Of a stretch of DNA of 64,000 nt, positions 1-64,000 are shown piece by piece. The translations under genes and the position numbers were made by a program. Under the pieces are notes generated by a model. That model searched no databases. It saw only the letters and a program-made list of their open reading frames with translations, and was not told the DNA's origin. The stretch is from Candidatus Altiarchaeota archaeon (GTDB taxonomy: Archaea; Altiarchaeota; Altiarchaeia; IMC4; SCGC-AAA252-I15). The stretch lies in assembly GCA_043800705.1 (NCBI GenBank), contig JAZDMS010000034.1, positions 1,827 through 65,826 of the forward strand, written 5' to 3'. Numbering within the stretch: the first letter of the stretch is position 1; each line of letters starts with the position of its first letter.

Positions 1-1
1 G

Positions 2-172
2 ATAGCAGGAGACACCGCATGCGGGAGACTAAATGGCCTAGTGTCCGGTTGGGTATATACTTGTGTGGATTGCTTGGGTACGGATGCCGTCACCATCCCC
101 TCGGCCAGTACAGGTGGTGGATGTAGTGCAGGATTCAATAATCCGACATATTGCGCCTGCAGAGTGATATAG
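2..172 (+). CDS. 3' end of a Cys-rich, probably secreted protein (partial; not in ORF track)
   Basis: Frame 2 is open from the window edge (IAGDTACGRLNG...TCVDC...GGCSAGFNNPTYCACRVI*), TAG at 170-172, just before the next gene's AGGAG/ATG. Confidence 0.55.
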   Translation: MAGDTACGRLNGLVSGWVYTCVDCLGTDAVTIPSASTGGGCSAGFNNPTYCACRVI

Positions 173-177
173 GAGCC

Positions 178-1377
178 ATGAAGAAAATAGCATCCCTAGT
201 GGCTTTGATGATTCTGGCGGGTTCAGCCTATGCCTTGTCCGCAGCAGGGGGCGGCTATCGCGTCGACGAGTTCGCAGGCAACATCGCTGGCGGATATGGC
301 AACGCCACCTACACACTGGCATACAACAGCGGAGGGATTGCATCAGGCGGCGGCTACACCGCCGGCATCGGACTCCTTGGCGGCACGACCCCGGCCGCAT
401 CCACGACGTCGACGACGACCACGTCGACGTCGACCACAACTACTGCCGCAAGCGGAGGAGGAGGTGGGCACAAGCCTGCGACCACCACGAATCCGCCCAC
501 GACCACCAGGCCCCCCACCACCACGAGCCCGCCGACAACGACAATGGCTACTACCACAACCCTGGCTACAACAACCACGATGGAAACGACCACGACCCTG
601 GCAACCACGACAACCATGGAAACGACCACGACCCTCTCCGCCACAACCACACTGGAGCCGACGACCACGCTCACTGCAACCACAATCGCTCCGGCATCAA
701 CACTAATCCCGCCATCGACAATTTCTCCCCCAACCACCGAAAAAGGCCGCATCTCAAACAAAAAGGACGCATCAGGGAATGAGAAAGGCACCGACCAAAA
801 AGGCCCGGCAAACGCCGCCAATCAGACAACCGCCGAACCCGTCAACGCCGAAATAGAGGTGGAGATGGACGACACAAGATACCTTCTCCCAGGCGGAGAA
901 ATAGAATACACCGCATGGGTTAGTAGCAACATGCCGGTCAACGGCCTGGTCTCCTGGCTGGACATGGAATCCGGCTTCACAAAAGATCAGGAACAGACGA
1001 TAAGCCTAGAAAAAGACACGCCAACGAGGATCACCTGGAGGATAAGCGCAAAAGACGACACCAACCCTGGCGCATACCCCATAAAGCTGACGATAATCAG
1101 CCCAGAAGGAACGATAAGAACCGAAAAGACGTCCAGGGTCGTGGTAGAAAAACCTGTGACTGTGCCCATCCTAAACATCGAAGCCCCCCCGTATTCCGTC
1201 GTACAAGACAAGGCATACTCGACGATATGGAAGGTGTCGTCCGTCATGTTCAGATACACATACCTCATTATATCGCTGCTGATCCTGGCCGTGGGCGCAG
1301 CCTATATGGTCAGAAGACGTATGAAAAATAGGCCGTCCAGGCTGAGCGTCGCAGGCCTGAAGGAGGCAGTCGTCTGA
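178..1377 (+). CDS. Secreted, membrane-anchored Thr/Pro-rich surface glycoprotein with an Ig-like domain
   Basis: Signal peptide MKKIASLVALMILAGSAYA after AGGAG; long poly-Thr linker; C-terminal TM helix plus basic tail. ATG 178 preferred over TTG 151. Confidence 0.75.
   Translation: MKKIASLVALMILAGSAYALSAAGGGYRVDEFAGNIAGGYGNATYTLAYNSGGIASGGGYTAGIGLLGGTTPAASTTSTTTTSTSTTTTAASGGGGGHKPATTTNPPTTTRPPTTTSPPTTTMATTTTLATTTTMETTTTLATTTTMETTTTLSATTTLEPTTTLTATTIAPASTLIPPSTISPPTTEKGRISNKKDASGNEKGTDQKGPANAANQTTAEPVNAEIEVEMDDTRYLLPGGEIEYTAWVSSNMPVNGLVSWLDMESGFTKDQEQTISLEKDTPTRITWRISAKDDTNPGAYPIKLTIISPEGTIRTEKTSRVVVEKPVTVPILNIEAPPYSVVQDKAYSTIWKVSSVMFRYTYLIISLLILAVGAAYMVRRRMKNRPSRLSVAGLKEAVV
547..690 (+). 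repeat. Coding tandem repeat, 18/36-bp period, encoding (A/E)TTTT(L/M)
   Basis: ATTTTLATTTTMETTTTLATTTTMETTTTL; ATGGAAACGACCACGACCCT occurs twice, 36 bp apart. Confidence 0.8.
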
Positions 1378-1462
1378 AGCGGCGGAACGTATCAAAGCCC
1401 CGCCCTGAACGCTTAAATAAGGGTTTAACCATATCTACTTACCCAAGTATATTGAGGTAAAA

Positions 1463-2533
1463 ATGGTCTCGATTGTTGTCGGAGGACACTACGGCGATGA
1501 AGGAAAGGGCAAGGTCGTATCGTATCTAGCCCTCAAAGACGACCCAGCATACATCGGGCGCGCGGGCGTCGGCCCGAATGCCGGCCACACGGTCGTCCAC
1601 AACGGGAAAAAATACGGCCTCAGGATGATAAGCTGCGGGTTCGTGAACCCGTCGAGCAACATACTCATAGGTGCCGGGGTCCTCGTGGACATCAAGCGGT
1701 TCATGGAGGAGGTCCAGATGACCGGCGTCGGGGGGCGCATCACTATCGACGAGAGGTGTCCGATAATCGAGCAGGTCCACAAGGACCAGGACAAGGACGA
1801 CAACAGCAAGAAGATCGGGACGACAGGGTCCGGCTGCGGGCCCGCCAACGCCGCCCGCGTGAACAGGACGGCAAGGCTGGCGAAGGATTTTCCCGAACTG
1901 AAGGAATACCTCGGCGACGTCCCCACCATGGTCAATGACGCCATCGACAAGGAGGAGGAGGTCCTCATCGAAGCAAGCCAGGGATTCGGCCTCAGCCTAT
2001 ACTACGGCAACTACCCGTACGTTACCAGCAAGGACACGTCGGCTTCCACTGCGGCTGCGGACCTCGGAGTCGGTCCGACGAGGGTGGATGACGTCTACGT
2101 CATCTACAAGGCCTATATGAGCCGCGTGGGCGAAGACCCGTACATACACTACCTAAACGACAAGGAGATTGCAGATTCGCCCATATTCTCCAGGCTCCTG
2201 AGGCAGGCCGACGAGAAGGGCCTGCAGGGAACCTCCAATCAGAGGATCGCACAAGTCCTCGGCGAGGTGGGGACCGTGACCGGCAGGCCGAGGAAGATCG
2301 GCTCCTTCGACTACGATCTGGCGAGGTATTCCGCAAGGGTGAACGGCGCCACGCACATCAGCATCACCTGCCTCGACAAGCTGTTCCCCGAATGCGCAGG
2401 CGTCAGGGAATACGACAGGCTGTCGAAGGATGCGAAGGATCACGTCAAGGTCATCGAAGAGAGGGTCGGCGTCAAGGCGACCATCATCTCGACAGGCCCA
2501 GACGTCTACGACGTGGTGGACCTGAGGGACTGA
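1463..2533 (+). CDS. purA: Adenylosuccinate synthetase (short archaeal type)
   Basis: GDEGKGK, GPNAGHT, IGTTGSGCGP, YPYVTS and GTVTGRPR motifs; GAGGT SD-like site upstream. Confidence 0.97.
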   Translation: MVSIVVGGHYGDEGKGKVVSYLALKDDPAYIGRAGVGPNAGHTVVHNGKKYGLRMISCGFVNPSSNILIGAGVLVDIKRFMEEVQMTGVGGRITIDERCPIIEQVHKDQDKDDNSKKIGTTGSGCGPANAARVNRTARLAKDFPELKEYLGDVPTMVNDAIDKEEEVLIEASQGFGLSLYYGNYPYVTSKDTSASTAAADLGVGPTRVDDVYVIYKAYMSRVGEDPYIHYLNDKEIADSPIFSRLLRQADEKGLQGTSNQRIAQVLGEVGTVTGRPRKIGSFDYDLARYSARVNGATHISITCLDKLFPECAGVREYDRLSKDAKDHVKVIEERVGVKATIISTGPDVYDVVDLRD

Positions 2534-2563
2534 ACGGCCTGAATCGCCCCCGTCTGTTTTGCA

Positions 2564-3226
2564 ATGGACCCAAAGGACGAGCTGAACGAGGAGCGATCGC
2601 GCAGGATAAGGGCTGAGGAGGATCTGGCAGCCTGGCAAAATGGCGCGATACAGAAGCTCTCTCCCGAAGAAATCGCCCAGGTTATCCAGACCCAGCAGCT
2701 TCAGGCATTGACGTACCATCTTATGAAGCAGAAGCAGGCTGCGGATGATGCCGCATCCAGGCTCAGGGCCAAGGAAAAGGAGCTCTCTGAGGCCGTAAAC
2801 AACATACGGAGGCTCGAGGAGGAGCTCGATTCCAAAAACAAGGAGCTGGAGAAGGCCAGGAAGGACCGCGAGACCAGGGTTCAGCCAGTCAGTCAGCCCG
2901 TGGGCCAACGCTTCGGAGTCTCAGGCATACCCACAGATGAGGAGCTTGAAAGCATCCTTGCGATGCCCGCCCAGCAGACGAAGGCTCAGAGGGTGACGCC
3001 TGGGATGCAAAGGACGAAGAGGAAACCGAAGGGATTCAAGGACTTCATACAGCTTCTGAGGAGGATGGAGAGGATAAACCTCTATGACGCCGCATTGCTT
3101 CTTGACCAAAACCAGGACGACGTCATGCTCTGGGCCAGGGCGCTGGAGCGCAGAGGCTACATCACCATACACGGCCTCAGGGAGAAGACGATCCAGGCCA
3201 CGGACAAGATGGTCAAGACAAGATAA
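2564..3226 (+). CDS. Hypothetical coiled-coil protein with a probable C-terminal winged-HTH
   Basis: Heptad-rich middle region; C-terminus INLYDAALLLDQNQDDVMLWARALERRGYITI resembles a wHTH. Confidence 0.6.
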   Translation: MDPKDELNEERSRRIRAEEDLAAWQNGAIQKLSPEEIAQVIQTQQLQALTYHLMKQKQAADDAASRLRAKEKELSEAVNNIRRLEEELDSKNKELEKARKDRETRVQPVSQPVGQRFGVSGIPTDEELESILAMPAQQTKAQRVTPGMQRTKRKPKGFKDFIQLLRRMERINLYDAALLLDQNQDDVMLWARALERRGYITIHGLREKTIQATDKMVKTR

Positions 3227-3310
3227 GATGATGCAGCCTGATGGAAGCGCATCATATTTTGAACAGGATATGGACTATGACAACAGAACCCCGATATTAG
3301 GCTGTTCAAA

Positions 3311-4390
3311 ATGAGATATGACTTCCTTGTCGTGGGAAACGGGCCGACGGGATCGCATGCGGCGGCCTATGCCGCAAAAAGATTTGAGACCGCCATAGTC
3401 GGGTCCGGCGGGCGGCGGGTGCAATGCGCAGGCCTCATCAGCATTTCCGGCCTGAAGCGGATCGGCGCCCCCGAAGGCGACTACGTTATCAACAGGATCC
3501 GGGGTGCGAGGATCCATTCCCCCGGCGGCGTCATGGTCGAAGTCGACGCCAGGAAGCCCGTCGCATACGCCGTCGACAGGCTCGCATTCGACGAGCGCCT
3601 CCTCGAAGAGGCGCTCGACGCCGGGGCGAAACACATAGTCGGCCAGGCCAGGTCGCTGAGATCCGGCGTGAAGCTGTCGGACGGGAAGACGGTGGAGGCG
3701 GACAGGACCATTTTAGCCACAGGCAGCGATTTCACGCTCCAGATCCAGGAGGGACTGGACAGGCCGAAGGACTTCCTCGTCGGCGGGCAGTACGAGATGA
3801 AGGTCGACTGCGACAGGGACTTCGTCGAACTCCACTTCTGCGTCCCCGACTTCTTCGCATGGGTGATTCCGCTTGGCGACAGTGCGAGGGTGGGGCTGTG
3901 CGTCAGGGGGAATCCACGGCCGTACCTGGACGCATTCGTGAAAAAGCTCGGAAAGAGGGTGAAGTCGGGCAGGATACTATCGGAGTCATTCGGGATCATA
4001 CCGGTCCACGACCCCAGGGTCAGGACGCAGTACCCAAACCTCGTCACAGTCGGAGACGCCGCAGGCCAGGTCAAGGCCTCCACCGGAGGGGGCATCATCT
4101 TCGGCTGCATCGCGGCCGAACATGCGACGGCGCCCGACTACGAGAGGCTGTGGAGGGCTGAGATAGGCCGGGACCTGAAGATGCACCTGATGATACACAG
4201 GGTGCTTGGGAGGATGAGCGACAGGGGCAAGGACAGGTTCTTCAGGATGATAAAAGGCTCTAGCGGGATCCTTGAGAGGCAGGGCGACATGGACTTCGCG
4301 GAAAAGACCGCATGGGCTTTCTTGATGGATCCCGGATTCGTCGCAAAGGCGACGGTGAACCTGCCGTGGCTGCTGGCGGACATCCTCTGA
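3311..4390 (+). CDS. Geranylgeranyl reductase family FAD oxidoreductase
   Basis: YDFLVVGNGPTG, CAGLIS, VDRLAFD, FFAWVIP, VGDAAGQVKASTGGGI. Confidence 0.9.
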   Translation: MRYDFLVVGNGPTGSHAAAYAAKRFETAIVGSGGRRVQCAGLISISGLKRIGAPEGDYVINRIRGARIHSPGGVMVEVDARKPVAYAVDRLAFDERLLEEALDAGAKHIVGQARSLRSGVKLSDGKTVEADRTILATGSDFTLQIQEGLDRPKDFLVGGQYEMKVDCDRDFVELHFCVPDFFAWVIPLGDSARVGLCVRGNPRPYLDAFVKKLGKRVKSGRILSESFGIIPVHDPRVRTQYPNLVTVGDAAGQVKASTGGGIIFGCIAAEHATAPDYERLWRAEIGRDLKMHLMIHRVLGRMSDRGKDRFFRMIKGSSGILERQGDMDFAEKTAWAFLMDPGFVAKATVNLPWLLADIL

Positions 4391-4424
4391 GCCTTTATAT
4401 TGGGGTTAGTGTTATTTCCTATAC

Positions 4425-4712
4425 ATGGACGCGTATACGATCATCTTCGGGACGGCCTTGATCCTGGCCGCCATTATGGTCCCCGGATTCGCCCTTACCG
4501 CGGCTGTCATGCCATCCGCCGGCGGCATAAGGTGGAGCGAACGGCTCGGCCTCAGCTTAGTATTCGGACTCACTCCGTACCTCCTTCTGCACTTTCTGAC
4601 GAAGAACATGAACCTTCAGATCACGACCGAGACGACGCTGCTGACGATAGCGGCGGTCACGATAGCGTCGGCCGCGGTCTGGAAGATGAGGACGGAAAAG
4701 GCTACTGCTTAG
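4425..4712 (+). CDS. Small membrane protein (DUF1616-like N-terminus)
   Basis: Three hydrophobic segments; PGFALTAAVMP...ERLGLSLVFGL pattern. Confidence 0.65.
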   Translation: MDAYTIIFGTALILAAIMVPGFALTAAVMPSAGGIRWSERLGLSLVFGLTPYLLLHFLTKNMNLQITTETTLLTIAAVTIASAAVWKMRTEKATA

Positions 4713-5209
4713 ATGCTTTTCCCCAATTCTTCTGCGTTCTTCACGACCTTTACCTCTCTGCGGAGCTTCCTTACGTTTTCGAGGTCCACCCGCCTGCAAG
4801 TGAGGGTGATCTTCCCGCCTGAGACCGTCTTTCCAGTCACCGTCTTGGCGGCGTCGGTCGGCAGAATGACCACGGATACTCCCCCCTTCAGCGCCTGGGA
4901 CACGACGTTCGTCACCAGGCTGTCTGCGATCCCGTGCGCCAGCTTCGCGGCAGTGTTCCCGGAACAGGGGGCTACCACGACCTTGTCGAACCTCCCAAGC
5001 CTCATGATAAGCGTGGACGAATCGCCGTGCCTGCTCTCATAGACCGTCTCCTTGGCCGCGGCCTTGATTCTCTCAAGTAGCAGGTACATCGACGCCACCT
5101 CCTGTGCTGCCGACGACAGGACGACCGTGACGTCGCCCAATCCCTCAAGGACCGACACAGACTCCTCAAGGAAATATTCCGCGCCGCAGACGCACCAGAG
5201 GACCCTCAT
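4709..5209 (-). CDS. Archaeal flavoprotein (AfpA/HFCD flavoprotein family)
   Basis: VLWCVCGA, VVVAPCSGNTAAKLAHGIADSLVTN, ILPTD. Confidence 0.85.
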   Translation of the reverse strand: MRVLWCVCGAEYFLEESVSVLEGLGDVTVVLSSAAQEVASMYLLLERIKAAAKETVYESRHGDSSTLIMRLGRFDKVVVAPCSGNTAAKLAHGIADSLVTNVVSQALKGGVSVVILPTDAAKTVTGKTVSGGKITLTCRRVDLENVRKLRREVKVVKNAEELGKSI

Positions 5210-5285
5210 GAACCGTTTATTGTCAGATAGCGCATATAAAGGCGGAGCCCCCCCTTTTTTTACCGTCTTCTGCGATAATTAACCG

Positions 5286-5909
5286 ATGACTTCCAGCCCT
5301 CATGCTGACAGTTCCTGGAAAAGCGTCCATACATACAAAGGCGGCCTACGCGGACGGATCGAGCCGCACCTGCCGGAGCTGGATCGCCTGGTCAGCGGGG
5401 CCCTTGGGTATGCCGCCCTCGGGTCATTGGTAGTGCTCGTCGCATTACTCTATTTCGCAGGCTCATCGCTTTCCGTGCAGCTGATCACTATGGCAGTGGG
5501 GGTGTTTGGCGGCCTGATAGGCGTGTACTTCCTCAACCGCTCATTCGACCAGGAGAAGAACCTGCAGTTCTTCGAGGGGGAGAAGATAATCCTCGAATCC
5601 AAGACGCCGGGCACCTATGCGGTCGTCGCCAAGCTCAGCGACAGGGACATCCCCTTCGAGCCGATAAGGTCAAACATATACCTCACCAACCTGGGCATCC
5701 TCGCAGAACGGCAGGGGACTGGAGAGGCGGCCCTGTTCATACCGCTCGACATGATAACCGACGTATCACCGAGCAGGGAGGGCATCAGGGTCGGGGCGGT
5801 CGATCCGAGAAACCAGAACATGGAGGTGGTGCTGTACCTGGAAAACCGCGACGCATGGCTTCGGGAGATCAGCGGCCAGATAGACAGGCTGGCAAGAATA
5901 AATAGATGA
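5286..5909 (+). CDS. Membrane protein with two TM helices and a PH/GRAM-like C-terminal domain
   Basis: EGEKIILE...IYLTNLGI...IPLDMITDV pattern typical of PH-like domains. Confidence 0.6.
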   Translation: MTSSPHADSSWKSVHTYKGGLRGRIEPHLPELDRLVSGALGYAALGSLVVLVALLYFAGSSLSVQLITMAVGVFGGLIGVYFLNRSFDQEKNLQFFEGEKIILESKTPGTYAVVAKLSDRDIPFEPIRSNIYLTNLGILAERQGTGEAALFIPLDMITDVSPSREGIRVGAVDPRNQNMEVVLYLENRDAWLREISGQIDRLARINR

Positions 5910-7330
5910 AACAGCCTATCACTTCTCCTATGCACAAGAGCCCCCATATAAGTCCGGAGTTCGAATCCGCGATCAAGGCCTTCTCCGATGAGCTGATCAA
6001 GGAGGACGACTTCTTCGTCCTGAGCCACCACGACGCGGACGGGATCACTAGCTGCGCGATAACCGTCGACCTGCTGCGAAGCCTCGGCAGGAACGTCGAC
6101 TTCCACTGCCTCAAGCAGATCGACTCCTTCACTGTCGAAAAGATAAGGGAATACAGGGGCAGGACCGTCGTCCTGACCGACTTCGGATCGGGCCACCACA
6201 GCCTCCTTGCAGAGCACGGCGTGAAAGACTACTACGTCATAGACCACCACCCGCCGGAGAGGGACTACCCGAGGCAGATCAACCCCGCCATGTTCGGCTA
6301 CAACGGAGGCAGCGAACTGTCGGGCGCGGGGATGGCGTACCTTGTCGCGAAATCCCTCGGACGCATCGAGTTGCCCCAGATCGCGGTCGTCGGAGCCGTC
6401 GGCGACATGCAGGATTCCAGGGGGGCCCTCGGGAGCCTGAACCGCGCAATAATCGAGGACGGGGAAGCGAGGGGGACGCTGGAGATAGAGAATGATATCA
6501 GGATGTTCGGCAGGCAGAGCAGGTCGCTCGTCCAGATGCTGACATACTCTTCGGAGCCGGTCATACCGGGGCTGACGGGAAGCCAGGCTGCATGCTCCCA
6601 GTTCATAGAGTCGCTCGGCATCCCCTTGAAGAGCGATGATAAATGGAGGTCGTATGTGGAGCTTTCTCCGAAGGAGAAGGAGACACTAACCTCCGCGATC
6701 TACATGCGCCTTGTCGACAACAGGGTGCCTGATTTCATAATCCACGGCATGTACGGGGAGAACTATACGCTCTCCAAGGAGGAGCTCAAGAGCGAATTGA
6801 GGGATGCCAAGGAATATGCGACGGTCCTGAACGCATGCGGCCGCCACGAACAGCCCAACATAGGGGTCCAGGTCTGCCTCGGAGACCGGGGACAGGCGTG
6901 GCACAAGGCAAAATCCCTCCTGGAGAAGCACCGCAGGGAGCTGGCGGAGGGCATAGAGTACCTCGGAGAGATCGGGACGACGGACATGCCGAACCTCAGG
7001 TACTTCGACGCCCAGGGCATCATAAGGGAATCGCTGGTGGGGGTAGTAGCAGGGATGGCCTACGGAGCCCGCATAATACCTGAGGACAAGCCGGTGCTCG
7101 CCTTCGCGGAAGACTCCAACGACGAGAACTTCCTCAAAGTCAGCGCCCGCGCCAACTGGAACCTCGTCAGGCGGGGGATACACCTCGGAAAGGCGATGAG
7201 CTCATGCAGCAAAAAGCACGGCGGAGAAGGCGGAGGCCACGACATAGCCGCAGGCGCCAGGGTGCCGAAGGAAAAGAAGGACGAATTCCTGAGATCCGTC
7301 GACAGCATGTTCAAGGAGCAGATCAGGTGA
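5906..7330 (+). CDS. RecJ/Cdc45-like DHH-DHHA1 phosphoesterase
   Basis: SHHDADG, LTDFG, IDHH, GAVGDMQ, GGGHDIAAG motifs; the true start may be 5930. Confidence 0.93.
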   Translation: MKQPITSPMHKSPHISPEFESAIKAFSDELIKEDDFFVLSHHDADGITSCAITVDLLRSLGRNVDFHCLKQIDSFTVEKIREYRGRTVVLTDFGSGHHSLLAEHGVKDYYVIDHHPPERDYPRQINPAMFGYNGGSELSGAGMAYLVAKSLGRIELPQIAVVGAVGDMQDSRGALGSLNRAIIEDGEARGTLEIENDIRMFGRQSRSLVQMLTYSSEPVIPGLTGSQAACSQFIESLGIPLKSDDKWRSYVELSPKEKETLTSAIYMRLVDNRVPDFIIHGMYGENYTLSKEELKSELRDAKEYATVLNACGRHEQPNIGVQVCLGDRGQAWHKAKSLLEKHRRELAEGIEYLGEIGTTDMPNLRYFDAQGIIRESLVGVVAGMAYGARIIPEDKPVLAFAEDSNDENFLKVSARANWNLVRRGIHLGKAMSSCSKKHGGEGGGHDIAAGARVPKEKKDEFLRSVDSMFKEQIR

Positions 7331-8132
7331 ATCCCGCGTCGGCCAGCATCCTCTTCAGTGTCTTGACATCCTCTGGTATGCTCGTGTGCGGATTCTTCGA
7401 AGAGCCCTCAAGGACGAACATCCCCGAGTAGCCGGCCTTTTCCAGTTCGCGAAGAGGAGTCATTAGGTCGAGACTGCCCTGGCCTATGGGAAGGTGCGCG
7501 TGCTGCCCCGCCTTGAAGTCCGAGATGTGGGCGTGCACAATCTTCGACCCCAGTTTCTCGACGTATCCAGCCGGATCATGGCGGCCAAGCAGCATATGAG
7601 CGATGTCCAAGGTGACGTGGACGTTATCGAGTCCTGTTAGCGCCTCGACTGTCTCTTTAGCAGAGTCCAGGAAAGAGCCCTCCTTCGCCATGTTCTCGAC
7701 GCACAGGAGGCAGCTTCGGTCTTTCGCCTCGGCGTCCAGGCGCCTTAGGTTTCCCTTCAATGAGTCGTAGGCCTTCTCCTTGTGATACCTGAATTTTCCG
7801 GGATGGAACGTCACCGCCTTCGAGCCGAGCAGGTCCGCGACCTCGAGGCATTTCATCACCTCCCGTGCCGCGCACGACGCGGCTGCGGGATTCAACGAGG
7901 AGATGTTCAGGTCGTGGCATGGCGCGTGGATGGTGGTCTCCAGGTCGTAGGTGGTTAGCACGTCCTTGAGCCTGTCGAGGTCCCCCTTCATCTGCGACTG
8001 GCGCCAACTTGGGAAGAAGGGAGGCATCATCCACAGCTCTGCGGCGTCGGCGACCTTGCTGATGTAATCCAGGTTGAGGGCGAGATTCTCCTCCACGACC
8101 CAAAGGACCCGGGTGGATACGCCTATCATCAT
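7323..8132 (-). CDS. Sugar phosphate isomerase/epimerase (xylose isomerase-like TIM barrel)
   Basis: TIHAP, FHPG, CVENM, TLDIAH, HAHISD, HLPIGQG, VLE metal ligands. Confidence 0.88.
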   Translation of the reverse strand: MMIGVSTRVLWVVEENLALNLDYISKVADAAELWMMPPFFPSWRQSQMKGDLDRLKDVLTTYDLETTIHAPCHDLNISSLNPAAASCAAREVMKCLEVADLLGSKAVTFHPGKFRYHKEKAYDSLKGNLRRLDAEAKDRSCLLCVENMAKEGSFLDSAKETVEALTGLDNVHVTLDIAHMLLGRHDPAGYVEKLGSKIVHAHISDFKAGQHAHLPIGQGSLDLMTPLRELEKAGYSGMFVLEGSSKNPHTSIPEDVKTLKRMLADAGFT

Positions 8133-8235
8133 GCTTTTATACTAGTTGCGCCCTTATTTATAGTACGTCTTTTTTCTGGGCGGTCTCGGATTCGTCTGGT
8201 CCGCGCCAAGAGATTAAAAGTATAATCAGTCTAAA

Positions 8236-8694
8236 ATGGCTCGCATGCATTCGCGCAGGAAGGGCAAGTCCAAGTCGATGAAGCCTGAAAGGACCGAAGT
8301 CCCGGAATGGGTCCCCTACAGCAAGCAGGAGGTCGAGGAGCTCATTGTCAAGCTGGCAAGGGAGGGAAACAATCCGAGCAAGATCGGCCTCCTTCTGCGC
8401 GACCAGTACGGGGTCCCCGACGTCAGGCCGATTATGGGGATGAAGCTCACACAGGTCCTTCGGAATAACGATATGGGGCTGAAGCTCCCCGAAGACCTGC
8501 AGAACATTATAAACAAGTCCGTCGCGCTCTCGAGCCACATCGGCAAGCACAAGAAGGACAACCACAACAAGCGGTCGCTGTTCCTCATGGAGTCGAAGAT
8601 CAGAAGGCTTACAAAATACTACGTCAGGAGCGGGAAGCTGCCCGAAGACTGGCGCTACAACCCGGAGCAGGCGAGGCTGCTGGTTTCAAAATGA
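8236..8694 (+). CDS. rps15: 30S ribosomal protein uS15 (S13e)
   Basis: MARMHSRRKGKSKS, IGLLLRDQYGVP, ESKIRRLTKYY. Confidence 0.97.
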   Translation: MARMHSRRKGKSKSMKPERTEVPEWVPYSKQEVEELIVKLAREGNNPSKIGLLLRDQYGVPDVRPIMGMKLTQVLRNNDMGLKLPEDLQNIINKSVALSSHIGKHKKDNHNKRSLFLMESKIRRLTKYYVRSGKLPEDWRYNPEQARLLVSK

Positions 8695-8909
8695 TGTGCA
8701 AGGCAATCCTAATCGCGGAATCGCTTGGCGCAGTCGCAGTCGCAAAGGCCCTGAACGGGGACAACGTCCGCATGGACAGCCTGACCGTCAGAACGAGCTC
8801 GTCCACAGGCAAAGTGACGACAGAGATCGACTGCGAGTCCGTCTCGACTCTAATGGCGACCGTCGACGACCTTCTGAGGTGCCAGATGACATCGGAGAGT
8901 TTGATATAG
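8691..8909 (+). CDS. pcc1: KEOPS complex subunit Pcc1
   Basis: 72 aa, AKALNGDN...TLMATVDDLL; conserved position between rps15 and rps3ae. Confidence 0.8.
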   Translation: MMCKAILIAESLGAVAVAKALNGDNVRMDSLTVRTSSSTGKVTTEIDCESVSTLMATVDDLLRCQMTSESLI

Positions 8910-8910
8910 A

Positions 8911-9471
8911 ATGGCGGCAAAGACTGTAACCTCCTGGAAGAGCAAGAAGATTTATTCCATACTCGCGCCCGAGAACTTCGACTATCAGGAAGTCGGCGAG
9001 ACACTGGCCTCCGAGCCGGACAGGCTCATCGGAAGGACAATCAACATCTCCCTCGGCGAGCTGATGGGCGACAGGAGCAAGAACTACATGAACCTGCTCT
9101 TCGAAGTCTCCGAAGTGAAGGGCGACAAGGCCCAGACGAAGTTCAAGAAGTTCTTCATCCCGGAGGGGTACCTGAGGTCGAAGGTCAGGAAGAGGACCGA
9201 CAAGATAGACTACCAGAAGGACATAGCCTTCGGGGAGAGGAGGGTCAGGGTAAAGATCATGGTGCTCTCAAGGCACCGCATAAGCGACGTCCAGCAGGTC
9301 GAGATAAAGAAGAGGATCGGCACGGTCCTGTCAGAGCACTCCAACGTCGAAGCCGACAAGTTCGTTCAGCAGACGCTGTTCGGCAAGCTCGGCACCGAGA
9401 TCTACAAGAGAATCAAGACCGTCTGCCCGATCATGAGGGTCGAAGTCTACGAGATCAGCATACTGAAGTAG
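8911..9471 (+). CDS. rps3ae: 30S ribosomal protein eS1 (S3Ae)
   Basis: WKSKKIYSILAPENF, LIGRTINISLGELMGD, YLRSKVRKRTDKID. Confidence 0.93.
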   Translation: MAAKTVTSWKSKKIYSILAPENFDYQEVGETLASEPDRLIGRTINISLGELMGDRSKNYMNLLFEVSEVKGDKAQTKFKKFFIPEGYLRSKVRKRTDKIDYQKDIAFGERRVRVKIMVLSRHRISDVQQVEIKKRIGTVLSEHSNVEADKFVQQTLFGKLGTEIYKRIKTVCPIMRVEVYEISILK

Positions 9472-9472
9472 A

Positions 9473-9567
9473 AGTCTGCGGTTTTCAGTTTCCGGTTTAC
9501 AGTTCTCGGTCTGCGTCCCCTGACGTGAAAACTGGAGACTGTAAACAGCAGACCGCAGACAGAGGAC
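9473..9567. repeat. Degenerate heptamer inverted repeat, (RGTYYNC)x6 / (GNRRACN)x6
   Basis: AGTCTGC GGTTTTC AGTTTCC GGTTTAC AGTTCTC GGTCTGC, 12-nt spacer, then GAAAACT GGAGACT GTAAACA GCAGACC GCAGACA GAGGACA; fills the gap between two convergent stop codons. Confidence 0.9.
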
Positions 9568-9569
9568 AG

Positions 9570-9974
9570 TCATAATATCTTCCCGCCGGAGACATCGATC
9601 ACTACGAATTCTATGCCCGAAAGCTGGGGGGTCTTCGACACTAGCTCCTTCACCTTCTGGGGGCTGCATTTGCTGTTGCCGGAGACAAGGAGCACCGCCA
9701 TCCTGGGTGAAAGCACCATGAGCTTCCACATGTGGCGGAATATGTCGTCCAAGAGGCCGAACTCCATCTCGAATGCGACGTTCGGCTCCACCCATACGAG
9801 GTCCACCCTGCCGAAGTTGTATGCGTTCCTTATCACGCTGGAGTCTTTGAGGGCGGTGAATCCCTGCTTTTCCCCGAGCGTCCGGTAGTATTCTATCAGC
9901 GCCCCCCGAAACGGCATCTTGCACTCCTTTAGGTGCGCCTTGAGGCCCGCGAAATCGGAGAGCAGCTCCTTCAA
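9570..9974 (-). CDS. Small protein with a putative PD-(D/E)XK-like fold
   Basis: GRVDLVW...VAFEME resembles a restriction-endonuclease-fold motif, but the catalytic Lys is not evident; start overlaps the nnr stop. Confidence 0.55.
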   Translation of the reverse strand: MKELLSDFAGLKAHLKECKMPFRGALIEYYRTLGEKQGFTALKDSSVIRNAYNFGRVDLVWVEPNVAFEMEFGLLDDIFRHMWKLMVLSPRMAVLLVSGNSKCSPQKVKELVSKTPQLSGIEFVVIDVSGGKIL

Positions 9975-11335
9975 CTCGATTCCTCCGCCAGGTCCATGCA
10001 GGCGCCTATGGCATCAGGGAGCCTTGAGATCACGTCCGTAGCTACCAGCGATACGCCGTATTCTTCTGCCGCGATGTCGCCTGCGAACCCGCTCAGGAAG
10101 GCGCCCGCGCATGCTGATTTCATCCTGTCGCCTGTTTGTGCCAGAAGGCCGCCTATGACGCCCGCCAACACGTCTCCCGTGCCTCCGACTGTCATATATG
10201 GATTTCCGCTCCGATTCAGCCTCGTCCCCTTCCCGTCGGAGACGACGTCGATGGCGCCCTTCAGGACTATGACCGAACCGGTCTTCTTCGCCCACCTGCA
10301 GGCATCCGCCTCGGGGTCTTCGAGGGAGCCGAATAGTTTTTTGAACTCGCCCTGATGAGGGGTGAGGACCATCCTGTCGGAAACCCATCTCCTGTCGGCG
10401 AGGCTGAGGGCGTCGGCGTCGACGACCACCGGCCTGTCGGCGTGCCTCATCAGGTATTCTACCGCCTTCCTGCTTTTTCTTCCGAGGCCGTTTCCGAACA
10501 CCAACGCGTCGGATTCCAGCTTGAGGACGGATTTGACGTCCGAGGGGGTGACATATTCCCTGCCCTTCAGTCTGTGGACGATGAGGTTCGGGTCGAAAGG
10601 CATCTTGTCTGCTACGTATCCGGGGACGCATACGTCGACGAGGTCGCAGCCGGCCCTCAATGCCGCCTGCGCTACGAGCATCGGAGTCCCTATGTAGTCC
10701 TTCGACCCCCCGACGACCATGAGGCGGCCGAAGTCTCCTTTGCGGCTGGACGCCTTGCGCTCTGGTATCGCCACGGCGACGTCGCCCGGACCGCAGTACT
10801 GCTCTGCCTCCGGGGGTATGCCTATGTCTACGACCCTGGCGCCGGGGACCTTTCCCTTGTGGAGGCTAATCACTTCGTCCGCCTCCACCAGACCAGCGGA
10901 CGGGACGTCCACGCTTATTTTCACCGCAGAAGATTCGTTCATCTCTTCGATTATGCCTTTCAGCGGCTCTTTGGGTTTGTCTCTGAATCCCGTACCCAGG
11001 AGCGCGTCGACTATGAGGTCGCAGCCTTTGAGCTCGAAGTCGCGCCTGGACTGGATGAATTCCACTGCCTCTTCAGGCAGCCTTCCGAGGTTGAGGAGGT
11101 TCAGCCTGCTTCGATCCGAGCCGTCCAGGACGTACGCCCGAGCCTTCGCCCCGGATTCAAGTAGGTATCTTGCAGCGACGAGACCGTCTCCGCCGTTGTT
11201 CCCCCTGCCGCAGAAGACTGCGATGCTACGGTAGCCCCTGCACGCCTCTGCTACCTGCCTGCCCGCATTCTCCATCAGCGACTCGACGCTGACACCAAGC
11301 CATGCGGCGTTGATATCCAGCGCCCGAGGGTCCAT
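9971..11335 (-). CDS. nnr: Bifunctional NAD(P)H-hydrate epimerase/dehydratase
   Basis: LMENAG, CGRGNNGGDG, VDALLGTG; KGDFG, VVDADAL, LTPHQGEF, GGTGDVLAG. Confidence 0.95.
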   Translation of the reverse strand: MDPRALDINAAWLGVSVESLMENAGRQVAEACRGYRSIAVFCGRGNNGGDGLVAARYLLESGAKARAYVLDGSDRSRLNLLNLGRLPEEAVEFIQSRRDFELKGCDLIVDALLGTGFRDKPKEPLKGIIEEMNESSAVKISVDVPSAGLVEADEVISLHKGKVPGARVVDIGIPPEAEQYCGPGDVAVAIPERKASSRKGDFGRLMVVGGSKDYIGTPMLVAQAALRAGCDLVDVCVPGYVADKMPFDPNLIVHRLKGREYVTPSDVKSVLKLESDALVFGNGLGRKSRKAVEYLMRHADRPVVVDADALSLADRRWVSDRMVLTPHQGEFKKLFGSLEDPEADACRWAKKTGSVIVLKGAIDVVSDGKGTRLNRSGNPYMTVGGTGDVLAGVIGGLLAQTGDRMKSACAGAFLSGFAGDIAAEEYGVSLVATDVISRLPDAIGACMDLAEESS

Positions 11336-11369
11336 GGGAATTAATTGAGCCTACGGGATAATAACCGGA

Positions 11370-11837
11370 TCAGCTGCAGCAGCCGATCCTCGTGCACGTC
11401 TGGATGGCGGGCATCAGGAGGCCTTCGTCGGAGAGGTAGTATTCTCCGAGTATCAGGCCCTCGTCGTCGGATGCGGTGACATACCATCCGTTGCGCTGAT
11501 ATTTCTCGCGCTGGGTGCGGTATTTGACGAAGACCTTTCTGCCCCATCCGAGGGGGTAGTCTGGGGATGTGCCTTCTTTAACCTTCTCCGAATAGGCGAC
11601 CTTGAGTCTCCTGATGTTTTTCTTCACAAGCTCTACCGCTTCATCTGCAGAGGCGGCCTTGCCCGCGTATAGCGCTAAATCGTCTCTGAAGTACATCTGG
11701 CACGGCAGAGGTTCCGGGTATTCGCTGACGTTCAGGACGACGACCTCCTCCGTCGGGAAGAACGGCAGGGGGCTGAGGACGTAGATGAATGCGAGAGCAA
11801 GGATTGCTCCGACCAAGACCCACCACGCGCTGTTCAC
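11370..11837 (-). CDS. Hypothetical membrane-anchored protein
   Basis: N-terminal hydrophobic anchor; Cys-containing C-terminus (CTRIGCCS). Confidence 0.6.
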   Translation of the reverse strand: MNSAWWVLVGAILALAFIYVLSPLPFFPTEEVVVLNVSEYPEPLPCQMYFRDDLALYAGKAASADEAVELVKKNIRRLKVAYSEKVKEGTSPDYPLGWGRKVFVKYRTQREKYQRNGWYVTASDDEGLILGEYYLSDEGLLMPAIQTCTRIGCCS

Positions 11838-11888
11838 GGATAACGTATGGATTCAGGTTAATAAAATGACGAGACTGAACCTAACATC

Positions 11889-11916
11889 GAAGACTGAAAA
11901 CTGAGAACTGAAAACT
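11889..11916. repeat. Heptamer tandem repeat directly after the cdc48 stop
   Basis: GAAGACT GAAAACT GAGAACT GAAAACT abutting TCA; the minus strand reads TGA AGTTTTC AGTTCTC AGTTTTC AGTCTTC. Confidence 0.85.
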
Positions 11917-14091
11917 TCACATGTACGCCGGTATCTTCTCGTCCCTTTTTCCGCGTTTGAACCCCTTTTCGTAGCTTTTCGCCTCGTCTTGGGTGACGGA
12001 GGGCCTGACTTCCTGGAAGGCCTTCTCGAAGTGTTTGGAGTCCACGTGGGATGCGGCCGTATCCTCCCTCATGGCAGCCATCGCGGCCTCCCTGCAGAGG
12101 GCTTCTATGTCGGCTCCGGTGTAGCCTTCGGTCTTGCGGGCGAGCTCTTCGACGTTGACTGCCCGCAGGGGCATCCCCTTCGTGTGCACGCGCAGGATCT
12201 CCTCCCTCGCCTCCTTGTCGGGAAGCGGGACGAGGACGAGGCGGTCGAATCTGCCTGGCCTGAGCATGCTGGGATCCAGCATGTCAGGGCGGTTCGTCGC
12301 CCCCAGGATTATGACGTTCTCCAGGCGTTCTATGCCGTCCATCTCGGTGAGTATCTGGTTGACTACGGTCTCGGTGACGTGGGAGCCGAACTCCATCCCC
12401 CGCCTGGGGGCCATCGCGTCCATCTCGTCGAAGAATATGATCGTGGGGGCGGTCTGCCTCGCTTTCTTGAAGATTTCCCTTATGCCCTTCTCGGATTCGC
12501 CGACCCATTTTGAGAGGAGCTCCGGCCCCTTGATGGCTATGAAGTTCGCCTCCGACTCGGTGGCGACCGCCTTTGCCAGCATCGTCTTCCCGCAGCCTGG
12601 GGGGCCGTACAAGAGGACCGCCTTCGGGGGGTTTATCCCAAGTCGCGTGAACGCCTCCGGCTTCTTGAGGGGCCATTCGACGGCCTCCATCAATTCCTCC
12701 TTGACCTTCTTCAGGCCGCCGATGTCCGTCCAGTGGACATCTGGGACTTCGACCATTACTTCCCGCAGGGCGGATGGTTCGACCACCTTCAATGCCTCGT
12801 TGAAGTCCTCCTTCGTGACCTGCAAAGTCTCCAGGACCTCCGCGGGTATGGTCTCGCTGTCGAGGTCGATCTTGGGCAGTATCCGCTTGAGCGCGTGCAT
12901 CGCGGCCTCGCGGCCGATCGCCGAGAGGTCGGCGCCTACGAAGCCGTGCGTAATCTTGGCTATCCGGTCTATGTCGACGTCCTCCGACATCGGCATGCCC
13001 CGGGTGTGTATCTGGAGTATCTCCTTCCTGCCGTTGACGTCAGGCACGCCTATCTCGATCTCCCTGTCGAATCGGCCGGGCCTCCTGAGCGCGGGGTCGA
13101 GCGAGTCCGGTCTGTTCGTGGCTGCGAGGACTATCACGTTGCCCCGGCTTACGAGGCCGTCCATCAGGGCCAGAAGCTGGGCGACAACCCTCCGTTCGAC
13201 TTCGCCCTTGGTCTCGTCCCTCTTGGGGGCGATGGAGTCGAGCTCGTCTATGAATATGATCGATGGCGCGTTCTGCTGGGCATCATCGAATATGTCGCGG
13301 AGCTTCCGCTCGGATTCGCCGTAGAACTTGTCCATGATTTCGGGGCCGTTCAGGTGCAGGAAGTGGGCGTTCGATTCCGATGCGACGGCTTTGGCCAGGA
13401 GGGTTTTGCCTGTTCCTGGGGGGCCATATAGTAGTACGCCTTTTGGGGGTTTGATACCTAGTTTTTCGAACAGCTCCGGGTGCTTCATCGGCAGCTCCAC
13501 CATCTCCCGGACCCTCGACACCTCGTCCTTGAGGCCTCCTATGTCCTCATACCTGATGGCGAGGCCCGCAATCGACTGCGGAGACATGGGCTTGTTCTTC
13601 ACCTCGACGACGGTGTGTTCGTTGATTGTGACCACGCCCTCCGGCTTCGTGACGCCGATGGTGAACGAAATCGGCTGGTTCAATACCGTGATATAGAATA
13701 TGTCGCCCGAAATGACGGGCCTGCCCATCATCACCCGCTGCTTGATGTATGCGTTGAAGTCCTCGCCGAACTTTATCTGCTGCTCAGTCGGGGCGATAAC
13801 GACCTTCTTCGCGGGCTTAACGTCCGCCTTCCTGACCCTGATCTTGTCGCCGAGGGATGCGCCCGAGTTCTGGCGGATCGTGCCATCCATCCTGGCAATT
13901 CCGCGGCCGTCGTCCTCCTGATGCGTCTGCCAGACCTTGGCCGTGGTCGTCCTGCGGCCCTCGACCTCGACTATGTCCCCGGTCGTGACGTCGATCCGTT
14001 TCGCCGACATGGAATCGATCCTAACGATGCCGCGGCCTACGTCGTTCTGCAGCGCCTCTGCGACCTTCAACTCGATTTCCTTCTCAGACAT
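11917..14091 (-). CDS. cdc48: CDC48/VCP AAA+ ATPase
   Basis: N-domain plus two AAA modules (GPPGTGKT, GPPGCGKT, IIFIDE, RPGRFDR); C-terminal AYM HbYX-like motif. Start MSEKE at 14091 with TTTAAA about 26 nt upstream. Confidence 0.97.
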   Translation of the reverse strand: MSEKEIELKVAEALQNDVGRGIVRIDSMSAKRIDVTTGDIVEVEGRRTTTAKVWQTHQEDDGRGIARMDGTIRQNSGASLGDKIRVRKADVKPAKKVVIAPTEQQIKFGEDFNAYIKQRVMMGRPVISGDIFYITVLNQPISFTIGVTKPEGVVTINEHTVVEVKNKPMSPQSIAGLAIRYEDIGGLKDEVSRVREMVELPMKHPELFEKLGIKPPKGVLLYGPPGTGKTLLAKAVASESNAHFLHLNGPEIMDKFYGESERKLRDIFDDAQQNAPSIIFIDELDSIAPKRDETKGEVERRVVAQLLALMDGLVSRGNVIVLAATNRPDSLDPALRRPGRFDREIEIGVPDVNGRKEILQIHTRGMPMSEDVDIDRIAKITHGFVGADLSAIGREAAMHALKRILPKIDLDSETIPAEVLETLQVTKEDFNEALKVVEPSALREVMVEVPDVHWTDIGGLKKVKEELMEAVEWPLKKPEAFTRLGINPPKAVLLYGPPGCGKTMLAKAVATESEANFIAIKGPELLSKWVGESEKGIREIFKKARQTAPTIIFFDEMDAMAPRRGMEFGSHVTETVVNQILTEMDGIERLENVIILGATNRPDMLDPSMLRPGRFDRLVLVPLPDKEAREEILRVHTKGMPLRAVNVEELARKTEGYTGADIEALCREAAMAAMREDTAASHVDSKHFEKAFQEVRPSVTQDEAKSYEKGFKRGKRDEKIPAYM

Positions 14092-14211
14092 CGGGTAGTA
14101 TATAGTACGGGACGCCTTTAAATACTTTGTGATTACCCATAGGTTAGCCTGTATAGTGGTTTTTTGCTTTGTCACTGCCAGCCTGCAGCCTAATGCCTTG
14201 GCCTGTGGAAA

Positions 14212-14371
14212 GACGACAGAGGACTGGAGACAGAGGACCGAGGACGGGAGACCGGAGACAGTAAACTGAGGACGGGAGACAGGATGCCGGTCTTCGGTTT
14301 TCAGTTTTCGGTTTTCGGTCTTCAGTCACCGCTATCTTAGAGGGAGGACTGAGGACCGAAGACTGAGGACG
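14212..14371. repeat. Largest heptamer array: three alternating-orientation blocks (about 21 units)
   Basis: About 10 GRRRACN units (14212-14281), GGATGCC, 6 RGTYYYC-type units (14289-14330), 13-nt spacer, 4 GARGACN units (14344-14371). Confidence 0.9.
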
Positions 14372-14382
14372 TAATAGTGTTG

Positions 14383-14469
14383 GGTTGGGGCCGGAGGGGG
14401 TGTCCTGTGTTCGATGTCCTTCTCATCTAGGGGGGTGAGAAAGAAATAAATCCCATACCGACCCCAACC
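14383..14469 (-). ncRNA. Candidate small RNA (about 90 nt) with paired ends
   Basis: Minus strand GGUUGGGGUCGG pairs with CCGGCCCCAACC (12 bp; one G-U that would be C-A on plus); inner UUCUCA/UGAGAA hairpin; TTAAATA about 25 nt upstream. Confidence 0.5.
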
Positions 14470-14514
14470 TTATGTACTAAATTGTGTCCGCCGATATTTA
14501 ATCTAAATAGATAA

Positions 14515-14676
14515 CGCCGGTTACTATGGCATAAGACCGGGCTGTTCCGATGCCGTGCCCCGGGGAACGGACCAAACTGCCGGCTCAGGGTTCATATGGC
14601 CTAAATCCCCGCCTAACGCGTATGCTTGAACGGGTTGTATGAGCCGTTATCCCGCATTTTCCGATAGGAACCGGCG
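14515..14676 (+). ncRNA. Candidate multi-stem RNA (about 160 nt)
   Basis: Terminal stem CGCCGGTT-A-CTAT / ATAG-G-AACCGGCG; inner stems CTGTTCC/GGAACGG, CGGCTCA/TGAGCCG, GTTCA/TGAAC; G-U pairs favour plus; T-run follows. Confidence 0.45.
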
Positions 14677-14719
14677 AGGGCTATGTTTTTCAAGTATATG
14701 GGACGAAGGTTTTTATGGG

Positions 14720-15880
14720 TCAGTCCTTCATGTACTCCCGTAGGAGGACGGTGGCATAGCTCCCCTTCCCGAGGCTGAAGCCGAACGTCGCATCGCCCCC
14801 TTCGAGGGAGTATGTGAAATCTTCCGCAACCGAGTATGCGTCCCTGTATTCGCCCTTACTTGCCAGCTCCCCCATGCCCGCGACCTTGAAATTTTCGCGG
14901 CGTATGCCGTCTGCTTCCAGAATCCTCGCTGAAATGTCGTCGGCCTCTACATCCCACCCGACAAGGGGCAGTGACTCAACTGTCAGGCCTCTGCGGATGC
15001 ATTCGCTCAGGGCCCTGTTGAAGATGTGGCTCTGGTAGGCGTGGATGAACATCTTCTGAAGGCCCCCCGGAAAGGTCCTCAGCGCCCCTTGCCAGTCGCC
15101 GGGATATTGGATGAGATGGTTGAGGAGGGATTTCTCGTACCCCAGGTTGGTTGGAAAATTTTCCAATGCGGCCTGGAAATCCCTGGATTCTGCTAAGGAG
15201 TCTCGAAGGGCCGTCGTATCCGGACCCTCTCCTTCGAACGATTTGCCGACGTATGTCAACACCGCGCCTTCGAAGTCGCCCACCAGCATCATCTTCCCGA
15301 CCTCGTGTGTTATGGGCCGGACGTCGCCGAACCTCTGATGCCCGTAGAAGTTCGGGAATCCGGATGTCAATTGGGCTGAGGTGGCTTCGATGAGGTCCTT
15401 CGCTCCGGGCTTGACGCCCCTAACTTTGATGGTGAATCGGTTGCCTTTGAGGCTGCCAAGGCCGAGGTTCTCGTCGGCGTATGTGAAGTCCTTGAGTACG
15501 ATGTCCTTGATCTTCACGCCCCTGAGCCGCTCGAGCGGTACCTTGTATGCAGAGACCCTCTGGGCGGTAAAAGCCCGCTTGTCCTTTGTGCCTGCGAACT
15601 GGAAGCGGTCCCTTGATACCCCGATCCTCTGGGCGACCTCCTTCAAGGCCCTCATCGTGTCCCAGTTCTCCTTGACGAGGGTGAAATGTGTATAGGCTCC
15701 GGGGGACATGTCGCCCGGCTTGTCGCCGTCGAAGCCGAGGACCGCGCCCTCCGGAGTGATCTCCGCGACCATGAAATCCCCAGGCTCCCCCTTGATGGTG
15801 CCGCCGATGCCGGAGGTGGACGAGACATATTCCGCCATTCCTATGTAGATGTCGCGCGCCGGAGGTCTTATTCGGGCCAT
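14720..15880 (-). CDS. truD: tRNA pseudouridine(13) synthase TruD
   Basis: FAGTKDKRAFTAQ, GNRFTI, FPNFYGHQRFG, GSYATVLLRE; start taken at MARIRPP. Confidence 0.95.
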   Translation of the reverse strand: MARIRPPARDIYIGMAEYVSSTSGIGGTIKGEPGDFMVAEITPEGAVLGFDGDKPGDMSPGAYTHFTLVKENWDTMRALKEVAQRIGVSRDRFQFAGTKDKRAFTAQRVSAYKVPLERLRGVKIKDIVLKDFTYADENLGLGSLKGNRFTIKVRGVKPGAKDLIEATSAQLTSGFPNFYGHQRFGDVRPITHEVGKMMLVGDFEGAVLTYVGKSFEGEGPDTTALRDSLAESRDFQAALENFPTNLGYEKSLLNHLIQYPGDWQGALRTFPGGLQKMFIHAYQSHIFNRALSECIRRGLTVESLPLVGWDVEADDISARILEADGIRRENFKVAGMGELASKGEYRDAYSVAEDFTYSLEGGDATFGFSLGKGSYATVLLREYMKD

Positions 15881-15950
15881 CACATTAGAATACGGAACAG
15901 CCATAAATGAGCTGCAGAGGCGAGTCAAGGGAGAAATTAGCCTTGGCAGA

Positions 15951-16538
15951 TCAGGGCCTGTCCACGATTATCGCCCGTGTATTTGGGATTTTGCCCTTCA
16001 GTAGCCTGGTTAGGGACTCCAATTCTTTCCCGCGGTCAATTCCGTCGGTTGCCTTAAGCGGGATCGTAATCTTCCGGAGGCCAAGCCCCTCCTCGACAGG
16101 CCCTACCGTCTCAAGAATGCAAGCGGAGATGGACTCTCCCCAGATTTCACAAGGCGTCTCTGGGCTTATCCCCAAGTCTCTTTTGGCCAATTCGGTTTTA
16201 AGCATGCTGATGCTGCTCATGTCGTTATCATCGAAGAGAAAACTGGGACTTGGCAACACTATCAGCCGCCTTCCGCCGAGCCTCTCCTTCGCGTAATTTT
16301 CAACCTCGGTCCAGACCCTCTTTCTGCGATAATCGTCTTTATATTCCCTCTCCCTTGAAGGGGAAAATACGGCCAAAACATCTTCCTGGCCGAGAAAGTC
16401 GATCTTCCCCTTATACACTTCAAGCAAACGTTCGCCCATTACCCTGTCCTGGGCAGTTAGTGGAGCCTCAGGCTCTATGTGTTCGCTGTAGAAGCCAAAA
16501 CACGGATGGAGGAGTATATGCAGCCTGCCAACCTTCAT
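15951..16538 (-). CDS. Hypothetical protein (possible degenerate isochorismatase-like fold)
   Basis: 195-aa ORF filling the gap; ILLHP and EIWGESISACI motifs. Confidence 0.55.
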   Translation of the reverse strand: MKVGRLHILLHPCFGFYSEHIEPEAPLTAQDRVMGERLLEVYKGKIDFLGQEDVLAVFSPSREREYKDDYRRKRVWTEVENYAKERLGGRRLIVLPSPSFLFDDNDMSSISMLKTELAKRDLGISPETPCEIWGESISACILETVGPVEEGLGLRKITIPLKATDGIDRGKELESLTRLLKGKIPNTRAIIVDRP

Positions 16539-16638
16539 AATAATCAGATGTCTTAGATGCTATAATAGCCCACTTGTCCAGAATCATCCGGTTAAGCCTT
16601 ACGCTGCCATTTATTCCAGGCATCACATAATATTCTGC

Positions 16639-16923
16639 ATGTCGCTAAATGAACTCCAAATGCAGGTGAAGGCCTACGACAGGAAGAAGGGATGGTCTAA
16701 GGACACACCCGAGGAGGCCCTCATCCACATGCAGGAGGAGCTCGGCGAGATAGCCAGGGAAATCCTCAAGAAACGCGGATACAAGAAGGGCGGATACGAG
16801 CCGGACAGGCTCAACGACGAGATGACGGACCTCATATACCTCACCATGAAGCTCGGAAACCTCCTCGACCTCGACCTAGAAAAGGGATGGGGCAGGATGG
16901 AGAAGAGGTTCGAGGGAAAGTGA
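16639..16923 (+). CDS. MazG-like nucleotide pyrophosphohydrolase
   Basis: EELGEIA...DEMTD (EExGE...ExxD). Confidence 0.85.
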   Translation: MSLNELQMQVKAYDRKKGWSKDTPEEALIHMQEELGEIAREILKKRGYKKGGYEPDRLNDEMTDLIYLTMKLGNLLDLDLEKGWGRMEKRFEGK

Positions 16924-16964
16924 TTTTTCTGCTGGATTTTAATTAGTCCGTCTCAGTCGGTTAT

Positions 16965-18134
16965 ATGGGCAGTCTCCACGGCGACGTGCGGCCATACAAA
17001 GGTGGAGAAGTCAAGCCGTATCATGGCGGAGAAGTGAAGCCGTTCCCCCACAGGAATCCTTTCGAGACCGCTCCGAAGAACGCAGAGCGTAGCATGAACG
17101 CCGTCATCAATCCCATAATAGCCAAACTGGAAGCGCATGGGATTATGCCCTCGCAGGACAAACACGGAAAATATGACCGCAGATCCTACCGCAACGTCAA
17201 AGAGCACCTGGACACCTACGACCTTGCGGCGATCGAGTATACATACGACGATGTCCGCCGCCTGCTCACCGACCCTTGGGCGAACATGTTCAGAAGGCCC
17301 CTCCTAAGCGGCATAACATACGACCACCTCAGGAATTACCCCGCCTCGACTGATAACCAGAGAGGCCTCAGGGACGCCGTCATACGGTCGGCGAAGGGCT
17401 ACGGATGGGAATACTACCATTCTGACGAGAGACAGGAATGGTACGAGGTCATCAGCCGCATAAAGGCGGACAAGCATTATTCGCGGGCGATGGGGAACAC
17501 GCTGGCGCTCAGGTATGAGGGGGTCGCGAAGCAGATGTACGAGCTCAACGAGGACTTCTACAGGGACAAGGGGGAAGGTCGCGACTGGATAACCGACGTG
17601 GGGCACGGGATCACGCAGGTCACCTGGCCGGCGATTCTGGTCGTCCCACTCGAGGACGAGATCGTCCTGAAGCGGCCCATAAGGCACCTCCTCGTGGAGG
17701 ACCAGATACGTTCGCTGTGGCCGGCCCTTTTCAGGAAGAGTCTGGGATACCTCAGTTATCCCAACGACGATAGCAGGGTATGTCCGACCGCGGAGAAGGC
17801 GATTGAAATTCTGGAAGGAAATCCGCCGCCCGACGTCATCACCACCGACATCGAACTGGGCAAGGGGATGGACGGCCTTGAATTCGCCGAAAGGGCGAGG
17901 AAGCTGCTTCGGCCAAGGACGCAGATCTACGTATACTCGAGTTATATCCCGGAGCATGAGGGACGACTAAAGGAGATGGTGAAGGAGGGCATATTGCAGG
18001 GATACTTCAGCAAACAAGGCTATGAGCCCAGGCTGAAGGCCATGGTGGCGGACGAGACGATACAGGGGTATTTCAGCAAGCACGGATTCCACATAGACCA
18101 ACTCACAAGTGAAATCAACAAGCGCCTGGATTAA
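16965..18134 (+). CDS. Orphan protein with a C-terminal response-regulator receiver domain
   Basis: LLVED, DVITTDIELGKGMDGLEF, VYSS, YFSK; N-terminal 8-aa repeats and a duplicated 22-aa C-terminal segment. Confidence 0.7.
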   Translation: MGSLHGDVRPYKGGEVKPYHGGEVKPFPHRNPFETAPKNAERSMNAVINPIIAKLEAHGIMPSQDKHGKYDRRSYRNVKEHLDTYDLAAIEYTYDDVRRLLTDPWANMFRRPLLSGITYDHLRNYPASTDNQRGLRDAVIRSAKGYGWEYYHSDERQEWYEVISRIKADKHYSRAMGNTLALRYEGVAKQMYELNEDFYRDKGEGRDWITDVGHGITQVTWPAILVVPLEDEIVLKRPIRHLLVEDQIRSLWPALFRKSLGYLSYPNDDSRVCPTAEKAIEILEGNPPPDVITTDIELGKGMDGLEFAERARKLLRPRTQIYVYSSYIPEHEGRLKEMVKEGILQGYFSKQGYEPRLKAMVADETIQGYFSKHGFHIDQLTSEINKRLD

Positions 18135-18170
18135 GTCAGGATATAAGCGATTGTTCAATTAGATTATCAG

Positions 18171-18215
18171 ATGGATCCTTGGACCGTCGGCGAGGTGGCC
18201 GATTGTTGGGGCTGA
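18171..18215 (+). pseudogene. Relic copy of the trpS 5' end
   Basis: ATGGATCCTTGGACCGTCGGCGAGGTGGCCGATT (MDPWTVGEVAD) versus trpS 19250 ATGGACCCGTGGACCGTCGGCGAGATAGCCGATT (MDPWTVGEIAD); then loses frame and stops at TGA. Confidence 0.8.
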
Positions 18216-18218
18216 CTG

Positions 18219-19130
18219 TCATCGCGTTTGCATGTATTTTTTTACGATATACGCTATGAACGGCTTTTCGTCCTTTTCTATCTGGTATTTGTCGAGGACG
18301 TTGTAGTATTCTTCGAGGTCTTCGACTGGTATGTCTATGAGGGGGTATCGTCTCTTCCAGAGTATCCAGTTCATAAGAAGCCTCGACACTCTGCTGTTTC
18401 CGTCGGCGAACGGTTGCATCGAGATGACTTTCAGGTGTACCAGCGCTGCGAGCTCCAATGGGTGGAGCCTTTTGTTTTCCGCCCCGTACCATCTGAAGAA
18501 GTTTCCGATCTCCTTCGGCAGGCTGTCCCAGTGCGGCGGAACGTATGGGGTGCCGGCGATTTTAACGTCTCTTTCAAGTTCGTCCCTGAACTTTCCAGTG
18601 ACTGTGTCGTCTACGCCTGAAAAAAGTATCCTGTGGATTTTTTTCATGAAACTCCTGTCGAGAACTCCCTTATGCTTGGTTATTGCCGCCACCCCCAGCT
18701 TATGGTTCTCAAGTTCCCTGACAGTGAGAAGGCTCTTGATGTCCTTCGGCACGATGCCGTCCTTCAATATAAGCGCAGTCTGCCTGAGCGTCACGTTTAC
18801 GCCCGATAGTTTGCTGCTGTCATAGGTAAATCGTATGGTAAACTCCTCAGCCCTCCTTCGTCTCTCAACCAGGCTCATGGATTCATTCTCCACTCTGGAG
18901 GCTTCCCTCTTTTCCTCTATTTTTTTGGCCTCCTCGGGGGAAAGATATGCGAATATTCTCCCAAGCGGCCGCTTTCTCAAATCTTCCTCCATCTCCCTCA
19001 GCCGCTCCTTAGAAGGCAGTGTTTTTCCGATATAGCTTGTAAGATGAGCAATTTTGCCGTTTCTGCGCACGGTCCGCACAAGCCGGTAATATGTTCTGCC
19101 CCTTTGAGTCCTTTTTTCGATTGAGACCAC
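18219..19130 (-). CDS. Fic/DOC family protein with a variant motif
   Basis: QPFADGNSRVSR (canonical HPFxDGNGRxxR); YVPP and FTYDSSKLSG; more AT-rich than neighbours; GTG start. Confidence 0.88.
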   Translation of the reverse strand: MVSIEKRTQRGRTYYRLVRTVRRNGKIAHLTSYIGKTLPSKERLREMEEDLRKRPLGRIFAYLSPEEAKKIEEKREASRVENESMSLVERRRRAEEFTIRFTYDSSKLSGVNVTLRQTALILKDGIVPKDIKSLLTVRELENHKLGVAAITKHKGVLDRSFMKKIHRILFSGVDDTVTGKFRDELERDVKIAGTPYVPPHWDSLPKEIGNFFRWYGAENKRLHPLELAALVHLKVISMQPFADGNSRVSRLLMNWILWKRRYPLIDIPVEDLEEYYNVLDKYQIEKDEKPFIAYIVKKYMQTR

Positions 19131-19141
19131 ATGCCATTATA

Positions 19142-19180
19142 GGGGATACAAATATATAAATGTTAAATTTGGGGGATACA
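19142..19180. promoter_or_regulatory. Direct repeat GGGGATACA x2 flanking the fic TATA box
   Basis: GGGGATACA at 19142-19150 and 19172-19180 surrounds ATATATAAAT (minus strand ATTTATATAT). Confidence 0.45.
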
Positions 19181-19243
19181 TAGCTGGCTGATGCCGGGAT
19201 ACGGCCGTATTAACTACTAAATAGGGCAAAAGTAGTATTATTG

Positions 19244-20347
19244 ATGGGAATGGACCCGTGGACCGTCGGCGAGATAGCCGATTATGGGAAGCTGATGAAG
19301 GAGTTCGGGATGGAGCCGATGCAGGACTACCAGAAGCGCTTCGACGGCTTCCGCTATATCAGGAGAGGCATCATCTTCGGCCACAGGGACCTGGGGAGAA
19401 TCGTCGAGGCCAAGGATAAGGGCATGCCGTTCGCCCTCATGACGGGGCTTATGCCGTCGGGGAACTTCCACATGGGCCATAAGATGGTGGCCGATGAGAT
19501 CATCTGGTTCCAGGAGATGGGCGCGGACGTATTCATCTGCGCCGCGGACATCGAAAGCTACCTGATGAGGGACGTCGGGTTCGAGAAGGCGAAGGAGATC
19601 GCGGTCATGGAGTATCTGACCAACTACTTCGCGCTGGGGCTCAAGAGGAAGAATCTCCACTTCTGGTTCCAGAGCGACTACGTCAGCGAATACTACAGGC
19701 TCAGGGACATGGCATCGAAGAGGGTGACCTTCAAGGAGTTGGAGGCCATCTACGGGGAACTGTCTCCTGCCAAGATCGTGTCCGTCCTAACACAGGTCGC
19801 CGACATACTGCATCCGCAGCTGCCGGGATTCGGTGGGCCAAAGCCCGTGGTGGTTCCGGTTGGCGCGGACCAGGACCCCCATATCAGGCTCACGAGGGAC
19901 ATCGCATCGAGGCTTAACGCGGAAAGGGAAGGGAGGCAGGATATGAGATGCATCCCGCCGTCTGCGACCTATCATAAGTTCATGGGCGGCCTCCAGGGCG
20001 GGAAGATGAGCTCCTCCGACCCGAAGAGCCACATCGCATTGAACGAGGACCCGGCCGCCGCGAAGAGGAAGATCATGTCCTCCAAGACCGGGGGACGCGA
20101 TACGCTCGAGGAGCAGAAGAGGATAGGGGGGCAGCCGGAGAAGTGCATGATATACGAGCTATACCTCTACCACCTAATAGACGACGACCTCGAGTTGAGC
20201 AGGATATACCACGCATGCAAGGACGGCACGCTCCTTTGCGGGCAGGACAAGATGCATTGCGCAGAGCTGATGGAGAAGTTCCTCAAGGAGCACCAGAAGA
20301 AGAGGCAGCATGCGCAGAAAGAGGCTGAGAAGGTCCTGGAAAAATGA
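19244..20347 (+). CDS. trpS: Tryptophanyl-tRNA synthetase (archaeal type)
   Basis: TGLMPSGNFHMGH (HIGH), QVADIL, VPVGADQDPH, KMSSS; start at 19244 or 19250. Confidence 0.97.
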   Translation: MGMDPWTVGEIADYGKLMKEFGMEPMQDYQKRFDGFRYIRRGIIFGHRDLGRIVEAKDKGMPFALMTGLMPSGNFHMGHKMVADEIIWFQEMGADVFICAADIESYLMRDVGFEKAKEIAVMEYLTNYFALGLKRKNLHFWFQSDYVSEYYRLRDMASKRVTFKELEAIYGELSPAKIVSVLTQVADILHPQLPGFGGPKPVVVPVGADQDPHIRLTRDIASRLNAEREGRQDMRCIPPSATYHKFMGGLQGGKMSSSDPKSHIALNEDPAAAKRKIMSSKTGGRDTLEEQKRIGGQPEKCMIYELYLYHLIDDDLELSRIYHACKDGTLLCGQDKMHCAELMEKFLKEHQKKRQHAQKEAEKVLEK

Positions 20348-21066
20348 ATGTCCCCGAAGGCGTCATGGACGACTCGTACGCCAGGGAGAGGAAGCTGAAG
20401 AAAAGCCTCATCTTCAGATATAAGGTGAGGGCGAATGTGGTGGCAGAGGCTTCCAGGAGATTCCTAGAGCCGGGAAAACCCATCAGGGTCCTGGACTTCG
20501 GCTCCGCCGACGGCCTCACGCTCATCGAACTCGGCAGGCTCCTGCCTGATGCGACGTTCCTGGGCATAGAATATTCCGAGTCGCTCCTCAGGTGCGTCCC
20601 GAAGCTGCCCGAGAACATGCGGATAGTGAGGGGCGACATCACGAGCCTGCCGAATGAGGCCGGCGGCGGATACGACCTCGTCAGCGCATTGGCGGTCCTC
20701 GAACACCTGGATGACCCCAAGAAGGCGGTCATGGAGGCTGCGAGGGTCCTTCGGCCGGGGGGGATATTCGTCGCCACATGCCCGAATCCCTTCTGGGAGG
20801 GTCTGTCTTCCCGCATGGGCCTGCTCAAAGGCGACCACCACACGACGGAACTCGACCTGAAGAGGATGGAGGAGATCGCCGTGGGATGCGGCCTGGAGGT
20901 AGTGTCCAGGGAAAGGTTCATGCTCGCCGCCGTGACGTTCCTGCCTTATTTGGGGATACAGGTCTCCCCGTCCGGGTCCTTGGGCATCGACCGGGCGGCT
21001 TCGAGGCTTCGGATGCTGGACTGGCTCTTCACCAACCAGCTCATAATCGCCAGGAAAACCACGTGA
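20344..21066 (+). CDS. Class I SAM-dependent methyltransferase
   Basis: VLDFGSADG, VLEHL, RVLRPGG. Confidence 0.9.
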   Translation: MNVPEGVMDDSYARERKLKKSLIFRYKVRANVVAEASRRFLEPGKPIRVLDFGSADGLTLIELGRLLPDATFLGIEYSESLLRCVPKLPENMRIVRGDITSLPNEAGGGYDLVSALAVLEHLDDPKKAVMEAARVLRPGGIFVATCPNPFWEGLSSRMGLLKGDHHTTELDLKRMEEIAVGCGLEVVSRERFMLAAVTFLPYLGIQVSPSGSLGIDRAASRLRMLDWLFTNQLIIARKTT

Positions 21067-21101
21067 TAAGCATTTATTCCTAATGTGGCCTAATAATAGG
21101 C

Positions 21102-21971
21102 ATGTATTTCAGGCATCTGCGCAGGCTCATATGGTTGACGCTTTTCTTTTCCGCCGCGGGGTACGCCTCCGCCTACTACACGATGGGCATGTACATAACG
21201 CCGCCCGACTTCAGCGAAAGCCTCAATTCGACGATGGATGTGAGGCTCATTAACAGCGGCGACGAGATGGCCTACAAAGGCACCCTCCAGGTCATGCACC
21301 CGACGAGCCTAAAGTCCGATCCCATCACCTTCGGCACCATGGCCCCGAACGTGACGAACAACATGACGGTCAGAGTCCTTGCGGATGCGACCATGAAGCC
21401 GGGGACATATCCCCTGGTCACCTCGCTGGAGTTCATGGACGGCAACAATTACCCGATATACATGATATTCGAGACAGGATTCGAACTGGGCAAGACGTCG
21501 ACGACGAAGGTCTACGGGACCCTGTCCACGGCCGAACTTCCATCAGACGGGCAGGGAACGCTGACCTTGAAGATAAAGAACATGGACGAAGTCCCCCGCA
21601 CCGTGAAGACCCGCATCTTCCTCCCGGCCAGCCTTACCGCGGACAGGACTGAGGAGGATGTCCCGATCGAACCCCAGGGGGAGGCTAAAGTTGAATACCA
21701 GATTTCCAACTTCATGGCGCTGCAGGACAGCAACTTCATGGTCCTTGCCACGATAGAATACGACGACGACACCCATCATGCGACCATTGCGAGGGGGAGG
21801 GTGAAGGTGCTGGCTTCGGGCCAGGACAATGACCCGGATTATCTGTTGCCTGCCGCCGCGGCAGTCGTGGTCCTTTGCATCCTTGGCTTCGGCTACTGGA
21901 GGCTTGGCGGCCTCGGGCAGATGAAGAGGTGGCTTCTGACGCCCGGTAAAAAGCCCAGGCAGGCTAGATGA
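21102..21971 (+). CDS. Secreted Ig-fold/S-layer-associated protein with a C-terminal TM anchor
   Basis: Signal peptide; two beta-rich domains (LINSGDE..A, PGTYP, LKIKN); TM helix plus basic tail. Confidence 0.7.
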   Translation: MYFRHLRRLIWLTLFFSAAGYASAYYTMGMYITPPDFSESLNSTMDVRLINSGDEMAYKGTLQVMHPTSLKSDPITFGTMAPNVTNNMTVRVLADATMKPGTYPLVTSLEFMDGNNYPIYMIFETGFELGKTSTTKVYGTLSTAELPSDGQGTLTLKIKNMDEVPRTVKTRIFLPASLTADRTEEDVPIEPQGEAKVEYQISNFMALQDSNFMVLATIEYDDDTHHATIARGRVKVLASGQDNDPDYLLPAAAAVVVLCILGFGYWRLGGLGQMKRWLLTPGKKPRQAR

Positions 21972-23010
21972 TGGCCCTGAAGATGTCTCCACAGTAGATA
22001 GCGCTCGGTATCACTTCGCAGCCCGCCCAGCATCCAGGGCATTCGCGAACGACCTTCCTCTGCGTCTGTATCTCTTTGCCGAACCATATCTCGTCCAGCC
22101 CCTGCCTAAGCAGGTTGCCGACGATCGCAGGATGGTAAAGGCATACGGGAACGTCCCCATCGGGGAGAATCCGTATGTGCGCACCCAATGCGGCGCATTC
22201 CGGGTTCGGCTTCGAGACCCCCTTGAGTATGCGGTTCTCCAGGCCCGAGAGGTAGTATCTCTTGACCATCCTCTCCTTGAAGTCCGGTATCCGGTGCGCC
22301 GACCTCATCTTCCCGATGATCGCTGCAGCCTCCTTTTTCCCGTAGCGGTTGTAGGCTTCCGTTATGTTCCCCCCATCGGCCCCGTACAGGGGGCAGAAGT
22401 CGTAGGCCAATACCTGATGTAGACCGACGCCGAGTCCGTCGCAGAGGGTGCGCATCCCGTCGGTCAGCTGGTCTGGATTCACGATCGTCTGGTCTATCCC
22501 AAGGTAGAATCCCAGCTTCTCCCTCAGTCGGGAGAGCTCCTTCAGCGTCGAATGCGCCCGATCGAACGCGCCTTCGATCCCGCGCAAACGGTCGTGGCGC
22601 TGGTCTGGGTAGTCCAGGCTGATCTTTACGTGGAGGTTGTCCGTCCTCTTCAGGGACTTGACGGTATCCACGATCTTCGATGTGAGAAGGCCGTTGGAGG
22701 TGATGTGGACCATCCCCGGCCGGATTATGCTGTCGGCCGCGTCTATGATCTGCCCTATGTCCGGGCGCAGGAACGGCTCGCCGCCGGTCAGCCGGAGGGC
22801 ATCTAGCCGCCCCAGTTTTGAAAAGACGGAGCTTATCTGGCCGAGGTCCATCTCGGAGGAGGATTTCTTCCTCCAGATGTCGCACATCACGCATCTGGCG
22901 TTGCACCTCCATGAAACGATGAACGTGCAGAAAGACGGCCTTCTCCTTAGCCCCAACCTCGAAGCCGCGATGGAATGGAGCACCGATGACCCGCCCGACA
23001 ACCCGACCAT
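21964..23010 (-). CDS. Radical SAM/SPASM domain protein
   Basis: CNARCVMC, TGGEPFLR; SPASM-type C...GDVPVC...GN...CPGCWAGC. Confidence 0.92.
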   Translation of the reverse strand: MVGLSGGSSVLHSIAASRLGLRRRPSFCTFIVSWRCNARCVMCDIWRKKSSSEMDLGQISSVFSKLGRLDALRLTGGEPFLRPDIGQIIDAADSIIRPGMVHITSNGLLTSKIVDTVKSLKRTDNLHVKISLDYPDQRHDRLRGIEGAFDRAHSTLKELSRLREKLGFYLGIDQTIVNPDQLTDGMRTLCDGLGVGLHQVLAYDFCPLYGADGGNITEAYNRYGKKEAAAIIGKMRSAHRIPDFKERMVKRYYLSGLENRILKGVSKPNPECAALGAHIRILPDGDVPVCLYHPAIVGNLLRQGLDEIWFGKEIQTQRKVVRECPGCWAGCEVIPSAIYCGDIFRAII

Positions 23011-23054
23011 GCTTAATTAACCCCCGCTGACATATTTCCTATTTACCGGTTAAA

Positions 23055-25397
23055 ATGAAGGTAAACGGCCGTAAAAAAAGAAAAGATGCCGCCTCGGGGC
23101 GGGATTACGCGCGGGTGGCTTCATTGCTGATGGTCGCAGCTGCGATAGCGTTCAACCTGTACATCACACTGCCGCTCATGTCCTTCGGCCTCAACGACGC
23201 CGGCGACGACGGCTATCACATATCCCAGGCCTATTACCTCAAGAAGATGATCGTCGAAGACCATACCATCTTCGGGGTCGTGAACGCGCAAGGCGCAGGA
23301 TACCCCTGGAACAACAACCACCAGTTCCTCATGTACCTCACCGAAGCGCTGATAAACATCATCTCGTTCGACCGGATATCCCTCATATTCGCGCACAAGG
23401 GGCTCCTTGTGGTCTTCTACTCGTTCTACCCGGCGGGGGTCTATTTCCTTCTTCGGAAGTTCAGGCAGGCCCCGCTGGTTTGCGGCCTAGGAGCCCTGCT
23501 CGCCCCCCTACCCATCTCGGGATGGGGGCATACGACGAACGCATATTTTGTGATCGGCCTGTCTTCCCAGGCTATGGGGGCGTTCATGTTCCCGTTCGCC
23601 TTGGGCAGCTTCCATGAGGCGCTGACCGAAGGCAAAGGGCAAAGGAGGGCTGGACTCCTTTACATACTCACCCTTTTCGCCCACCCATATTACGGATTCT
23701 TCCTGTGCTTCCTGAGCGTCGTCGATCTTGCGATCCAGCTAGCAAGAAGGAGCATGGATGAGATGCTTTCGATCGTCAGGAACGCCGCCTATGCGGGGGT
23801 AATCGGGCTCCTTCTGGGCGCCTTCTGGCTCGTGCCGCTGCCGACCGCCCTCGAATACGTCCCGAGGGCCATACACATGCAGACCGCAAGGACAGCCTTC
23901 TCGCCGATGATGGAGGCGAAGGCATTCATCGGCGGCGAGCTCCTGGATGTGTCGAACAACTTCGGAGGACCGAAGGACAAGAACCTCAGATGGCCGGTCA
24001 ACACGGGGAGGGGGCGGCTTCCGATACTTACTGCGCTCACGATCATCGGGCTCGGATATGCGCTCGTAAGGAGGGACCGCTTCAGCATATTCTGCCTCCT
24101 CGTCTTCGGCATGTCGATGGTCCTCATGATCGGGGAGAGCGGGCTTTCAACCCTGGAGTATCTGCCTTTCGCAGACCATGCGAACCCGAAAAGGTTCATC
24201 TTCGTCTTCGACCTGTTCGCGGTGCTTCTATCGGCCCAGGCGCTGCACATGATACTTGACAAGTCGTTCGGTTTCTTAACAAGGTACGTCAACAACATCG
24301 CCGCCTTCGCGGTCTGCGGGATGCTCCTTGCGGTGGTGGTATACACGCCCTACAACGAGCGGATGCTCTCCGCAAAGAAGGACGTGAACCTGATATCGTA
24401 TTGGCTGCCTAGCTTCGAAAAGATACGGAATGCCATCGACTCGGACGGATTGGACGGGAGGATGTATGGCGACGGGGAGACGGGGGTCAATACCGCGCCC
24501 ATAATCTTCTCCCAGTCGTGGCTCCTTGACAATCCCTACATGCGCAGGATCTATGTGACAAGGTTCTACGGGAACCTGATGGACTACCCCAACATATTCC
24601 GCCTGTTTAACATAAGATACATGCTCATGGGCGCAGGCCAGAAATTGACAGACGTGATGGAGCCCATGACAGAACAGCTCTACAAGGACAGGCTCTACAG
24701 GCTGTACAGGGTCGACGGAGACTTCGGATACCTGTCTATGAACCACAAGAAGCCGGCGCTCGTTGCGACTAGCGAGGAGGGATGGAGGGAGATCTCTGAG
24801 ACCTGGATAAGATACTACAAGAACGCATCCAACCCGGACCACATGCCCCTGCTTGTCCAATACGGCGGCCCGGACGTCTCCGCAGAGGATTATTCGCAGC
24901 TTATCCTCTACGACAGGACCGTAGAACCATCGGTGTATTCCGGATTCGGGAACAGGACCCTCGTAACCACCGTCCTCAACACTCTTGTGAAGGCGGCGAT
25001 AAAGGACTCGAAAAAGGGCAAGGTATCCGACAGTATAGACGTCGTATCCCACAAAGGCCAGTCGATCAGGGCGAACGTCGAGAGCGACGGGGGGCTCCTC
25101 GTCTTGAAATACACATACCACCCCAACTGGAGGGCATACGTGGACGGCAGGGAAGAGAAGACCATGCAGGCATCTCCTGAGTTCCCCGCCGTATTCCTGA
25201 GCCCCGGAAGGCACGAAGTCGAGTTCAGATACGAGAAGGCCCCGTGGCAGAAGGCCCTCGACATGGTCTCTGCGCTCACGCTGCTTTTCGTCCTAATCCC
25301 GTCCTGGGCGCTGGATAGGGCTTCTTCGGGGCTGATGAAGAGGCTGAGGGGGAGACGCCCACCCCGTTTGCCAAAACCAGGGAGGAAAAGGCCCTAA
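23055..25397 (+). CDS. Polytopic GT-C-like membrane protein (YfhO-like C-terminus)
   Basis: Many TM helices, an early acidic loop (GDD), and YHPNWRAYVDG...PGRHEVEFRY. Confidence 0.75.
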   Translation: MKVNGRKKRKDAASGRDYARVASLLMVAAAIAFNLYITLPLMSFGLNDAGDDGYHISQAYYLKKMIVEDHTIFGVVNAQGAGYPWNNNHQFLMYLTEALINIISFDRISLIFAHKGLLVVFYSFYPAGVYFLLRKFRQAPLVCGLGALLAPLPISGWGHTTNAYFVIGLSSQAMGAFMFPFALGSFHEALTEGKGQRRAGLLYILTLFAHPYYGFFLCFLSVVDLAIQLARRSMDEMLSIVRNAAYAGVIGLLLGAFWLVPLPTALEYVPRAIHMQTARTAFSPMMEAKAFIGGELLDVSNNFGGPKDKNLRWPVNTGRGRLPILTALTIIGLGYALVRRDRFSIFCLLVFGMSMVLMIGESGLSTLEYLPFADHANPKRFIFVFDLFAVLLSAQALHMILDKSFGFLTRYVNNIAAFAVCGMLLAVVVYTPYNERMLSAKKDVNLISYWLPSFEKIRNAIDSDGLDGRMYGDGETGVNTAPIIFSQSWLLDNPYMRRIYVTRFYGNLMDYPNIFRLFNIRYMLMGAGQKLTDVMEPMTEQLYKDRLYRLYRVDGDFGYLSMNHKKPALVATSEEGWREISETWIRYYKNASNPDHMPLLVQYGGPDVSAEDYSQLILYDRTVEPSVYSGFGNRTLVTTVLNTLVKAAIKDSKKGKVSDSIDVVSHKGQSIRANVESDGGLLVLKYTYHPNWRAYVDGREEKTMQASPEFPAVFLSPGRHEVEFRYEKAPWQKALDMVSALTLLFVLIPSWALDRASSGLMKRLRGRRPPRLPKPGRKRP

Positions 25398-25429
25398 TTA
25401 TGGCAATTTGCCAATAGGTTTATCCCACC

Positions 25430-26122
25430 ATGAAAGCATCCGTGATTGTCCCGACCTACAACGAAGCCAACAACCTAAGAAGCCTCGTCAAGAGAATCGC
25501 TGCGGCAGCAGATGTCGAGATCATCGTCGTCGACGACGCAAGCCCCGACGGCACAGGGAACGTGGCGGACGAGCTGGCGAGGAAGTACCAGCTGAAGGTG
25601 ATCCATCGTAGCGGGAAACTGGGCTTGGCGTCTGCGATAATCGAGGGGTTGAAGGCGGCATCCTGCGACATAGTGGGTGTCATAGACGCGGACCTAAGCC
25701 ATCCGCCGGAACTCTTACCGAGGCTGATCGAGCCCATTATGTCTGGTAAGGCTGACCTGGTCCTCGCAAGCAGATACGCGGACGGCGGCGGCGAGGAGAA
25801 CTGGCCGTTCTGGCGAAAGATTACCTCCCGCGGCGCGGTCATGCTCGCAAGGCCGCTGACGCCGCTTCGGGACTCGATGACCGGATACTTTTTCATGAGG
25901 AAGTCCGTTATAGACGGGGTGCCCTTGGATGCGGTCGGATTCAAGATCTGCCTCGAGGTGCAGGTGAAGGGGAAATACAACAAGGCTGTCGAGGTCCCCT
26001 ACACGTTCCACAACCGGAAGCTGGGGAAGAGCAAACTGAACTCGAAGGAGTACACGAACTACATCAGGCACCTGATAAAGCTCTACATGTACAGGCTGAG
26101 GGGCGCAAGACGCGCGGCGTGA
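25430..26122 (+). CDS. Polyprenol-phosphate glycosyltransferase (DPM1-like GT2)
   Basis: IVPTYNE, VVDDASPDGT, IDADLSHPP, ASRY, GKSKL. Confidence 0.92.
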   Translation: MKASVIVPTYNEANNLRSLVKRIAAAADVEIIVVDDASPDGTGNVADELARKYQLKVIHRSGKLGLASAIIEGLKAASCDIVGVIDADLSHPPELLPRLIEPIMSGKADLVLASRYADGGGEENWPFWRKITSRGAVMLARPLTPLRDSMTGYFFMRKSVIDGVPLDAVGFKICLEVQVKGKYNKAVEVPYTFHNRKLGKSKLNSKEYTNYIRHLIKLYMYRLRGARRAA

Positions 26123-26166
26123 TGGGAACGGCATTATTATTTACCTATTTGCCCCTATCTTAAGGG

Positions 26167-26850
26167 ATGGACGACGCCGGAGCGGTCTGGAGCAAGCATT
26201 GGTACGAGCTGAAGCACGGCAGGTCCTTCCACGGCGGGCTCTTCAGCCTCTACAGGTTTCACATCAGGGCCAGGGCTGTCAACAGGTACCTGGACAGGCA
26301 TTTTCCAAAAGACGGCGTCCTCGTGGAGTGCGGCTCCGGCTCCTCCCAGACATCGGCCAGGATCGTGAAGCGCGCAAGGAGGCTCTTCGCCATGGACATA
26401 TCCTCCGTAGCATTGGACGAGGCGCGCCAGATGAAGGTGCTCGACGGCCTGGTCAGGGCCGACATAAATAACCTCCCCTTCAAGGACGGGTCGCTGGACG
26501 GAGTGTGGAATCTCGGAGTCATCGAACACTACGGCATGGAAGAGATCCGCGCCGCCCTGGGGGAATTCCACCGCGTCATGAAGGGTGGCGGGACCCTCAT
26601 GATGTTCTGGCCGAGCAGGATCGCCCTCGACCGCGCCGTCTTCATGGTCCTAGAGTTCTTCATCAACCTCTACGCCGGAAACGACTTCAGGTTCTTCCCG
26701 GACGAGCCAAGCAGGCTGAAGTCGAAAGATGAGGGAAAGGCTATAATGGGCAAGGCCGGCTTCTCCGACTGCGAGGTTCATTTCCCTGTTTGGGACATGT
26801 TCACGGAATACGTCGTCATCTGCAGGAAACCGTCAACCGAACAGGATTAG
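26167..26850 (+). CDS. Class I SAM-dependent methyltransferase
   Basis: VECGSGS, MDIS, LPFKDGSLD, GVIEH. Confidence 0.9.
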   Translation: MDDAGAVWSKHWYELKHGRSFHGGLFSLYRFHIRARAVNRYLDRHFPKDGVLVECGSGSSQTSARIVKRARRLFAMDISSVALDEARQMKVLDGLVRADINNLPFKDGSLDGVWNLGVIEHYGMEEIRAALGEFHRVMKGGGTLMMFWPSRIALDRAVFMVLEFFINLYAGNDFRFFPDEPSRLKSKDEGKAIMGKAGFSDCEVHFPVWDMFTEYVVICRKPSTEQD

Positions 26851-27975
26851 GGCGGCGTTGAGGACGAAGCCGTAGCTTATCAGGGCCGCATATGACCAGC
26901 TTCGCAGTATGCTGTCCCGGATCCTCGAGACTCCGTAGAACAGCAGGCCGAACCATGCCATGGATGGGACGTAGAGGTATCTGCCGATGCTGTAGACGTC
27001 CCTGAAGTTGGTATACACGAACATGGAGATGGAAAGGGCTAGCCAGACGCCCATGTAGGCCAGCATCCTGTCGCGGGATGCGTAATAAGCCAGGATCGGC
27101 AGGATAAGGAGCGCCGCATACGCGAAGACGAGCCTAAGCCCCAGGCTGATCGGCACCACAGACGCCAGATACGACAGGTAGTCCATGAACCGGTAAAGCA
27201 TGTGCACCCCGAAGTTGACCCCGCCCCATTCGGACATGACGACGGACCTGGAGAGGATGACGCGGGAGATGTAGACGAAAGGCAGGACCAACGCCGCGAA
27301 AGGGACGACCTTCAGGTCCGACGAAACCGGCCTCAACCCGCCCCTGCGCTCCAAGAGGACATAGTATGCGAAGATTATCGGCACTGCGAACACGGTTATC
27401 TCCTTTGTCAGTACGCCGACTGCGAACGCCGCGACTGAAAGCGCGTAATACGTCCGGGACCCCGTCTTGGAGTGCCTAACGTACATGAGGAGCGTCGTAG
27501 CGAAAAACAGCCCGGTCAGGCCGTGTGTTATCGCCGCCGATATCCAGGAGAATGTCTGATAGTTTGGGAAGAAGACGGCAAAGCTCGCTGCCGCTCCGAA
27601 GGACGGCAGGAATTTCCCTGTCAGCTCGTGCATGAGAAGGAATAGGACGATGGCGGATGATGCGTGGATCGCCATCCCCAAGGCGTAATACCAGTAGGGT
27701 TCATTGTCGACTGCCTTAACCATCGCAGCCCATACGAGCGTCTGGACCGGCTGGTAGTAGGTGCTCGGCGTGTATCCCGTGTTCTGCGTGTAGTCTAAGG
27801 CCTTCCAGAGCGTGTTCCTTGCCTTAGCCTCACCGTACCATTGGCCGTTGTCGAAGTCGCCGAATCCGAGCGACAGGTGCGGACTGAACAGGGCGGCGAC
27901 CAGCAATACGAGGGCTATGCATAGCCCGGCCGTCAGAAGCGCGTGCCGCTGCTTTTCCTTTCCATTTTTTGCCAT
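26833..27975 (-). CDS. GT-C fold membrane glycosyltransferase
   Basis: GDFD loop, YYQPV, LTKE, GRYLYVP; many TM helices. Confidence 0.75.
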   Translation of the reverse strand: MAKNGKEKQRHALLTAGLCIALVLLVAALFSPHLSLGFGDFDNGQWYGEAKARNTLWKALDYTQNTGYTPSTYYQPVQTLVWAAMVKAVDNEPYWYYALGMAIHASSAIVLFLLMHELTGKFLPSFGAAASFAVFFPNYQTFSWISAAITHGLTGLFFATTLLMYVRHSKTGSRTYYALSVAAFAVGVLTKEITVFAVPIIFAYYVLLERRGGLRPVSSDLKVVPFAALVLPFVYISRVILSRSVVMSEWGGVNFGVHMLYRFMDYLSYLASVVPISLGLRLVFAYAALLILPILAYYASRDRMLAYMGVWLALSISMFVYTNFRDVYSIGRYLYVPSMAWFGLLFYGVSRIRDSILRSWSYAALISYGFVLNAALILFG

Positions 27976-27976
27976 C

Positions 27977-28849
27977 TCAAACGCCCTCCGTCTTCGCGTC
28001 GAAGCAGTAATGCCGTCTCTCGTCGTTGTCGGCGGAAACTCTGAACCTGATCTCGGAATCCTCCGAAGAGTATGCGGAGGTGTCGAATGATGCCCCGACC
28101 CATCCCGGCTTGTCCGGGTTCGTCAACTTCCCGAGCGCCGTTCCTGACACAGACACCTCGAGGTAGACCGTTCCCCCGGTTGTGCCTACCTTGTCGTCCG
28201 CCACTGCCGAAGAGACCGTCAAACGGTTCCCGAGGCGGACGCCGCTGAAGACGAGTTCTATCGTCGTGCCGTTCCTAGGATGCACGAACATGCAAAGCCT
28301 ACTTTGGCCGCCGGAGGTGACGACCTTCCGTTCGATCTTCTGCCAGTACTCGGTGTAGCAGTCCCTGCTGAGGGCCCCCTTAGTGAACCCGCATCTTCTC
28401 GTGCCCGATGCGGAGATCATATAGATCGAGGGGTCGGCGGCGATGAGGCTCCCCTGCCTCTGTGCCTTGGAGCCGACTGCAGCCGCCTTCCTCACGAGGA
28501 TGCCCTGCACATTCTGGGAGTACACGGCCTGGTATCCCTGCGGCAGCGGGTTCTCGTCCAGTGTCAAGAGCCAGTATGATTCGCAGCCGCGGCATTCGCT
28601 CAGGTTGAAGCCCCCGAACCTTCCGAGGTCCGTCGCGTAGTTGTAAAGCCAGCCGGGGTCGAATGCTATGGGTTCGCCGCCGTAGCCGGAGGCTGACATG
28701 ACCGACTTCGCCTGATCCCATGCCTGCCCCCCAGGCTTGTTAAGGAATATCCCGAAGTTCTTGAGATATGCTGCGCCAAGGACAGCATATACTGCAAGGG
28801 ACAGGATCAGGATCGTCCACGCAGTCTTGGCGCTGAGCTGTTTTTTCAT
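27977..28849 (-). CDS. Membrane-anchored protein with a Cys/HP beta-sandwich (NPCBM-like) domain
   Basis: MKKQLS start overlaps the upstream stop (ATGA); TM anchor; CMFVHP...RRHYCFDA. Confidence 0.7.
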   Translation of the reverse strand: MKKQLSAKTAWTILILSLAVYAVLGAAYLKNFGIFLNKPGGQAWDQAKSVMSASGYGGEPIAFDPGWLYNYATDLGRFGGFNLSECRGCESYWLLTLDENPLPQGYQAVYSQNVQGILVRKAAAVGSKAQRQGSLIAADPSIYMISASGTRRCGFTKGALSRDCYTEYWQKIERKVVTSGGQSRLCMFVHPRNGTTIELVFSGVRLGNRLTVSSAVADDKVGTTGGTVYLEVSVSGTALGKLTNPDKPGWVGASFDTSAYSSEDSEIRFRVSADNDERRHYCFDAKTEGV

Positions 28850-31407
28850 TTTAGGTAGGCGTTGAAAAAGAAGTGGGCCCACCTGTCGCTTCGGGCCTTC
28901 GTCTCGAATGTTATGTTCGCGGGACCTCGCGGGAGGCTGGTGAGCTCAAAACTGGTCCAGCCTTCGCGTTTCCAAAGCGTGTCGGACAAGACCCGTTTCC
29001 CGTTCACATAGACGGTGAAGGTTGTGTCGGTCCCCTGCGGCATCTCCTTCAGGGCGACGTCGTCGAATCCAAAGAAGCCTTCGAGCGCTCCACGGGATGG
29101 CACGTTGAAGTATTCGATACGCTTCGTCTTCCCGGCATGGGGGTGGACCCATAGGACATCCTCGTATATTCCCCCGTTCGAGGCGTATGTCCTTGCGTAG
29201 GTCCTCCAGATGGCGTTCTTCCTGGCTAGGTCGGGTTCGCAGTCCCATCGCTCATACAGCTTGAGGCTCTGGAAGGGCGGCGCCTTCTCGGCGTGCGGGT
29301 ATATGGAGTCGTTCTGCCAGATGCCGCATGCGGCAGAATCCCCCTTTTCGTCTATGAGGGAGACCTTCGCCAGCCCTATGTTGCGGAAGAAGTAGTCGTC
29401 CGAGGCGAGGAGGCGCTCATCGGAGACCTCTGCGTTGAAGCACAGGTGCCTCTTCTCGTCGTAGTCCGTGTATATCCTGAAGCTGACGCCTTTTCTGCCG
29501 GCATACGCAGACGTGTCGACCGTGTATGCGAAGTATCCCGGAACGCTCGGTATGATGACTCTGTCTATCATCTGGGCGCCCGCCAGGACGTCGACGTAGC
29601 AGGGGGACATCAAATGTTCCTCAGCCACGAAACCGTCCTCGATGCCGGCCCAGACCGTGAGGCTTTCGCGGAGGGTTTCGTCCTTGTAGGCGATCTCCAC
29701 TGTCTGGTTCTGCCTCGGATGCGCGAAGATGCACTCCCTCTCCTGAGCGCCTACCTGCAGGCTGACGACGTCGATGTTCTGCCAGTATTCCCCGAAGCAC
29801 TGCTGAGCGTTCTCTGCCCGCCGGCAGTCGATTGTCCTGCCGTTTTCTATCAGGTTCACGCCGGCTTGTTTGAATTTTCCAGACAGCAGGTCCGTCGGCT
29901 TGATTTTCTTCAGCTCATGGACGTACACGCCGTCCATAGCCCAAGTCCTTGTGAATCGGAAGACTTCCTTGAATTTCTCCGTTTTCGTCGGCCAGTCATC
30001 GTCGTCGTGTATGAGTATTATGTTGTCGGCATTTGGCAGCCTGACGTCCTTGAGGCTCTCATACGCCCGGACCTTTTTGCCGTCGAGGTACAGCTTGCTG
30101 AACGCGTCCTGGAACCTCCAGCCGTGGACGACGACTATCTCCTGTCCGTCGTATATCCCGTTCACTATCTGGCCGGCATCCTTCCAGTCTGGGAAGGCGA
30201 GCCCCTGGAAGAAAACACAGAAGAAAGCGGAATAGGATACGATGAGGAATGCGGTCGCGACATTCAGGACCCATTTGAACCGTATCCTGGGCAGGGCGTT
30301 GGCGGCAAGGAATACGATGATAGGGGCTGCGAGGATGAAGTATCGCAGGCGGACTATGGTGTATTTAGACGCTATGAAGCCCCCGACCAGGGTGATTATC
30401 GCCTGCAGAATGAGGAGGCGCGCGAAGCCGTTTCGGACATTGGATATGATGCCATATGCCGCCAGGATGAGAAGCAGACACATGAAGGCCTGCCGCCATA
30501 CCCCCTCTACGCTGTCAAGGAGGAGTATGTGATTGGACACTGCCCGGTAATAGTCTGCGATCTCCTTCAGGCTCAGCTGCCCGACGTCCAGGCCCTTGGC
30601 CCCCCCGGACTGGCTCGTGGTCAGGTGCTGCTGGGCCTTACCGAGCTGATACGAGACCGGGGCCGAGACGATAAGGATGATGACCGCAGGTATGATGAAT
30701 TTTTTCAGGCTCATCCTGCGCAAGACGATGAGGGAGAGGGAGTAGACGGAGTATCCGAGGACTACCCCGAAACCCGGCAGACAGATTCCGGGCAGTATGG
30801 CCGCCGACAGGCCCCACAGGAGCTGATGCTTCAGCGACCCGGTCTGCCTGAACCTGATGAAGAACACATACGACAGGAGCGACAGGAATGCGAAGACCAT
30901 CCAATACTTCGGATCGAAGACAAACCAGACCACGAGCGGATTCAACGCGACCAGGAACGAGGACAGGAGCGCGCCGAAGCGGCTGCCGAACGTCAGCATC
31001 GAGGCACGGTACGTCGCGACTATGAGCCCCATATAGCACATGAAAAGGAGCGACCTGATGGAAACGCCCCCCATGCCGAAAAAGGCGGTCCAACCCTTCA
31101 GGATCAGGAAGTAGACGGGCGGCTGGTCCGCCCAGACCTCCTGGTTGATGAGCTTTCCAACCGGGTTCGTGGAGATGTTGACGTACTCCATACCCTCATG
31201 GAATGACATGAAGACCTTCGCGTTCCATACGACGAGGGCACCGATGAATAGGATGGCAATCAAGGCCTTGTCACGGGGCACGAGGCCGAGTATCAGCCCA
31301 TTGGCTTCCGGCGTCTTTGGCGAAGCGGCACCTGCCGCAGCCTGATCTGTCGAGGTATCCGCGTTCGCCGTTTTCTTCGTTTGTTGCGTCTTTCGATGAA
31401 TTTTCAA
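28846..31407 (-). CDS. GT-C (PMT/ArnT-like) glycosyltransferase with two C-terminal beta-sandwich domains
   Basis: DQPPVYF..L..W, many TM helices, RYFI, PDWK; two copies of the HP...(C/F)FNA domain. Confidence 0.8.
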   Translation of the reverse strand: MKIHRKTQQTKKTANADTSTDQAAAGAASPKTPEANGLILGLVPRDKALIAILFIGALVVWNAKVFMSFHEGMEYVNISTNPVGKLINQEVWADQPPVYFLILKGWTAFFGMGGVSIRSLLFMCYMGLIVATYRASMLTFGSRFGALLSSFLVALNPLVVWFVFDPKYWMVFAFLSLLSYVFFIRFRQTGSLKHQLLWGLSAAILPGICLPGFGVVLGYSVYSLSLIVLRRMSLKKFIIPAVIILIVSAPVSYQLGKAQQHLTTSQSGGAKGLDVGQLSLKEIADYYRAVSNHILLLDSVEGVWRQAFMCLLLILAAYGIISNVRNGFARLLILQAIITLVGGFIASKYTIVRLRYFILAAPIIVFLAANALPRIRFKWVLNVATAFLIVSYSAFFCVFFQGLAFPDWKDAGQIVNGIYDGQEIVVVHGWRFQDAFSKLYLDGKKVRAYESLKDVRLPNADNIILIHDDDDWPTKTEKFKEVFRFTRTWAMDGVYVHELKKIKPTDLLSGKFKQAGVNLIENGRTIDCRRAENAQQCFGEYWQNIDVVSLQVGAQERECIFAHPRQNQTVEIAYKDETLRESLTVWAGIEDGFVAEEHLMSPCYVDVLAGAQMIDRVIIPSVPGYFAYTVDTSAYAGRKGVSFRIYTDYDEKRHLCFNAEVSDERLLASDDYFFRNIGLAKVSLIDEKGDSAACGIWQNDSIYPHAEKAPPFQSLKLYERWDCEPDLARKNAIWRTYARTYASNGGIYEDVLWVHPHAGKTKRIEYFNVPSRGALEGFFGFDDVALKEMPQGTDTTFTVYVNGKRVLSDTLWKREGWTSFELTSLPRGPANITFETKARSDRWAHFFFNAYLK

Positions 31408-31457
31408 GCTAGGCTGTAGGTTATTAACGATTCAGGTTTTATATCTCAAACAAAACA

Positions 31458-32060
31458 ATGGAGCCCGACAAATCCCTGGAAAAAATGCTGTACATCGTCG
31501 CAGTGTGCGCGTTATTCGCCTACATGTACTTCAACCTGAACGATATGAGGGCGCAGAAGGTCTATGAGATCGGCTCAGCAGCGGATGGCTCCTTTTCCGC
31601 ATCCGACCTTATCCTGCAGGCGAAGGTCGCCGCGGGGGGAGAAAGTGGGTACGCTATTTGTCAGCCTTCCCCTAGCGGGGACATACGCAGGTGCGGGCCC
31701 GGCGATTGGAGCTACGTCGGCGCCACGGCGAAGAAGATGGCCGGCACTCTCAGAAAATGCGTGTGGGCGCACCCCATATCGGGCAAGACCATCAGGATAA
31801 CGTTCGAAGACGCAAATGTCGGGGATTCCATCGGCGGTTTCTACGGACTCTCCGACGGCTCGGAACTGGACAATCCGGGGACCGTAAACTTTACCATGTC
31901 GGTCGGCGGAAAGACCGTCTTCGATGGGGCGGCCGCCTATGCGGGGGCGCAGGAGTTCACGGTGGACACGGAACCCGGAAGGCAGACCGTGGAATTCAAG
32001 GTCTTTACAGACAACGACAGGCGGCGCTACTTCTGCTTCGACGCCTCAAGCAGCGGCTAG
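31458..32060 (+). CDS. Membrane-anchored protein with the same beta-sandwich domain
   Basis: TM anchor; CVWAHP...GFYGLSD...RRYFCFDA. Confidence 0.7.
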   Translation: MEPDKSLEKMLYIVAVCALFAYMYFNLNDMRAQKVYEIGSAADGSFSASDLILQAKVAAGGESGYAICQPSPSGDIRRCGPGDWSYVGATAKKMAGTLRKCVWAHPISGKTIRITFEDANVGDSIGGFYGLSDGSELDNPGTVNFTMSVGGKTVFDGAAAYAGAQEFTVDTEPGRQTVEFKVFTDNDRRRYFCFDASSSG

Positions 32061-32860
32061 AACCCCTTTGCCGCTATTATTTCAGGCACGGTCGCGAACA
32101 TTATGCCCCTGCCCTTGAAAGAGACTATCAGTTTCTCCAGGTCGTCCAAAGCCTTCTTCCCGACGCCGTTCGTCATGTGCGAAGGCAGCCCCTTGACGGA
32201 GGGCAGGTCGGTGAACTCCCATGGGTGGAAGTACAGGAGGGAATATCCCCTCAGGGCGAGCGCCACCCTGCAGCCAAGCATCGTGTACCAGAGCCCGATG
32301 TTGCGCATCCACCACCACGAGATCGGCAGCCCCAGGAGCGTCGACATCGGGACTTCGACTATTTTGCCGAACGTGCGGATCCCCCTCGGCTGCATCACGT
32401 CGAAGAGCCTGCCAGGAAGCACCGCGGGATGGATGGAACTGTCATATTCGAATTCAAGGTCGGTGAGGACATCGTAGAGCCTGGGATTCACGCTGTTCCT
32501 TGGGCTTCGAAAGCCCTTCGGCTTCATCCCCGCTGCGGCCTGGACGGAATCCATCCCAGCCCGTATCTCCCTCGTCAGCCTATCCGGGGACATTCCCTTC
32601 AGTTCTATGTGTTCGTTTGCGTGGCATCCGACGTCGTGTCCCTTTTCCACGAGCTCCCGGATTAGCCCGGGATAGTTCCTCGCGAATACTCCCGTGACGA
32701 AGAAGCTGGCCCTGATGCCGTGTTTCTGCAGAAGGTCGATGAGGCTCCGAAGGCCCCTCGCGGAGAAGACGTCCGACATAGTATGTTCGCTTTCCACGCC
32801 AAAGACGGCGGGCGAGTCCCATTCCTCGACGTCGAAGGACAGGCAGACTAGTGATCCCAT
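32057..32860 (-). CDS. Polysaccharide deacetylase (CE4, DUF3473-type)
   Basis: SFDVEEW, ASFFVTG, GCHANEH, GFRSP, YDSS, YFHPWE; start MGSLV at 32860. Confidence 0.9.
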   Translation of the reverse strand: MGSLVCLSFDVEEWDSPAVFGVESEHTMSDVFSARGLRSLIDLLQKHGIRASFFVTGVFARNYPGLIRELVEKGHDVGCHANEHIELKGMSPDRLTREIRAGMDSVQAAAGMKPKGFRSPRNSVNPRLYDVLTDLEFEYDSSIHPAVLPGRLFDVMQPRGIRTFGKIVEVPMSTLLGLPISWWWMRNIGLWYTMLGCRVALALRGYSLLYFHPWEFTDLPSVKGLPSHMTNGVGKKALDDLEKLIVSFKGRGIMFATVPEIIAAKGF

Positions 32861-32996
32861 CAAGGAGAATAAGGACTGGGCGGATAAAAGTATTCCAGAA
32901 TGGATGACAACGATAAACTTCTCAGCCACTATTTTAAGAGTGCGGCCCAAATAGTGATGAAAGTTGGAGGTTAATCCTCCCCGCTGACGGTAAAAA

Positions 32997-34844
32997 ATGC
33001 GCATACCCGACTTTTTCACGACAAAGATCGGCCGATTCAGGGCCTGGATGATGAGCCGTGGGGGGAGGTTCCTCAATGTTTTCACCATATTGCTTCTTTT
33101 TGCCGCCGCCCTGTCCGCAATGTATTTTGGGATGCTTTGGTACGTCCAGGAGACTTCCCAGAACACCATATACTTCACGAACTCGGCGGACTTCGCGGGA
33201 TGGACGACCTCGGACATCGACGAGTCCGTCTGGACGAAGGGGCCCATACCGTTGAATTCAGTCTACAGCGACAGCCAGCTTCTGGTGAGGACCACGCTGG
33301 TATCGGGGGGCCTGCCAGGATACGAGCAGGTCTCCGCAAGGGTCATAGCAAACGACTGCCTGAGCGAATTTTACATGAACGGACAACTTATCTTCAACGA
33401 GACCAACTGCGGGGGGTGCAGCCACTGCGTCTTGGGCGTCCAGGTCAACCTGACGGAACACCTAAGGCCTGGCGTGAACACGGTGGCGTTCAAGATACTC
33501 AACAGCGGCGGCGCCCAGGTTGGGTTCACATGGGCGCTTGAAGGCGACCTGGGGGTCAAGCTGCTTTACAGCGTGCTTCTCACACTCCTTCTGGCCGCCG
33601 TCGTATACCATATGAGGAAGGGCTTCAGGCTCCTTTCGGAGGACGTCTCCGGAAGGCATAATGCGGCCGTCTTCCTCATCCTGTGCCTGCTCGTCTACTC
33701 TTTGGTCGCCGGAGAAAGGAACTTCCAGGTGTCGGTAAGCCCCCAAAACGTCTACCTCGCTGAGGCGTACGCTCAGGGGAGGCTCGGGATGGACATGTGC
33801 CTGGAGGAGATGGTCCAGGGCGTGGACGGAAAATGCTACAACCCCCAGGGCCCGATGCCGGCCGCATTGATGGCGCCCTTCGCATATTTCTTCGGCCATA
33901 ACGTGAGCGACTACTCCTTCACCGTCTTCCTCGCCAGCCTCGCCGGGGCCGCATTCATGCTTGTGATGTTCGCTGTCAGGGCCAGGGGCGCAGGCTTGTC
34001 CGTGAGGGACGCGTGGACCTATTCGGCGCTGTTCTCCTTCGGGACCATAATGCTCGTGTACTCGACGTACGGCTCGTTCTGGATAGTGAACCAGATAACC
34101 TCCGTTTTATTCATCACCCTATTTCTCCTGTTCGTGGTGAGGGGCACGAACCCCTTCCTGGTCGGGGCATTCCTCGGGGCGAGCATGCTGGCCAGATACC
34201 ATACCGTCCTGTTCATCATCATATACTTCGCATACCTGGCCATGGACAGGGAAAAGAACTTCTGGAAGAAGGTTCATTCCGCGGCGCTCGCATCGGTCGC
34301 CTTGTCTTTGTTCCTGGGAGTGTTCCTTGCCCACAACTTTGCCAGATTCGGGGACCCGCTGGACGCGAGCTATTCCAGGTTCAACGGCGGCGTCTACTTC
34401 GATCTGAACAGGCTCGGTCCCCACCTTTCCAACGTCTTCTTCTCCCTGCCGACGAGGGTGTCGTATTATCCGTATTTCATGGTCCCGATGGAGGGCTTGA
34501 GCGTATTCCTGACGACACCCCTGTTCCTCTACATCCTAAGGATCAGATACGGTACGCCCCTGCTGAAGTCGCTGCTCATAGGATGCTCTGTATATTTCCT
34601 CTTCATCATGGCCTACCCCACGAACGGCTGGGCCCAGTTCGGGTACAGATACCTTCTGGAGATAAACCCGTTCCTGGTGGCGATGCTCGCCCTGAACAGG
34701 GAAAACTTGAAGCCTGGAAAGCTTTTCATCATGCTTCTTGTGTTAGGGATGGCCGTCAACCTGTTCGGGGCCCTTACCTTCAAGAGGCCGCCCATCGACC
34801 AGATGATTTACACGTTCGAAACCTTCCTGACGCAGACGAAGTGA
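32997..34844 (+). CDS. GT-C-like membrane protein with an N-terminal galactose-binding-like domain
   Basis: ANDCLSEFYMNG...HLRPGVNTVAF domain, then many TM helices, NFARFGDPL and QFGYRYLLE; start uncertain. Confidence 0.7.
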   Translation: MRIPDFFTTKIGRFRAWMMSRGGRFLNVFTILLLFAAALSAMYFGMLWYVQETSQNTIYFTNSADFAGWTTSDIDESVWTKGPIPLNSVYSDSQLLVRTTLVSGGLPGYEQVSARVIANDCLSEFYMNGQLIFNETNCGGCSHCVLGVQVNLTEHLRPGVNTVAFKILNSGGAQVGFTWALEGDLGVKLLYSVLLTLLLAAVVYHMRKGFRLLSEDVSGRHNAAVFLILCLLVYSLVAGERNFQVSVSPQNVYLAEAYAQGRLGMDMCLEEMVQGVDGKCYNPQGPMPAALMAPFAYFFGHNVSDYSFTVFLASLAGAAFMLVMFAVRARGAGLSVRDAWTYSALFSFGTIMLVYSTYGSFWIVNQITSVLFITLFLLFVVRGTNPFLVGAFLGASMLARYHTVLFIIIYFAYLAMDREKNFWKKVHSAALASVALSLFLGVFLAHNFARFGDPLDASYSRFNGGVYFDLNRLGPHLSNVFFSLPTRVSYYPYFMVPMEGLSVFLTTPLFLYILRIRYGTPLLKSLLIGCSVYFLFIMAYPTNGWAQFGYRYLLEINPFLVAMLALNRENLKPGKLFIMLLVLGMAVNLFGALTFKRPPIDQMIYTFETFLTQTK

Positions 34845-34884
34845 GCATGTCGCATTTATTTTCCGCCTGCTTATCTATCTTATT

Positions 34885-35697
34885 ATGAGGCATTTTGCGA
34901 GCCTGGTCCTGCTGTGCTCCTATTTCATGCTCACAGTCTGCCTCGGACTATATACCGCCCACGTTACATACCCCCTGATGTATCCGCCGCCGGGGCAGGT
35001 ACAGGTGATCGAGCCCATCGTCGCCGACCCGCAGGACGTGTCCTCGACGTTCTGGTTATTCGTCTACGTCATCATCGTGACGGCGGTCATGCTGGCCTTG
35101 ATGAGGCTGGGCCTCGGGGGGATAATCCAGGCGGCCATGTACATGTCGTTCTTTGCGGGAAGCTTCATCACGTTTTCGGCCTTCCTTGGCGAACCTGCTG
35201 CCCTAACCCTAAGCCTCGCTTCGCTGGCGGCCCTCCTAATGAGGCGCGGCGACCTCATCCTTGCGAACACCGCCATGGTGTTCACCATCTCGGGGGTGGG
35301 GGCAATACTCGGCCTCTCGCTCGGCATATGGCCGGTGTTCGCATTCATCGTCCTGTTGTCGGCCTACGATTATGTCGCGGTGTTCGTGACGAAGCATATG
35401 GTGACTTTGGCGAAGGGCAGCAAGGGCAGGTTCGGGCTGATGTTCCTGGTCCCTGTGGGGGATAGGATGATGGGACTTGGCGCCGGCGACGTCGCCATAC
35501 CGACGACGTTCGTCGTCTCGGTCTATGTGGCGCACGGCATAGGATACGCGGTCCCGACCGCATACGGTGGCCTCATCGGAGTCGTGTCGCTCTTCTATTA
35601 TCTCATGGACAGGGAAGGCGCCACGCTGCCCGCGCTTCCGCCGATAACTGCGGGACTCCTGATAGGATACGGCCTGTGCCTCTTGATACTTCGATAG
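34885..35697 (+). CDS. Presenilin-like intramembrane aspartyl protease (A22)
   Basis: YD, GLGAGD and PALP motifs in a polytopic protein. Confidence 0.9.
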   Translation: MRHFASLVLLCSYFMLTVCLGLYTAHVTYPLMYPPPGQVQVIEPIVADPQDVSSTFWLFVYVIIVTAVMLALMRLGLGGIIQAAMYMSFFAGSFITFSAFLGEPAALTLSLASLAALLMRRGDLILANTAMVFTISGVGAILGLSLGIWPVFAFIVLLSAYDYVAVFVTKHMVTLAKGSKGRFGLMFLVPVGDRMMGLGAGDVAIPTTFVVSVYVAHGIGYAVPTAYGGLIGVVSLFYYLMDREGATLPALPPITAGLLIGYGLCLLILR

Positions 35698-35700
35698 GCC

Positions 35701-35824
35701 GGTCTGCAGTCCACGGTTTTCAGTTCTCAGTTTCCAGTCTTGAGCCCGAAGTCCTTAGTCTTTCCTAAGACTGAAAACCGAAAACTCCGTCAAGACCTAA
35801 AACCGTGACCGAAGACTGGAGACC
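35701..35824. repeat. Degenerate heptamer inverted repeat after the presenilin stop
   Basis: GGTCTGC AGTCCAC GGTTTTC AGTTCTC AGTTTCC AGTCTTG ... TAAGACT GAAAACC GAAAACT ... CAAGACC TAAAACC ... GAAGACT GGAGACC. Confidence 0.85.
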
Positions 35825-35860
35825 AAGCAGTATAAAGAGACTCTGAAAAGCCGATACACC

Positions 35861-35985
35861 AGGGGGAGCCTGGCGACCTGTTTCGGTCGCCAGACCCCGT
35901 GGGGTGTATTAGCTGTCTGATGAAGCCTGTGAATCGTCCGCAGGTTTCGAATAATGCATATGCAGTCTGCGGTTAAAAACCCCCT
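35861..35985 (+). ncRNA. Candidate structured RNA (about 125 nt)
   Basis: TATAAA at 35831; closing stem AGGGGG/CCCCCT; hairpins CTGGCGACC/GGTCGCCAG, GTGTATTA/TAATGCAT, GAAGCCTGTG/CGCAGGTTTC with G-U pairs favouring plus; T-rich tail. Confidence 0.55.
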
Positions 35986-36026
35986 CTTTTTCTTCTATTA
36001 TACTAACCTTACGATATAGTTTTCTG

Positions 36027-36398
36027 ATGGACTTCAACCTCATCAACGTAGTCGAGAAGCCGTGGGGCAGGGAGATACACTTCGCGCTCGAGGGGGAGTA
36101 CGTCGGCAAGATACTTGAAGTCAAAGGCGGCCAACGACTCAGCCTCCAATACCACAAGAGGAAGAAGGAGACCATGTACCTAATCAAAGGCCGGATCAGG
36201 CTCACATTGGGCGACGAGGTCGAGGAGCTCGGGGTCGGAAAATCCGTCACTCTGGCGCCGGGGGTCACCCACCGCGTCGAGGCCCTGGAGGACAGCCAGA
36301 TAATCGAGGTATCGACGAACCATCTCGAGGACGTCGTACGCCTCGAGGACGACCACGGCAGGCATATATCATCCAAATCCGCTACAAGAAGACAATAG
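36027..36398 (+). CDS. Cupin protein (mannose-6-phosphate isomerase type II C-terminal-like)
   Basis: EKPWG, LSLQYH..K.E, HRVEA, DVVRLED. Confidence 0.88.
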   Translation: MDFNLINVVEKPWGREIHFALEGEYVGKILEVKGGQRLSLQYHKRKKETMYLIKGRIRLTLGDEVEELGVGKSVTLAPGVTHRVEALEDSQIIEVSTNHLEDVVRLEDDHGRHISSKSATRRQ

Positions 36399-36473
36399 GA
36401 GTAGGATAGAAATTTTAGTAAGGAGACTTGTAAATAACCCTGATATATACTGTTTAAGCGATAGTAATAGTTA

Positions 36474-37559
36474 TTGAAAGATGAAGAGGCTAGTAGGTTG
36501 GATCTTTTTATTTCAAAAAGAAATTTTAGTGATTTGACTAAAATCGAAGATATTGTCAAAAAATTATCAAATGAGGTTGATAAATCATTAAAATCATCAA
36601 TGCGACCAATAGGCGCATTACCATTAGGACGTAAAGGAAAAGCATTATTTACTGATGTTAAAAGACGATTAGGTATTTTTAAGGATTGGATAGATATCGA
36701 TCAAAATAATATTTTAGAAGGGAAAAATTTTGAATCTATTTACATTTTTGATGATTCGATTCGAAGAGGTAAATCGGCAAGAGACAATATTAGGTTGGTT
36801 CAAAAAATATGTAAAAGGATATATTTTTTTTCGTTGGTAGCCAAAGAGGACTCGTTTAAAGTACTTAAAAATGAATTTCCAGAAGTCAATTTTTCAATAC
36901 AAATTTTTACTAAAGATAACAGTGAACATGAAAAATTTTATCGGGAAATTATGTTCCCTTATTTTGATTATTTAGGTCAACCAATGGATAACGATCATTT
37001 TGAAATAACACTATATTTAGCAAAAAATGTGTCTTTAGACGATATTGCGAAAGGTTTTAAAGAATTTCCTAATCGAAAAATAATTTCTTATCCAAGGATT
37101 TTATCAACAGAAGAAAAGTTTAAAGTATCTATCGAATTCAATCCTAAAAAAAATAAATGGAATAAAAAAATTGGAGATGTACTTGATTTTATTGAAATTA
37201 GGGGCTATATTGATAATTCGCAAAAAGAGATGATTTTAACACCCATAGTTGGTGGAAAATTCCCTAATGTAGTATGTGATCAGACACAGTGTGAATTAAA
37301 GAATCAGGATTGGATTTGTCTAAGGGAACATATTACAAATAAAATAAAGGAAGAAAATGAAAACGCGATTTGTAGGGATTGTATTATTTATAATATCCCT
37401 TTGGATCAGATAATTGAAGTAATTAAAAAAATTGGAATCGAAAATATTTACAATTTTGATTTTGAATGTACTGCTTGGAAAGGATGCTATGGGGATAAAA
37501 TACTTAATCCAATAAAGGAAAAAATAATAAAAGGGAAAATTATAAAGGAAATTCCCTAA
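36474..37559 (+). CDS. Phosphoribosyltransferase-fold protein with a Cys-containing C-terminal extension
   Basis: ALPLGRKG and IYIFDDSIRRGKS (PRPP-binding loop); TTG start. Confidence 0.7.
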   Translation: MKDEEASRLDLFISKRNFSDLTKIEDIVKKLSNEVDKSLKSSMRPIGALPLGRKGKALFTDVKRRLGIFKDWIDIDQNNILEGKNFESIYIFDDSIRRGKSARDNIRLVQKICKRIYFFSLVAKEDSFKVLKNEFPEVNFSIQIFTKDNSEHEKFYREIMFPYFDYLGQPMDNDHFEITLYLAKNVSLDDIAKGFKEFPNRKIISYPRILSTEEKFKVSIEFNPKKNKWNKKIGDVLDFIEIRGYIDNSQKEMILTPIVGGKFPNVVCDQTQCELKNQDWICLREHITNKIKEENENAICRDCIIYNIPLDQIIEVIKKIGIENIYNFDFECTAWKGCYGDKILNPIKEKIIKGKIIKEIP

Positions 37560-37894
37560 TACTGTTTTGACTTTGCATAGTCATATAGACTAGCAAACAT
37601 ATTTGTTGCTTCACCAGCAATTGAGAAAGGACGTACCCATTTATTTGATGAGGGTTCAATAGCCCAATCAGCTTTAATTATTCCTACATCAAGTAAATTA
37701 TCAATTGCTCTTTTTACAGTTACTTTACTAACTGATCCTGTTAATTCATCCACGATTTTTGAATAATATGCTAACTCTTTTCGTTTTTCTTTTATTTCAT
37801 AAACCTTTATCCCAACACAATATTCAGGAGATAATATTTTTTTTAAATATTTCAAATTCCCCAGGCCAGCATCCTGGGAATTTTTATCACTCAT
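37556..37894 (-). CDS. Winged-HTH protein
   Basis: YYSKIVDEL...SKVTVKRAIDNLLDVGII; GAGGTGA SD upstream. Confidence 0.7.
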   Translation of the reverse strand: MSDKNSQDAGLGNLKYLKKILSPEYCVGIKVYEIKEKRKELAYYSKIVDELTGSVSKVTVKRAIDNLLDVGIIKADWAIEPSSNKWVRPFSIAGEATNMFASLYDYAKSKQY

Positions 37895-38185
37895 AGTTCA
37901 CCTCGTAAAGCATAGATTTTATGCCTCCACCCCTGTTTATTAGTATGTGCATACCCACTTAAAAATGAATGAACGTTCAGATTTGTTCAAAATTCAGCAT
38001 ATAAGCCTTATTTGAAGGAAAGTATCCTGTAGCATAGAAAATATGCAGCTTATATATAAGTTAGGTACATAGGTAAGCATGGATGAAACGTCCAAATGCG
38101 AATCTCACCTTCGCTATACAAAGGATTTGGTGAGTGGTTTTGAAGACGCTAAAAGGCTAAACCGTTTTACCCAGGAGGTCTAAGA

Positions 38186-38380
38186 ATGATGCTTGAGGTA
38201 GTTGGCTTGATGACTGTCGTGTTGTTCATAGTCATCTGCGTAATGGCGGTTGCACGAATGATATCAGCCTTCGCTGGCTGGTTGTACGATGTCGCATTGG
38301 GTCTTTCGAGTATTCTCTTTGTGATCCTAGTGCTGACATTGATGTTTGAAGGGACATTGCACCTAGTAGGTGTTGTGTAA
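38186..38380 (+). CDS. Small two-TM hydrophobic protein
   Basis: AGGAGGT SD; 64 aa, almost all hydrophobic; followed by a hairpin. Confidence 0.6.
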   Translation: MMLEVVGLMTVVLFIVICVMAVARMISAFAGWLYDVALGLSSILFVILVLTLMFEGTLHLVGVV

Positions 38381-38385
38381 GGTTA

Positions 38386-38424
38386 GCGGGGTATAGAACA
38401 TCTATACCCTGCATTACCCCTTTT
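38386..38424 (+). terminator. Hairpin terminator-like element
   Basis: GCGGGGTATAG-AACAT-CTATACCCTGC followed by CCCCTTTT, between convergent genes. Confidence 0.55.
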
Positions 38425-38431
38425 AATTAAC

Positions 38432-39739
38432 TTAGCCGAGCCCGAACTGCTTCATCATCCGCTGCAGTTTTCTTCCGCCGCCCATGCCCTTCATCATCTT
38501 CTTCATCTTCTTGTAGTAGTTGAGGAGCTCGCGGACGTCGGCTACGTTGGTGCCGGACCCGTTCGCTATCCGCTCGACGCGCTCGTGCTTGATGATGTCT
38601 GGGTCCTCCTTCTCCGCCGCCGTCATCGAGTCCATGATGACCTTGTATTTCTTGATCTTCTCCTCCTGGACCGCCATCAGCTCCTTGGGTATCTTCGAGC
38701 CTATAGGCAGCATCTCCATGACCTTGTCCATGCTGCCCATCCCCTGCATCTGCTCTATCTGCTGGTAAAGGTCGTCCAGGGTGAACTTGCCGGAGAGCAT
38801 CCGCTTCGCGCTCTCCTCGTCGAAGTCCATCTCCTTCGCCTTCTCAAGGAGGCCTTCGAGGTCACCCATGCCAAGGAGCTTTCCGACGAACCTCTTCGGC
38901 TCGAAGACCTCGATCTCTTCTATGTGTTCGCCGACTCCGATGAAGTATACCGGGCTCTTGGTCTCCGCGCATGCGGCGATGGCCCCCCCGCCCTTCGCGG
39001 AGCCGTCGAGCTTGGTTATTATGATGCCGTCTATCTTGCATGAGGCGTTGAAGGCCTTCGCCTGCTCACCCGCCGACTGGCCGATGGTACCGTCAAGGAC
39101 GAGGAGGGTCCTGTCGGGCTTGATCTCCCGGTGTATCCTGTTGATGTCCTCCATCAGCTTCGAGTCCAGCTTGTGGCGGCCTTCGCTGTCTATGAAGATG
39201 AGGCCCTGGCCGTGGCGACGGAGGCCTTCCTGGATTATCTTCAGCGTGTCCTTCTGCGAGTTGTCGCCGTAGAACGGGATTTGTACCTCCTCAGCAAGCT
39301 GCTTCAGCTGCTCGTATGCGGCGGGCCGGAATGTGTCCGCGCAGATGAGTTTGGGGTTGAGGCCCTTCTTCTTATAGTGTCTGGCGAGCTTCGCGGCCTG
39401 CGTAGTCTTACCGGACCCCTGGACTCCGACGAGTAGGACCCGCATACCGTCCTTCAGCTCCAGGTCGCCGCCTTGACCGAGGAGGTTCGTGAGCTCGTCG
39501 TAGGTTATCTTTACGAGATTCTCCTTCCGGGTCAGCGTCCCAGGAGGCTTCTCCAAAAGTCCGCGGTCCTCTATCCTCTTTGACAGCTCCAGAATCAGTT
39601 TGACGTTGACGTCGGCGGATATGAGGGTCTTCTGTATCTCCTTCAGATACGCCTTTATCGTATTCCTGTCAACGACGACGGCCTTTCTCAGGTTGTTTAT
39701 AGCGCCCTGCAGGCCATCCCTCAACTTGTCGAATGCCAT
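38432..39739 (-). CDS. srp54: Signal recognition particle protein SRP54
   Basis: GVQGSGKTT, DTFRPAA, DSEGRH, TKLDGSAKGGGA, Met-rich M domain. Confidence 0.97.
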   Translation of the reverse strand: MAFDKLRDGLQGAINNLRKAVVVDRNTIKAYLKEIQKTLISADVNVKLILELSKRIEDRGLLEKPPGTLTRKENLVKITYDELTNLLGQGGDLELKDGMRVLLVGVQGSGKTTQAAKLARHYKKKGLNPKLICADTFRPAAYEQLKQLAEEVQIPFYGDNSQKDTLKIIQEGLRRHGQGLIFIDSEGRHKLDSKLMEDINRIHREIKPDRTLLVLDGTIGQSAGEQAKAFNASCKIDGIIITKLDGSAKGGGAIAACAETKSPVYFIGVGEHIEEIEVFEPKRFVGKLLGMGDLEGLLEKAKEMDFDEESAKRMLSGKFTLDDLYQQIEQMQGMGSMDKVMEMLPIGSKIPKELMAVQEEKIKKYKVIMDSMTAAEKEDPDIIKHERVERIANGSGTNVADVRELLNYYKKMKKMMKGMGGGRKLQRMMKQFGLG

Positions 39740-39774
39740 ACAAGAATGACTAGGAATAGGGTGATAAAAAAGGT

Positions 39775-39804
39775 TTAGACTAACCGTGTTGCGGGTTAGT
39801 CTAA
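39775..39804 (-). terminator. Perfect 11-bp hairpin terminator
   Basis: TTAGACTAACC-GTGTTGCG-GGTTAGTCTAA followed on the minus strand by a T-run; just after the 39813 stop. Confidence 0.65.
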
Positions 39805-39812
39805 TGTTGTGT

Positions 39813-40619
39813 TCAGTACGTCATCGAGAAGGACTTTATCCACATGTCCCCCCAGGAGTACTGGAATTCATGTAGTGCTTCGACTTGGTAGATTTTCAGG
39901 TATTTTTTGTTGTATCCGACCCCTTTTGCTGAAGCAGCCCGTATTGCGTTGTCTATCTGTGTCGCCAGGTTCGTATTCACTGTGGTCCATTTGTTGTTGG
40001 ATACGCTGGCGATGGTGTTTGCGTAGTGGACGATGCCGTCGCTGCCGACCCATGTGCCCTTCCCCTTGTTTGAGCCCCACTGGCCGAAGTAGAGATCCAT
40101 CATCAGAATCCTCCCCGTTGATTCGTCCTTCATCCAGACGTTTATTATGCCGTTTCTTAGGCTGCTCTTTCCTGTCGGCACATTAAAGTTCCCCCCGTTC
40201 TGTTTGACGACCAACGTCAAAGGGATGCTGGTCTTCCCGTAAACGGCGAGCGGGACCGGCCTGTTCCAGGATGCTGGCGGAGAGCCGCCCCACACCCAGC
40301 CTTGTATGAGGGTTACGACTGCGTATTTTCCTGAGTCGTCCTTGCCGTACATCTTGAGTTTGTAGTCTGAGCCGCCCGATGATGTGAAGCCGCATTCCTT
40401 TATTGTTGTCCCTGTGCCACCCCACGTGTATCCATGTAGGCCCCATGCCCAGCCGGACGGAGCGGATTTGTAATCTTGGTTTGACTTTATCCCTGTGTCG
40501 AATGCTGCAGTCGGGTTGTTGAATCCGGGGTTCTTCAGCCAGTCTGCCGCGTTTGCGTTGCCTGCCATGCCCATTACCAGGCATATTAGCAGGATGCCAA
40601 GTTTGTTTTTGTTTTTCAT
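39813..40619 (-). CDS. Secreted beta-rich protein (carbohydrate-binding-like)
   Basis: Signal peptide, WLKNPGF start of the mature region, Trp/Gly-rich; GAGGTGA SD. Confidence 0.7.
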   Translation of the reverse strand: MKNKNKLGILLICLVMGMAGNANAADWLKNPGFNNPTAAFDTGIKSNQDYKSAPSGWAWGLHGYTWGGTGTTIKECGFTSSGGSDYKLKMYGKDDSGKYAVVTLIQGWVWGGSPPASWNRPVPLAVYGKTSIPLTLVVKQNGGNFNVPTGKSSLRNGIINVWMKDESTGRILMMDLYFGQWGSNKGKGTWVGSDGIVHYANTIASVSNNKWTTVNTNLATQIDNAIRAASAKGVGYNKKYLKIYQVEALHEFQYSWGDMWIKSFSMTY

Positions 40620-40798
40620 TTTGTGTCACCTCACGTCCAATGCCGAACGTCGGTCTAAATCTGTTGGCTGCAAATAAAAACCGGTAGAGTAAATGGTAGT
40701 AATATAGTTGAAGTTTCAAGGTGTTGGTCTTGGCCTCGCTACTGAGTCATATGGGCTGGACAACAGGCCCAAATAGGGACAATGCATAATGTCTGAAA

Positions 40799-42073
40799 CT
40801 ATCTGGTCTTCTCCCATATGTTTACATGGCTTTCGGCCTTTTTTAGCGGGTTCAGTTCAAGAATCAGCGGGAAGCAGAAGAAAGTGAGAGTGAAGAGGTA
40901 GTATGGGAAGAAGAAGAACAGGACGAGGGGGACTCTGGGGGTGAGCCTCGACATCCTCAATGCTGCGATGACGTTGTACGCGGTTATGACGAGCATCGAT
41001 GCGAGGAAATACGGGAAGGATGCGCTCATCGGCCAGACGCCCGTGAGCGTGTTATGCACGTATTCTATCGTCCCGAACATGCACAGCCAGCCGATGAAGT
41101 ATTTCACGACGAGCCAGGAGAGGTAGTTGCCGTACTGGGCGAAGTAGATCATGTAGCCGTGGAATATCTGGTAGAACGTTATGGGGAGGATGACGGAGCC
41201 CTGAATGTAGAAATACAGCTGGTTAGGGAGGCCGTAAAATCCTATGAAGCCGTATCGGGGGTTGAGGAACATGTCCCTGTGTTTGCGCATGACCTGCAGC
41301 GCCCCCCTGCCCCACCGTATCCTCTGCTTCGCTATCCCCCCGAGCGTCTGCGGGGCGGTCGTGTACATGGTCGCGCCGCTCATGATGAGCTGCCAGCCCC
41401 TCTTGCGCATGCTGAGGCCGATGTCGCAGTCTTCGGAGAGGGTGTCGGTGGCGAAGAGGCCGGCTTCCACGATGGCCTTCCTCCTGAAGGCCGCGAAGCC
41501 CGGGAGTATGTATGTTCCGCCGACGCGGTCGAAGATGTACCGCCACATGCTCGACAGGACGTATTCGAAGTCCTGGTACCATGTCAGCGGGTTCCCGTTG
41601 GTCTTGACGGCGATTATGCCGGATACCGCCCCGACCGCGGCGTCTATAAACGGCTCAGTGAATCTCCTGAGGGCGTCCTTTGAGAGCGTCGAGTCGGCGT
41701 CGAGCATCACGATTATCTCGTTTTTCGAGTTCATGATGCCCTTGTTGACGGCCAGCGCCTTGCCGAGGTGGTCCGTATTGATCACTCGTATGCGTCCGTC
41801 GCCCCCGGCGAGTCTTGAAAGGATATCGCATGTTCCATCGCTTGATCCGTCGTCTACTACGACCACATCTATCTCGTTCGGGTAGTCCGACTTGAAGACG
41901 CTGTCGACCGTGGACTCGATGCAGGACTCCTCGTTGTGCGCCGGGATCACGACGCTGACAGGGGGATAGAAACCTTCCATCCGTCTCCGCCTCGGCAGGA
42001 TGGCAACGAGCGTGGAAGGCATGAATGTGACTATCGAAATCACGAAGAAAATGGTCAGTATCTCGTCGATCAT
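40799..42073 (-). CDS. Processive GT2 glycosyltransferase (PgaC/IcaA/cellulose synthase-like)
   Basis: PAHNEE, DDGS, DADS, SED, QRIRW; C-terminal TM helices. Confidence 0.9.
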   Translation of the reverse strand: MIDEILTIFFVISIVTFMPSTLVAILPRRRRMEGFYPPVSVVIPAHNEESCIESTVDSVFKSDYPNEIDVVVVDDGSSDGTCDILSRLAGGDGRIRVINTDHLGKALAVNKGIMNSKNEIIVMLDADSTLSKDALRRFTEPFIDAAVGAVSGIIAVKTNGNPLTWYQDFEYVLSSMWRYIFDRVGGTYILPGFAAFRRKAIVEAGLFATDTLSEDCDIGLSMRKRGWQLIMSGATMYTTAPQTLGGIAKQRIRWGRGALQVMRKHRDMFLNPRYGFIGFYGLPNQLYFYIQGSVILPITFYQIFHGYMIYFAQYGNYLSWLVVKYFIGWLCMFGTIEYVHNTLTGVWPMSASFPYFLASMLVITAYNVIAALRMSRLTPRVPLVLFFFFPYYLFTLTFFCFPLILELNPLKKAESHVNIWEKTR

Positions 42074-42074
42074 C

Positions 42075-42770
42075 TTATGTGCCGGCTTGCGCGCAAATCG
42101 ACAGGTAGGGGGTCTTCTCGCAGAGGACCCGCTCTATTGTCTCCTTGTCCTGTAGGCCGCAGTATGTGCCGTCCTCAATGACTATGCAGGGTAGTTCACC
42201 AACGTTGTAGACGTCCTTCAAGACGCTCACTGACGGGAGGTCCAGGTCGTAGTCGAAGCTGAAGATGGATATCTCCTGGTCCATCTTCTGGTGCAGGTGG
42301 GTGAGGACGAACGCCTGCTGGTCGCATTGTTGGCATTTTTTCGGGTTCGAGTAGAAGTAGAGGATAATGGACTGGTTTAGGGAACATTTGTCCCTGATCT
42401 GCCTCAGGAGGGACAGGTACATGACCTCCTGGCGGTTGAATTTCCTCTTCTGCTTGTAGTATTCCGGGTTGCTCATGTACTCCTGCGTGAGCTTGTGGTA
42501 GTCCTCTATCTTGTTCCCGAGCTTCCACGTCTGCGTGTCCAGGAGCTTTAGCTGGGACTTGAGGGTGACGCAGGTCTCGTTGTCGTGAAAGAGCGGGGCC
42601 AGATAGGTGAGCGCCTGCATCTCCTCCATGGTCTCGAGGCTCGCGTCCATGTCGTCGGTGATGCTTATCTCCCGCTTGGAGTTGAGGAAGACGTTCAGCG
42701 AATAGATGATCACAAGCACCAGGACCGTGACTACGAATGCTTTGGCGAAGACCCAGTGGCTCACCTCCAT
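42075..42770 (-). CDS. Membrane-anchored protein with a thioredoxin-like CxxC domain
   Basis: Start MEVSH overlaps the upstream GT; TM helix, coiled coil, ILYFYS..CQQC...YNVGELPCIVI. Confidence 0.75.
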   Translation of the reverse strand: MEVSHWVFAKAFVVTVLVLVIIYSLNVFLNSKREISITDDMDASLETMEEMQALTYLAPLFHDNETCVTLKSQLKLLDTQTWKLGNKIEDYHKLTQEYMSNPEYYKQKRKFNRQEVMYLSLLRQIRDKCSLNQSIILYFYSNPKKCQQCDQQAFVLTHLHQKMDQEISIFSFDYDLDLPSVSVLKDVYNVGELPCIVIEDGTYCGLQDKETIERVLCEKTPYLSICAQAGT

Positions 42771-44008
42771 TTTACCCTCTTGCCCAAAATGACAGAATAG
42801 AAGGAGCTGAACCAGAAGACCTGGTAGAACAGAAAGAAGAGCATGAAGCCGATCAGGCCTTGGACATTCTCCCGCATCCTCCGCTTGAGGACCGACATGC
42901 TGGCCTTCGTGAGGGAAAGGACCGACAATATGGCGGTCACCATGAGGAAGTGGAATATGCTCAGCTTGAGTATGTCTATGTCGGGCATCGTGAAGGGGAG
43001 TATCTCGAAGTTCGTAATTATCAGGTAGTTTATCTGCTTCACTACCGCGGAAACGAATAGTGCCAGGGAGTATACGGCCAGTATGAGCCCGAGCGTTATG
43101 GTCGCATAGTTGACTGGCAGGAAGAACATGCCGAACGCGCCGAGGTTCCTGTTGAACATCACGTCCCTGTGCTGCATGAGGGTGATGAGGGAGCCCGAAT
43201 ACCATCTCTTGCGCTGGTTGTAAAGCCCCTTAAGGGTCGACGGGATCTTGGTGAAGACGCCGGTCTGAAGCGTGCATGCGATCCTATAGTCGGACTTGTG
43301 GATCCTGAAGGCAATCTCCATGTCCTCTGTGATGTTGTCGACGTTGAATCCCCCTATCTCCTCCATCATGGTCCTGCGGTATATGCTGAAGGGGCCGGGG
43401 GTGACGTGCATGCAGTCGAGGTAGGATAGTATCTTCATCGAGAGGGACAGGCCGACGACGTATTCTATGTCGACGATCCGCTCGAGAAGGTTCTTTGGCT
43501 CCTGGACGTGGACCCTTACCGTGACCGCCCCCGTCTGCGGGTCTTCGAAGAAGCCGACGGTCTTCCGGAGTATGTCAGGCTTGACGACGCTGTCGGAGTC
43601 CATGCATGCGACGAATTCGCCCCCGGAGGCCTTTATCCCCTCGTTCAGGGAGTGGGCCTTGCCCTTGTTCTGTCTGCGGTCTATGAACCTGAACTTCGTG
43701 GAATTATGGGAGGCAAGGAATTCCTGTATGTATCTTGTCGTGTTGTCCGTGGATCCGTCGTTGACGACGACAACCTCATATCTGTCCTTGGGGTAGTCTA
43801 TGCTACAGAGGGACTCCAGGGCCGGCAGGACGCTGGATTCCTCGTTGTATGCTGGCATCACTATCGCGACGTAGGGGGTCTGGTGGTCGGGCGAGCTGGA
43901 AGAGGTTATGTCCCGCTTCTTCTCGAAGACTACGAGCAGGACAAGGACCACGAAGTATGTGGACAGGAACCATACCGCGAGTGTCAAGAGGGAGTACATT
44001 AAGTCCAT
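42761..44008 (-). CDS. Processive GT2 glycosyltransferase
   Basis: PAYNEE, NDGSTD, DSDS, TED, QRKRW. Confidence 0.9.
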   Translation of the reverse strand: MDLMYSLLTLAVWFLSTYFVVLVLLVVFEKKRDITSSSSPDHQTPYVAIVMPAYNEESSVLPALESLCSIDYPKDRYEVVVVNDGSTDNTTRYIQEFLASHNSTKFRFIDRRQNKGKAHSLNEGIKASGGEFVACMDSDSVVKPDILRKTVGFFEDPQTGAVTVRVHVQEPKNLLERIVDIEYVVGLSLSMKILSYLDCMHVTPGPFSIYRRTMMEEIGGFNVDNITEDMEIAFRIHKSDYRIACTLQTGVFTKIPSTLKGLYNQRKRWYSGSLITLMQHRDVMFNRNLGAFGMFFLPVNYATITLGLILAVYSLALFVSAVVKQINYLIITNFEILPFTMPDIDILKLSIFHFLMVTAILSVLSLTKASMSVLKRRMRENVQGLIGFMLFFLFYQVFWFSSFYSVILGKRVKWR

Positions 44009-44111
44009 TGTAACCCATAAATATCATCAACCCCCTAATAAAAGGAGGCTTTCGGAGAATAAAAAAGGCGTTTAAAGGCTTAATAGCGCGTTTCGACAAT
44101 ATATTGTCCTG

Positions 44112-44705
44112 GTGGTCGTTTTGGATGAGGACAGGCTCGAATTCAAGAGGCAGTTGATCCATTTGCTGAACGGCTCCGCAATCTCCGTCGCAGTGTGGTT
44201 TTTTAAGCCGGCCATTGGATTATATGTGCTTGTTCCGCTTCTGATCGCGCTGATGCTCCTGTATTTCACCCCGAGGCTGTGGCCTGATCTGAAGGTCTCA
44301 AACCACCTCATGCACCACTTCGAAAGGAGGGAGGACATCAAGAACTTCCCCTTCAAGGGGGCGATAATGTACGGCCTCGGCATCATCCCCCCGATAGTCC
44401 TGCTGCCTGTGAACTACGCATGCGCCGTGATCCTCATACTCAGCGTGGGGGACGCCTTCTCGAACCTCGTCGGCAGAAGATGGGGCATACACAAAGTAGG
44501 CCACAGGAGCCTCGAGGGGTCGTTCGGGTTCCTGGTGACATCCTGGGCCGTGTCGGGCTTCTTGATAGATCCCCTTCAGGCGGGGTTATTGGCTTTTGTC
44601 GGGACGCTGATAGAGTTGTTCATCCCATTTGACGACAACCTCACGATACCGGGGGGGCTTTCGCTGGTCGTCCTGGCCATGGGATTCGCCCCTCTTGCAG
44701 TGTGA
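44112..44705 (+). CDS. CTP-dependent polyprenol/dolichol (phytol) kinase
   Basis: RQLIH, GDAFSNLVGRRWG, RSLEGS, DDNLTIP. Confidence 0.85.
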   Translation: MVVLDEDRLEFKRQLIHLLNGSAISVAVWFFKPAIGLYVLVPLLIALMLLYFTPRLWPDLKVSNHLMHHFERREDIKNFPFKGAIMYGLGIIPPIVLLPVNYACAVILILSVGDAFSNLVGRRWGIHKVGHRSLEGSFGFLVTSWAVSGFLIDPLQAGLLAFVGTLIELFIPFDDNLTIPGGLSLVVLAMGFAPLAV

Positions 44706-44709
44706 CCGC

Positions 44710-45351
44710 TCAGATGACCCTTAGGGTCTTCCCGGCCTGTTTCAGCCCGCGAACCCTGACCTTTCTGCCTGCGACCTTCAGCCGTCCCTCCGCGAACCAC
44801 TGCACTGCCTGCGGGTAAATGAGGTGTTCCTGCTCCAGTATCCTCTTCGCCAGCGATTCCTCTGTGTCGTCCTCCAGGACCGGTACCGCGGCCTGTACGA
44901 TTATCGGGCCGTGGTCGACTTCCGAGTCTACGAAGTGGACGGTGCATCCGGCGACCTTGACGCCGTACTCTATGGCCTGTTTCTGGGCGTGCAGTCCCGG
45001 GAAGCTCGGAAGGAGCGCGGGGTGGATGTTCATGACCCTGTTCTTGAACGCGTCCAAGAGGACGGGGGTGACTATGCGCATGTAGCCTGCGAGAAGGACC
45101 AGGTCGGTTTTCCTCCTGATGAGCAGGTCCGCCACCTTCCGGTCGTATTCCTGCCGGGTCATGAAATCTTCGGGGTCGACATGCAACGCCTCTATGCCGT
45201 GGCTTTTCGCCCTCTCGAGGGCGTATGCGTCCGCCTTGTCCGATATTACCGCCACTATCCTCGAGCGGGGGATAAACTCTGATTCGACGGAGTCTATGAT
45301 CGCCTGGAGGTTGCTGCCGCGGCCCGAAGAGAGGACTCCGATGTTGGCCAT
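44710..45351 (-). CDS. purN: Phosphoribosylglycinamide formyltransferase
   Basis: SGRGSNLQA, LAGYMRI, NIHPALLPSFPG, GCTVHFV..EVDHGPII. Confidence 0.97.
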   Translation of the reverse strand: MANIGVLSSGRGSNLQAIIDSVESEFIPRSRIVAVISDKADAYALERAKSHGIEALHVDPEDFMTRQEYDRKVADLLIRRKTDLVLLAGYMRIVTPVLLDAFKNRVMNIHPALLPSFPGLHAQKQAIEYGVKVAGCTVHFVDSEVDHGPIIVQAAVPVLEDDTEESLAKRILEQEHLIYPQAVQWFAEGRLKVAGRKVRVRGLKQAGKTLRVI

Positions 45352-45391
45352 CTGTATGGAATATTAAGCGCCCTGTATTTAATTATAGGGT

Positions 45392-45841
45392 ATGAGGATT
45401 TTCACCTTCCTGTTCGCCGTCCTGCTGATTTCCGGGTGCCTGTCATGGGGGCAGGACGAGAAAAACGCGACGAACGATGACAGAACCCAGGAGGACGAGG
45501 TCATAGGGGAATACGTCGCCAAACAGAAGGCCGAGTCGGCGAATGCGACGGATGCGCCGGTTCCCTCGACCACGACGGCATCCACATCGACGTCGGCGAC
45601 GACATCCACCACATCGTCGACATCGACGACGTCCACCAGCACGACCTCGACTACATCGACGACCGCCACGACCACTTCGACATCAACCACTACGACGTCG
45701 ACTGCCCCCTGCATGCAGTCCTGCTACGACATCAAGTATCCGAGCCCGAGGACCTGTGTTACGGGATGCTGCATCAGCGAAGACACAAGGTGCGTCTACC
45801 AGAGCAGCATAGGAGGCGGACCAGCGTGCAGGTGCAGGTGA
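45392..45841 (+). CDS. Lipoprotein with a Thr/Ser-rich linker and a Cys-rich C-terminal module
   Basis: LISGC lipobox; TTSTSTT tract; eight Cys in the last ~45 aa. Confidence 0.7.
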   Translation: MRIFTFLFAVLLISGCLSWGQDEKNATNDDRTQEDEVIGEYVAKQKAESANATDAPVPSTTTASTSTSATTSTTSSTSTTSTSTTSTTSTTATTTSTSTTTTSTAPCMQSCYDIKYPSPRTCVTGCCISEDTRCVYQSSIGGGPACRCR

Positions 45842-45842
45842 C

Positions 45843-47078
45843 TTAGGCCCTATCCCAGAGCACGACCGCCTCGCCGACCACATATATCGACCCGGTCACC
45901 AGTATGATGTCGTCCTTCTTCGCCTTAGACAATGCTAGGCTTACTGCCTCTTTGACCGTTGATGCCGGCTCCCCTTTGACTGCCGTCAGGATATCCTTCG
46001 CCTTAAGCGAGCGCGGATTGGCGTATTCGGTTGCGATGAACATGTCCGCCTCGGAGAGCGTCTTGGCCATCTTCGGCCAGTCTTTGTCCTTCGAGAATCC
46101 CGCGACGACGATGAGCCTGCAGTATTCCAGCCCCTTGACGAATTCCATGCACCTTGCGACCCCGTCCGGGTTGTGGGCGCAGTCGAGTATGACGGTCGGA
46201 TCCCTCTGCACGACGTCGAGGCGGCCGGGCCATTTCGCCTTGTAGACGCCGGAGAGTATTGATTTTTCCGACGCGCCCAGCTCTTCGGCGGCGAGGACTG
46301 CACAGGCTATGTTTTTTGCCTGGAAGGCGCCCCTCAGACCCGAACGGAGCGCGTAATCCCTGCGCGACGTCCTCAAACCGAACGATGTCCCGTCGATGGA
46401 TGTCGAGACCGACTCTGGCCACGCGTCATATCCGACACGCGCCATATTCGCTCCCTTCGCCTCGCATTCCGCGGCCAGCACGTCCAATGCCCCACCCTTA
46501 GCCGCGGTTATCAGGGTCCCGCCTGCGCTGATGATCCCCGCCTTCTCCTTCGCTATCTGCTCTACGGTGTTCCCCAGGTGTTGCATGTGGTCGAGGGCGA
46601 CGTTGGTGATGACTGATAGTTTTGAAGGCATCACATTCGTGGAATCTAGCCTTCCGCCCATGCCGGCCTCCAAGACCATGACGTCTACCTTCTCGTCCGC
46701 GAAATATTTGAGTGCGAGCGCGGTCGTCGCCTCGAAGAACGTCGGAGGCTCCTTCATCGACTCGATGACGGGCTTCAAGAGGCCGGTGATCCTGGCGAAC
46801 TCGTCCTTCGGGATCTGCCTGCCGTCGACGACTATCCGCTCCTTGAACTCTACCAGCTCCGGCGACGTGTAGAGGCCGACTTTTCTCCCGTCCTCCCGGA
46901 GGATCCTCGCGAGGGTGGCGGCGCAGCTTCCTTTGCCGTTGGTGCCCGCTATGTGTACGACCCGCCCGCCGTATTCGAATCCGATTGCGGACAGGAGGTC
47001 GCGAGTGTTCTCGACCCTGAACCTGATCCCAAGCCGCTCAAGCCCCTTGAGATAGGAAAGCGACGAATCGTAGTCCAC
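45843..47078 (-). CDS. folC: Folylpolyglutamate synthase/dihydrofolate synthase
   Basis: HIAGTNGKGS, YTSP, EAGMGGRLDSTN, WPGR, LDCAHNPDG, TGSIY. Confidence 0.95.
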   Translation of the reverse strand: MDYDSSLSYLKGLERLGIRFRVENTRDLLSAIGFEYGGRVVHIAGTNGKGSCAATLARILREDGRKVGLYTSPELVEFKERIVVDGRQIPKDEFARITGLLKPVIESMKEPPTFFEATTALALKYFADEKVDVMVLEAGMGGRLDSTNVMPSKLSVITNVALDHMQHLGNTVEQIAKEKAGIISAGGTLITAAKGGALDVLAAECEAKGANMARVGYDAWPESVSTSIDGTSFGLRTSRRDYALRSGLRGAFQAKNIACAVLAAEELGASEKSILSGVYKAKWPGRLDVVQRDPTVILDCAHNPDGVARCMEFVKGLEYCRLIVVAGFSKDKDWPKMAKTLSEADMFIATEYANPRSLKAKDILTAVKGEPASTVKEAVSLALSKAKKDDIILVTGSIYVVGEAVVLWDRA

Positions 47079-47110
47079 TATATCTCATAAGCGAAGGGCG
47101 TATTAAGGGA

Positions 47111-48328
47111 TTATTCGCCCCTGAGTTTTGCCAGGTTTTTGCTGAACCAGGCGTCGGCTGCCGCCTCATATCGACTGCCTGCCTCGATCCCGTAGAGGGG
47201 GTTGAATACCCCATACCTTTCCGTGTCGACGACGTCCCTCAGCTCATAGAATCCCGGGACGCCAGATTTATCCAACCATGCGCCAAGCTCATCTATGGAT
47301 TTTTTGCTCTTGAGTTTGACCCCTTTAAGGGATTCGTCCAGCCTCCTGCCAAGATCGTCGCTCAGGTTGAGGGCGTCCGGGGCGGTAGGCTGCAGGATCT
47401 TTCGCTGTTCGAACCCTTCGACCCTCCTCCAGAGCTTCCGGGAGGCGCTGTGGTAGAAGACCATGTCTGCTCCTGCGAGACTGGCCCGTACGAACGTCCT
47501 TTTGCCGTCGGCGGTTTCCAGTTTCAGCCCGCTGAGGACGACTATGTCTTCCCTGCCTGCCTCAGAAAGCCGTCCCTGGCCTATTATGATTCTTTTCGGG
47601 TCCAGGTCCTGATTATGGAAATGGTCGCCGAAGACCCGGTAGAAGTACATCCTCGACCGGAGATAAGCCTTGGGGTCAATCCCGCCCCTCATCCCGTTCT
47701 CCACGGCAAGTGCCATCTTCACACGATCCCTGATGAAATGCGGGGCCTCCACTGTGGCAAGCGCCGGGTGCTGCTGACGCGCAAGGAACAGGTTATATTC
47801 TTCCTCGAAATCTCTGCCGAGGTGTCTGGTGCGGACCCGCGCAAGCAGGTTCCCCCCAGCTTCGCCAATGAATAACGGCTTAAAATCGCTGAGGACGCCT
47901 GCCACCGCCGCTTTGACATCCGATTCCTCGGACAGCTCGACTGTGAGGTCGCGCGCAATCTTCCGGAAAGGATCTATCCTCTGATCAATGTTCTTGGCGT
48001 CTGCCCGCATCAGCTCCAGTTCGCGGATCGGAACATTCGACTCAATCTCATCCTCGGGGAACGCGGAGAACACCGCGGCATGGAGGTAGATCCCAGTCGC
48101 CTCGGCCCTGGTGCGGGCCTCCATCTGCCCGCCCGCAGGGTGAAGGGAAGCCCCGAGGCCGGCCAGCTGCCTTAGGTCAAAAAGCCTCAGGAATCTTGGC
48201 ACGTCTTTGGGCTCTAGCCGCCCCGTCTTCGCCTTCGGGAGCAGATCGAACAGGGCTGCATTCCGTAGGTCGGCCTCCGATACGGTGGCCTTAAGCCGCC
48301 CATCTGCGGTCCTCTCGATCAACGCCAT
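47111..48328 (-). CDS. Hypothetical protein (orphan)
   Basis: About 405-aa ORF; start MALIERT with TATTAAT about 25 nt upstream; no recognised motif. Confidence 0.6.
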   Translation of the reverse strand: MALIERTADGRLKATVSEADLRNAALFDLLPKAKTGRLEPKDVPRFLRLFDLRQLAGLGASLHPAGGQMEARTRAEATGIYLHAAVFSAFPEDEIESNVPIRELELMRADAKNIDQRIDPFRKIARDLTVELSEESDVKAAVAGVLSDFKPLFIGEAGGNLLARVRTRHLGRDFEEEYNLFLARQQHPALATVEAPHFIRDRVKMALAVENGMRGGIDPKAYLRSRMYFYRVFGDHFHNQDLDPKRIIIGQGRLSEAGREDIVVLSGLKLETADGKRTFVRASLAGADMVFYHSASRKLWRRVEGFEQRKILQPTAPDALNLSDDLGRRLDESLKGVKLKSKKSIDELGAWLDKSGVPGFYELRDVVDTERYGVFNPLYGIEAGSRYEAAADAWFSKNLAKLRGE

Positions 48329-48434
48329 ATTGTAGGATTTGGGAAGGCATTGGATTAATAGTGGCATAGGATGACCCTTCACCATGCCTTTGGCGCTCGC
48401 CCAGGATATATCCCCAGGATGCCCTAAGGTTACT

Positions 48435-50315
48435 ATGGCAAGCTCCGGCGAGTCGTTGGCGGGCCCCCGCGACAAAGGCGATGTCGAAGCCTCCCGGCTG
48501 CCCGGAATCATCGATGGGCCAATGCTCGGCAGGAGGTCCGTTGACTTTGCCCGAAGCCTGCCGTCTTACACGAAAGGCCAGCTGGCGTACTATTCACGGA
48601 TTAAGGGAAAGATAAATCCGAAGGACGTCGATGCGATATTGGAAGGCGACGGAGGCGCCAGGGAAGAATACGGGAAGCTCGAAGCCCAGGAGGCAACGCT
48701 GGTGCGAGGAGACCATTCGCTGAAGCTTGGAACCGCAGTCGTCGGCGTCGAGCTCCAGGCGTATCAGCCCCGCGTGAACAGGAGCGTCGTGCGCAAAACG
48801 TCGGACCTCGCGGGGGTGTATTCCCTCGCCGGCTCGACCATCCAGGGGAACGAGTTCATAGACAGGGTGAAGGAGTTCGTGAGCCAGACCCCGAGCCCAA
48901 ACGAGAGTGGTGGGGCCGTGACCTATTTCGGCGAATTCGTCCGAAATACCCTGATACAGATCGTCGTGATGGGGGAGATGCTAACCGAAAAGGGCGTCGC
49001 GAGCCCCCTGACCCTCACGATGCCCGAGACTACATTCAGGCTCGTGAGGCAGTTTTATCCGAACGTCTTCGAGAGGGTGAGGCGCGCACATGAATCCGGC
49101 GCCCTGGACGTCGGCCTCTCCAACGCCCACCACACCATCGCCCCGCTTCTGTCGAAGGACGACCTTCATAGGGAATACTCACATTCGCTGGAGTATTATC
49201 TAAAGCACTTCAAGCCTAGGGACGGGAAGGTGTGCCTCCACATCCCCGAGCAAGCGAAGACCGGCGACCTGCTCGAGGTGCTGACGAAGGTACAGAAGGA
49301 CCACGGCGTGAAGTTCATAGTGTGCTTCGACTCAAACCACCACAACGACGGCTTTGACATAAGCAGGGCTGTGCGGTTCCAGTCAGCAGACCCGCCCGTC
49401 GACCTGACCGCATTCTTCCGCGCGTTCAACGCATGCGACACCATGGCCTTCAAGGTGACCAACAGGGGCGACCCATTGTCTGACGACGAGAGGGCAAAAA
49501 GGGACCCCTCCGGGCTGAATCCCGAAAGGGAGGAAGGATGGGCTAACCAGGAGGCGAAGCGGCTCTTCGGCCTCTTCGCATGCGACCTCTTCGGCACGAA
49601 CCGGGAGCAGGCGATCTGGCGAGATCCGCTATATGAAGGCAGGGACTCCGCCATAATCCTCGCCAATGACGCCGAATTCATCGGCCTGCACCATCCAGGA
49701 GAGGGTTACCCCTTCCTCACGTTCCTTGAAACCCTCGGGGATTTCGGAATAAAGACCGCGTCGTTCCATAGGACCCTCGACATGGTCGGCGCCGCGACAG
49801 AATCGCAGAAGCGCCCGCACGACGCCAGCTGGAGCGGCGGATTCGGCCTATGGATCAATCCGAGGACTCAATGGCTGAGGGACATCGTCGGAGGCACGCT
49901 CTCCGAGTACAATAAACCGCTGCTTGAGGCCACCGCACTTCTCTCCAAGCACAACACCGGAATGAAGGAGAAGGACCTGCCCAGGGAACTGAGCGCAGCA
50001 TGGGAGAATTACGGCCTTTCTCTCATATCATGCCCATACTGGTGGAGCGGGTGGGAGGCCGACTACCCCAACAACGTGCCGGTGATACCGGAACTCTTCC
50101 GCAACATCGCATCATGCGGCAAGGACCTGGATACGATGCTGTCCCGCATGATCGAAACACCCGGGAGATACGGACTCCCTGCAGCCGAAATCGACGGCCT
50201 CAAGGCAGCGCATGCTAAACTCAGGGAGGCTGACGGGCGATTCCGCGAAAGCCCGGCTGCGAGGCAGTACGGCCCCCTCAAGGACATACTCGACAATTAC
50301 AGGAGACTCGATTAG
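48435..50315 (+). CDS. Divergent glycoside hydrolase family 57-like protein
   Basis: QAYQP, HHTIAPLL, HIPEQA (nucleophile Glu), NDAEF (acid/base Asp), SWSGGFGLW. Confidence 0.7.
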   Translation: MASSGESLAGPRDKGDVEASRLPGIIDGPMLGRRSVDFARSLPSYTKGQLAYYSRIKGKINPKDVDAILEGDGGAREEYGKLEAQEATLVRGDHSLKLGTAVVGVELQAYQPRVNRSVVRKTSDLAGVYSLAGSTIQGNEFIDRVKEFVSQTPSPNESGGAVTYFGEFVRNTLIQIVVMGEMLTEKGVASPLTLTMPETTFRLVRQFYPNVFERVRRAHESGALDVGLSNAHHTIAPLLSKDDLHREYSHSLEYYLKHFKPRDGKVCLHIPEQAKTGDLLEVLTKVQKDHGVKFIVCFDSNHHNDGFDISRAVRFQSADPPVDLTAFFRAFNACDTMAFKVTNRGDPLSDDERAKRDPSGLNPEREEGWANQEAKRLFGLFACDLFGTNREQAIWRDPLYEGRDSAIILANDAEFIGLHHPGEGYPFLTFLETLGDFGIKTASFHRTLDMVGAATESQKRPHDASWSGGFGLWINPRTQWLRDIVGGTLSEYNKPLLEATALLSKHNTGMKEKDLPRELSAAWENYGLSLISCPYWWSGWEADYPNNVPVIPELFRNIASCGKDLDTMLSRMIETPGRYGLPAAEIDGLKAAHAKLREADGRFRESPAARQYGPLKDILDNYRRLD

Positions 50316-51970
50316 AACAGCCCGTGTATCATCCCTTCGTCGTCTATGCTGATGTTCTCCGCCGCCGGCTTCTTTGGAAGGCCTGGCATCGTCAGTATCT
50401 TGCCACAGTAGGCGACGAGGAATCCGGCGCCCGCCGAGGCCTTTATCTTGCTGACGGTTATCGTGAATCCCTTAGGTGCGCCAAGGAGGTTCGGGTCGTC
50501 CGAGAGGCTCTTCTGGGTCTTGCTCATGCAGATGGGCAGCTTCGCGAACCCCTGCTTCTCCAAAAGGCCCATTAGATTGTTGGCTTCCTCGGTGAATTTG
50601 ACGTCGTCTGCTCCGTAGATCTTCGTCGCAATCGCCTTGATCTTTTCCTTTATCGGCTTTTCCGGGTCATATAGCCTGCGGTATGCGTTCGGTTTTTCAA
50701 ACGCGGCGACGACCTTCTTCGCCAGATCGAGCCCGCCTTGCCCGCCTTTTGCGTGGACTTCGGACATCGCGACATCGACTTTGAGCCTCCTGCATTCGCC
50801 GAGGACATAATCCAGCTCCTTTTCTGTGTCGGTCGAGAACCGGTTGAGCGCGACGACGAGGGGGACGCCGAACTGGCCTACGTTCTCCATCTGCTTCTTC
50901 AGGTTCTGGAAGCCTTTTTCCAATGCCGCCATGTCCTCCTTCGAGTAATCCTTAGCGCCGCCGTGGTGCTTGATAGCCCGGACAGTGGCGACGAGGACGA
51001 CGGCGTCTGGCCGGAAACCCGCCTGCGGGCAGACTATGTCGAGGAATTTTTCCGCGCCGAGGTCGGCTCCGAATCCCGCCTCGGTGACGACGACGTCGGA
51101 CAACTTCAAAGCGATCTTCGTGGCGATTATGGAATTCGTCCCGTGGGCTATGTTCGCGAACGGGCCGCCGTGGATGAACGCCGGCCCGCCTTCAAGGGTC
51201 TGGACAAGGTTTGGGTTGAGCGCGTCGCGAAGAAGCGCAGCCATCGCCCCCTCGGCCTTGAGGTCTGACGCCCTGACAGGCTTTCCGAAGAACGTGTATG
51301 CGACGACCATCCTGCCGAGACGCTCCTTGAGGTCGTGGTAGCTCTCCGACAGGCACAGGACCGCCATGACCTCGCTTGCCGCGGTGATGTCGAACTTGTC
51401 CTCCCTGGCCAGGCCCGCCGATTCCCCGAGGCCGATGAATATCCTCCGAAGGCTTCGGTCGTTCATGTCGGTGACTCGTCTCCAGACGACCTTGGTCGGA
51501 TCTATGTTTAGGTCGTTGCCTTGGAATATGTGGTTGTCTATCAGTGCTGAGAGGAGGTTGTTGGCTGCGGAGACCGACGGTATGTCGCCTGTGAAGTAGA
51601 GGTTGATGTCCTCCATCGGAAGCACCTGGCTGAATCCTCCCCCGGCCGCGCCGCCTTTGACGCCCATGACGGGGCCTAGGGACGGCTCCCTCAGGCACGC
51701 CGTCGACTTTATGCCAATCTTTCTGAGGGCCTGGGCCAGCCCGACTGTGGTGGTGGTCTTGCCTTCGCCTGCAGGCGTCGGATTCATCGACGTGACTAGA
51801 ACCAATTTCCCGCTCTTTTTGGCGTCAAGCCTCTTCAGGAGCTTCAGCGAGACCTTGGCCTTGTACTTGCCGTAGAGCATCAGGTCATCTCCCGGGATTC
51901 CAAGCTCCTTCGCAACCTCGCCGATCGGCCTCAGAGCAACCTTGTGTGCGATGTCGATGTCCGAATCCAT
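50312..51970 (-). CDS. fhs: Formate--tetrahydrofolate ligase
   Basis: PTPAGEGKTTT, KGGAAGGG, HGGPFANIAHG, TEAGFGADLG, TMPGLP; start MDSDI. Confidence 0.97.
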   Translation of the reverse strand: MDSDIDIAHKVALRPIGEVAKELGIPGDDLMLYGKYKAKVSLKLLKRLDAKKSGKLVLVTSMNPTPAGEGKTTTTVGLAQALRKIGIKSTACLREPSLGPVMGVKGGAAGGGFSQVLPMEDINLYFTGDIPSVSAANNLLSALIDNHIFQGNDLNIDPTKVVWRRVTDMNDRSLRRIFIGLGESAGLAREDKFDITAASEVMAVLCLSESYHDLKERLGRMVVAYTFFGKPVRASDLKAEGAMAALLRDALNPNLVQTLEGGPAFIHGGPFANIAHGTNSIIATKIALKLSDVVVTEAGFGADLGAEKFLDIVCPQAGFRPDAVVLVATVRAIKHHGGAKDYSKEDMAALEKGFQNLKKQMENVGQFGVPLVVALNRFSTDTEKELDYVLGECRRLKVDVAMSEVHAKGGQGGLDLAKKVVAAFEKPNAYRRLYDPEKPIKEKIKAIATKIYGADDVKFTEEANNLMGLLEKQGFAKLPICMSKTQKSLSDDPNLLGAPKGFTITVSKIKASAGAGFLVAYCGKILTMPGLPKKPAAENISIDDEGMIHGLF

Positions 51971-52031
51971 AAAAGTGATTAAAGAACATGCGGATAAAAG
52001 AGTGGAGAAAGTTACGCGGCTTCTCGGCAGG

Positions 52032-53348
52032 TCACGCGTCCTGGCTCTTCGGCCTAGAAAGCAGATCGACTGCGTCGAGGAGCCTTTCAATGGCGATGTC
52101 TTCCTCGCCCGGCTTCTTATATCGTATCGCAAATTCGGCAACGGGATTCGAGACGTCTTTGCGCCCGATTTTCATGCATTGGGCCATGACCCGGATAATC
52201 CTTTTTTCCAGAGGTATCCCTATCTCGCGGACGTTCGGTATTTCGATGCCGAGCTGGCATTCGATGACGCCCATGAGCTCTTCAGCCAAGGCCTGATGCT
52301 GGCCTGCCGCCTCAAGATTAAAGCATTCGGCCAGCCCCCGCGATTCATGTCCGTGTGCGACGCTTCCGAATCTTGCTCCGAGTTCCATGAGTTTATCAGC
52401 CAACGAAATACCATTCCATTGGGGGGGTGCGGATGCCAATTGAGGCTCACGCCATACCGGCTCGACCGCTCCTGGGACGGGTTTGGCCGCTGGCGCCGGC
52501 TTCAGCGCAGACTCCAAATTCTTGACCCTGATATCGAGCAGACACTCCCTCACGTAACCGATCCCACGACCCATGCGAGATGCTACTCGGCGCTCATAGT
52601 GTCCGTATGTGGTGTCTGTCCCTTTCAACGCGGCTAGGTCAACGCTCCTTAGCGTCCCGGGTTCCCTGTACCAACCCTCGCTCGGATTCGAGGCGCCCGG
52701 CCTTTTCGCCTCCTCCAAACCGGCAGGGGTCAGGTAGCTCCTGTCGTCCACCGGATCGAATATGTCAAAATCCGGCGGGAGGGGCTGTGAAATGACCTTC
52801 AAGCCTTCGACAGCCCTTTCGAGGCCGCCAAATCCTTTTAAGACGTTTGAGGGATGTTCCCTGTCCGCTCCCCGGAAGAACGACTCAAGTGACGTGCGCA
52901 TGACAATCCCCACATCAGCCTTCATCTGAGGGTCGGCATCCCTTGACGCTGCGAAATGCCAGCATCCGAGCCTTGTGGTCGCATCGCGGTGGCTGTTGGA
53001 CATCCTGGACTTGGCGGTAAGGACTTTCTCGCCGTCTTTCCGCTCATACGGGACATTCTGCAGGAGCCACGACACCCAAACACCCATGTCCTCGGCGTTC
53101 AACGGCCCCATGCCATCGTATACGAGAGCCCGCATCACCCTGTCGAAGGTGTCGAATCTGCATTCATCCCTGATCTCCCGCGCCATGGTCTGGGAGAGGG
53201 GGTCATCCATCCTGCGGAAGCAGTTCAGCTGCCCGAGCCTCAGCTCCTGCTGGGGAGCCCCTATACGCGTGTCGTTGAGGGGGTCCTGCCCCAAGATGAG
53301 CCGCCTCATCTCATCGTCATTTAGGGCCTGGATTTTGCCGTGAGCCAT
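52032..53348 (-). CDS. Hypothetical protein (orphan)
   Basis: 438-aa ORF with a Pro/Ala linker (KPAPAAKPVP); no recognised motif. Confidence 0.6.
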   Translation of the reverse strand: MAHGKIQALNDDEMRRLILGQDPLNDTRIGAPQQELRLGQLNCFRRMDDPLSQTMAREIRDECRFDTFDRVMRALVYDGMGPLNAEDMGVWVSWLLQNVPYERKDGEKVLTAKSRMSNSHRDATTRLGCWHFAASRDADPQMKADVGIVMRTSLESFFRGADREHPSNVLKGFGGLERAVEGLKVISQPLPPDFDIFDPVDDRSYLTPAGLEEAKRPGASNPSEGWYREPGTLRSVDLAALKGTDTTYGHYERRVASRMGRGIGYVRECLLDIRVKNLESALKPAPAAKPVPGAVEPVWREPQLASAPPQWNGISLADKLMELGARFGSVAHGHESRGLAECFNLEAAGQHQALAEELMGVIECQLGIEIPNVREIGIPLEKRIIRVMAQCMKIGRKDVSNPVAEFAIRYKKPGEEDIAIERLLDAVDLLSRPKSQDA

Positions 53349-53505
53349 ATCGCACAGAAGTATATCTAAGATACTGGCAGGCTAAGGATTAATAAGGGGT
53401 CTCGGGGATTACCGCCGCCGCTTCTTTCCATGACGAGGCCTGGCAGGATTTGGCGAAAAAAGAGGAGTTACAGGGATTAATATCTATTCTTCCTAAAGGG
53501 TAGCT

Positions 53506-55245
53506 ATGCCAGACAATACCAGTTCGCCAACCGGGATTCAACCCCTCGGACAGATGCCGCTGCCCGAGATTGTTTTGGCTCTGCAGGACGACCAGATTGT
53601 TTACCTGAAAAAACCGGGCAGTGAGCTCGTCATGGACGGCAAGATTATGAGGGGGCCGGTCATTGACTCGAAGGGGGGGATGCAATATGTCGTCGGGGAA
53701 CGGGATAGTTCCTTTACGGAAGAAGACCCGAAAAGGCTGAATCAACTGCTTCATTTTGAGGAACTTGCCAGGACAGGGCAGATAATCGCGACGACGCCTG
53801 AAGAGATTTTTTTGAACGGCATCGGCGGCGACCGGAGCAAACTAGCCATGTTCCATACCTGCGGAGGGGAGGGATCGTCTTTCGGAGTCAACATAGCCAC
53901 AGTCAGCGACGCCATATCCGACGAGTATGTTGTTTTGGGGTCCTGGCAGGGGTTTGGGAGTGCGGTGAAGAAAAAGGGGGAGTTCGCTAGATCATTAACC
54001 GTCCTGAATGCGGCGCATGTCCGTGAGAGGATCGGACACACCGCCGGATCGCCGCTTGGAATGTCCAGGATCAAGCCTGGGTTTGGCTCACCCGAGGAGA
54101 CGCAATTCATGGAGAACCACGAAGGGGTGGGAATAATCTACGGCACGGGCGGGGGAGACCTTTCCAAGAACTTTAAGAGGGTATACGACCTCATGCGAGA
54201 GGACCCCGGAAGATACGGGAACATCCCCGTCGGCGTCACCCCAAAAAGCATGGACAACGACCTGGGGATACAGCTGGCTGACGGCACAACCGTCAATTCG
54301 CTGATGCTCGGCTATCTCTCAACAGCCCACGCCATGCGCAGACACTGGTTCGACGAATTTCAAAGCGCAGCGGGAGCGGGGAGGGGGGTTGTCGGGTTCT
54401 TCTTCGGAAGGGGAGCGGGATGGACCGTCCTTGGCGCGATCAGATGCGACGAAGCCTATAAGCAGAGGATGAGGGAGGAGGGTATCCTGACAAGAGACCT
54501 GGAGAACAAGATGGACGGCCTGGGGTCAAAGCAGATCGGCCTCGTACCCGAGGAGGAAGTCACGATACAACAGCTCGTGGATGCCGTCAAACTCGTATAC
54601 GGCAGGGGCAGAGACAAGACTGTCGGTGTGGCGTGCTCGGAGGGGGCGATGATAGTCGAAGTGGATAATGAAGGCAGAAGACTCAACAGGATACTCAAAC
54701 AAAAAGAGGCCGAAGGACCGGACGCATTAAGGGAATGGAAGGCGAAGGTCATGGCCAAGGCGCAAAAAGGCGAGTTTGAGGGCGTCATTGTAGACGAAAA
54801 GCTGGGGGAGGTTTTCAAAGCCAGGCCTGACGTGGGCCTCGAGTTCATCAATGATGCGGTAATCGAGCCGAAAACGGATGCCTGGGGCCACACCCACGTA
54901 AAGATGATACCGAAGATAGTCGATGCCATCGTGAATGTGCTTGCAGGGATAAAGACAAACTACGTGGAGATCAGATACGAGGCGCGAACAGGCGAGACCA
55001 TACCATCAGACAGGGCTCTTGGCGAAAGGACGGGAAAGTTAGCCGGCGAAAAACTCATGGAAGGCAAGTCGGGCCTCACGACAGTCGTCTACAAGGCCGG
55101 GGAAGACCCGCTGCTGATGGATCCAAGCCGAATGGAGGCCACATTCACACCTTTTGACCAGATTAGGGGGATGACGGAGCACGACAACAACCTCAAACAG
55201 CTGGATAGGGGATACATTCGCGGCCTCGGCATCCTAACTGCGTGA
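53506..55245 (+). CDS. Divergent PfkA-family phosphofructokinase-like protein 1
   Basis: CGGEG, GSPLGMSR, GTGGGD, PKSMDND, FGRGAGW, LVPE, CSEG, YEAR. Confidence 0.75.
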   Translation: MPDNTSSPTGIQPLGQMPLPEIVLALQDDQIVYLKKPGSELVMDGKIMRGPVIDSKGGMQYVVGERDSSFTEEDPKRLNQLLHFEELARTGQIIATTPEEIFLNGIGGDRSKLAMFHTCGGEGSSFGVNIATVSDAISDEYVVLGSWQGFGSAVKKKGEFARSLTVLNAAHVRERIGHTAGSPLGMSRIKPGFGSPEETQFMENHEGVGIIYGTGGGDLSKNFKRVYDLMREDPGRYGNIPVGVTPKSMDNDLGIQLADGTTVNSLMLGYLSTAHAMRRHWFDEFQSAAGAGRGVVGFFFGRGAGWTVLGAIRCDEAYKQRMREEGILTRDLENKMDGLGSKQIGLVPEEEVTIQQLVDAVKLVYGRGRDKTVGVACSEGAMIVEVDNEGRRLNRILKQKEAEGPDALREWKAKVMAKAQKGEFEGVIVDEKLGEVFKARPDVGLEFINDAVIEPKTDAWGHTHVKMIPKIVDAIVNVLAGIKTNYVEIRYEARTGETIPSDRALGERTGKLAGEKLMEGKSGLTTVVYKAGEDPLLMDPSRMEATFTPFDQIRGMTEHDNNLKQLDRGYIRGLGILTA

Positions 55246-56265
55246 GACTGGCTTGAGGGCATATGCCCTTTTTCCAAGGCCGATCTTTTCGGCATATTCA
55301 AGTATGTGGGTCCCGTCGATTTCGTGTTTCTTGAGGAACGGGTCTTTTCCGTTGCTCCTCTCCTTGACGAGGTCGAAGGCGGCCTGGTCGCATGCCACAG
55401 GATCGTCGCTCAGGACGATGCCTATGTCCTTCATGAACGGCTTCTGGTCAGTCCCCATGCAGTCGCAGTCGTATGTGAGGTCGGTTATGAAGTTCATATG
55501 CCACCACCTGCGGCCCCTGACCGCCGCCAGGGCGTATTCCGCTATCTTCTCCATTAGGACGTTGTTGACCTCATTCGACATGTTCCAGGGTATGTCTAAT
55601 GCCCCCCTCGGGCAGACGGCGATGCAGTGGGCGCAGCCGACGCATTTGCCCGAGTCGATGGCTGCCACGTCGCCGAGGGTGATGGCGCCGACGGGACAGT
55701 CGGCGACACAGGTCCCGCATGCGACGCATTTGGCGCCATTCACTATCGGGGATATGATGGAGTGCATGTCCATCTTCCCGCCGCGTGAGCCGAGGCCCAT
55801 CCCGATGTTCTTCAGAACTCCGCCGAATCCCGTCGCCATGTGGCCTTTGAAGTGCGAGACCGAGACGAGTCGGTCGTATTTTTCCAATCCGGCTCCGAGC
55901 TTAGCGGCCTTCGTGCGGCCGACGTTCACCGGGACCTCCATCGATGCCTCCCCCATCTCGCCGTCGAGTATGTCTATGTCGATGAAGCCGAACCCGTGCC
56001 TCTTCGCAGTGGCGACGTGGTCCGCCTTCCTCGTCCTTGAGCCCCGATACATGACGTTGCATTCGACGAAGACCGGCCTGTCGAAGATGGTCTTCGCATC
56101 CCTGAGCCACTCCGGTTTGACGTGTGTTTTATTGCCCTCCTCGCCGAAGTGGACCTTGAAGCCGACCATGCCCGGGCAGAGAACGTCGCGTATTATCTTG
56201 AAACACTCTGATGCCCCATCCCTGAGCCTGGAGACATCGCTCCACAGGTAAACAGATGAGGCCAT
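55234..56265 (-). CDS. DUF362 protein with a 2x[4Fe-4S] ferredoxin domain
   Basis: KVHFGEEGN, SHFKGH, GGVLKNIGMG, CVACGTC..CP, CVGCAHC..CP, CDC, DPVACD. Confidence 0.9.
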   Translation of the reverse strand: MASSVYLWSDVSRLRDGASECFKIIRDVLCPGMVGFKVHFGEEGNKTHVKPEWLRDAKTIFDRPVFVECNVMYRGSRTRKADHVATAKRHGFGFIDIDILDGEMGEASMEVPVNVGRTKAAKLGAGLEKYDRLVSVSHFKGHMATGFGGVLKNIGMGLGSRGGKMDMHSIISPIVNGAKCVACGTCVADCPVGAITLGDVAAIDSGKCVGCAHCIAVCPRGALDIPWNMSNEVNNVLMEKIAEYALAAVRGRRWWHMNFITDLTYDCDCMGTDQKPFMKDIGIVLSDDPVACDQAAFDLVKERSNGKDPFLKKHEIDGTHILEYAEKIGLGKRAYALKPVSRS

Positions 56266-56291
56266 AATAGAGTATCGAAGGGGGGATAAAA

Positions 56292-58019
56292 ATGGATATA
56301 TTTTCGTATAATCCCATTAATAATATGATGAAAGAGGCGGTAAAACCCCCGGTGGAAGGCCGGGAAGACCTTGGGATTCCCGCCCCTAAGCTGACTCTGG
56401 GGACGAATTATTTCATAATCGACAGGGATACAGGGAAAGTCTTAGAGAGACTGTCCACCAGCGGTAAAAGAGTCCTCAGGACCAAAGGCCTTTACGAATT
56501 CAAGGTCCAGCCGGAAGGAGACAAAGAGACCGCGGGCAAGAGAAGGCTCACTGACAAAGACATGGTCGAGGGAGTGTCGAGCGGCCGCCTGATAGTGATG
56601 AGCCATGAGGAGATCCTCGGCGCATTGGACAGGTCCAAGACGGGGATAGGCATCACCGGCGGCGGAGACTGCGCAGGGATAGCGGATTTCCTGGCCTCAT
56701 TGCAGCACAACCTGAACCCCGAACTGACGATGCTGGGGGTGAGGAACGCCGGCAAAGGGTTGAAGACGAAGCCGGAAGGATTCGATGAGAAACTGATAAT
56801 AGTCGACGGACTCGCTGCCGACGACTTCGAAGGCCAATCCAGCACGCCCTACGGGTCTGCGAGGGAGGATCCTTTCCCAAAGAAGTTCGACACAGACCCC
56901 GGCAAGAGGGCTAAGCAGGAGGAGGAGCAGGCGAATGCGACGGAGAACATCAGACCGTTCATGTTCTTCTATGGCACCGGCGGCAACGACCATCTCGCTC
57001 TCCTTGAGAGGATAGCCAGGAGGTTCCCGGACAAGATAGTGGTGGGAACGTTCAAGAGCATAGACGGAGACGGATGGATCGCAGGCAGGCCTGCGCAGAT
57101 GCTCGGCTTCAACACCGCAGTCAGAGACTATCAGAGGGCCGTCTGGGCCGCAGCCCAGAATGCCGACACCCACAACCAATGGCATGTGGTCGAGACATTC
57201 GGGCGGGGAGCGGGCAAACTCGCATACGAGGCGGCACGCCGATACCCGGCGAATTTCGACGAACTCCCGGCGGAGGAGAGGAGGAAAGTCACCGAATACC
57301 GGCGAGGGATTATGATACTCGTCCCCGAGAAGCCGACGACATTCAGGAGCCTGGCAGCCGAGGCGAGGGCGATAAATAGTAGGGAGGGGCACATCGTCGT
57401 TGTCGCAGCAGAAGGTTTCATGCCGCCCGAGCTGAAGTATGAGATGAACAGGCTTGTGAAGGACCAGGGACTGAAACGGAAGTGGCTGAGCCGTGAACTA
57501 AAGGTCGAGGACATACCGGGACTTGTTGAGGTCGTCGACGAGAACGACCCCAGAGCCGATTTGAAGAAGATGCTGGAAGACCGCGAGCTTGCTGCGCAGT
57601 TCGGCAAGACCATATGGGAGAGCAAACTCGACCCCCACGATAACGTCGAAAAGCTCGCGGGGATTGGCAGGTTCATCATGCAGGCGCTAGAGAAGTTGGC
57701 GGGCGCCAGCAAAGTCAACCAGCTTCTTGAAAACTATGAGGCACGGGGGGCTACGCCGACCGAATACGATATGATAATGGGGCGAAAAATCGGAGAGACT
57801 ATGGCAAAGCTGGTAAACGACGGCGTCAAGGGAGGCAAGGCCGTCGTCTATTTCGAAGGCATGAACCCCATCCTTGAAGATCCCGTCGTAGTGGACCTGG
57901 TCGGCGTATCCGATAAAAACAACCTCAACAACAGGGAACTCTACCCTGAGGAAATACTCCAAGAAAACGGCGTGTTCTGGAAAGTCGAAGACCTCGGAAG
58001 GTACCTACAGGCGGCGTAG
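56292..58019 (+). CDS. Divergent PfkA-family phosphofructokinase-like protein 2
   Basis: TGGGDCAG, GSAR, GTGGND, FKSIDGD, GFNTA, VETFGRGAG, LVPE, AAEG, YEARG; start may be 56325. Confidence 0.8.
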   Translation: MDIFSYNPINNMMKEAVKPPVEGREDLGIPAPKLTLGTNYFIIDRDTGKVLERLSTSGKRVLRTKGLYEFKVQPEGDKETAGKRRLTDKDMVEGVSSGRLIVMSHEEILGALDRSKTGIGITGGGDCAGIADFLASLQHNLNPELTMLGVRNAGKGLKTKPEGFDEKLIIVDGLAADDFEGQSSTPYGSAREDPFPKKFDTDPGKRAKQEEEQANATENIRPFMFFYGTGGNDHLALLERIARRFPDKIVVGTFKSIDGDGWIAGRPAQMLGFNTAVRDYQRAVWAAAQNADTHNQWHVVETFGRGAGKLAYEAARRYPANFDELPAEERRKVTEYRRGIMILVPEKPTTFRSLAAEARAINSREGHIVVVAAEGFMPPELKYEMNRLVKDQGLKRKWLSRELKVEDIPGLVEVVDENDPRADLKKMLEDRELAAQFGKTIWESKLDPHDNVEKLAGIGRFIMQALEKLAGASKVNQLLENYEARGATPTEYDMIMGRKIGETMAKLVNDGVKGGKAVVYFEGMNPILEDPVVVDLVGVSDKNNLNNRELYPEEILQENGVFWKVEDLGRYLQAA

Positions 58020-58028
58020 GCTTGTTTT

Positions 58029-58149
58029 TGGGATCCTCAGGGCAGGTAACTCCCGATTTTTTTATCTTATTACACCCTGTTACGCCAACCAACCGACTTT
58101 AACCCACAGTACCCCTAGTACTGTATCCATCACACTTTTGAGGATCCCA
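58029..58149. ncRNA. Element with perfect 11-bp terminal inverted repeats (small RNA or MITE-like)
   Basis: TGGGATCCTCA (58029-58039) / TGAGGATCCCA (58139-58149); inner ACAGTAC/GTACTGT hairpin; TATATA about 22 nt upstream on the minus strand. Confidence 0.4.
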
Positions 58150-58234
58150 TAGATAATTGGGAGGGAAGGTATATATGGCATCTGGATGGGGCATTCCAGC
58201 CCCAGCTGAGGCATATACAGGGTCTTTTTTCCTG

Positions 58235-58484
58235 CTATCCTTCAGCGCATATATGCATCCGGGGGGGTTTGTCGTTAGTCTCCTTCGAGTCGGTCAAGAG
58301 CTCCTTGTGGCGTATGCCAAGCTGACGGTAGCAGAAGTACCTAACAGCCTCCTTTTTCGCCGATATCTCCTCAAGTTCGTCGAACAGCTCCTTCTTCGTC
58401 AGCCTCTCCCATATCCAGATGGAACCCCTCCTCGGACAGCCAGGAGAGGATCTGGCCCTTCATTGACTCGTAATCGACTGCCAT
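58235..58484 (-). pseudogene. Frameshifted or internally deleted gene remnant (possibly DUF2299-like)
   Basis: MAVDYESMKGQILSWLSEEGF in one frame continues as IWERLTKKELFDELEEISAKKEAVRYF in another; genome-like codon usage in both. Confidence 0.45.
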
Positions 58485-58513
58485 GAAGCGTATTTGAGGT
58501 AGTAGTATAAAAT

Positions 58514-60064
58514 CTAGTGCAAGAAGCATCTGACGCCCGTGAACACCATCGCCATCCCGTGCTCGTCCGCGGCCTGTATCACTTCGGCGTCCCGGATGGA
58601 GCCGCCTGGATGTATGGCCGCGGTAATGCCTGCCTTGGCGGCTTCGTCGACGCCGTCGCGGAACGGGAAGAACGCGTCCGAGGCCATCGCAGCCCCCTTC
58701 GAAAGAGCCCCGGCCTTCATGGCCGCAATCTTCACGGCGTCGACCCTGCTCATCTGGCCCGCACCCACGCCGACGGTGTGGTCCTTCTTGGCGAATATGA
58801 TGCTGTTGGATTTGGTGTGGCGGCAGACCTTCCAGGCGAAGAGCATCGCATCTGTCTCGTCCCTTGACGGCTTCCTCTTGCTCACGACATTGAGGTCCTT
58901 CTCCGTGAGCTCCCGCAGGTCCAGTGTCTGCACCAAAAGGCCGCCGACAACCCCCCGGTAGTCCAGGGATTTCTCCGATGTTTTCCTGATTGGGCCGGTC
59001 TCCAAGAGGCGCATCTTCTCCTTCTTGGCGAATATGGGTAGCACCTCCTTCGGGAAAGACGGGGCTGCGACGACTTCGACGAACGTGGACGTGATGTCCT
59101 TCGCGACCGCCTCGTCAGGTTCGCGGTTGAGTGCGACGATGCAACCGAAGGCGCTCTGCGGGTCGGCGCTGTGCGCCAGCTTGTACGCCGAGGCGATGTC
59201 CGCTGCGACACCGACGCCAGAGGGGTTCAGGTGCTTTACGATGACCGCCGCAGGCTCGTCGAACTCCTTCACCAGCTCCAAGGTGGCGTTCACGTCGATG
59301 ATGTTATTGAAGGAAAGCTGCTTGCCGGCGGATATGACCGTCGCATTGGCTACGCAGCATTCCCCGGAGCCGTCCGTGTAGAATGCCGCCCTCTGGTGGG
59401 GATTCTCCCCGTAGCGTAGGTCATATGCCTTCTTTAACGGGATGATGAGGTCGTTCGGAAATCTCCCGGGGAGAAACTGCCCAGCCAGATACCTGTGTAT
59501 TATCGCATCGTATTCGGCGGTGTGGGCGAATGCCTTGAGGGCTAGAGCCCTCTTCGTCCCGTCAGTCACTGACCCGGCCTCAAGCTCAGTAAGGACGAGA
59601 CCATAGTCCGCGGGGTCCACGACTATAGCGACGTCGTTGTGGTTCTTCGCAGCGGCACGGACGAGGGACGGCCCGCCTATGTCGATGTTCTCTATCGCAT
59701 CCTCGAAGCTCGCATCAGGCCGTTCGATCGTGGACTGGAAGGGGTAGAGGTTGACTGCGACGATGTCGATTGGGGGGATGTTGTGCTGGCGGATCTTGTC
59801 CATGTGCTCCTTATTCCCCCTTACTGCGAGGATGCCGGCATGGACCTTCGGGTGGAGGGTCTTGACGCGCCCGTCCAGCATCTCAGGGAGGCCGGTGTGG
59901 TCCGAGACCTGGATTACGGGGACGCCGGCGTCCTTCAGGACCTTTGCGGTGCCGCCGGAGGAGATGATCTTTATCCCGAGTATATGGAGACCCCTAGCAA
60001 AATCGACGACGCCCGCCTTGTCATAGACGCTTATCAGAGCATGAGAGGCAACCAAGCCAAACAC
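58514..60064 (-). CDS. purH: Bifunctional AICAR transformylase/IMP cyclohydrolase
   Basis: ALISVYDK, GRVKTLHP, IENIDIGGP, LRYGENPHQ, KHLNP, SDAFFPF. Confidence 0.97.
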   Translation of the reverse strand: MFGLVASHALISVYDKAGVVDFARGLHILGIKIISSGGTAKVLKDAGVPVIQVSDHTGLPEMLDGRVKTLHPKVHAGILAVRGNKEHMDKIRQHNIPPIDIVAVNLYPFQSTIERPDASFEDAIENIDIGGPSLVRAAAKNHNDVAIVVDPADYGLVLTELEAGSVTDGTKRALALKAFAHTAEYDAIIHRYLAGQFLPGRFPNDLIIPLKKAYDLRYGENPHQRAAFYTDGSGECCVANATVISAGKQLSFNNIIDVNATLELVKEFDEPAAVIVKHLNPSGVGVAADIASAYKLAHSADPQSAFGCIVALNREPDEAVAKDITSTFVEVVAAPSFPKEVLPIFAKKEKMRLLETGPIRKTSEKSLDYRGVVGGLLVQTLDLRELTEKDLNVVSKRKPSRDETDAMLFAWKVCRHTKSNSIIFAKKDHTVGVGAGQMSRVDAVKIAAMKAGALSKGAAMASDAFFPFRDGVDEAAKAGITAAIHPGGSIRDAEVIQAADEHGMAMVFTGVRCFLH

Positions 60065-60097
60065 CAGTAAAAGACTAAGGATAGGCGAGTTAAAAAA

Positions 60098-60931
60098 TCA
60101 CTTCGATTTTTCCGCTGCAATAAGGGTGTTCTCCAAGAGGGCGGCAATTGTCATCGGCCCAACGCCACCGGGCACCGGGGTGATGTGTGATGCTTTCTCC
60201 TTCACTGTCTCCAAGTCGACGTCGCCAACCATCTTGCCGTCGACGAAGCTTATCCCAGCATCTATCACGACCGCTCCCTTCTTTACCATGTCAGCCCTAA
60301 TCAGGCTGGGGACTCCCGCACCGCTTATGAGGATGTCGGCCTGGAGGGTGTGCTTCTTGAGGTCGCGGGTCTTATGGTTGCAGACTGTGACGGTGGCGTT
60401 GCGGTTTAGAAGGAGCATCGAAAGGGGCCTGCCGAGGACGATGGTGTGGTTGACGATGACTGCCTCCCTGCCTTCGAGGATTATGCCATATTCCTCCAGG
60501 AGCTGGATGATGCCCTTAGGAGTGGCTGAGACGAGGAGTTCCTCGCCGTCCATGACGGCTCCGTTGTTGTAGGGATGGAATCCGTCGACGTCCTTCCCCG
60601 GCGAGACCGCCTTCACCACGTTCCTGACGTCGATGTGCTTCGGAAGCGGCATCTGCACAAGGATCCCGTGGATCTTCGGGTCGGTGTTCAGTTTTTGTAT
60701 GAGGACGATGAGATCCTTCTCAGTGGCGTCGGCCGGAAGCTCATGCCGCTCAGAATAGAAACCTACCTCGTCGCACGCCTTCTCCTTCAGCTTCACATAA
60801 AGCTGACTGGAAGGATTCGATCCGACAAGGATGGCGGCAAGGCCGGGCTTGGCCTTCAGTTTGGCTGCCTGCGCCTTAAGTTTGCCCATATGTTTGGCTG
60901 CAACCGCTCTGCCGTCCAGTATGATTGTCAC
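60098..60931 (-). CDS. folD: Methylene-THF dehydrogenase/methenyl-THF cyclohydrolase
   Basis: YVKLK, GILVQMPLP, KDVDG, TPKG, TPVPGGVGPMT. Confidence 0.96.
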   Translation of the reverse strand: MTIILDGRAVAAKHMGKLKAQAAKLKAKPGLAAILVGSNPSSQLYVKLKEKACDEVGFYSERHELPADATEKDLIVLIQKLNTDPKIHGILVQMPLPKHIDVRNVVKAVSPGKDVDGFHPYNNGAVMDGEELLVSATPKGIIQLLEEYGIILEGREAVIVNHTIVLGRPLSMLLLNRNATVTVCNHKTRDLKKHTLQADILISGAGVPSLIRADMVKKGAVVIDAGISFVDGKMVGDVDLETVKEKASHITPVPGGVGPMTIAALLENTLIAAEKSK

Positions 60932-60988
60932 GGTTGATTATATGAGGGTAGGTGGTATTTAATTATCCGATAATGCCCGATATTTGAT

Positions 60989-63301
60989 GTGTCTGTCCCG
61001 CACGAACCGATAGAACCGTCAACCCCTCGAATAAGGGCCCAGTTTTCACAGGACCAGTTAAGGGTTGTCGACGACTGGGATATGATGGAGACCAGACTCC
61101 GGAAAGAAAGAACACTTAACGGGGGGGACGGATATGGTGTCTTGTGCATGCATTCCTTCATGAAGGGATGCGGGTTGCCGACCATTCTTTTTGAGAGGGA
61201 TGCTAAGTTGGTTCCTAAGGCCCTAAAAGACTACGGGCCTAAGGTGGCATTTACTCTTGGGGAAATAACGGACCCACAAGAAGTAGACCATGCATTCAAG
61301 AGGATTCTTCAGGTAATCACCCTTTGGCCGCTAGATGACCAGGGAAAGCAGTACTCAGTCACCAATGTGGAAGTCATCAAAACGGGAAAGGAATGGATGG
61401 TGACTGCGAACAAGAAGGACGGACAAAACCCTAGAAGATGGAGGATGAGAATCGACGGGGATTTGCTTAAGGTGACCTCTCAGCCACGACAGGAACCGGA
61501 ACACTACAAAGAACTGAGAGTAGCTCAAAATACGCGAGCAGAGCCCACGTTTTACGAAAAAAACCAACCAATCAAGGCTCTTGAAGTGCATTCGCTTGCT
61601 AAGCAATTTGAAATACCGACCAATGTTTCTGAGATTGATAAGAATATTTGGCTGCATGAGTTGGAGGAGTATAGAAGGGGTAGCAGGAAAGGGACTGTAA
61701 CTCAAAGGGCAGCAGCGGGATATAAACTTGCAAAAATGCGATATCATCTCAGCAGGCTTGGAATCGACTCCGAAGACGTAAATGATGAAAAACTCATTAG
61801 AAGAAGCCTGGCGCATAATTCAAAGTCAAGTAATGACGGCCTGAAAGCCGCGGGACTTTTGATGTTCATGCAGGCGCTTGGAATGAATGTGACTGCTGCA
61901 GAGAAAACAAATGCTGAGAAAAACGTGCGTAAGGCACTTCTTGAAAATAGGGAGGACACTGCTGACTCGACACCCGAGAGGGATGGCGAATCCGCTGCAT
62001 GGCTTCGGATGGCACTTCATCAGGTTTATGGGGATGAGCCACTGTACAATTATTTGAGGGGTGTACTAATTGTGCTTGGTTGGGACATGTTTCCATTTAC
62101 CACTGAACCATTGGCTAAATTAGTAGTTCAACAGCAAACACTCCCGGATCAAAACTTACTCCCTAATTTAATGCCGATTGGGCCGTCACAAGCCAAAGCT
62201 AATTTGGGCGAAGTATTCCAGCTTTTTTCAGACGGCTCTAAGAAAAAGTCGCCTGCACAATCCAATGATTTAGCATCAAGGCTTGTTTCAGGAATAGATG
62301 CGGATCAATCGGTGTTACAGGGATTCATCGATGGGGAACTGGTTCAACGCAGGGATGCTTTCTTAACGGCTAACAGTAGGGGATTAAAACAACTGAATAT
62401 TCAGGGTACAACCATGACCTCGATAAGGCGCGAACTAGTGGGTAAGGGATTAAGAACGACAGCTGATGATAGCCGGTTATTGGATGACTGCACCAAGTTC
62501 CTGGACGATGCGGGCATATTCATCAGCGCCCTAATGCGCCAAATACCAGATAAAAGGGTTGCCGTGGATATGAGCAGAGCGTGCGAGGAATTTAATTTTC
62601 TGGGCTCATTCTTAGACAGATCCAAGGAAATATCGATAACAGGGCTTGTCGGGGACAATTTCGCGGCACATTCTAAAAAAGGCAAGATAACTGCCCGCGG
62701 CAATGTGGGTAATTTCGCGTTTGCAAATCTTAGAGGTGCCGAGACCATAGTCGAAGGCAACTGTGGAAGAGGGGCCGGGGACATGGCACAATCAGGCTTG
62801 GCAAAAGTCAAAGGCCTGGTTGGGGAGGTCGGGGTTCCGGGGAGGAAATTTGTCCTATTGCATGGACCGGAGGACAACATTCTCTGGCCTCCACTGGGCG
62901 TCAGCGACATAGTTCGGGATAATCTTGTCCCAGAACTGAGAACACCCCTTATTTACGGGACTGCGAACCTAAACGTCCATGATGATGGATTCGATCTGGG
63001 CTTATGCGGCCTAAGATGCTTCCAAGGCAAGGGGAGGGGCGAAGAAAATATCGGCATAAGGGTTGAGACAACAGACACAAATACGTCCGAAGCCGTCGCA
63101 ATTTTGGTTATAAAGGCCGAACGCGAGGAATTGTTCAGAGGGCTAAATAAAACCGTTCTTGAAGTTTCACATGAAACTGGCAGTCGAGGGAATTTCTACG
63201 AAATCTGTTTAACAACAAAACCAAATGCAACTAGAGATTATCAGGAAAAAGTGGCCGAATTCGCAAATGAGGTATACAGGTTACAGCAGCCTCAAACGTA
63301 G
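60989..63301 (+). CDS. Large orphan protein containing a GXGXG (GltB C-terminal/FwdC-like) beta-helix
   Basis: [10 protein letters not shown]...RGNVGNFAF...[15 protein letters not shown] repeats; visibly more AT-rich than neighbours. Confidence 0.65.
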
Positions 63302-64000
63302 ATTTTGAATGACTTACACATTAGCGCAGCATCATTCCTAATCTTCTCCTTAAGCTTCGCATCCTGCGGTTTCCCGACGACTTCACTGATCCATCCCGCG
63401 ATCCGCCTCATCTCGGGCTCCTTCATCCCTCGAATAGTCACGCACGGCGTCCCGATCCTGATCCCCGACGTCACAAACGGCTTCTCCTTGTCGTAGGGGA
63501 CCGCGTTCTTGTTGAGTGTGATACCCGCCTCCTGGAGGGCGGCCTCCGCGTCCTTTCCTGTGACCTTCTTATCGGACAGGTCGCAGAGCATGAGGTGGTT
63601 GTCGGTGCCACCGGAGACCAGGTTGAATCCGTCCTTCAATAGGGCTTCCGCTAGCGCCTTCGAGTTCTTCACTATCTGCTCATGGACCTTCCTCCGCTCA
63701 GGCGTCAGGTTCTCCTTGAAGCAGACTGCCTTGGCGGCGATCTGGTTCATTATAGGGCCGCCCTGCATCCCTGGGAACACAGCCCGGTCTATGTCCTTCG
63801 CATATTTCTCCTTGCACATTATCATCGCGCCTCTTGGGCCCATGAGGGTCTTGTGGGTGGTTGTCGTGACGAAGTCTGCATACTTTATCGGCGACGGATG
63901 AACGCCTGCGCCAATGAGGCCTGCAATGTGGGCAACATCCGCCAAAAGCAGGGCTCCGACTTCGTCCGCAATCTCGCGGAACTCCTTGAAGGGGACGACC
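63292..64000 (-). CDS. glyA: Serine hydroxymethyltransferase (3' part; 5' end outside window)
   Basis: [44 protein letters not shown]. Confidence 0.97.

Follow-up and report, generated by a model that had tools for sequence, protein, structure and literature searches.

A dispersed family of heptamer-armed hairpin repeats, probably selfish or neutral, in the genome of a Candidatus Altiarchaeota archaeon

Introduction

REP, BIME and REPIN sequences, which go together with RAYT transposases, are short, imperfectly palindromic multicopy sequences outside genes that cluster at gene 3' ends. Intervening sequences of 23S rRNA that bear a PF05635 gene are excised at a stem. Here we describe a hairpin repeat family that shares features with both, starting from four loci in a 64,000-nt stretch of DNA (the window) that belongs to a 2.0-Mb Altiarchaeota genome (G000; 87.6% complete, with repeats often unassembled). 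The hairpin arms are tandem arrays of a degenerate heptamer, RGTYYNC in its pyrimidine (Y) form and GNRRACY in its purine (R) form, with the units in phase.

Close analogues from bacteria have been published (PMC4692102, PMC4679880, PMC2700814); the literature searched gave no archaeal description, as the preliminary description of the window had supposed. The heptameric repeats of Xanthomonas (GGGAATC) and Nostoc (GGGGA(C/T)T) resemble those of G000 in being tandem 7-nt units, often about four to an array and often in convergent inverted pairs, in being enriched between same-direction or convergent genes and rare between divergent ones, in lying within 50 bp of a stop codon or overlapping it, and in differing in length between close relatives (PMC4692102). 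The complement of the Nostoc unit GGGGACT, AGTCCCC, occurs eight times as a unit in G000. The Xanthomonas and Nostoc repeats are G-rich and read as G-quadruplex formers (PMC4692102), whereas the G000 units are mostly U/A-rich (e.g., GGTTTTC, AGTTTTC) and cannot form G4; moreover, the host here is archaeal and a third of the loci lie in frame within genes. No tie to mobile elements is reported for them (PMC4692102).

TAACTGA direct repeats of Beggiatoaceae, Cyanobacteria and Bacteroidetes likewise form heptamer arrays; their distribution is sporadic and looks horizontal, some of them overlap stop codons and some lie in frame, in a stop-free orientation, at protein peripheries (PMC4679880). Their complement, AGTTATC, is one position off RGTYYNC, and GATAACY units are present in one G000 array. 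Unlike the repeats described here, TAACTGA arrays are mostly short and direct, lie just upstream of start codons and have been suggested to regulate translation; their 170 sets include one inverted pair (PMC4679880), as against hairpin pairs after stop codons in G000. Rickettsia palindromic elements (RPEs) are palindromes inserted in frame in unrelated housekeeping genes, with an added peptide that is tolerated by the fold (PMC10969869), and the intragenic copies in G000 share these traits. RPEs are unique sequences of ~150 bp in bacteria (PMC10969869), while the heptamer arms here appear also to expand by slippage; since architecture and host differ, the likeness is one of mode of action only, and we claim no more than that the family works like an RPE. 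Heptanucleotide repeats near stop codons, puzzling in bacteria, are extended by the present case to an archaeal phylum with very compact genomes.

Results and Discussion

Repeat loci of the window

Element 1 (9473..9568) is a composite hairpin between two convergent stop codons, adjoined at one end by the stop of the ribosomal protein S3Ae gene (8911..9471, plus strand; Pfam Ribosomal_S3Ae) and at the other by that of a gene without a Pfam family (9570..9974, minus strand). Its Y arm (9473-9514, six units) and R arm (9527-9568) enclose the loop GTCCCCTGACGT (9515-9526). A single-arm array of four units (11889..11916, minus strand: AGTTTTC AGTTCTC AGTTTTC AGTCTTC) directly follows the stop codon of a Cdc48/VCP-type AAA ATPase gene (11917..14175, minus strand; CDC48_N+AAA). 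Upstream of the cdc48 start lies a purine-form array of about 10-11 degenerate units (GAGGACN/GGAGACN; 14207..14284), which escaped the scanner through degeneracy at unit position 1 and was read directly. It adjoins a composite hairpin (14289..14371) made up of a Y arm (14289-14323, five units), a loop (14324-14343) and an R arm (14344-14371). Element 4 (35701..35824), a composite degenerate hairpin, begins 3 nt after the stop codon of a presenilin-type signal-peptide peptidase (SPP) gene (34885..35697, plus strand; presenilin-type SPP family), and a TATAAAG motif stands 6 nt past its end.

The preliminary description had noted the shared in-phase heptamers of the four loci, the identities of the three named genes and the Y form beginning 0-3 nt past stop codons. 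All of this is borne out by the unit pattern, by the Pfam and family assignments above and by the distances (S3Ae, 1 nt; 9570-9974 gene, 1 nt; cdc48, 0 nt; SPP, 3 nt), and Tandem Repeats Finder detects a 7- or 14-nt period at 9479-9510, 11889-11916, 14207-14245, 14288-14323, 14344-14370 and 35707-35739. Two details need correction: the third locus begins at ~14207 rather than 14212, and the 'candidate RNA' said to end at 14383 has neither an Rfam nor a tRNA match at that site. Rfam and tRNA searches of the window gave no match at gathering score; with E up to 1, the locus-3 hairpin alone drew far sub-threshold miRNA-hairpin matches and 35780-36060 was empty.

The three loci that contain both orientations had been thought capable of forming hairpins, and they do fold better than shuffled sequences (RNA z-score on the plus/minus strand: locus 1, -4.5/-2.8; locus 3, -6.6/-3.6; locus 4, -3.8/-4.0). 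The hairpin at 14289..14371 reaches an MFE of -47.3 kcal/mol (z -6.6), and the cdc48 array, with its single arm, shows no fold (z +1.1).

A genome-wide family and its distribution

A 7-periodic scan of G000 under relaxed unit rules, the check that the preliminary description had called for, found 93 arrays with 539 units at 58 loci, whereas three block shuffles of the genome yielded 1, 0 and 2 arrays. There are 83 runs of at least three perfect units, and the pattern read backwards has no match across 41 genomes. The heptamer family exceeds chance by a wide margin, and all loci use one unit consensus. Head-to-tail 7-nt arrays beyond chance and a sporadic distribution among close relatives place it with the heptanucleotide tandem repeats (long simple sequence repeats of STRR type). 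Such arrays matter for annotation as well, as they lengthen ORFs, break assemblies at contig ends and can pass for regulatory RNAs.

Arm order is nearly fixed: where both forms are present, 23 loci read Y-gap-R and 2 read R-gap-Y, the latter both being junctions of adjacent modules on one contig (C1). The two arms, as inverted arrays, amount to terminal inverted repeats of the kind found in MITEs. The arms are unequal, and higher-order repeats, read directly, have a 21-nt period in coding arrays (C16, C25:69826) and a 14-nt period in an intergenic one.

The family was found in 2 of 41 relatives, in none of four same-genus genomes and in 6 of 61 genomes of the phylum. Comparison of orthologous loci, also proposed at the outset, shows that the S3Ae, cdc48 and ilvC genes of same-genus relatives are without the element. 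The S3Ae stop codon of G001 abuts the convergent stop directly (TGA|TTA), and no array follows the cdc48 stop in G001 or G003. Upstream of ilvC the relatives have 4-7 nt between the upstream stop codon and the TATA box, exactly the gap that is occupied by elements with differing loops in G000 and in a genome of another genus (G017). Overall, the stop codon at an empty site is followed within 0-7 nt by another stop or a TATA box. For the presenilin locus no empty site could be read in G001-G004, where downstream synteny is not conserved. A single DNA run (X1) and no RNA run matched window positions 8000-16000 (0.07 share of words, in fragmentary contigs of ~85-95% identity); in it a relative ~90% identical keeps element 1 minus 15 nt, as seen in one contig at depth 3.7, and the other joints in these contigs are repeat-to-repeat artefacts.

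The four loci are members of a genome-wide hairpin repeat family, which we consider probably selfish or neutral in character, similar to REP sequences, RPEs or MITEs. Whole elements are copied to new loci, as shown by dispersed copies with a unique unit order and loop in common. Their arms would then lengthen or shorten by slippage, 7, 14 or 21 nt at a time, to judge from the higher-order repeats and unequal arms, and copies would survive only at harmless sites. Such sites may be of two kinds. One is the short gap that separates a stop codon from the following stop codon or promoter; the other is in frame, within protein linkers and surface loops, where the reading of the purine strand is hydrophilic. 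A role at transcript 3' ends, if there is one, would have come by secondary co-option.

Association with PF05635 genes

The gene-less hairpins could tentatively be regarded as MITE-like deletion derivatives of a small element that carries a PF05635 gene between inverted heptamer arrays, whose product, a four-helix-bundle protein like those of 23S rRNA intervening sequences and Avd, might bind the arrays or help them spread. PF05635 has been tied to both 23S rRNA intervening sequences and the Avd protein of diversity-generating retroelements (PMC10053308). Four archaeal relatives have a PF05635 gene flanked by inverted heptamer arrays. The sole PF05635 gene of G000 (C1:22662-23024; Pfam E 1.4e-17) lies within the largest cluster of hairpin modules, with tandem modules on both sides, so that its enclosure by inverted repeats is partial. 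The G017 gene has a Y arm of 5 units on one side and an R arm of 15 units on the other, both adjoining neighbouring stop codons; the G026 gene lies between a Y array and purine-form units, and the G021 gene between GGGATTA arrays. Within the phylum, PF05635 occurs in 5 of 6 array-bearing genomes against 4 of 55 others, two of which (G021, G026) do have arrays beside the gene, though the genomes are related and not independent samples. In bacteria, 8 of 12 PF05635 genes (four genomes) are flanked on both sides by period-7 arrays no more than 150 nt away, on a background of one such array per 2.9 kb, and the upstream and downstream units, one of them reverse-complemented, agree at 6-7 of 7 positions. 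A PF05635 gene between inverted repeats that could pair into a stem (G017, G026, G000 and the eight bacterial genes) recalls the 23S rRNA intervening sequences; unlike these, the elements here are outside rRNA genes and most hairpins are gene-less.

The association is not uniform. A narrow alignment of the archaeal subfamily yielded 32 metagenomic loci with 300 nt or more to either side of the gene; period-7 arrays flank the gene on both sides in 3, on at least one side in 9 and on neither in 23. The PF05635 genes of G057, G059, G060 and G008 have no clear flanking arrays, and G053 has an array and no PF05635 match. The unit AGTTTTC flanks PF05635 proteins that are merely ~19% identical to each other, leaving no simple protein-to-unit code. 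PF05635 is not a transposase family, no member has a known biochemical activity, and the four window loci carry no gene.

More broadly, heptamer hairpins and PF05635 genes may perhaps form one widespread mobile unit of bacteria and archaea. Its full form would be a four-helix-bundle gene of ~120 codons between inverted arrays of 4-6 heptamers, the unit varying by copy, and the heptamers of Nostoc, Xanthomonas, Beggiatoaceae, Geobacter and Altiarchaeota would be gene-less derivatives that settle after stop codons or in frame. If true, the link would give a large protein family of unknown function its first genomic context and a testable ligand, and would tie together scattered reports of heptamer repeats.

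Stop-codon adjacency

The preliminary description read the arrays as a lineage-specific 3'-UTR element, and the predicted enrichment near stop codons is real: 13 of 33 loci adjoin a stop, against 4.8-6.5 expected under a placement null (5.6-6.5 with a promoter exclusion of 30-50 nt; P ~5e-6 to 5e-5). Element ends lie within 3 nt in 16 of the 40 cases that face a stop and in none of the 30 that face a gene start, and several elements sit 0-3 nt from a stop despite a spacer of 158-284 nt beyond. By hand count, 9 of 11 stop-adjacent single arms have the Y form in sense. At least one TTTT occurs within 60 nt in 18 of 22 stop-adjacent flanks, compared with 479 of 1739 (28%) of all gene ends, and units with TTTT in sense orientation make up 5/45 (11%) inside genes versus 114/355 (32%) between them. 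(Genes, ~1740 in G000, were called with our own simple caller, and start codons are approximate.)

These data would suit functional 3'-end elements in which the U-rich Y arm after the stop codon, with UUUU every 7-14 nt, and the hairpin terminate or protect the transcript, or insulate convergent and closely packed genes, the intragenic copies being by-products. The depletion of sense TTTT units in genes would be in keeping with a genuine terminator effect; in two genera the ilvC stop-to-TATA gap is occupied by elements whose loops differ; and bacterial heptamer repeats have been reported on the sense strand no farther than 50 bp from stop codons (PMC4692102). We nevertheless think this account unlikely. 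The 37 intergenic loci serve ~2% of genes, same-genus S3Ae, cdc48 and ilvC genes do without an element, and 21 loci lie within essential-type genes, where termination would be harmful. The depletion of TTTT in genes is equally explicable by avoidance of Phe-rich peptides. In an intrinsic or oligo-U terminator the U tract stands at the release point, following a hairpin in the bacterial type; here the U-rich arm is 5' and the purine arm ends the hairpin. Four T residues are also short for an archaeal terminator.

The rule that the pyrimidine arm comes first after a stop follows from the fixed Y-then-R polarity together with the site filter. The 3'-UTR interpretation holds in part, for stop adjacency, the U-rich sense strand of single arms and the depletion of sense U4 units in genes, and fails on the small number of loci, the element-free same-genus genes, the lack of the family in all four same-genus genomes and the copies in coding sequence; the fallback of the preliminary description, a REP-like selfish repeat, fits better. 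Secondary co-option of some elements as a putative U-rich 3'-end signal is possible. An adjacency stronger than the placement null, the Y form of single arms in sense and the depletion of sense TTTT in genes do stand against a selfish or neutral family.

Copying between loci

Element 1 and C12:76971-77113 are 89% identical over 101 nt and have their loop in common. Over 120 nt, element 4 is 86% identical to C12:2144-2257, and both turn the same end towards a stop codon. Such sharing of a unique loop and unit order by dispersed copies shows that elements were copied between loci, and thus that heptamer repeats do not merely arise locally. The dispersed copies already disfavour the improbable alternative that every locus arose by slippage of a chance proto-repeat, without copying, as do the fixed Y-then-R polarity, the single unit consensus and the absence of arrays from same-genus genomes. 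Local slippage has some grounds: heptanucleotides are the commonest long simple repeats in prokaryotes, for which polymerase slippage has been blamed (Mrazek 2007, cited in PMC4679880), arms are unequal with higher-order repeats, and viral contigs are rich in tandem heptamers of whatever sequence. A viral vector was also considered; viral contigs contain at least 133 stretches with four-unit runs of RGTTYNC, but the reversed control gives 79, so the matches are mostly generic tandem heptamers and the idea was dropped.

As short, multicopy, imperfect palindromes near 3' ends the elements are REP-like and mainly extragenic, though 21 of 58 loci are intragenic, and they differ from REP/BIME/REPIN in having arms of tandem heptamers, copies in genes and no cognate Y1/RAYT transposase. 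Y1_Tnp (PF01797; RAYT/IS200 type) has no match in G000 (87.6% complete) or G017 (78% complete) and is present in 21 of 61 genomes of the phylum. No target-site duplication is visible between filled and empty S3Ae, cdc48 and ilvC sites, which at 52-82% protein identity do not resolve exact junctions, and the junctions inspected show no stop-like target motif. The missing Y1_Tnp match and target-site duplication also weigh against the selfish or neutral reading.

In-frame copies within genes

The reading frame is open in all 21 loci inside ORFs. In Hef the insert (509-575) falls between Helicase_C (343-458) and ERCC4 (585-702), and in MetRS (554-591) between Anticodon_3 (408-549) and tRNA_bind (613-707); other Pfam domains flanked or split by inserts are NAD_binding_1, HD, PRMT_C and TP_methylase. 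As far as the literature searched shows, these are the first archaeal palindromic repeats in frame in housekeeping enzymes (MetRS, Hef). The inserted segments are missing from the orthologues in G001-G004 and G017, and none of the six same-strand gene pairs checked that flank an element is a split gene. An FNR-like host protein has 287 aa against 211-276 aa in the 119 homologues listed; AlphaFold gives its fold a pLDDT of 93-98 and the insert (161-209) <50, without secondary structure. As in RPEs, in-frame insertion into unrelated protein genes is thus tolerated by the fold, and such inserts are a ready source of new disordered linkers.

All 14 single-arm intragenic loci have the purine form in sense (p 1.2e-4), and units inside genes number 139 purine-sense and 45 pyrimidine-sense. 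The purine strand encodes hydrophilic heptapeptide repeats of K/T/E/D/N/R/P, and the strong bias points to selection on the coding strand toward this reading. Excision of the intragenic copies from mRNA, by hairpin cutting and religation as in PF05635-bearing 23S rRNA intervening sequences, is suggested by their long hairpins and is very improbable, since a spliced-out segment would need neither open frames (21/21) nor expansion in 21-nt steps nor a sense bias toward hydrophilic reading. The TENREPR-type insert peptide recurs in 11 unrelated proteins of other organisms.

Heptamer loci of the window

Rereading the sequence bore out the four loci with a shared heptamer described earlier for this window, in which units of RGTYYNC (pyrimidine form, Y arm) or its complement GNRRACY (purine form, R arm) are repeated. 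Locus 1 (9473-9568) comprises six RGTYYNC units, a 12-nt loop and then purine-form units, and occupies the entire gap from the S3Ae stop to that of the convergent gene 9570-9974. Locus 2 (11889-11916, minus strand) has four units, from the first base past the cdc48 stop. Locus 3 joins a degenerate purine array (14207-14284) to a clean hairpin (14289-14371), and locus 4 (35701-35824) is a longer, decayed hairpin that begins 3 nt past the stop of the presenilin-type SPP gene and is followed 6 nt later by a TATAAAG motif (gene names verified with Pfam). All three loci reported to contain both orientations fold well beyond shuffled sequences on both strands, with z from -2.8 to -6.6; the single-arm locus 2 shows no such fold.

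Rfam and tRNA searches returned no Rfam families or tRNAs in the window, leaving the candidate RNA reported to end at 14383 unverified. The minus-strand stretch 14383-14480 is GC-rich, with ends able to pair (GGTTGGGGTCGG ... CCGGCCCCAACC) and then CAACAC, and may be a small structured RNA, e.g., an H/ACA-like guide. A strong GC hairpin (GGGGGAGCCTGGCGACC...GGTCGCCAGACCCC) after TATAAAG (35825-35910), ~120 nt upstream of a cupin gene and likewise lacking an Rfam match, may represent a small transcript. ACG/ACC-rich tandem repeats with periods of 15, 18, 27 and 36 nt (403-635 and 45572-45672) probably encode Thr/Asp-rich segments of low complexity and have no connection with the heptamer family.

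Genome-wide family and polarity

The window's genome (2.0 Mb in 43 contigs, 55.4% GC, 87.6% complete) contains 83 stretches with at least three perfect units in a row; permitting one mismatch per unit, there are 93 arrays with 539 units at 58 loci, whereas block-shuffled sequence gave 1, 0 and 2 arrays. Within the unit, the G, T and C at positions 2, 3 and 7 hardly vary and the first base is A or G; GGTTTTC and AGTTTTC are the most frequent units. Long arrays lie at contig ends (C1:255-484, C33:4-164, C30:504-524). The repeats have probably interrupted the assembly there, and more copies are likely to exist than were counted.

Loci with both forms have the order Y-gap-R in 23 cases and R-gap-Y in 2, both of the latter being seams where neighboring modules of a contig C1 tandem cluster meet. 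This layout is its own reverse complement, and a transcript entering from either side therefore reaches the pyrimidine arm first. The ‘pyrimidine-strand-first’ placement after genes is thus a property of the element and not of the individual locus.

Elements have counterparts elsewhere in the genome. Locus 1 and C12:76971-77113 have ~100 nt in common, including the unique loop, at 89% identity; locus 4 and C12:2144-2257 share 120 nt (86%), with the same end towards the stop codon in both. Unit numbers in the outer parts of the arms are unequal between copies (e.g., 25 vs. 6 units), and higher-order repeats of 14 or 21 nt occur within arrays. The shared loops, differing unit numbers and higher-order repeats together lead to the conclusion that entire elements are copied to other loci and afterwards expand or contract locally. 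In a ~90%-identical relative, represented by a single low-depth contig from one public DNA run, element 1 is present with a purine arm 15 nt shorter.

Position relative to stop codons

The enrichment beside stop codons proposed from the four loci extends to the genome. Among element ends facing a gene 3' end, 16 of 40 are within 3 nt of the stop, versus 0 of 30 ends facing a gene 5' end, 28 of which are at least 32 nt away. Thirteen of 33 loci touch a stop, with 4.8 expected under free placement in the available spacer and 5.6 or 6.5 when 30 or 50 nt are excluded for promoters (P ~5e-6 to 5e-5).

Empty sites in relatives account for much of this adjacency. In the same-genus genome G001, the S3Ae stop abuts the convergent stop (TGA|TTA); after cdc48, the next promoter in relatives lies within ~50 nt; and upstream of ilvC, relatives have 4-7 nt from the upstream stop to the TATA box. 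The window's genome and G017, a relative from a different genus, each carry an element in exactly that gap, with different loops. Together with the TATAAAG beyond element 4, these comparisons argue that the elements fill the sole neutral bases between transcription units. Part of the adjacency remains unexplained by empty sites, and several elements lie 0-3 nt from a stop although 158-284 nt of spacer lie behind them. At four flanks, the final one or two bases of the stop codon are the opening bases of a unit.

Copies inside genes

Based on our own gene calls, 21 of the 58 loci lie within ORFs. The insert is flanked or straddled by Pfam domains in Hef, MetRS, an FNR-like NAD-binding protein, an HD protein, a PRMT-like methyltransferase, a Dph5-type methylase and others, and the inserted segments are missing from orthologues in the four same-genus genomes and G017; the host ORFs are therefore real genes. 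The FNR-like protein has 287 aa, versus 211-276 aa in all 119 homologues listed, and its AlphaFold model has a host fold with pLDDT 93-98 and unstructured residues 161-209. Every intragenic copy keeps the reading frame, and none of six same-strand gene pairs flanking an element is a split gene.

The sense strand carries the purine form at all 14 single-arm intragenic loci (p 1.2e-4), and of seven intragenic elements with two arms, six have a sense purine arm longer than the pyrimidine arm. This bias exists even though the pyrimidine reading is almost stop-free (stops in 2 of 93 arrays) and the purine reading has a stop in some frame in 70 of 93. It therefore points to selection on the product (hydrophilic K/T/E/D/N/R/P repeats vs. 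S/V/F/Q-rich ones) or, alternatively, against U tracts in mRNA. Among pyrimidine units in sense orientation within genes, 11% bear TTTT, compared with 32% in intergenic arrays.

In other organisms, 11 unrelated proteins carry the same TENREPR-type peptide arrays, among them a glycogen-debranching enzyme whose name assigns it to Candidatus Altiarchaeales. In the listed proteins P0002-P0012, long TENREPR/TENRELR arrays break up unrelated bacterial enzymes (ABC ATPase, Maf, ThiE, diacylglycerol kinase, DegT aminotransferase), which implies that in-frame heptanucleotide arrays are widespread outside the phylum.

Distribution and related repeats

A four-unit pattern is present in 2 of 41 relatives, the window's genome and G017, and in none of the four same-genus genomes. 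Six of 61 genomes of the phylum have a five-unit pattern, the four besides these two belonging to one family. The arrangement recurs in G017, where seven arrays lie within 6 nt of a stop, six of them pyrimidine-form in sense, and all three intragenic arrays are purine-form in sense. The two-armed pattern was matched by at least 119 stretches (one genome per species), versus ~0.2 by chance on our own rough estimate. Most of the matches listed are in Acidobacteriota, and others are in Planctomycetota, Verrucomicrobiota, Bacteroidota, Gallionella and Desulfosarcina. A 44-nt REP-like element is repeated dozens of times on contig C4 of the acidobacterial genome G062; in it, an 11-nt loop (TTAAGACCAGA or its complement) separates a pair of AGTTTTC units from a pair of GAAAACT units.

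Excerpts of published accounts describe comparable bacterial repeats. Heptameric repeats of ~4 units in Xanthomonas and Nostoc, often convergent inverted pairs, lie near or overlap stop codons, are rare between divergent genes and were interpreted as G-quadruplex formers (PMC4692102). TAACTGA repeats, some in-frame, occur in Beggiatoaceae, Cyanobacteria and Bacteroidetes, with suspected horizontal spread (PMC4679880); GGGACCG-type elements of Geobacter metallireducens lie both inside and between genes (PMC2700814); and Rickettsia palindromic elements (RPE) are the classic in-frame palindromes (PMC10969869). The literature searched yielded no archaeal account of such heptamers, in agreement with the preliminary description.

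A dedicated 3'-UTR element, the main interpretation offered there, is not supported as such. Its alternative, a selfish REP-like repeat, fits better, here with in-frame insertions resembling RPE and growth resembling that of microsatellites; the U-rich arm may have a secondary function at 3' ends.

Association with PF05635 genes

The association with PF05635, a 23S-rRNA-IVS protein family related to Avd according to an excerpted source (PMC10053308), is the part that could lift the finding beyond a variant of already known repeats. The single PF05635 gene of the window's genome (nearest solved chain of its protein, 2rld_A) lies inside the largest cluster of hairpin modules. Its G017 orthologue has a pyrimidine arm on one side and a purine arm on the other, both abutting neighboring stops, and the gene in G026, another genome of the phylum, lies between arrays in the same layout. 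The G026 element (L418, G026:C1:1085400-1088700, with a masked N run) is directly past a tRNA gene; its longest ATG-started ORF spans just 74 codons, which may reflect truncation or a frameshift of the gene. PF05635 occurs in 5 of 6 array-bearing genomes versus 4 of 55 others of the phylum, genomes that kinship makes non-independent. Neither the window's genome nor G017 has a Y1 transposase.

Of the 12 PF05635 genes in four bacterial genomes (G061-G064), eight are flanked on each side by period-7 arrays no more than 150 nt away, against a background of one array per 2.9 kb; the units on the two sides match as complements at 6-7 of 7 positions, and the unit varies between genes. At these loci (L424-L435), inverted arrays of 4-6 heptamers with two complementary sides (CAGTTTT, AGTCTAG, AAGTCCC, AGGGATG, AAGGATG, ATTTTAG and others) enclose the genes, and gene-less hairpins of still other heptamers lie nearby.

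Three observations speak against a strict link: no array lies within 400 nt at 23 of the 32 metagenomic loci for the archaeal PF05635 subfamily; clear flanking arrays are missing from the PF05635 genes of G057, G059, G060 and G008, also of the phylum; and AGTTTTC flanks PF05635 proteins just ~19% identical to one another.

G021, an Altiarchaeota relative without RGTYYNC arrays, repeats the layout of G026 with another unit: its PF05635 gene (L416, G021:C295:4100-7400) is flanked by (GGGATTA)n, with ~6 and 28 copies, plus CTAACCA arrays, GGGATTA representing a heptamer family of the phylum distinct from RGTYYNC. In G059, G060 and G057, which belong to one family (L419-L421), a conserved small ORF of ~30 codons (MYKRLIKG...YGMY.GKA) comes after the PF05635 gene, as do other dispersed repeats (GTTACGCTACA).
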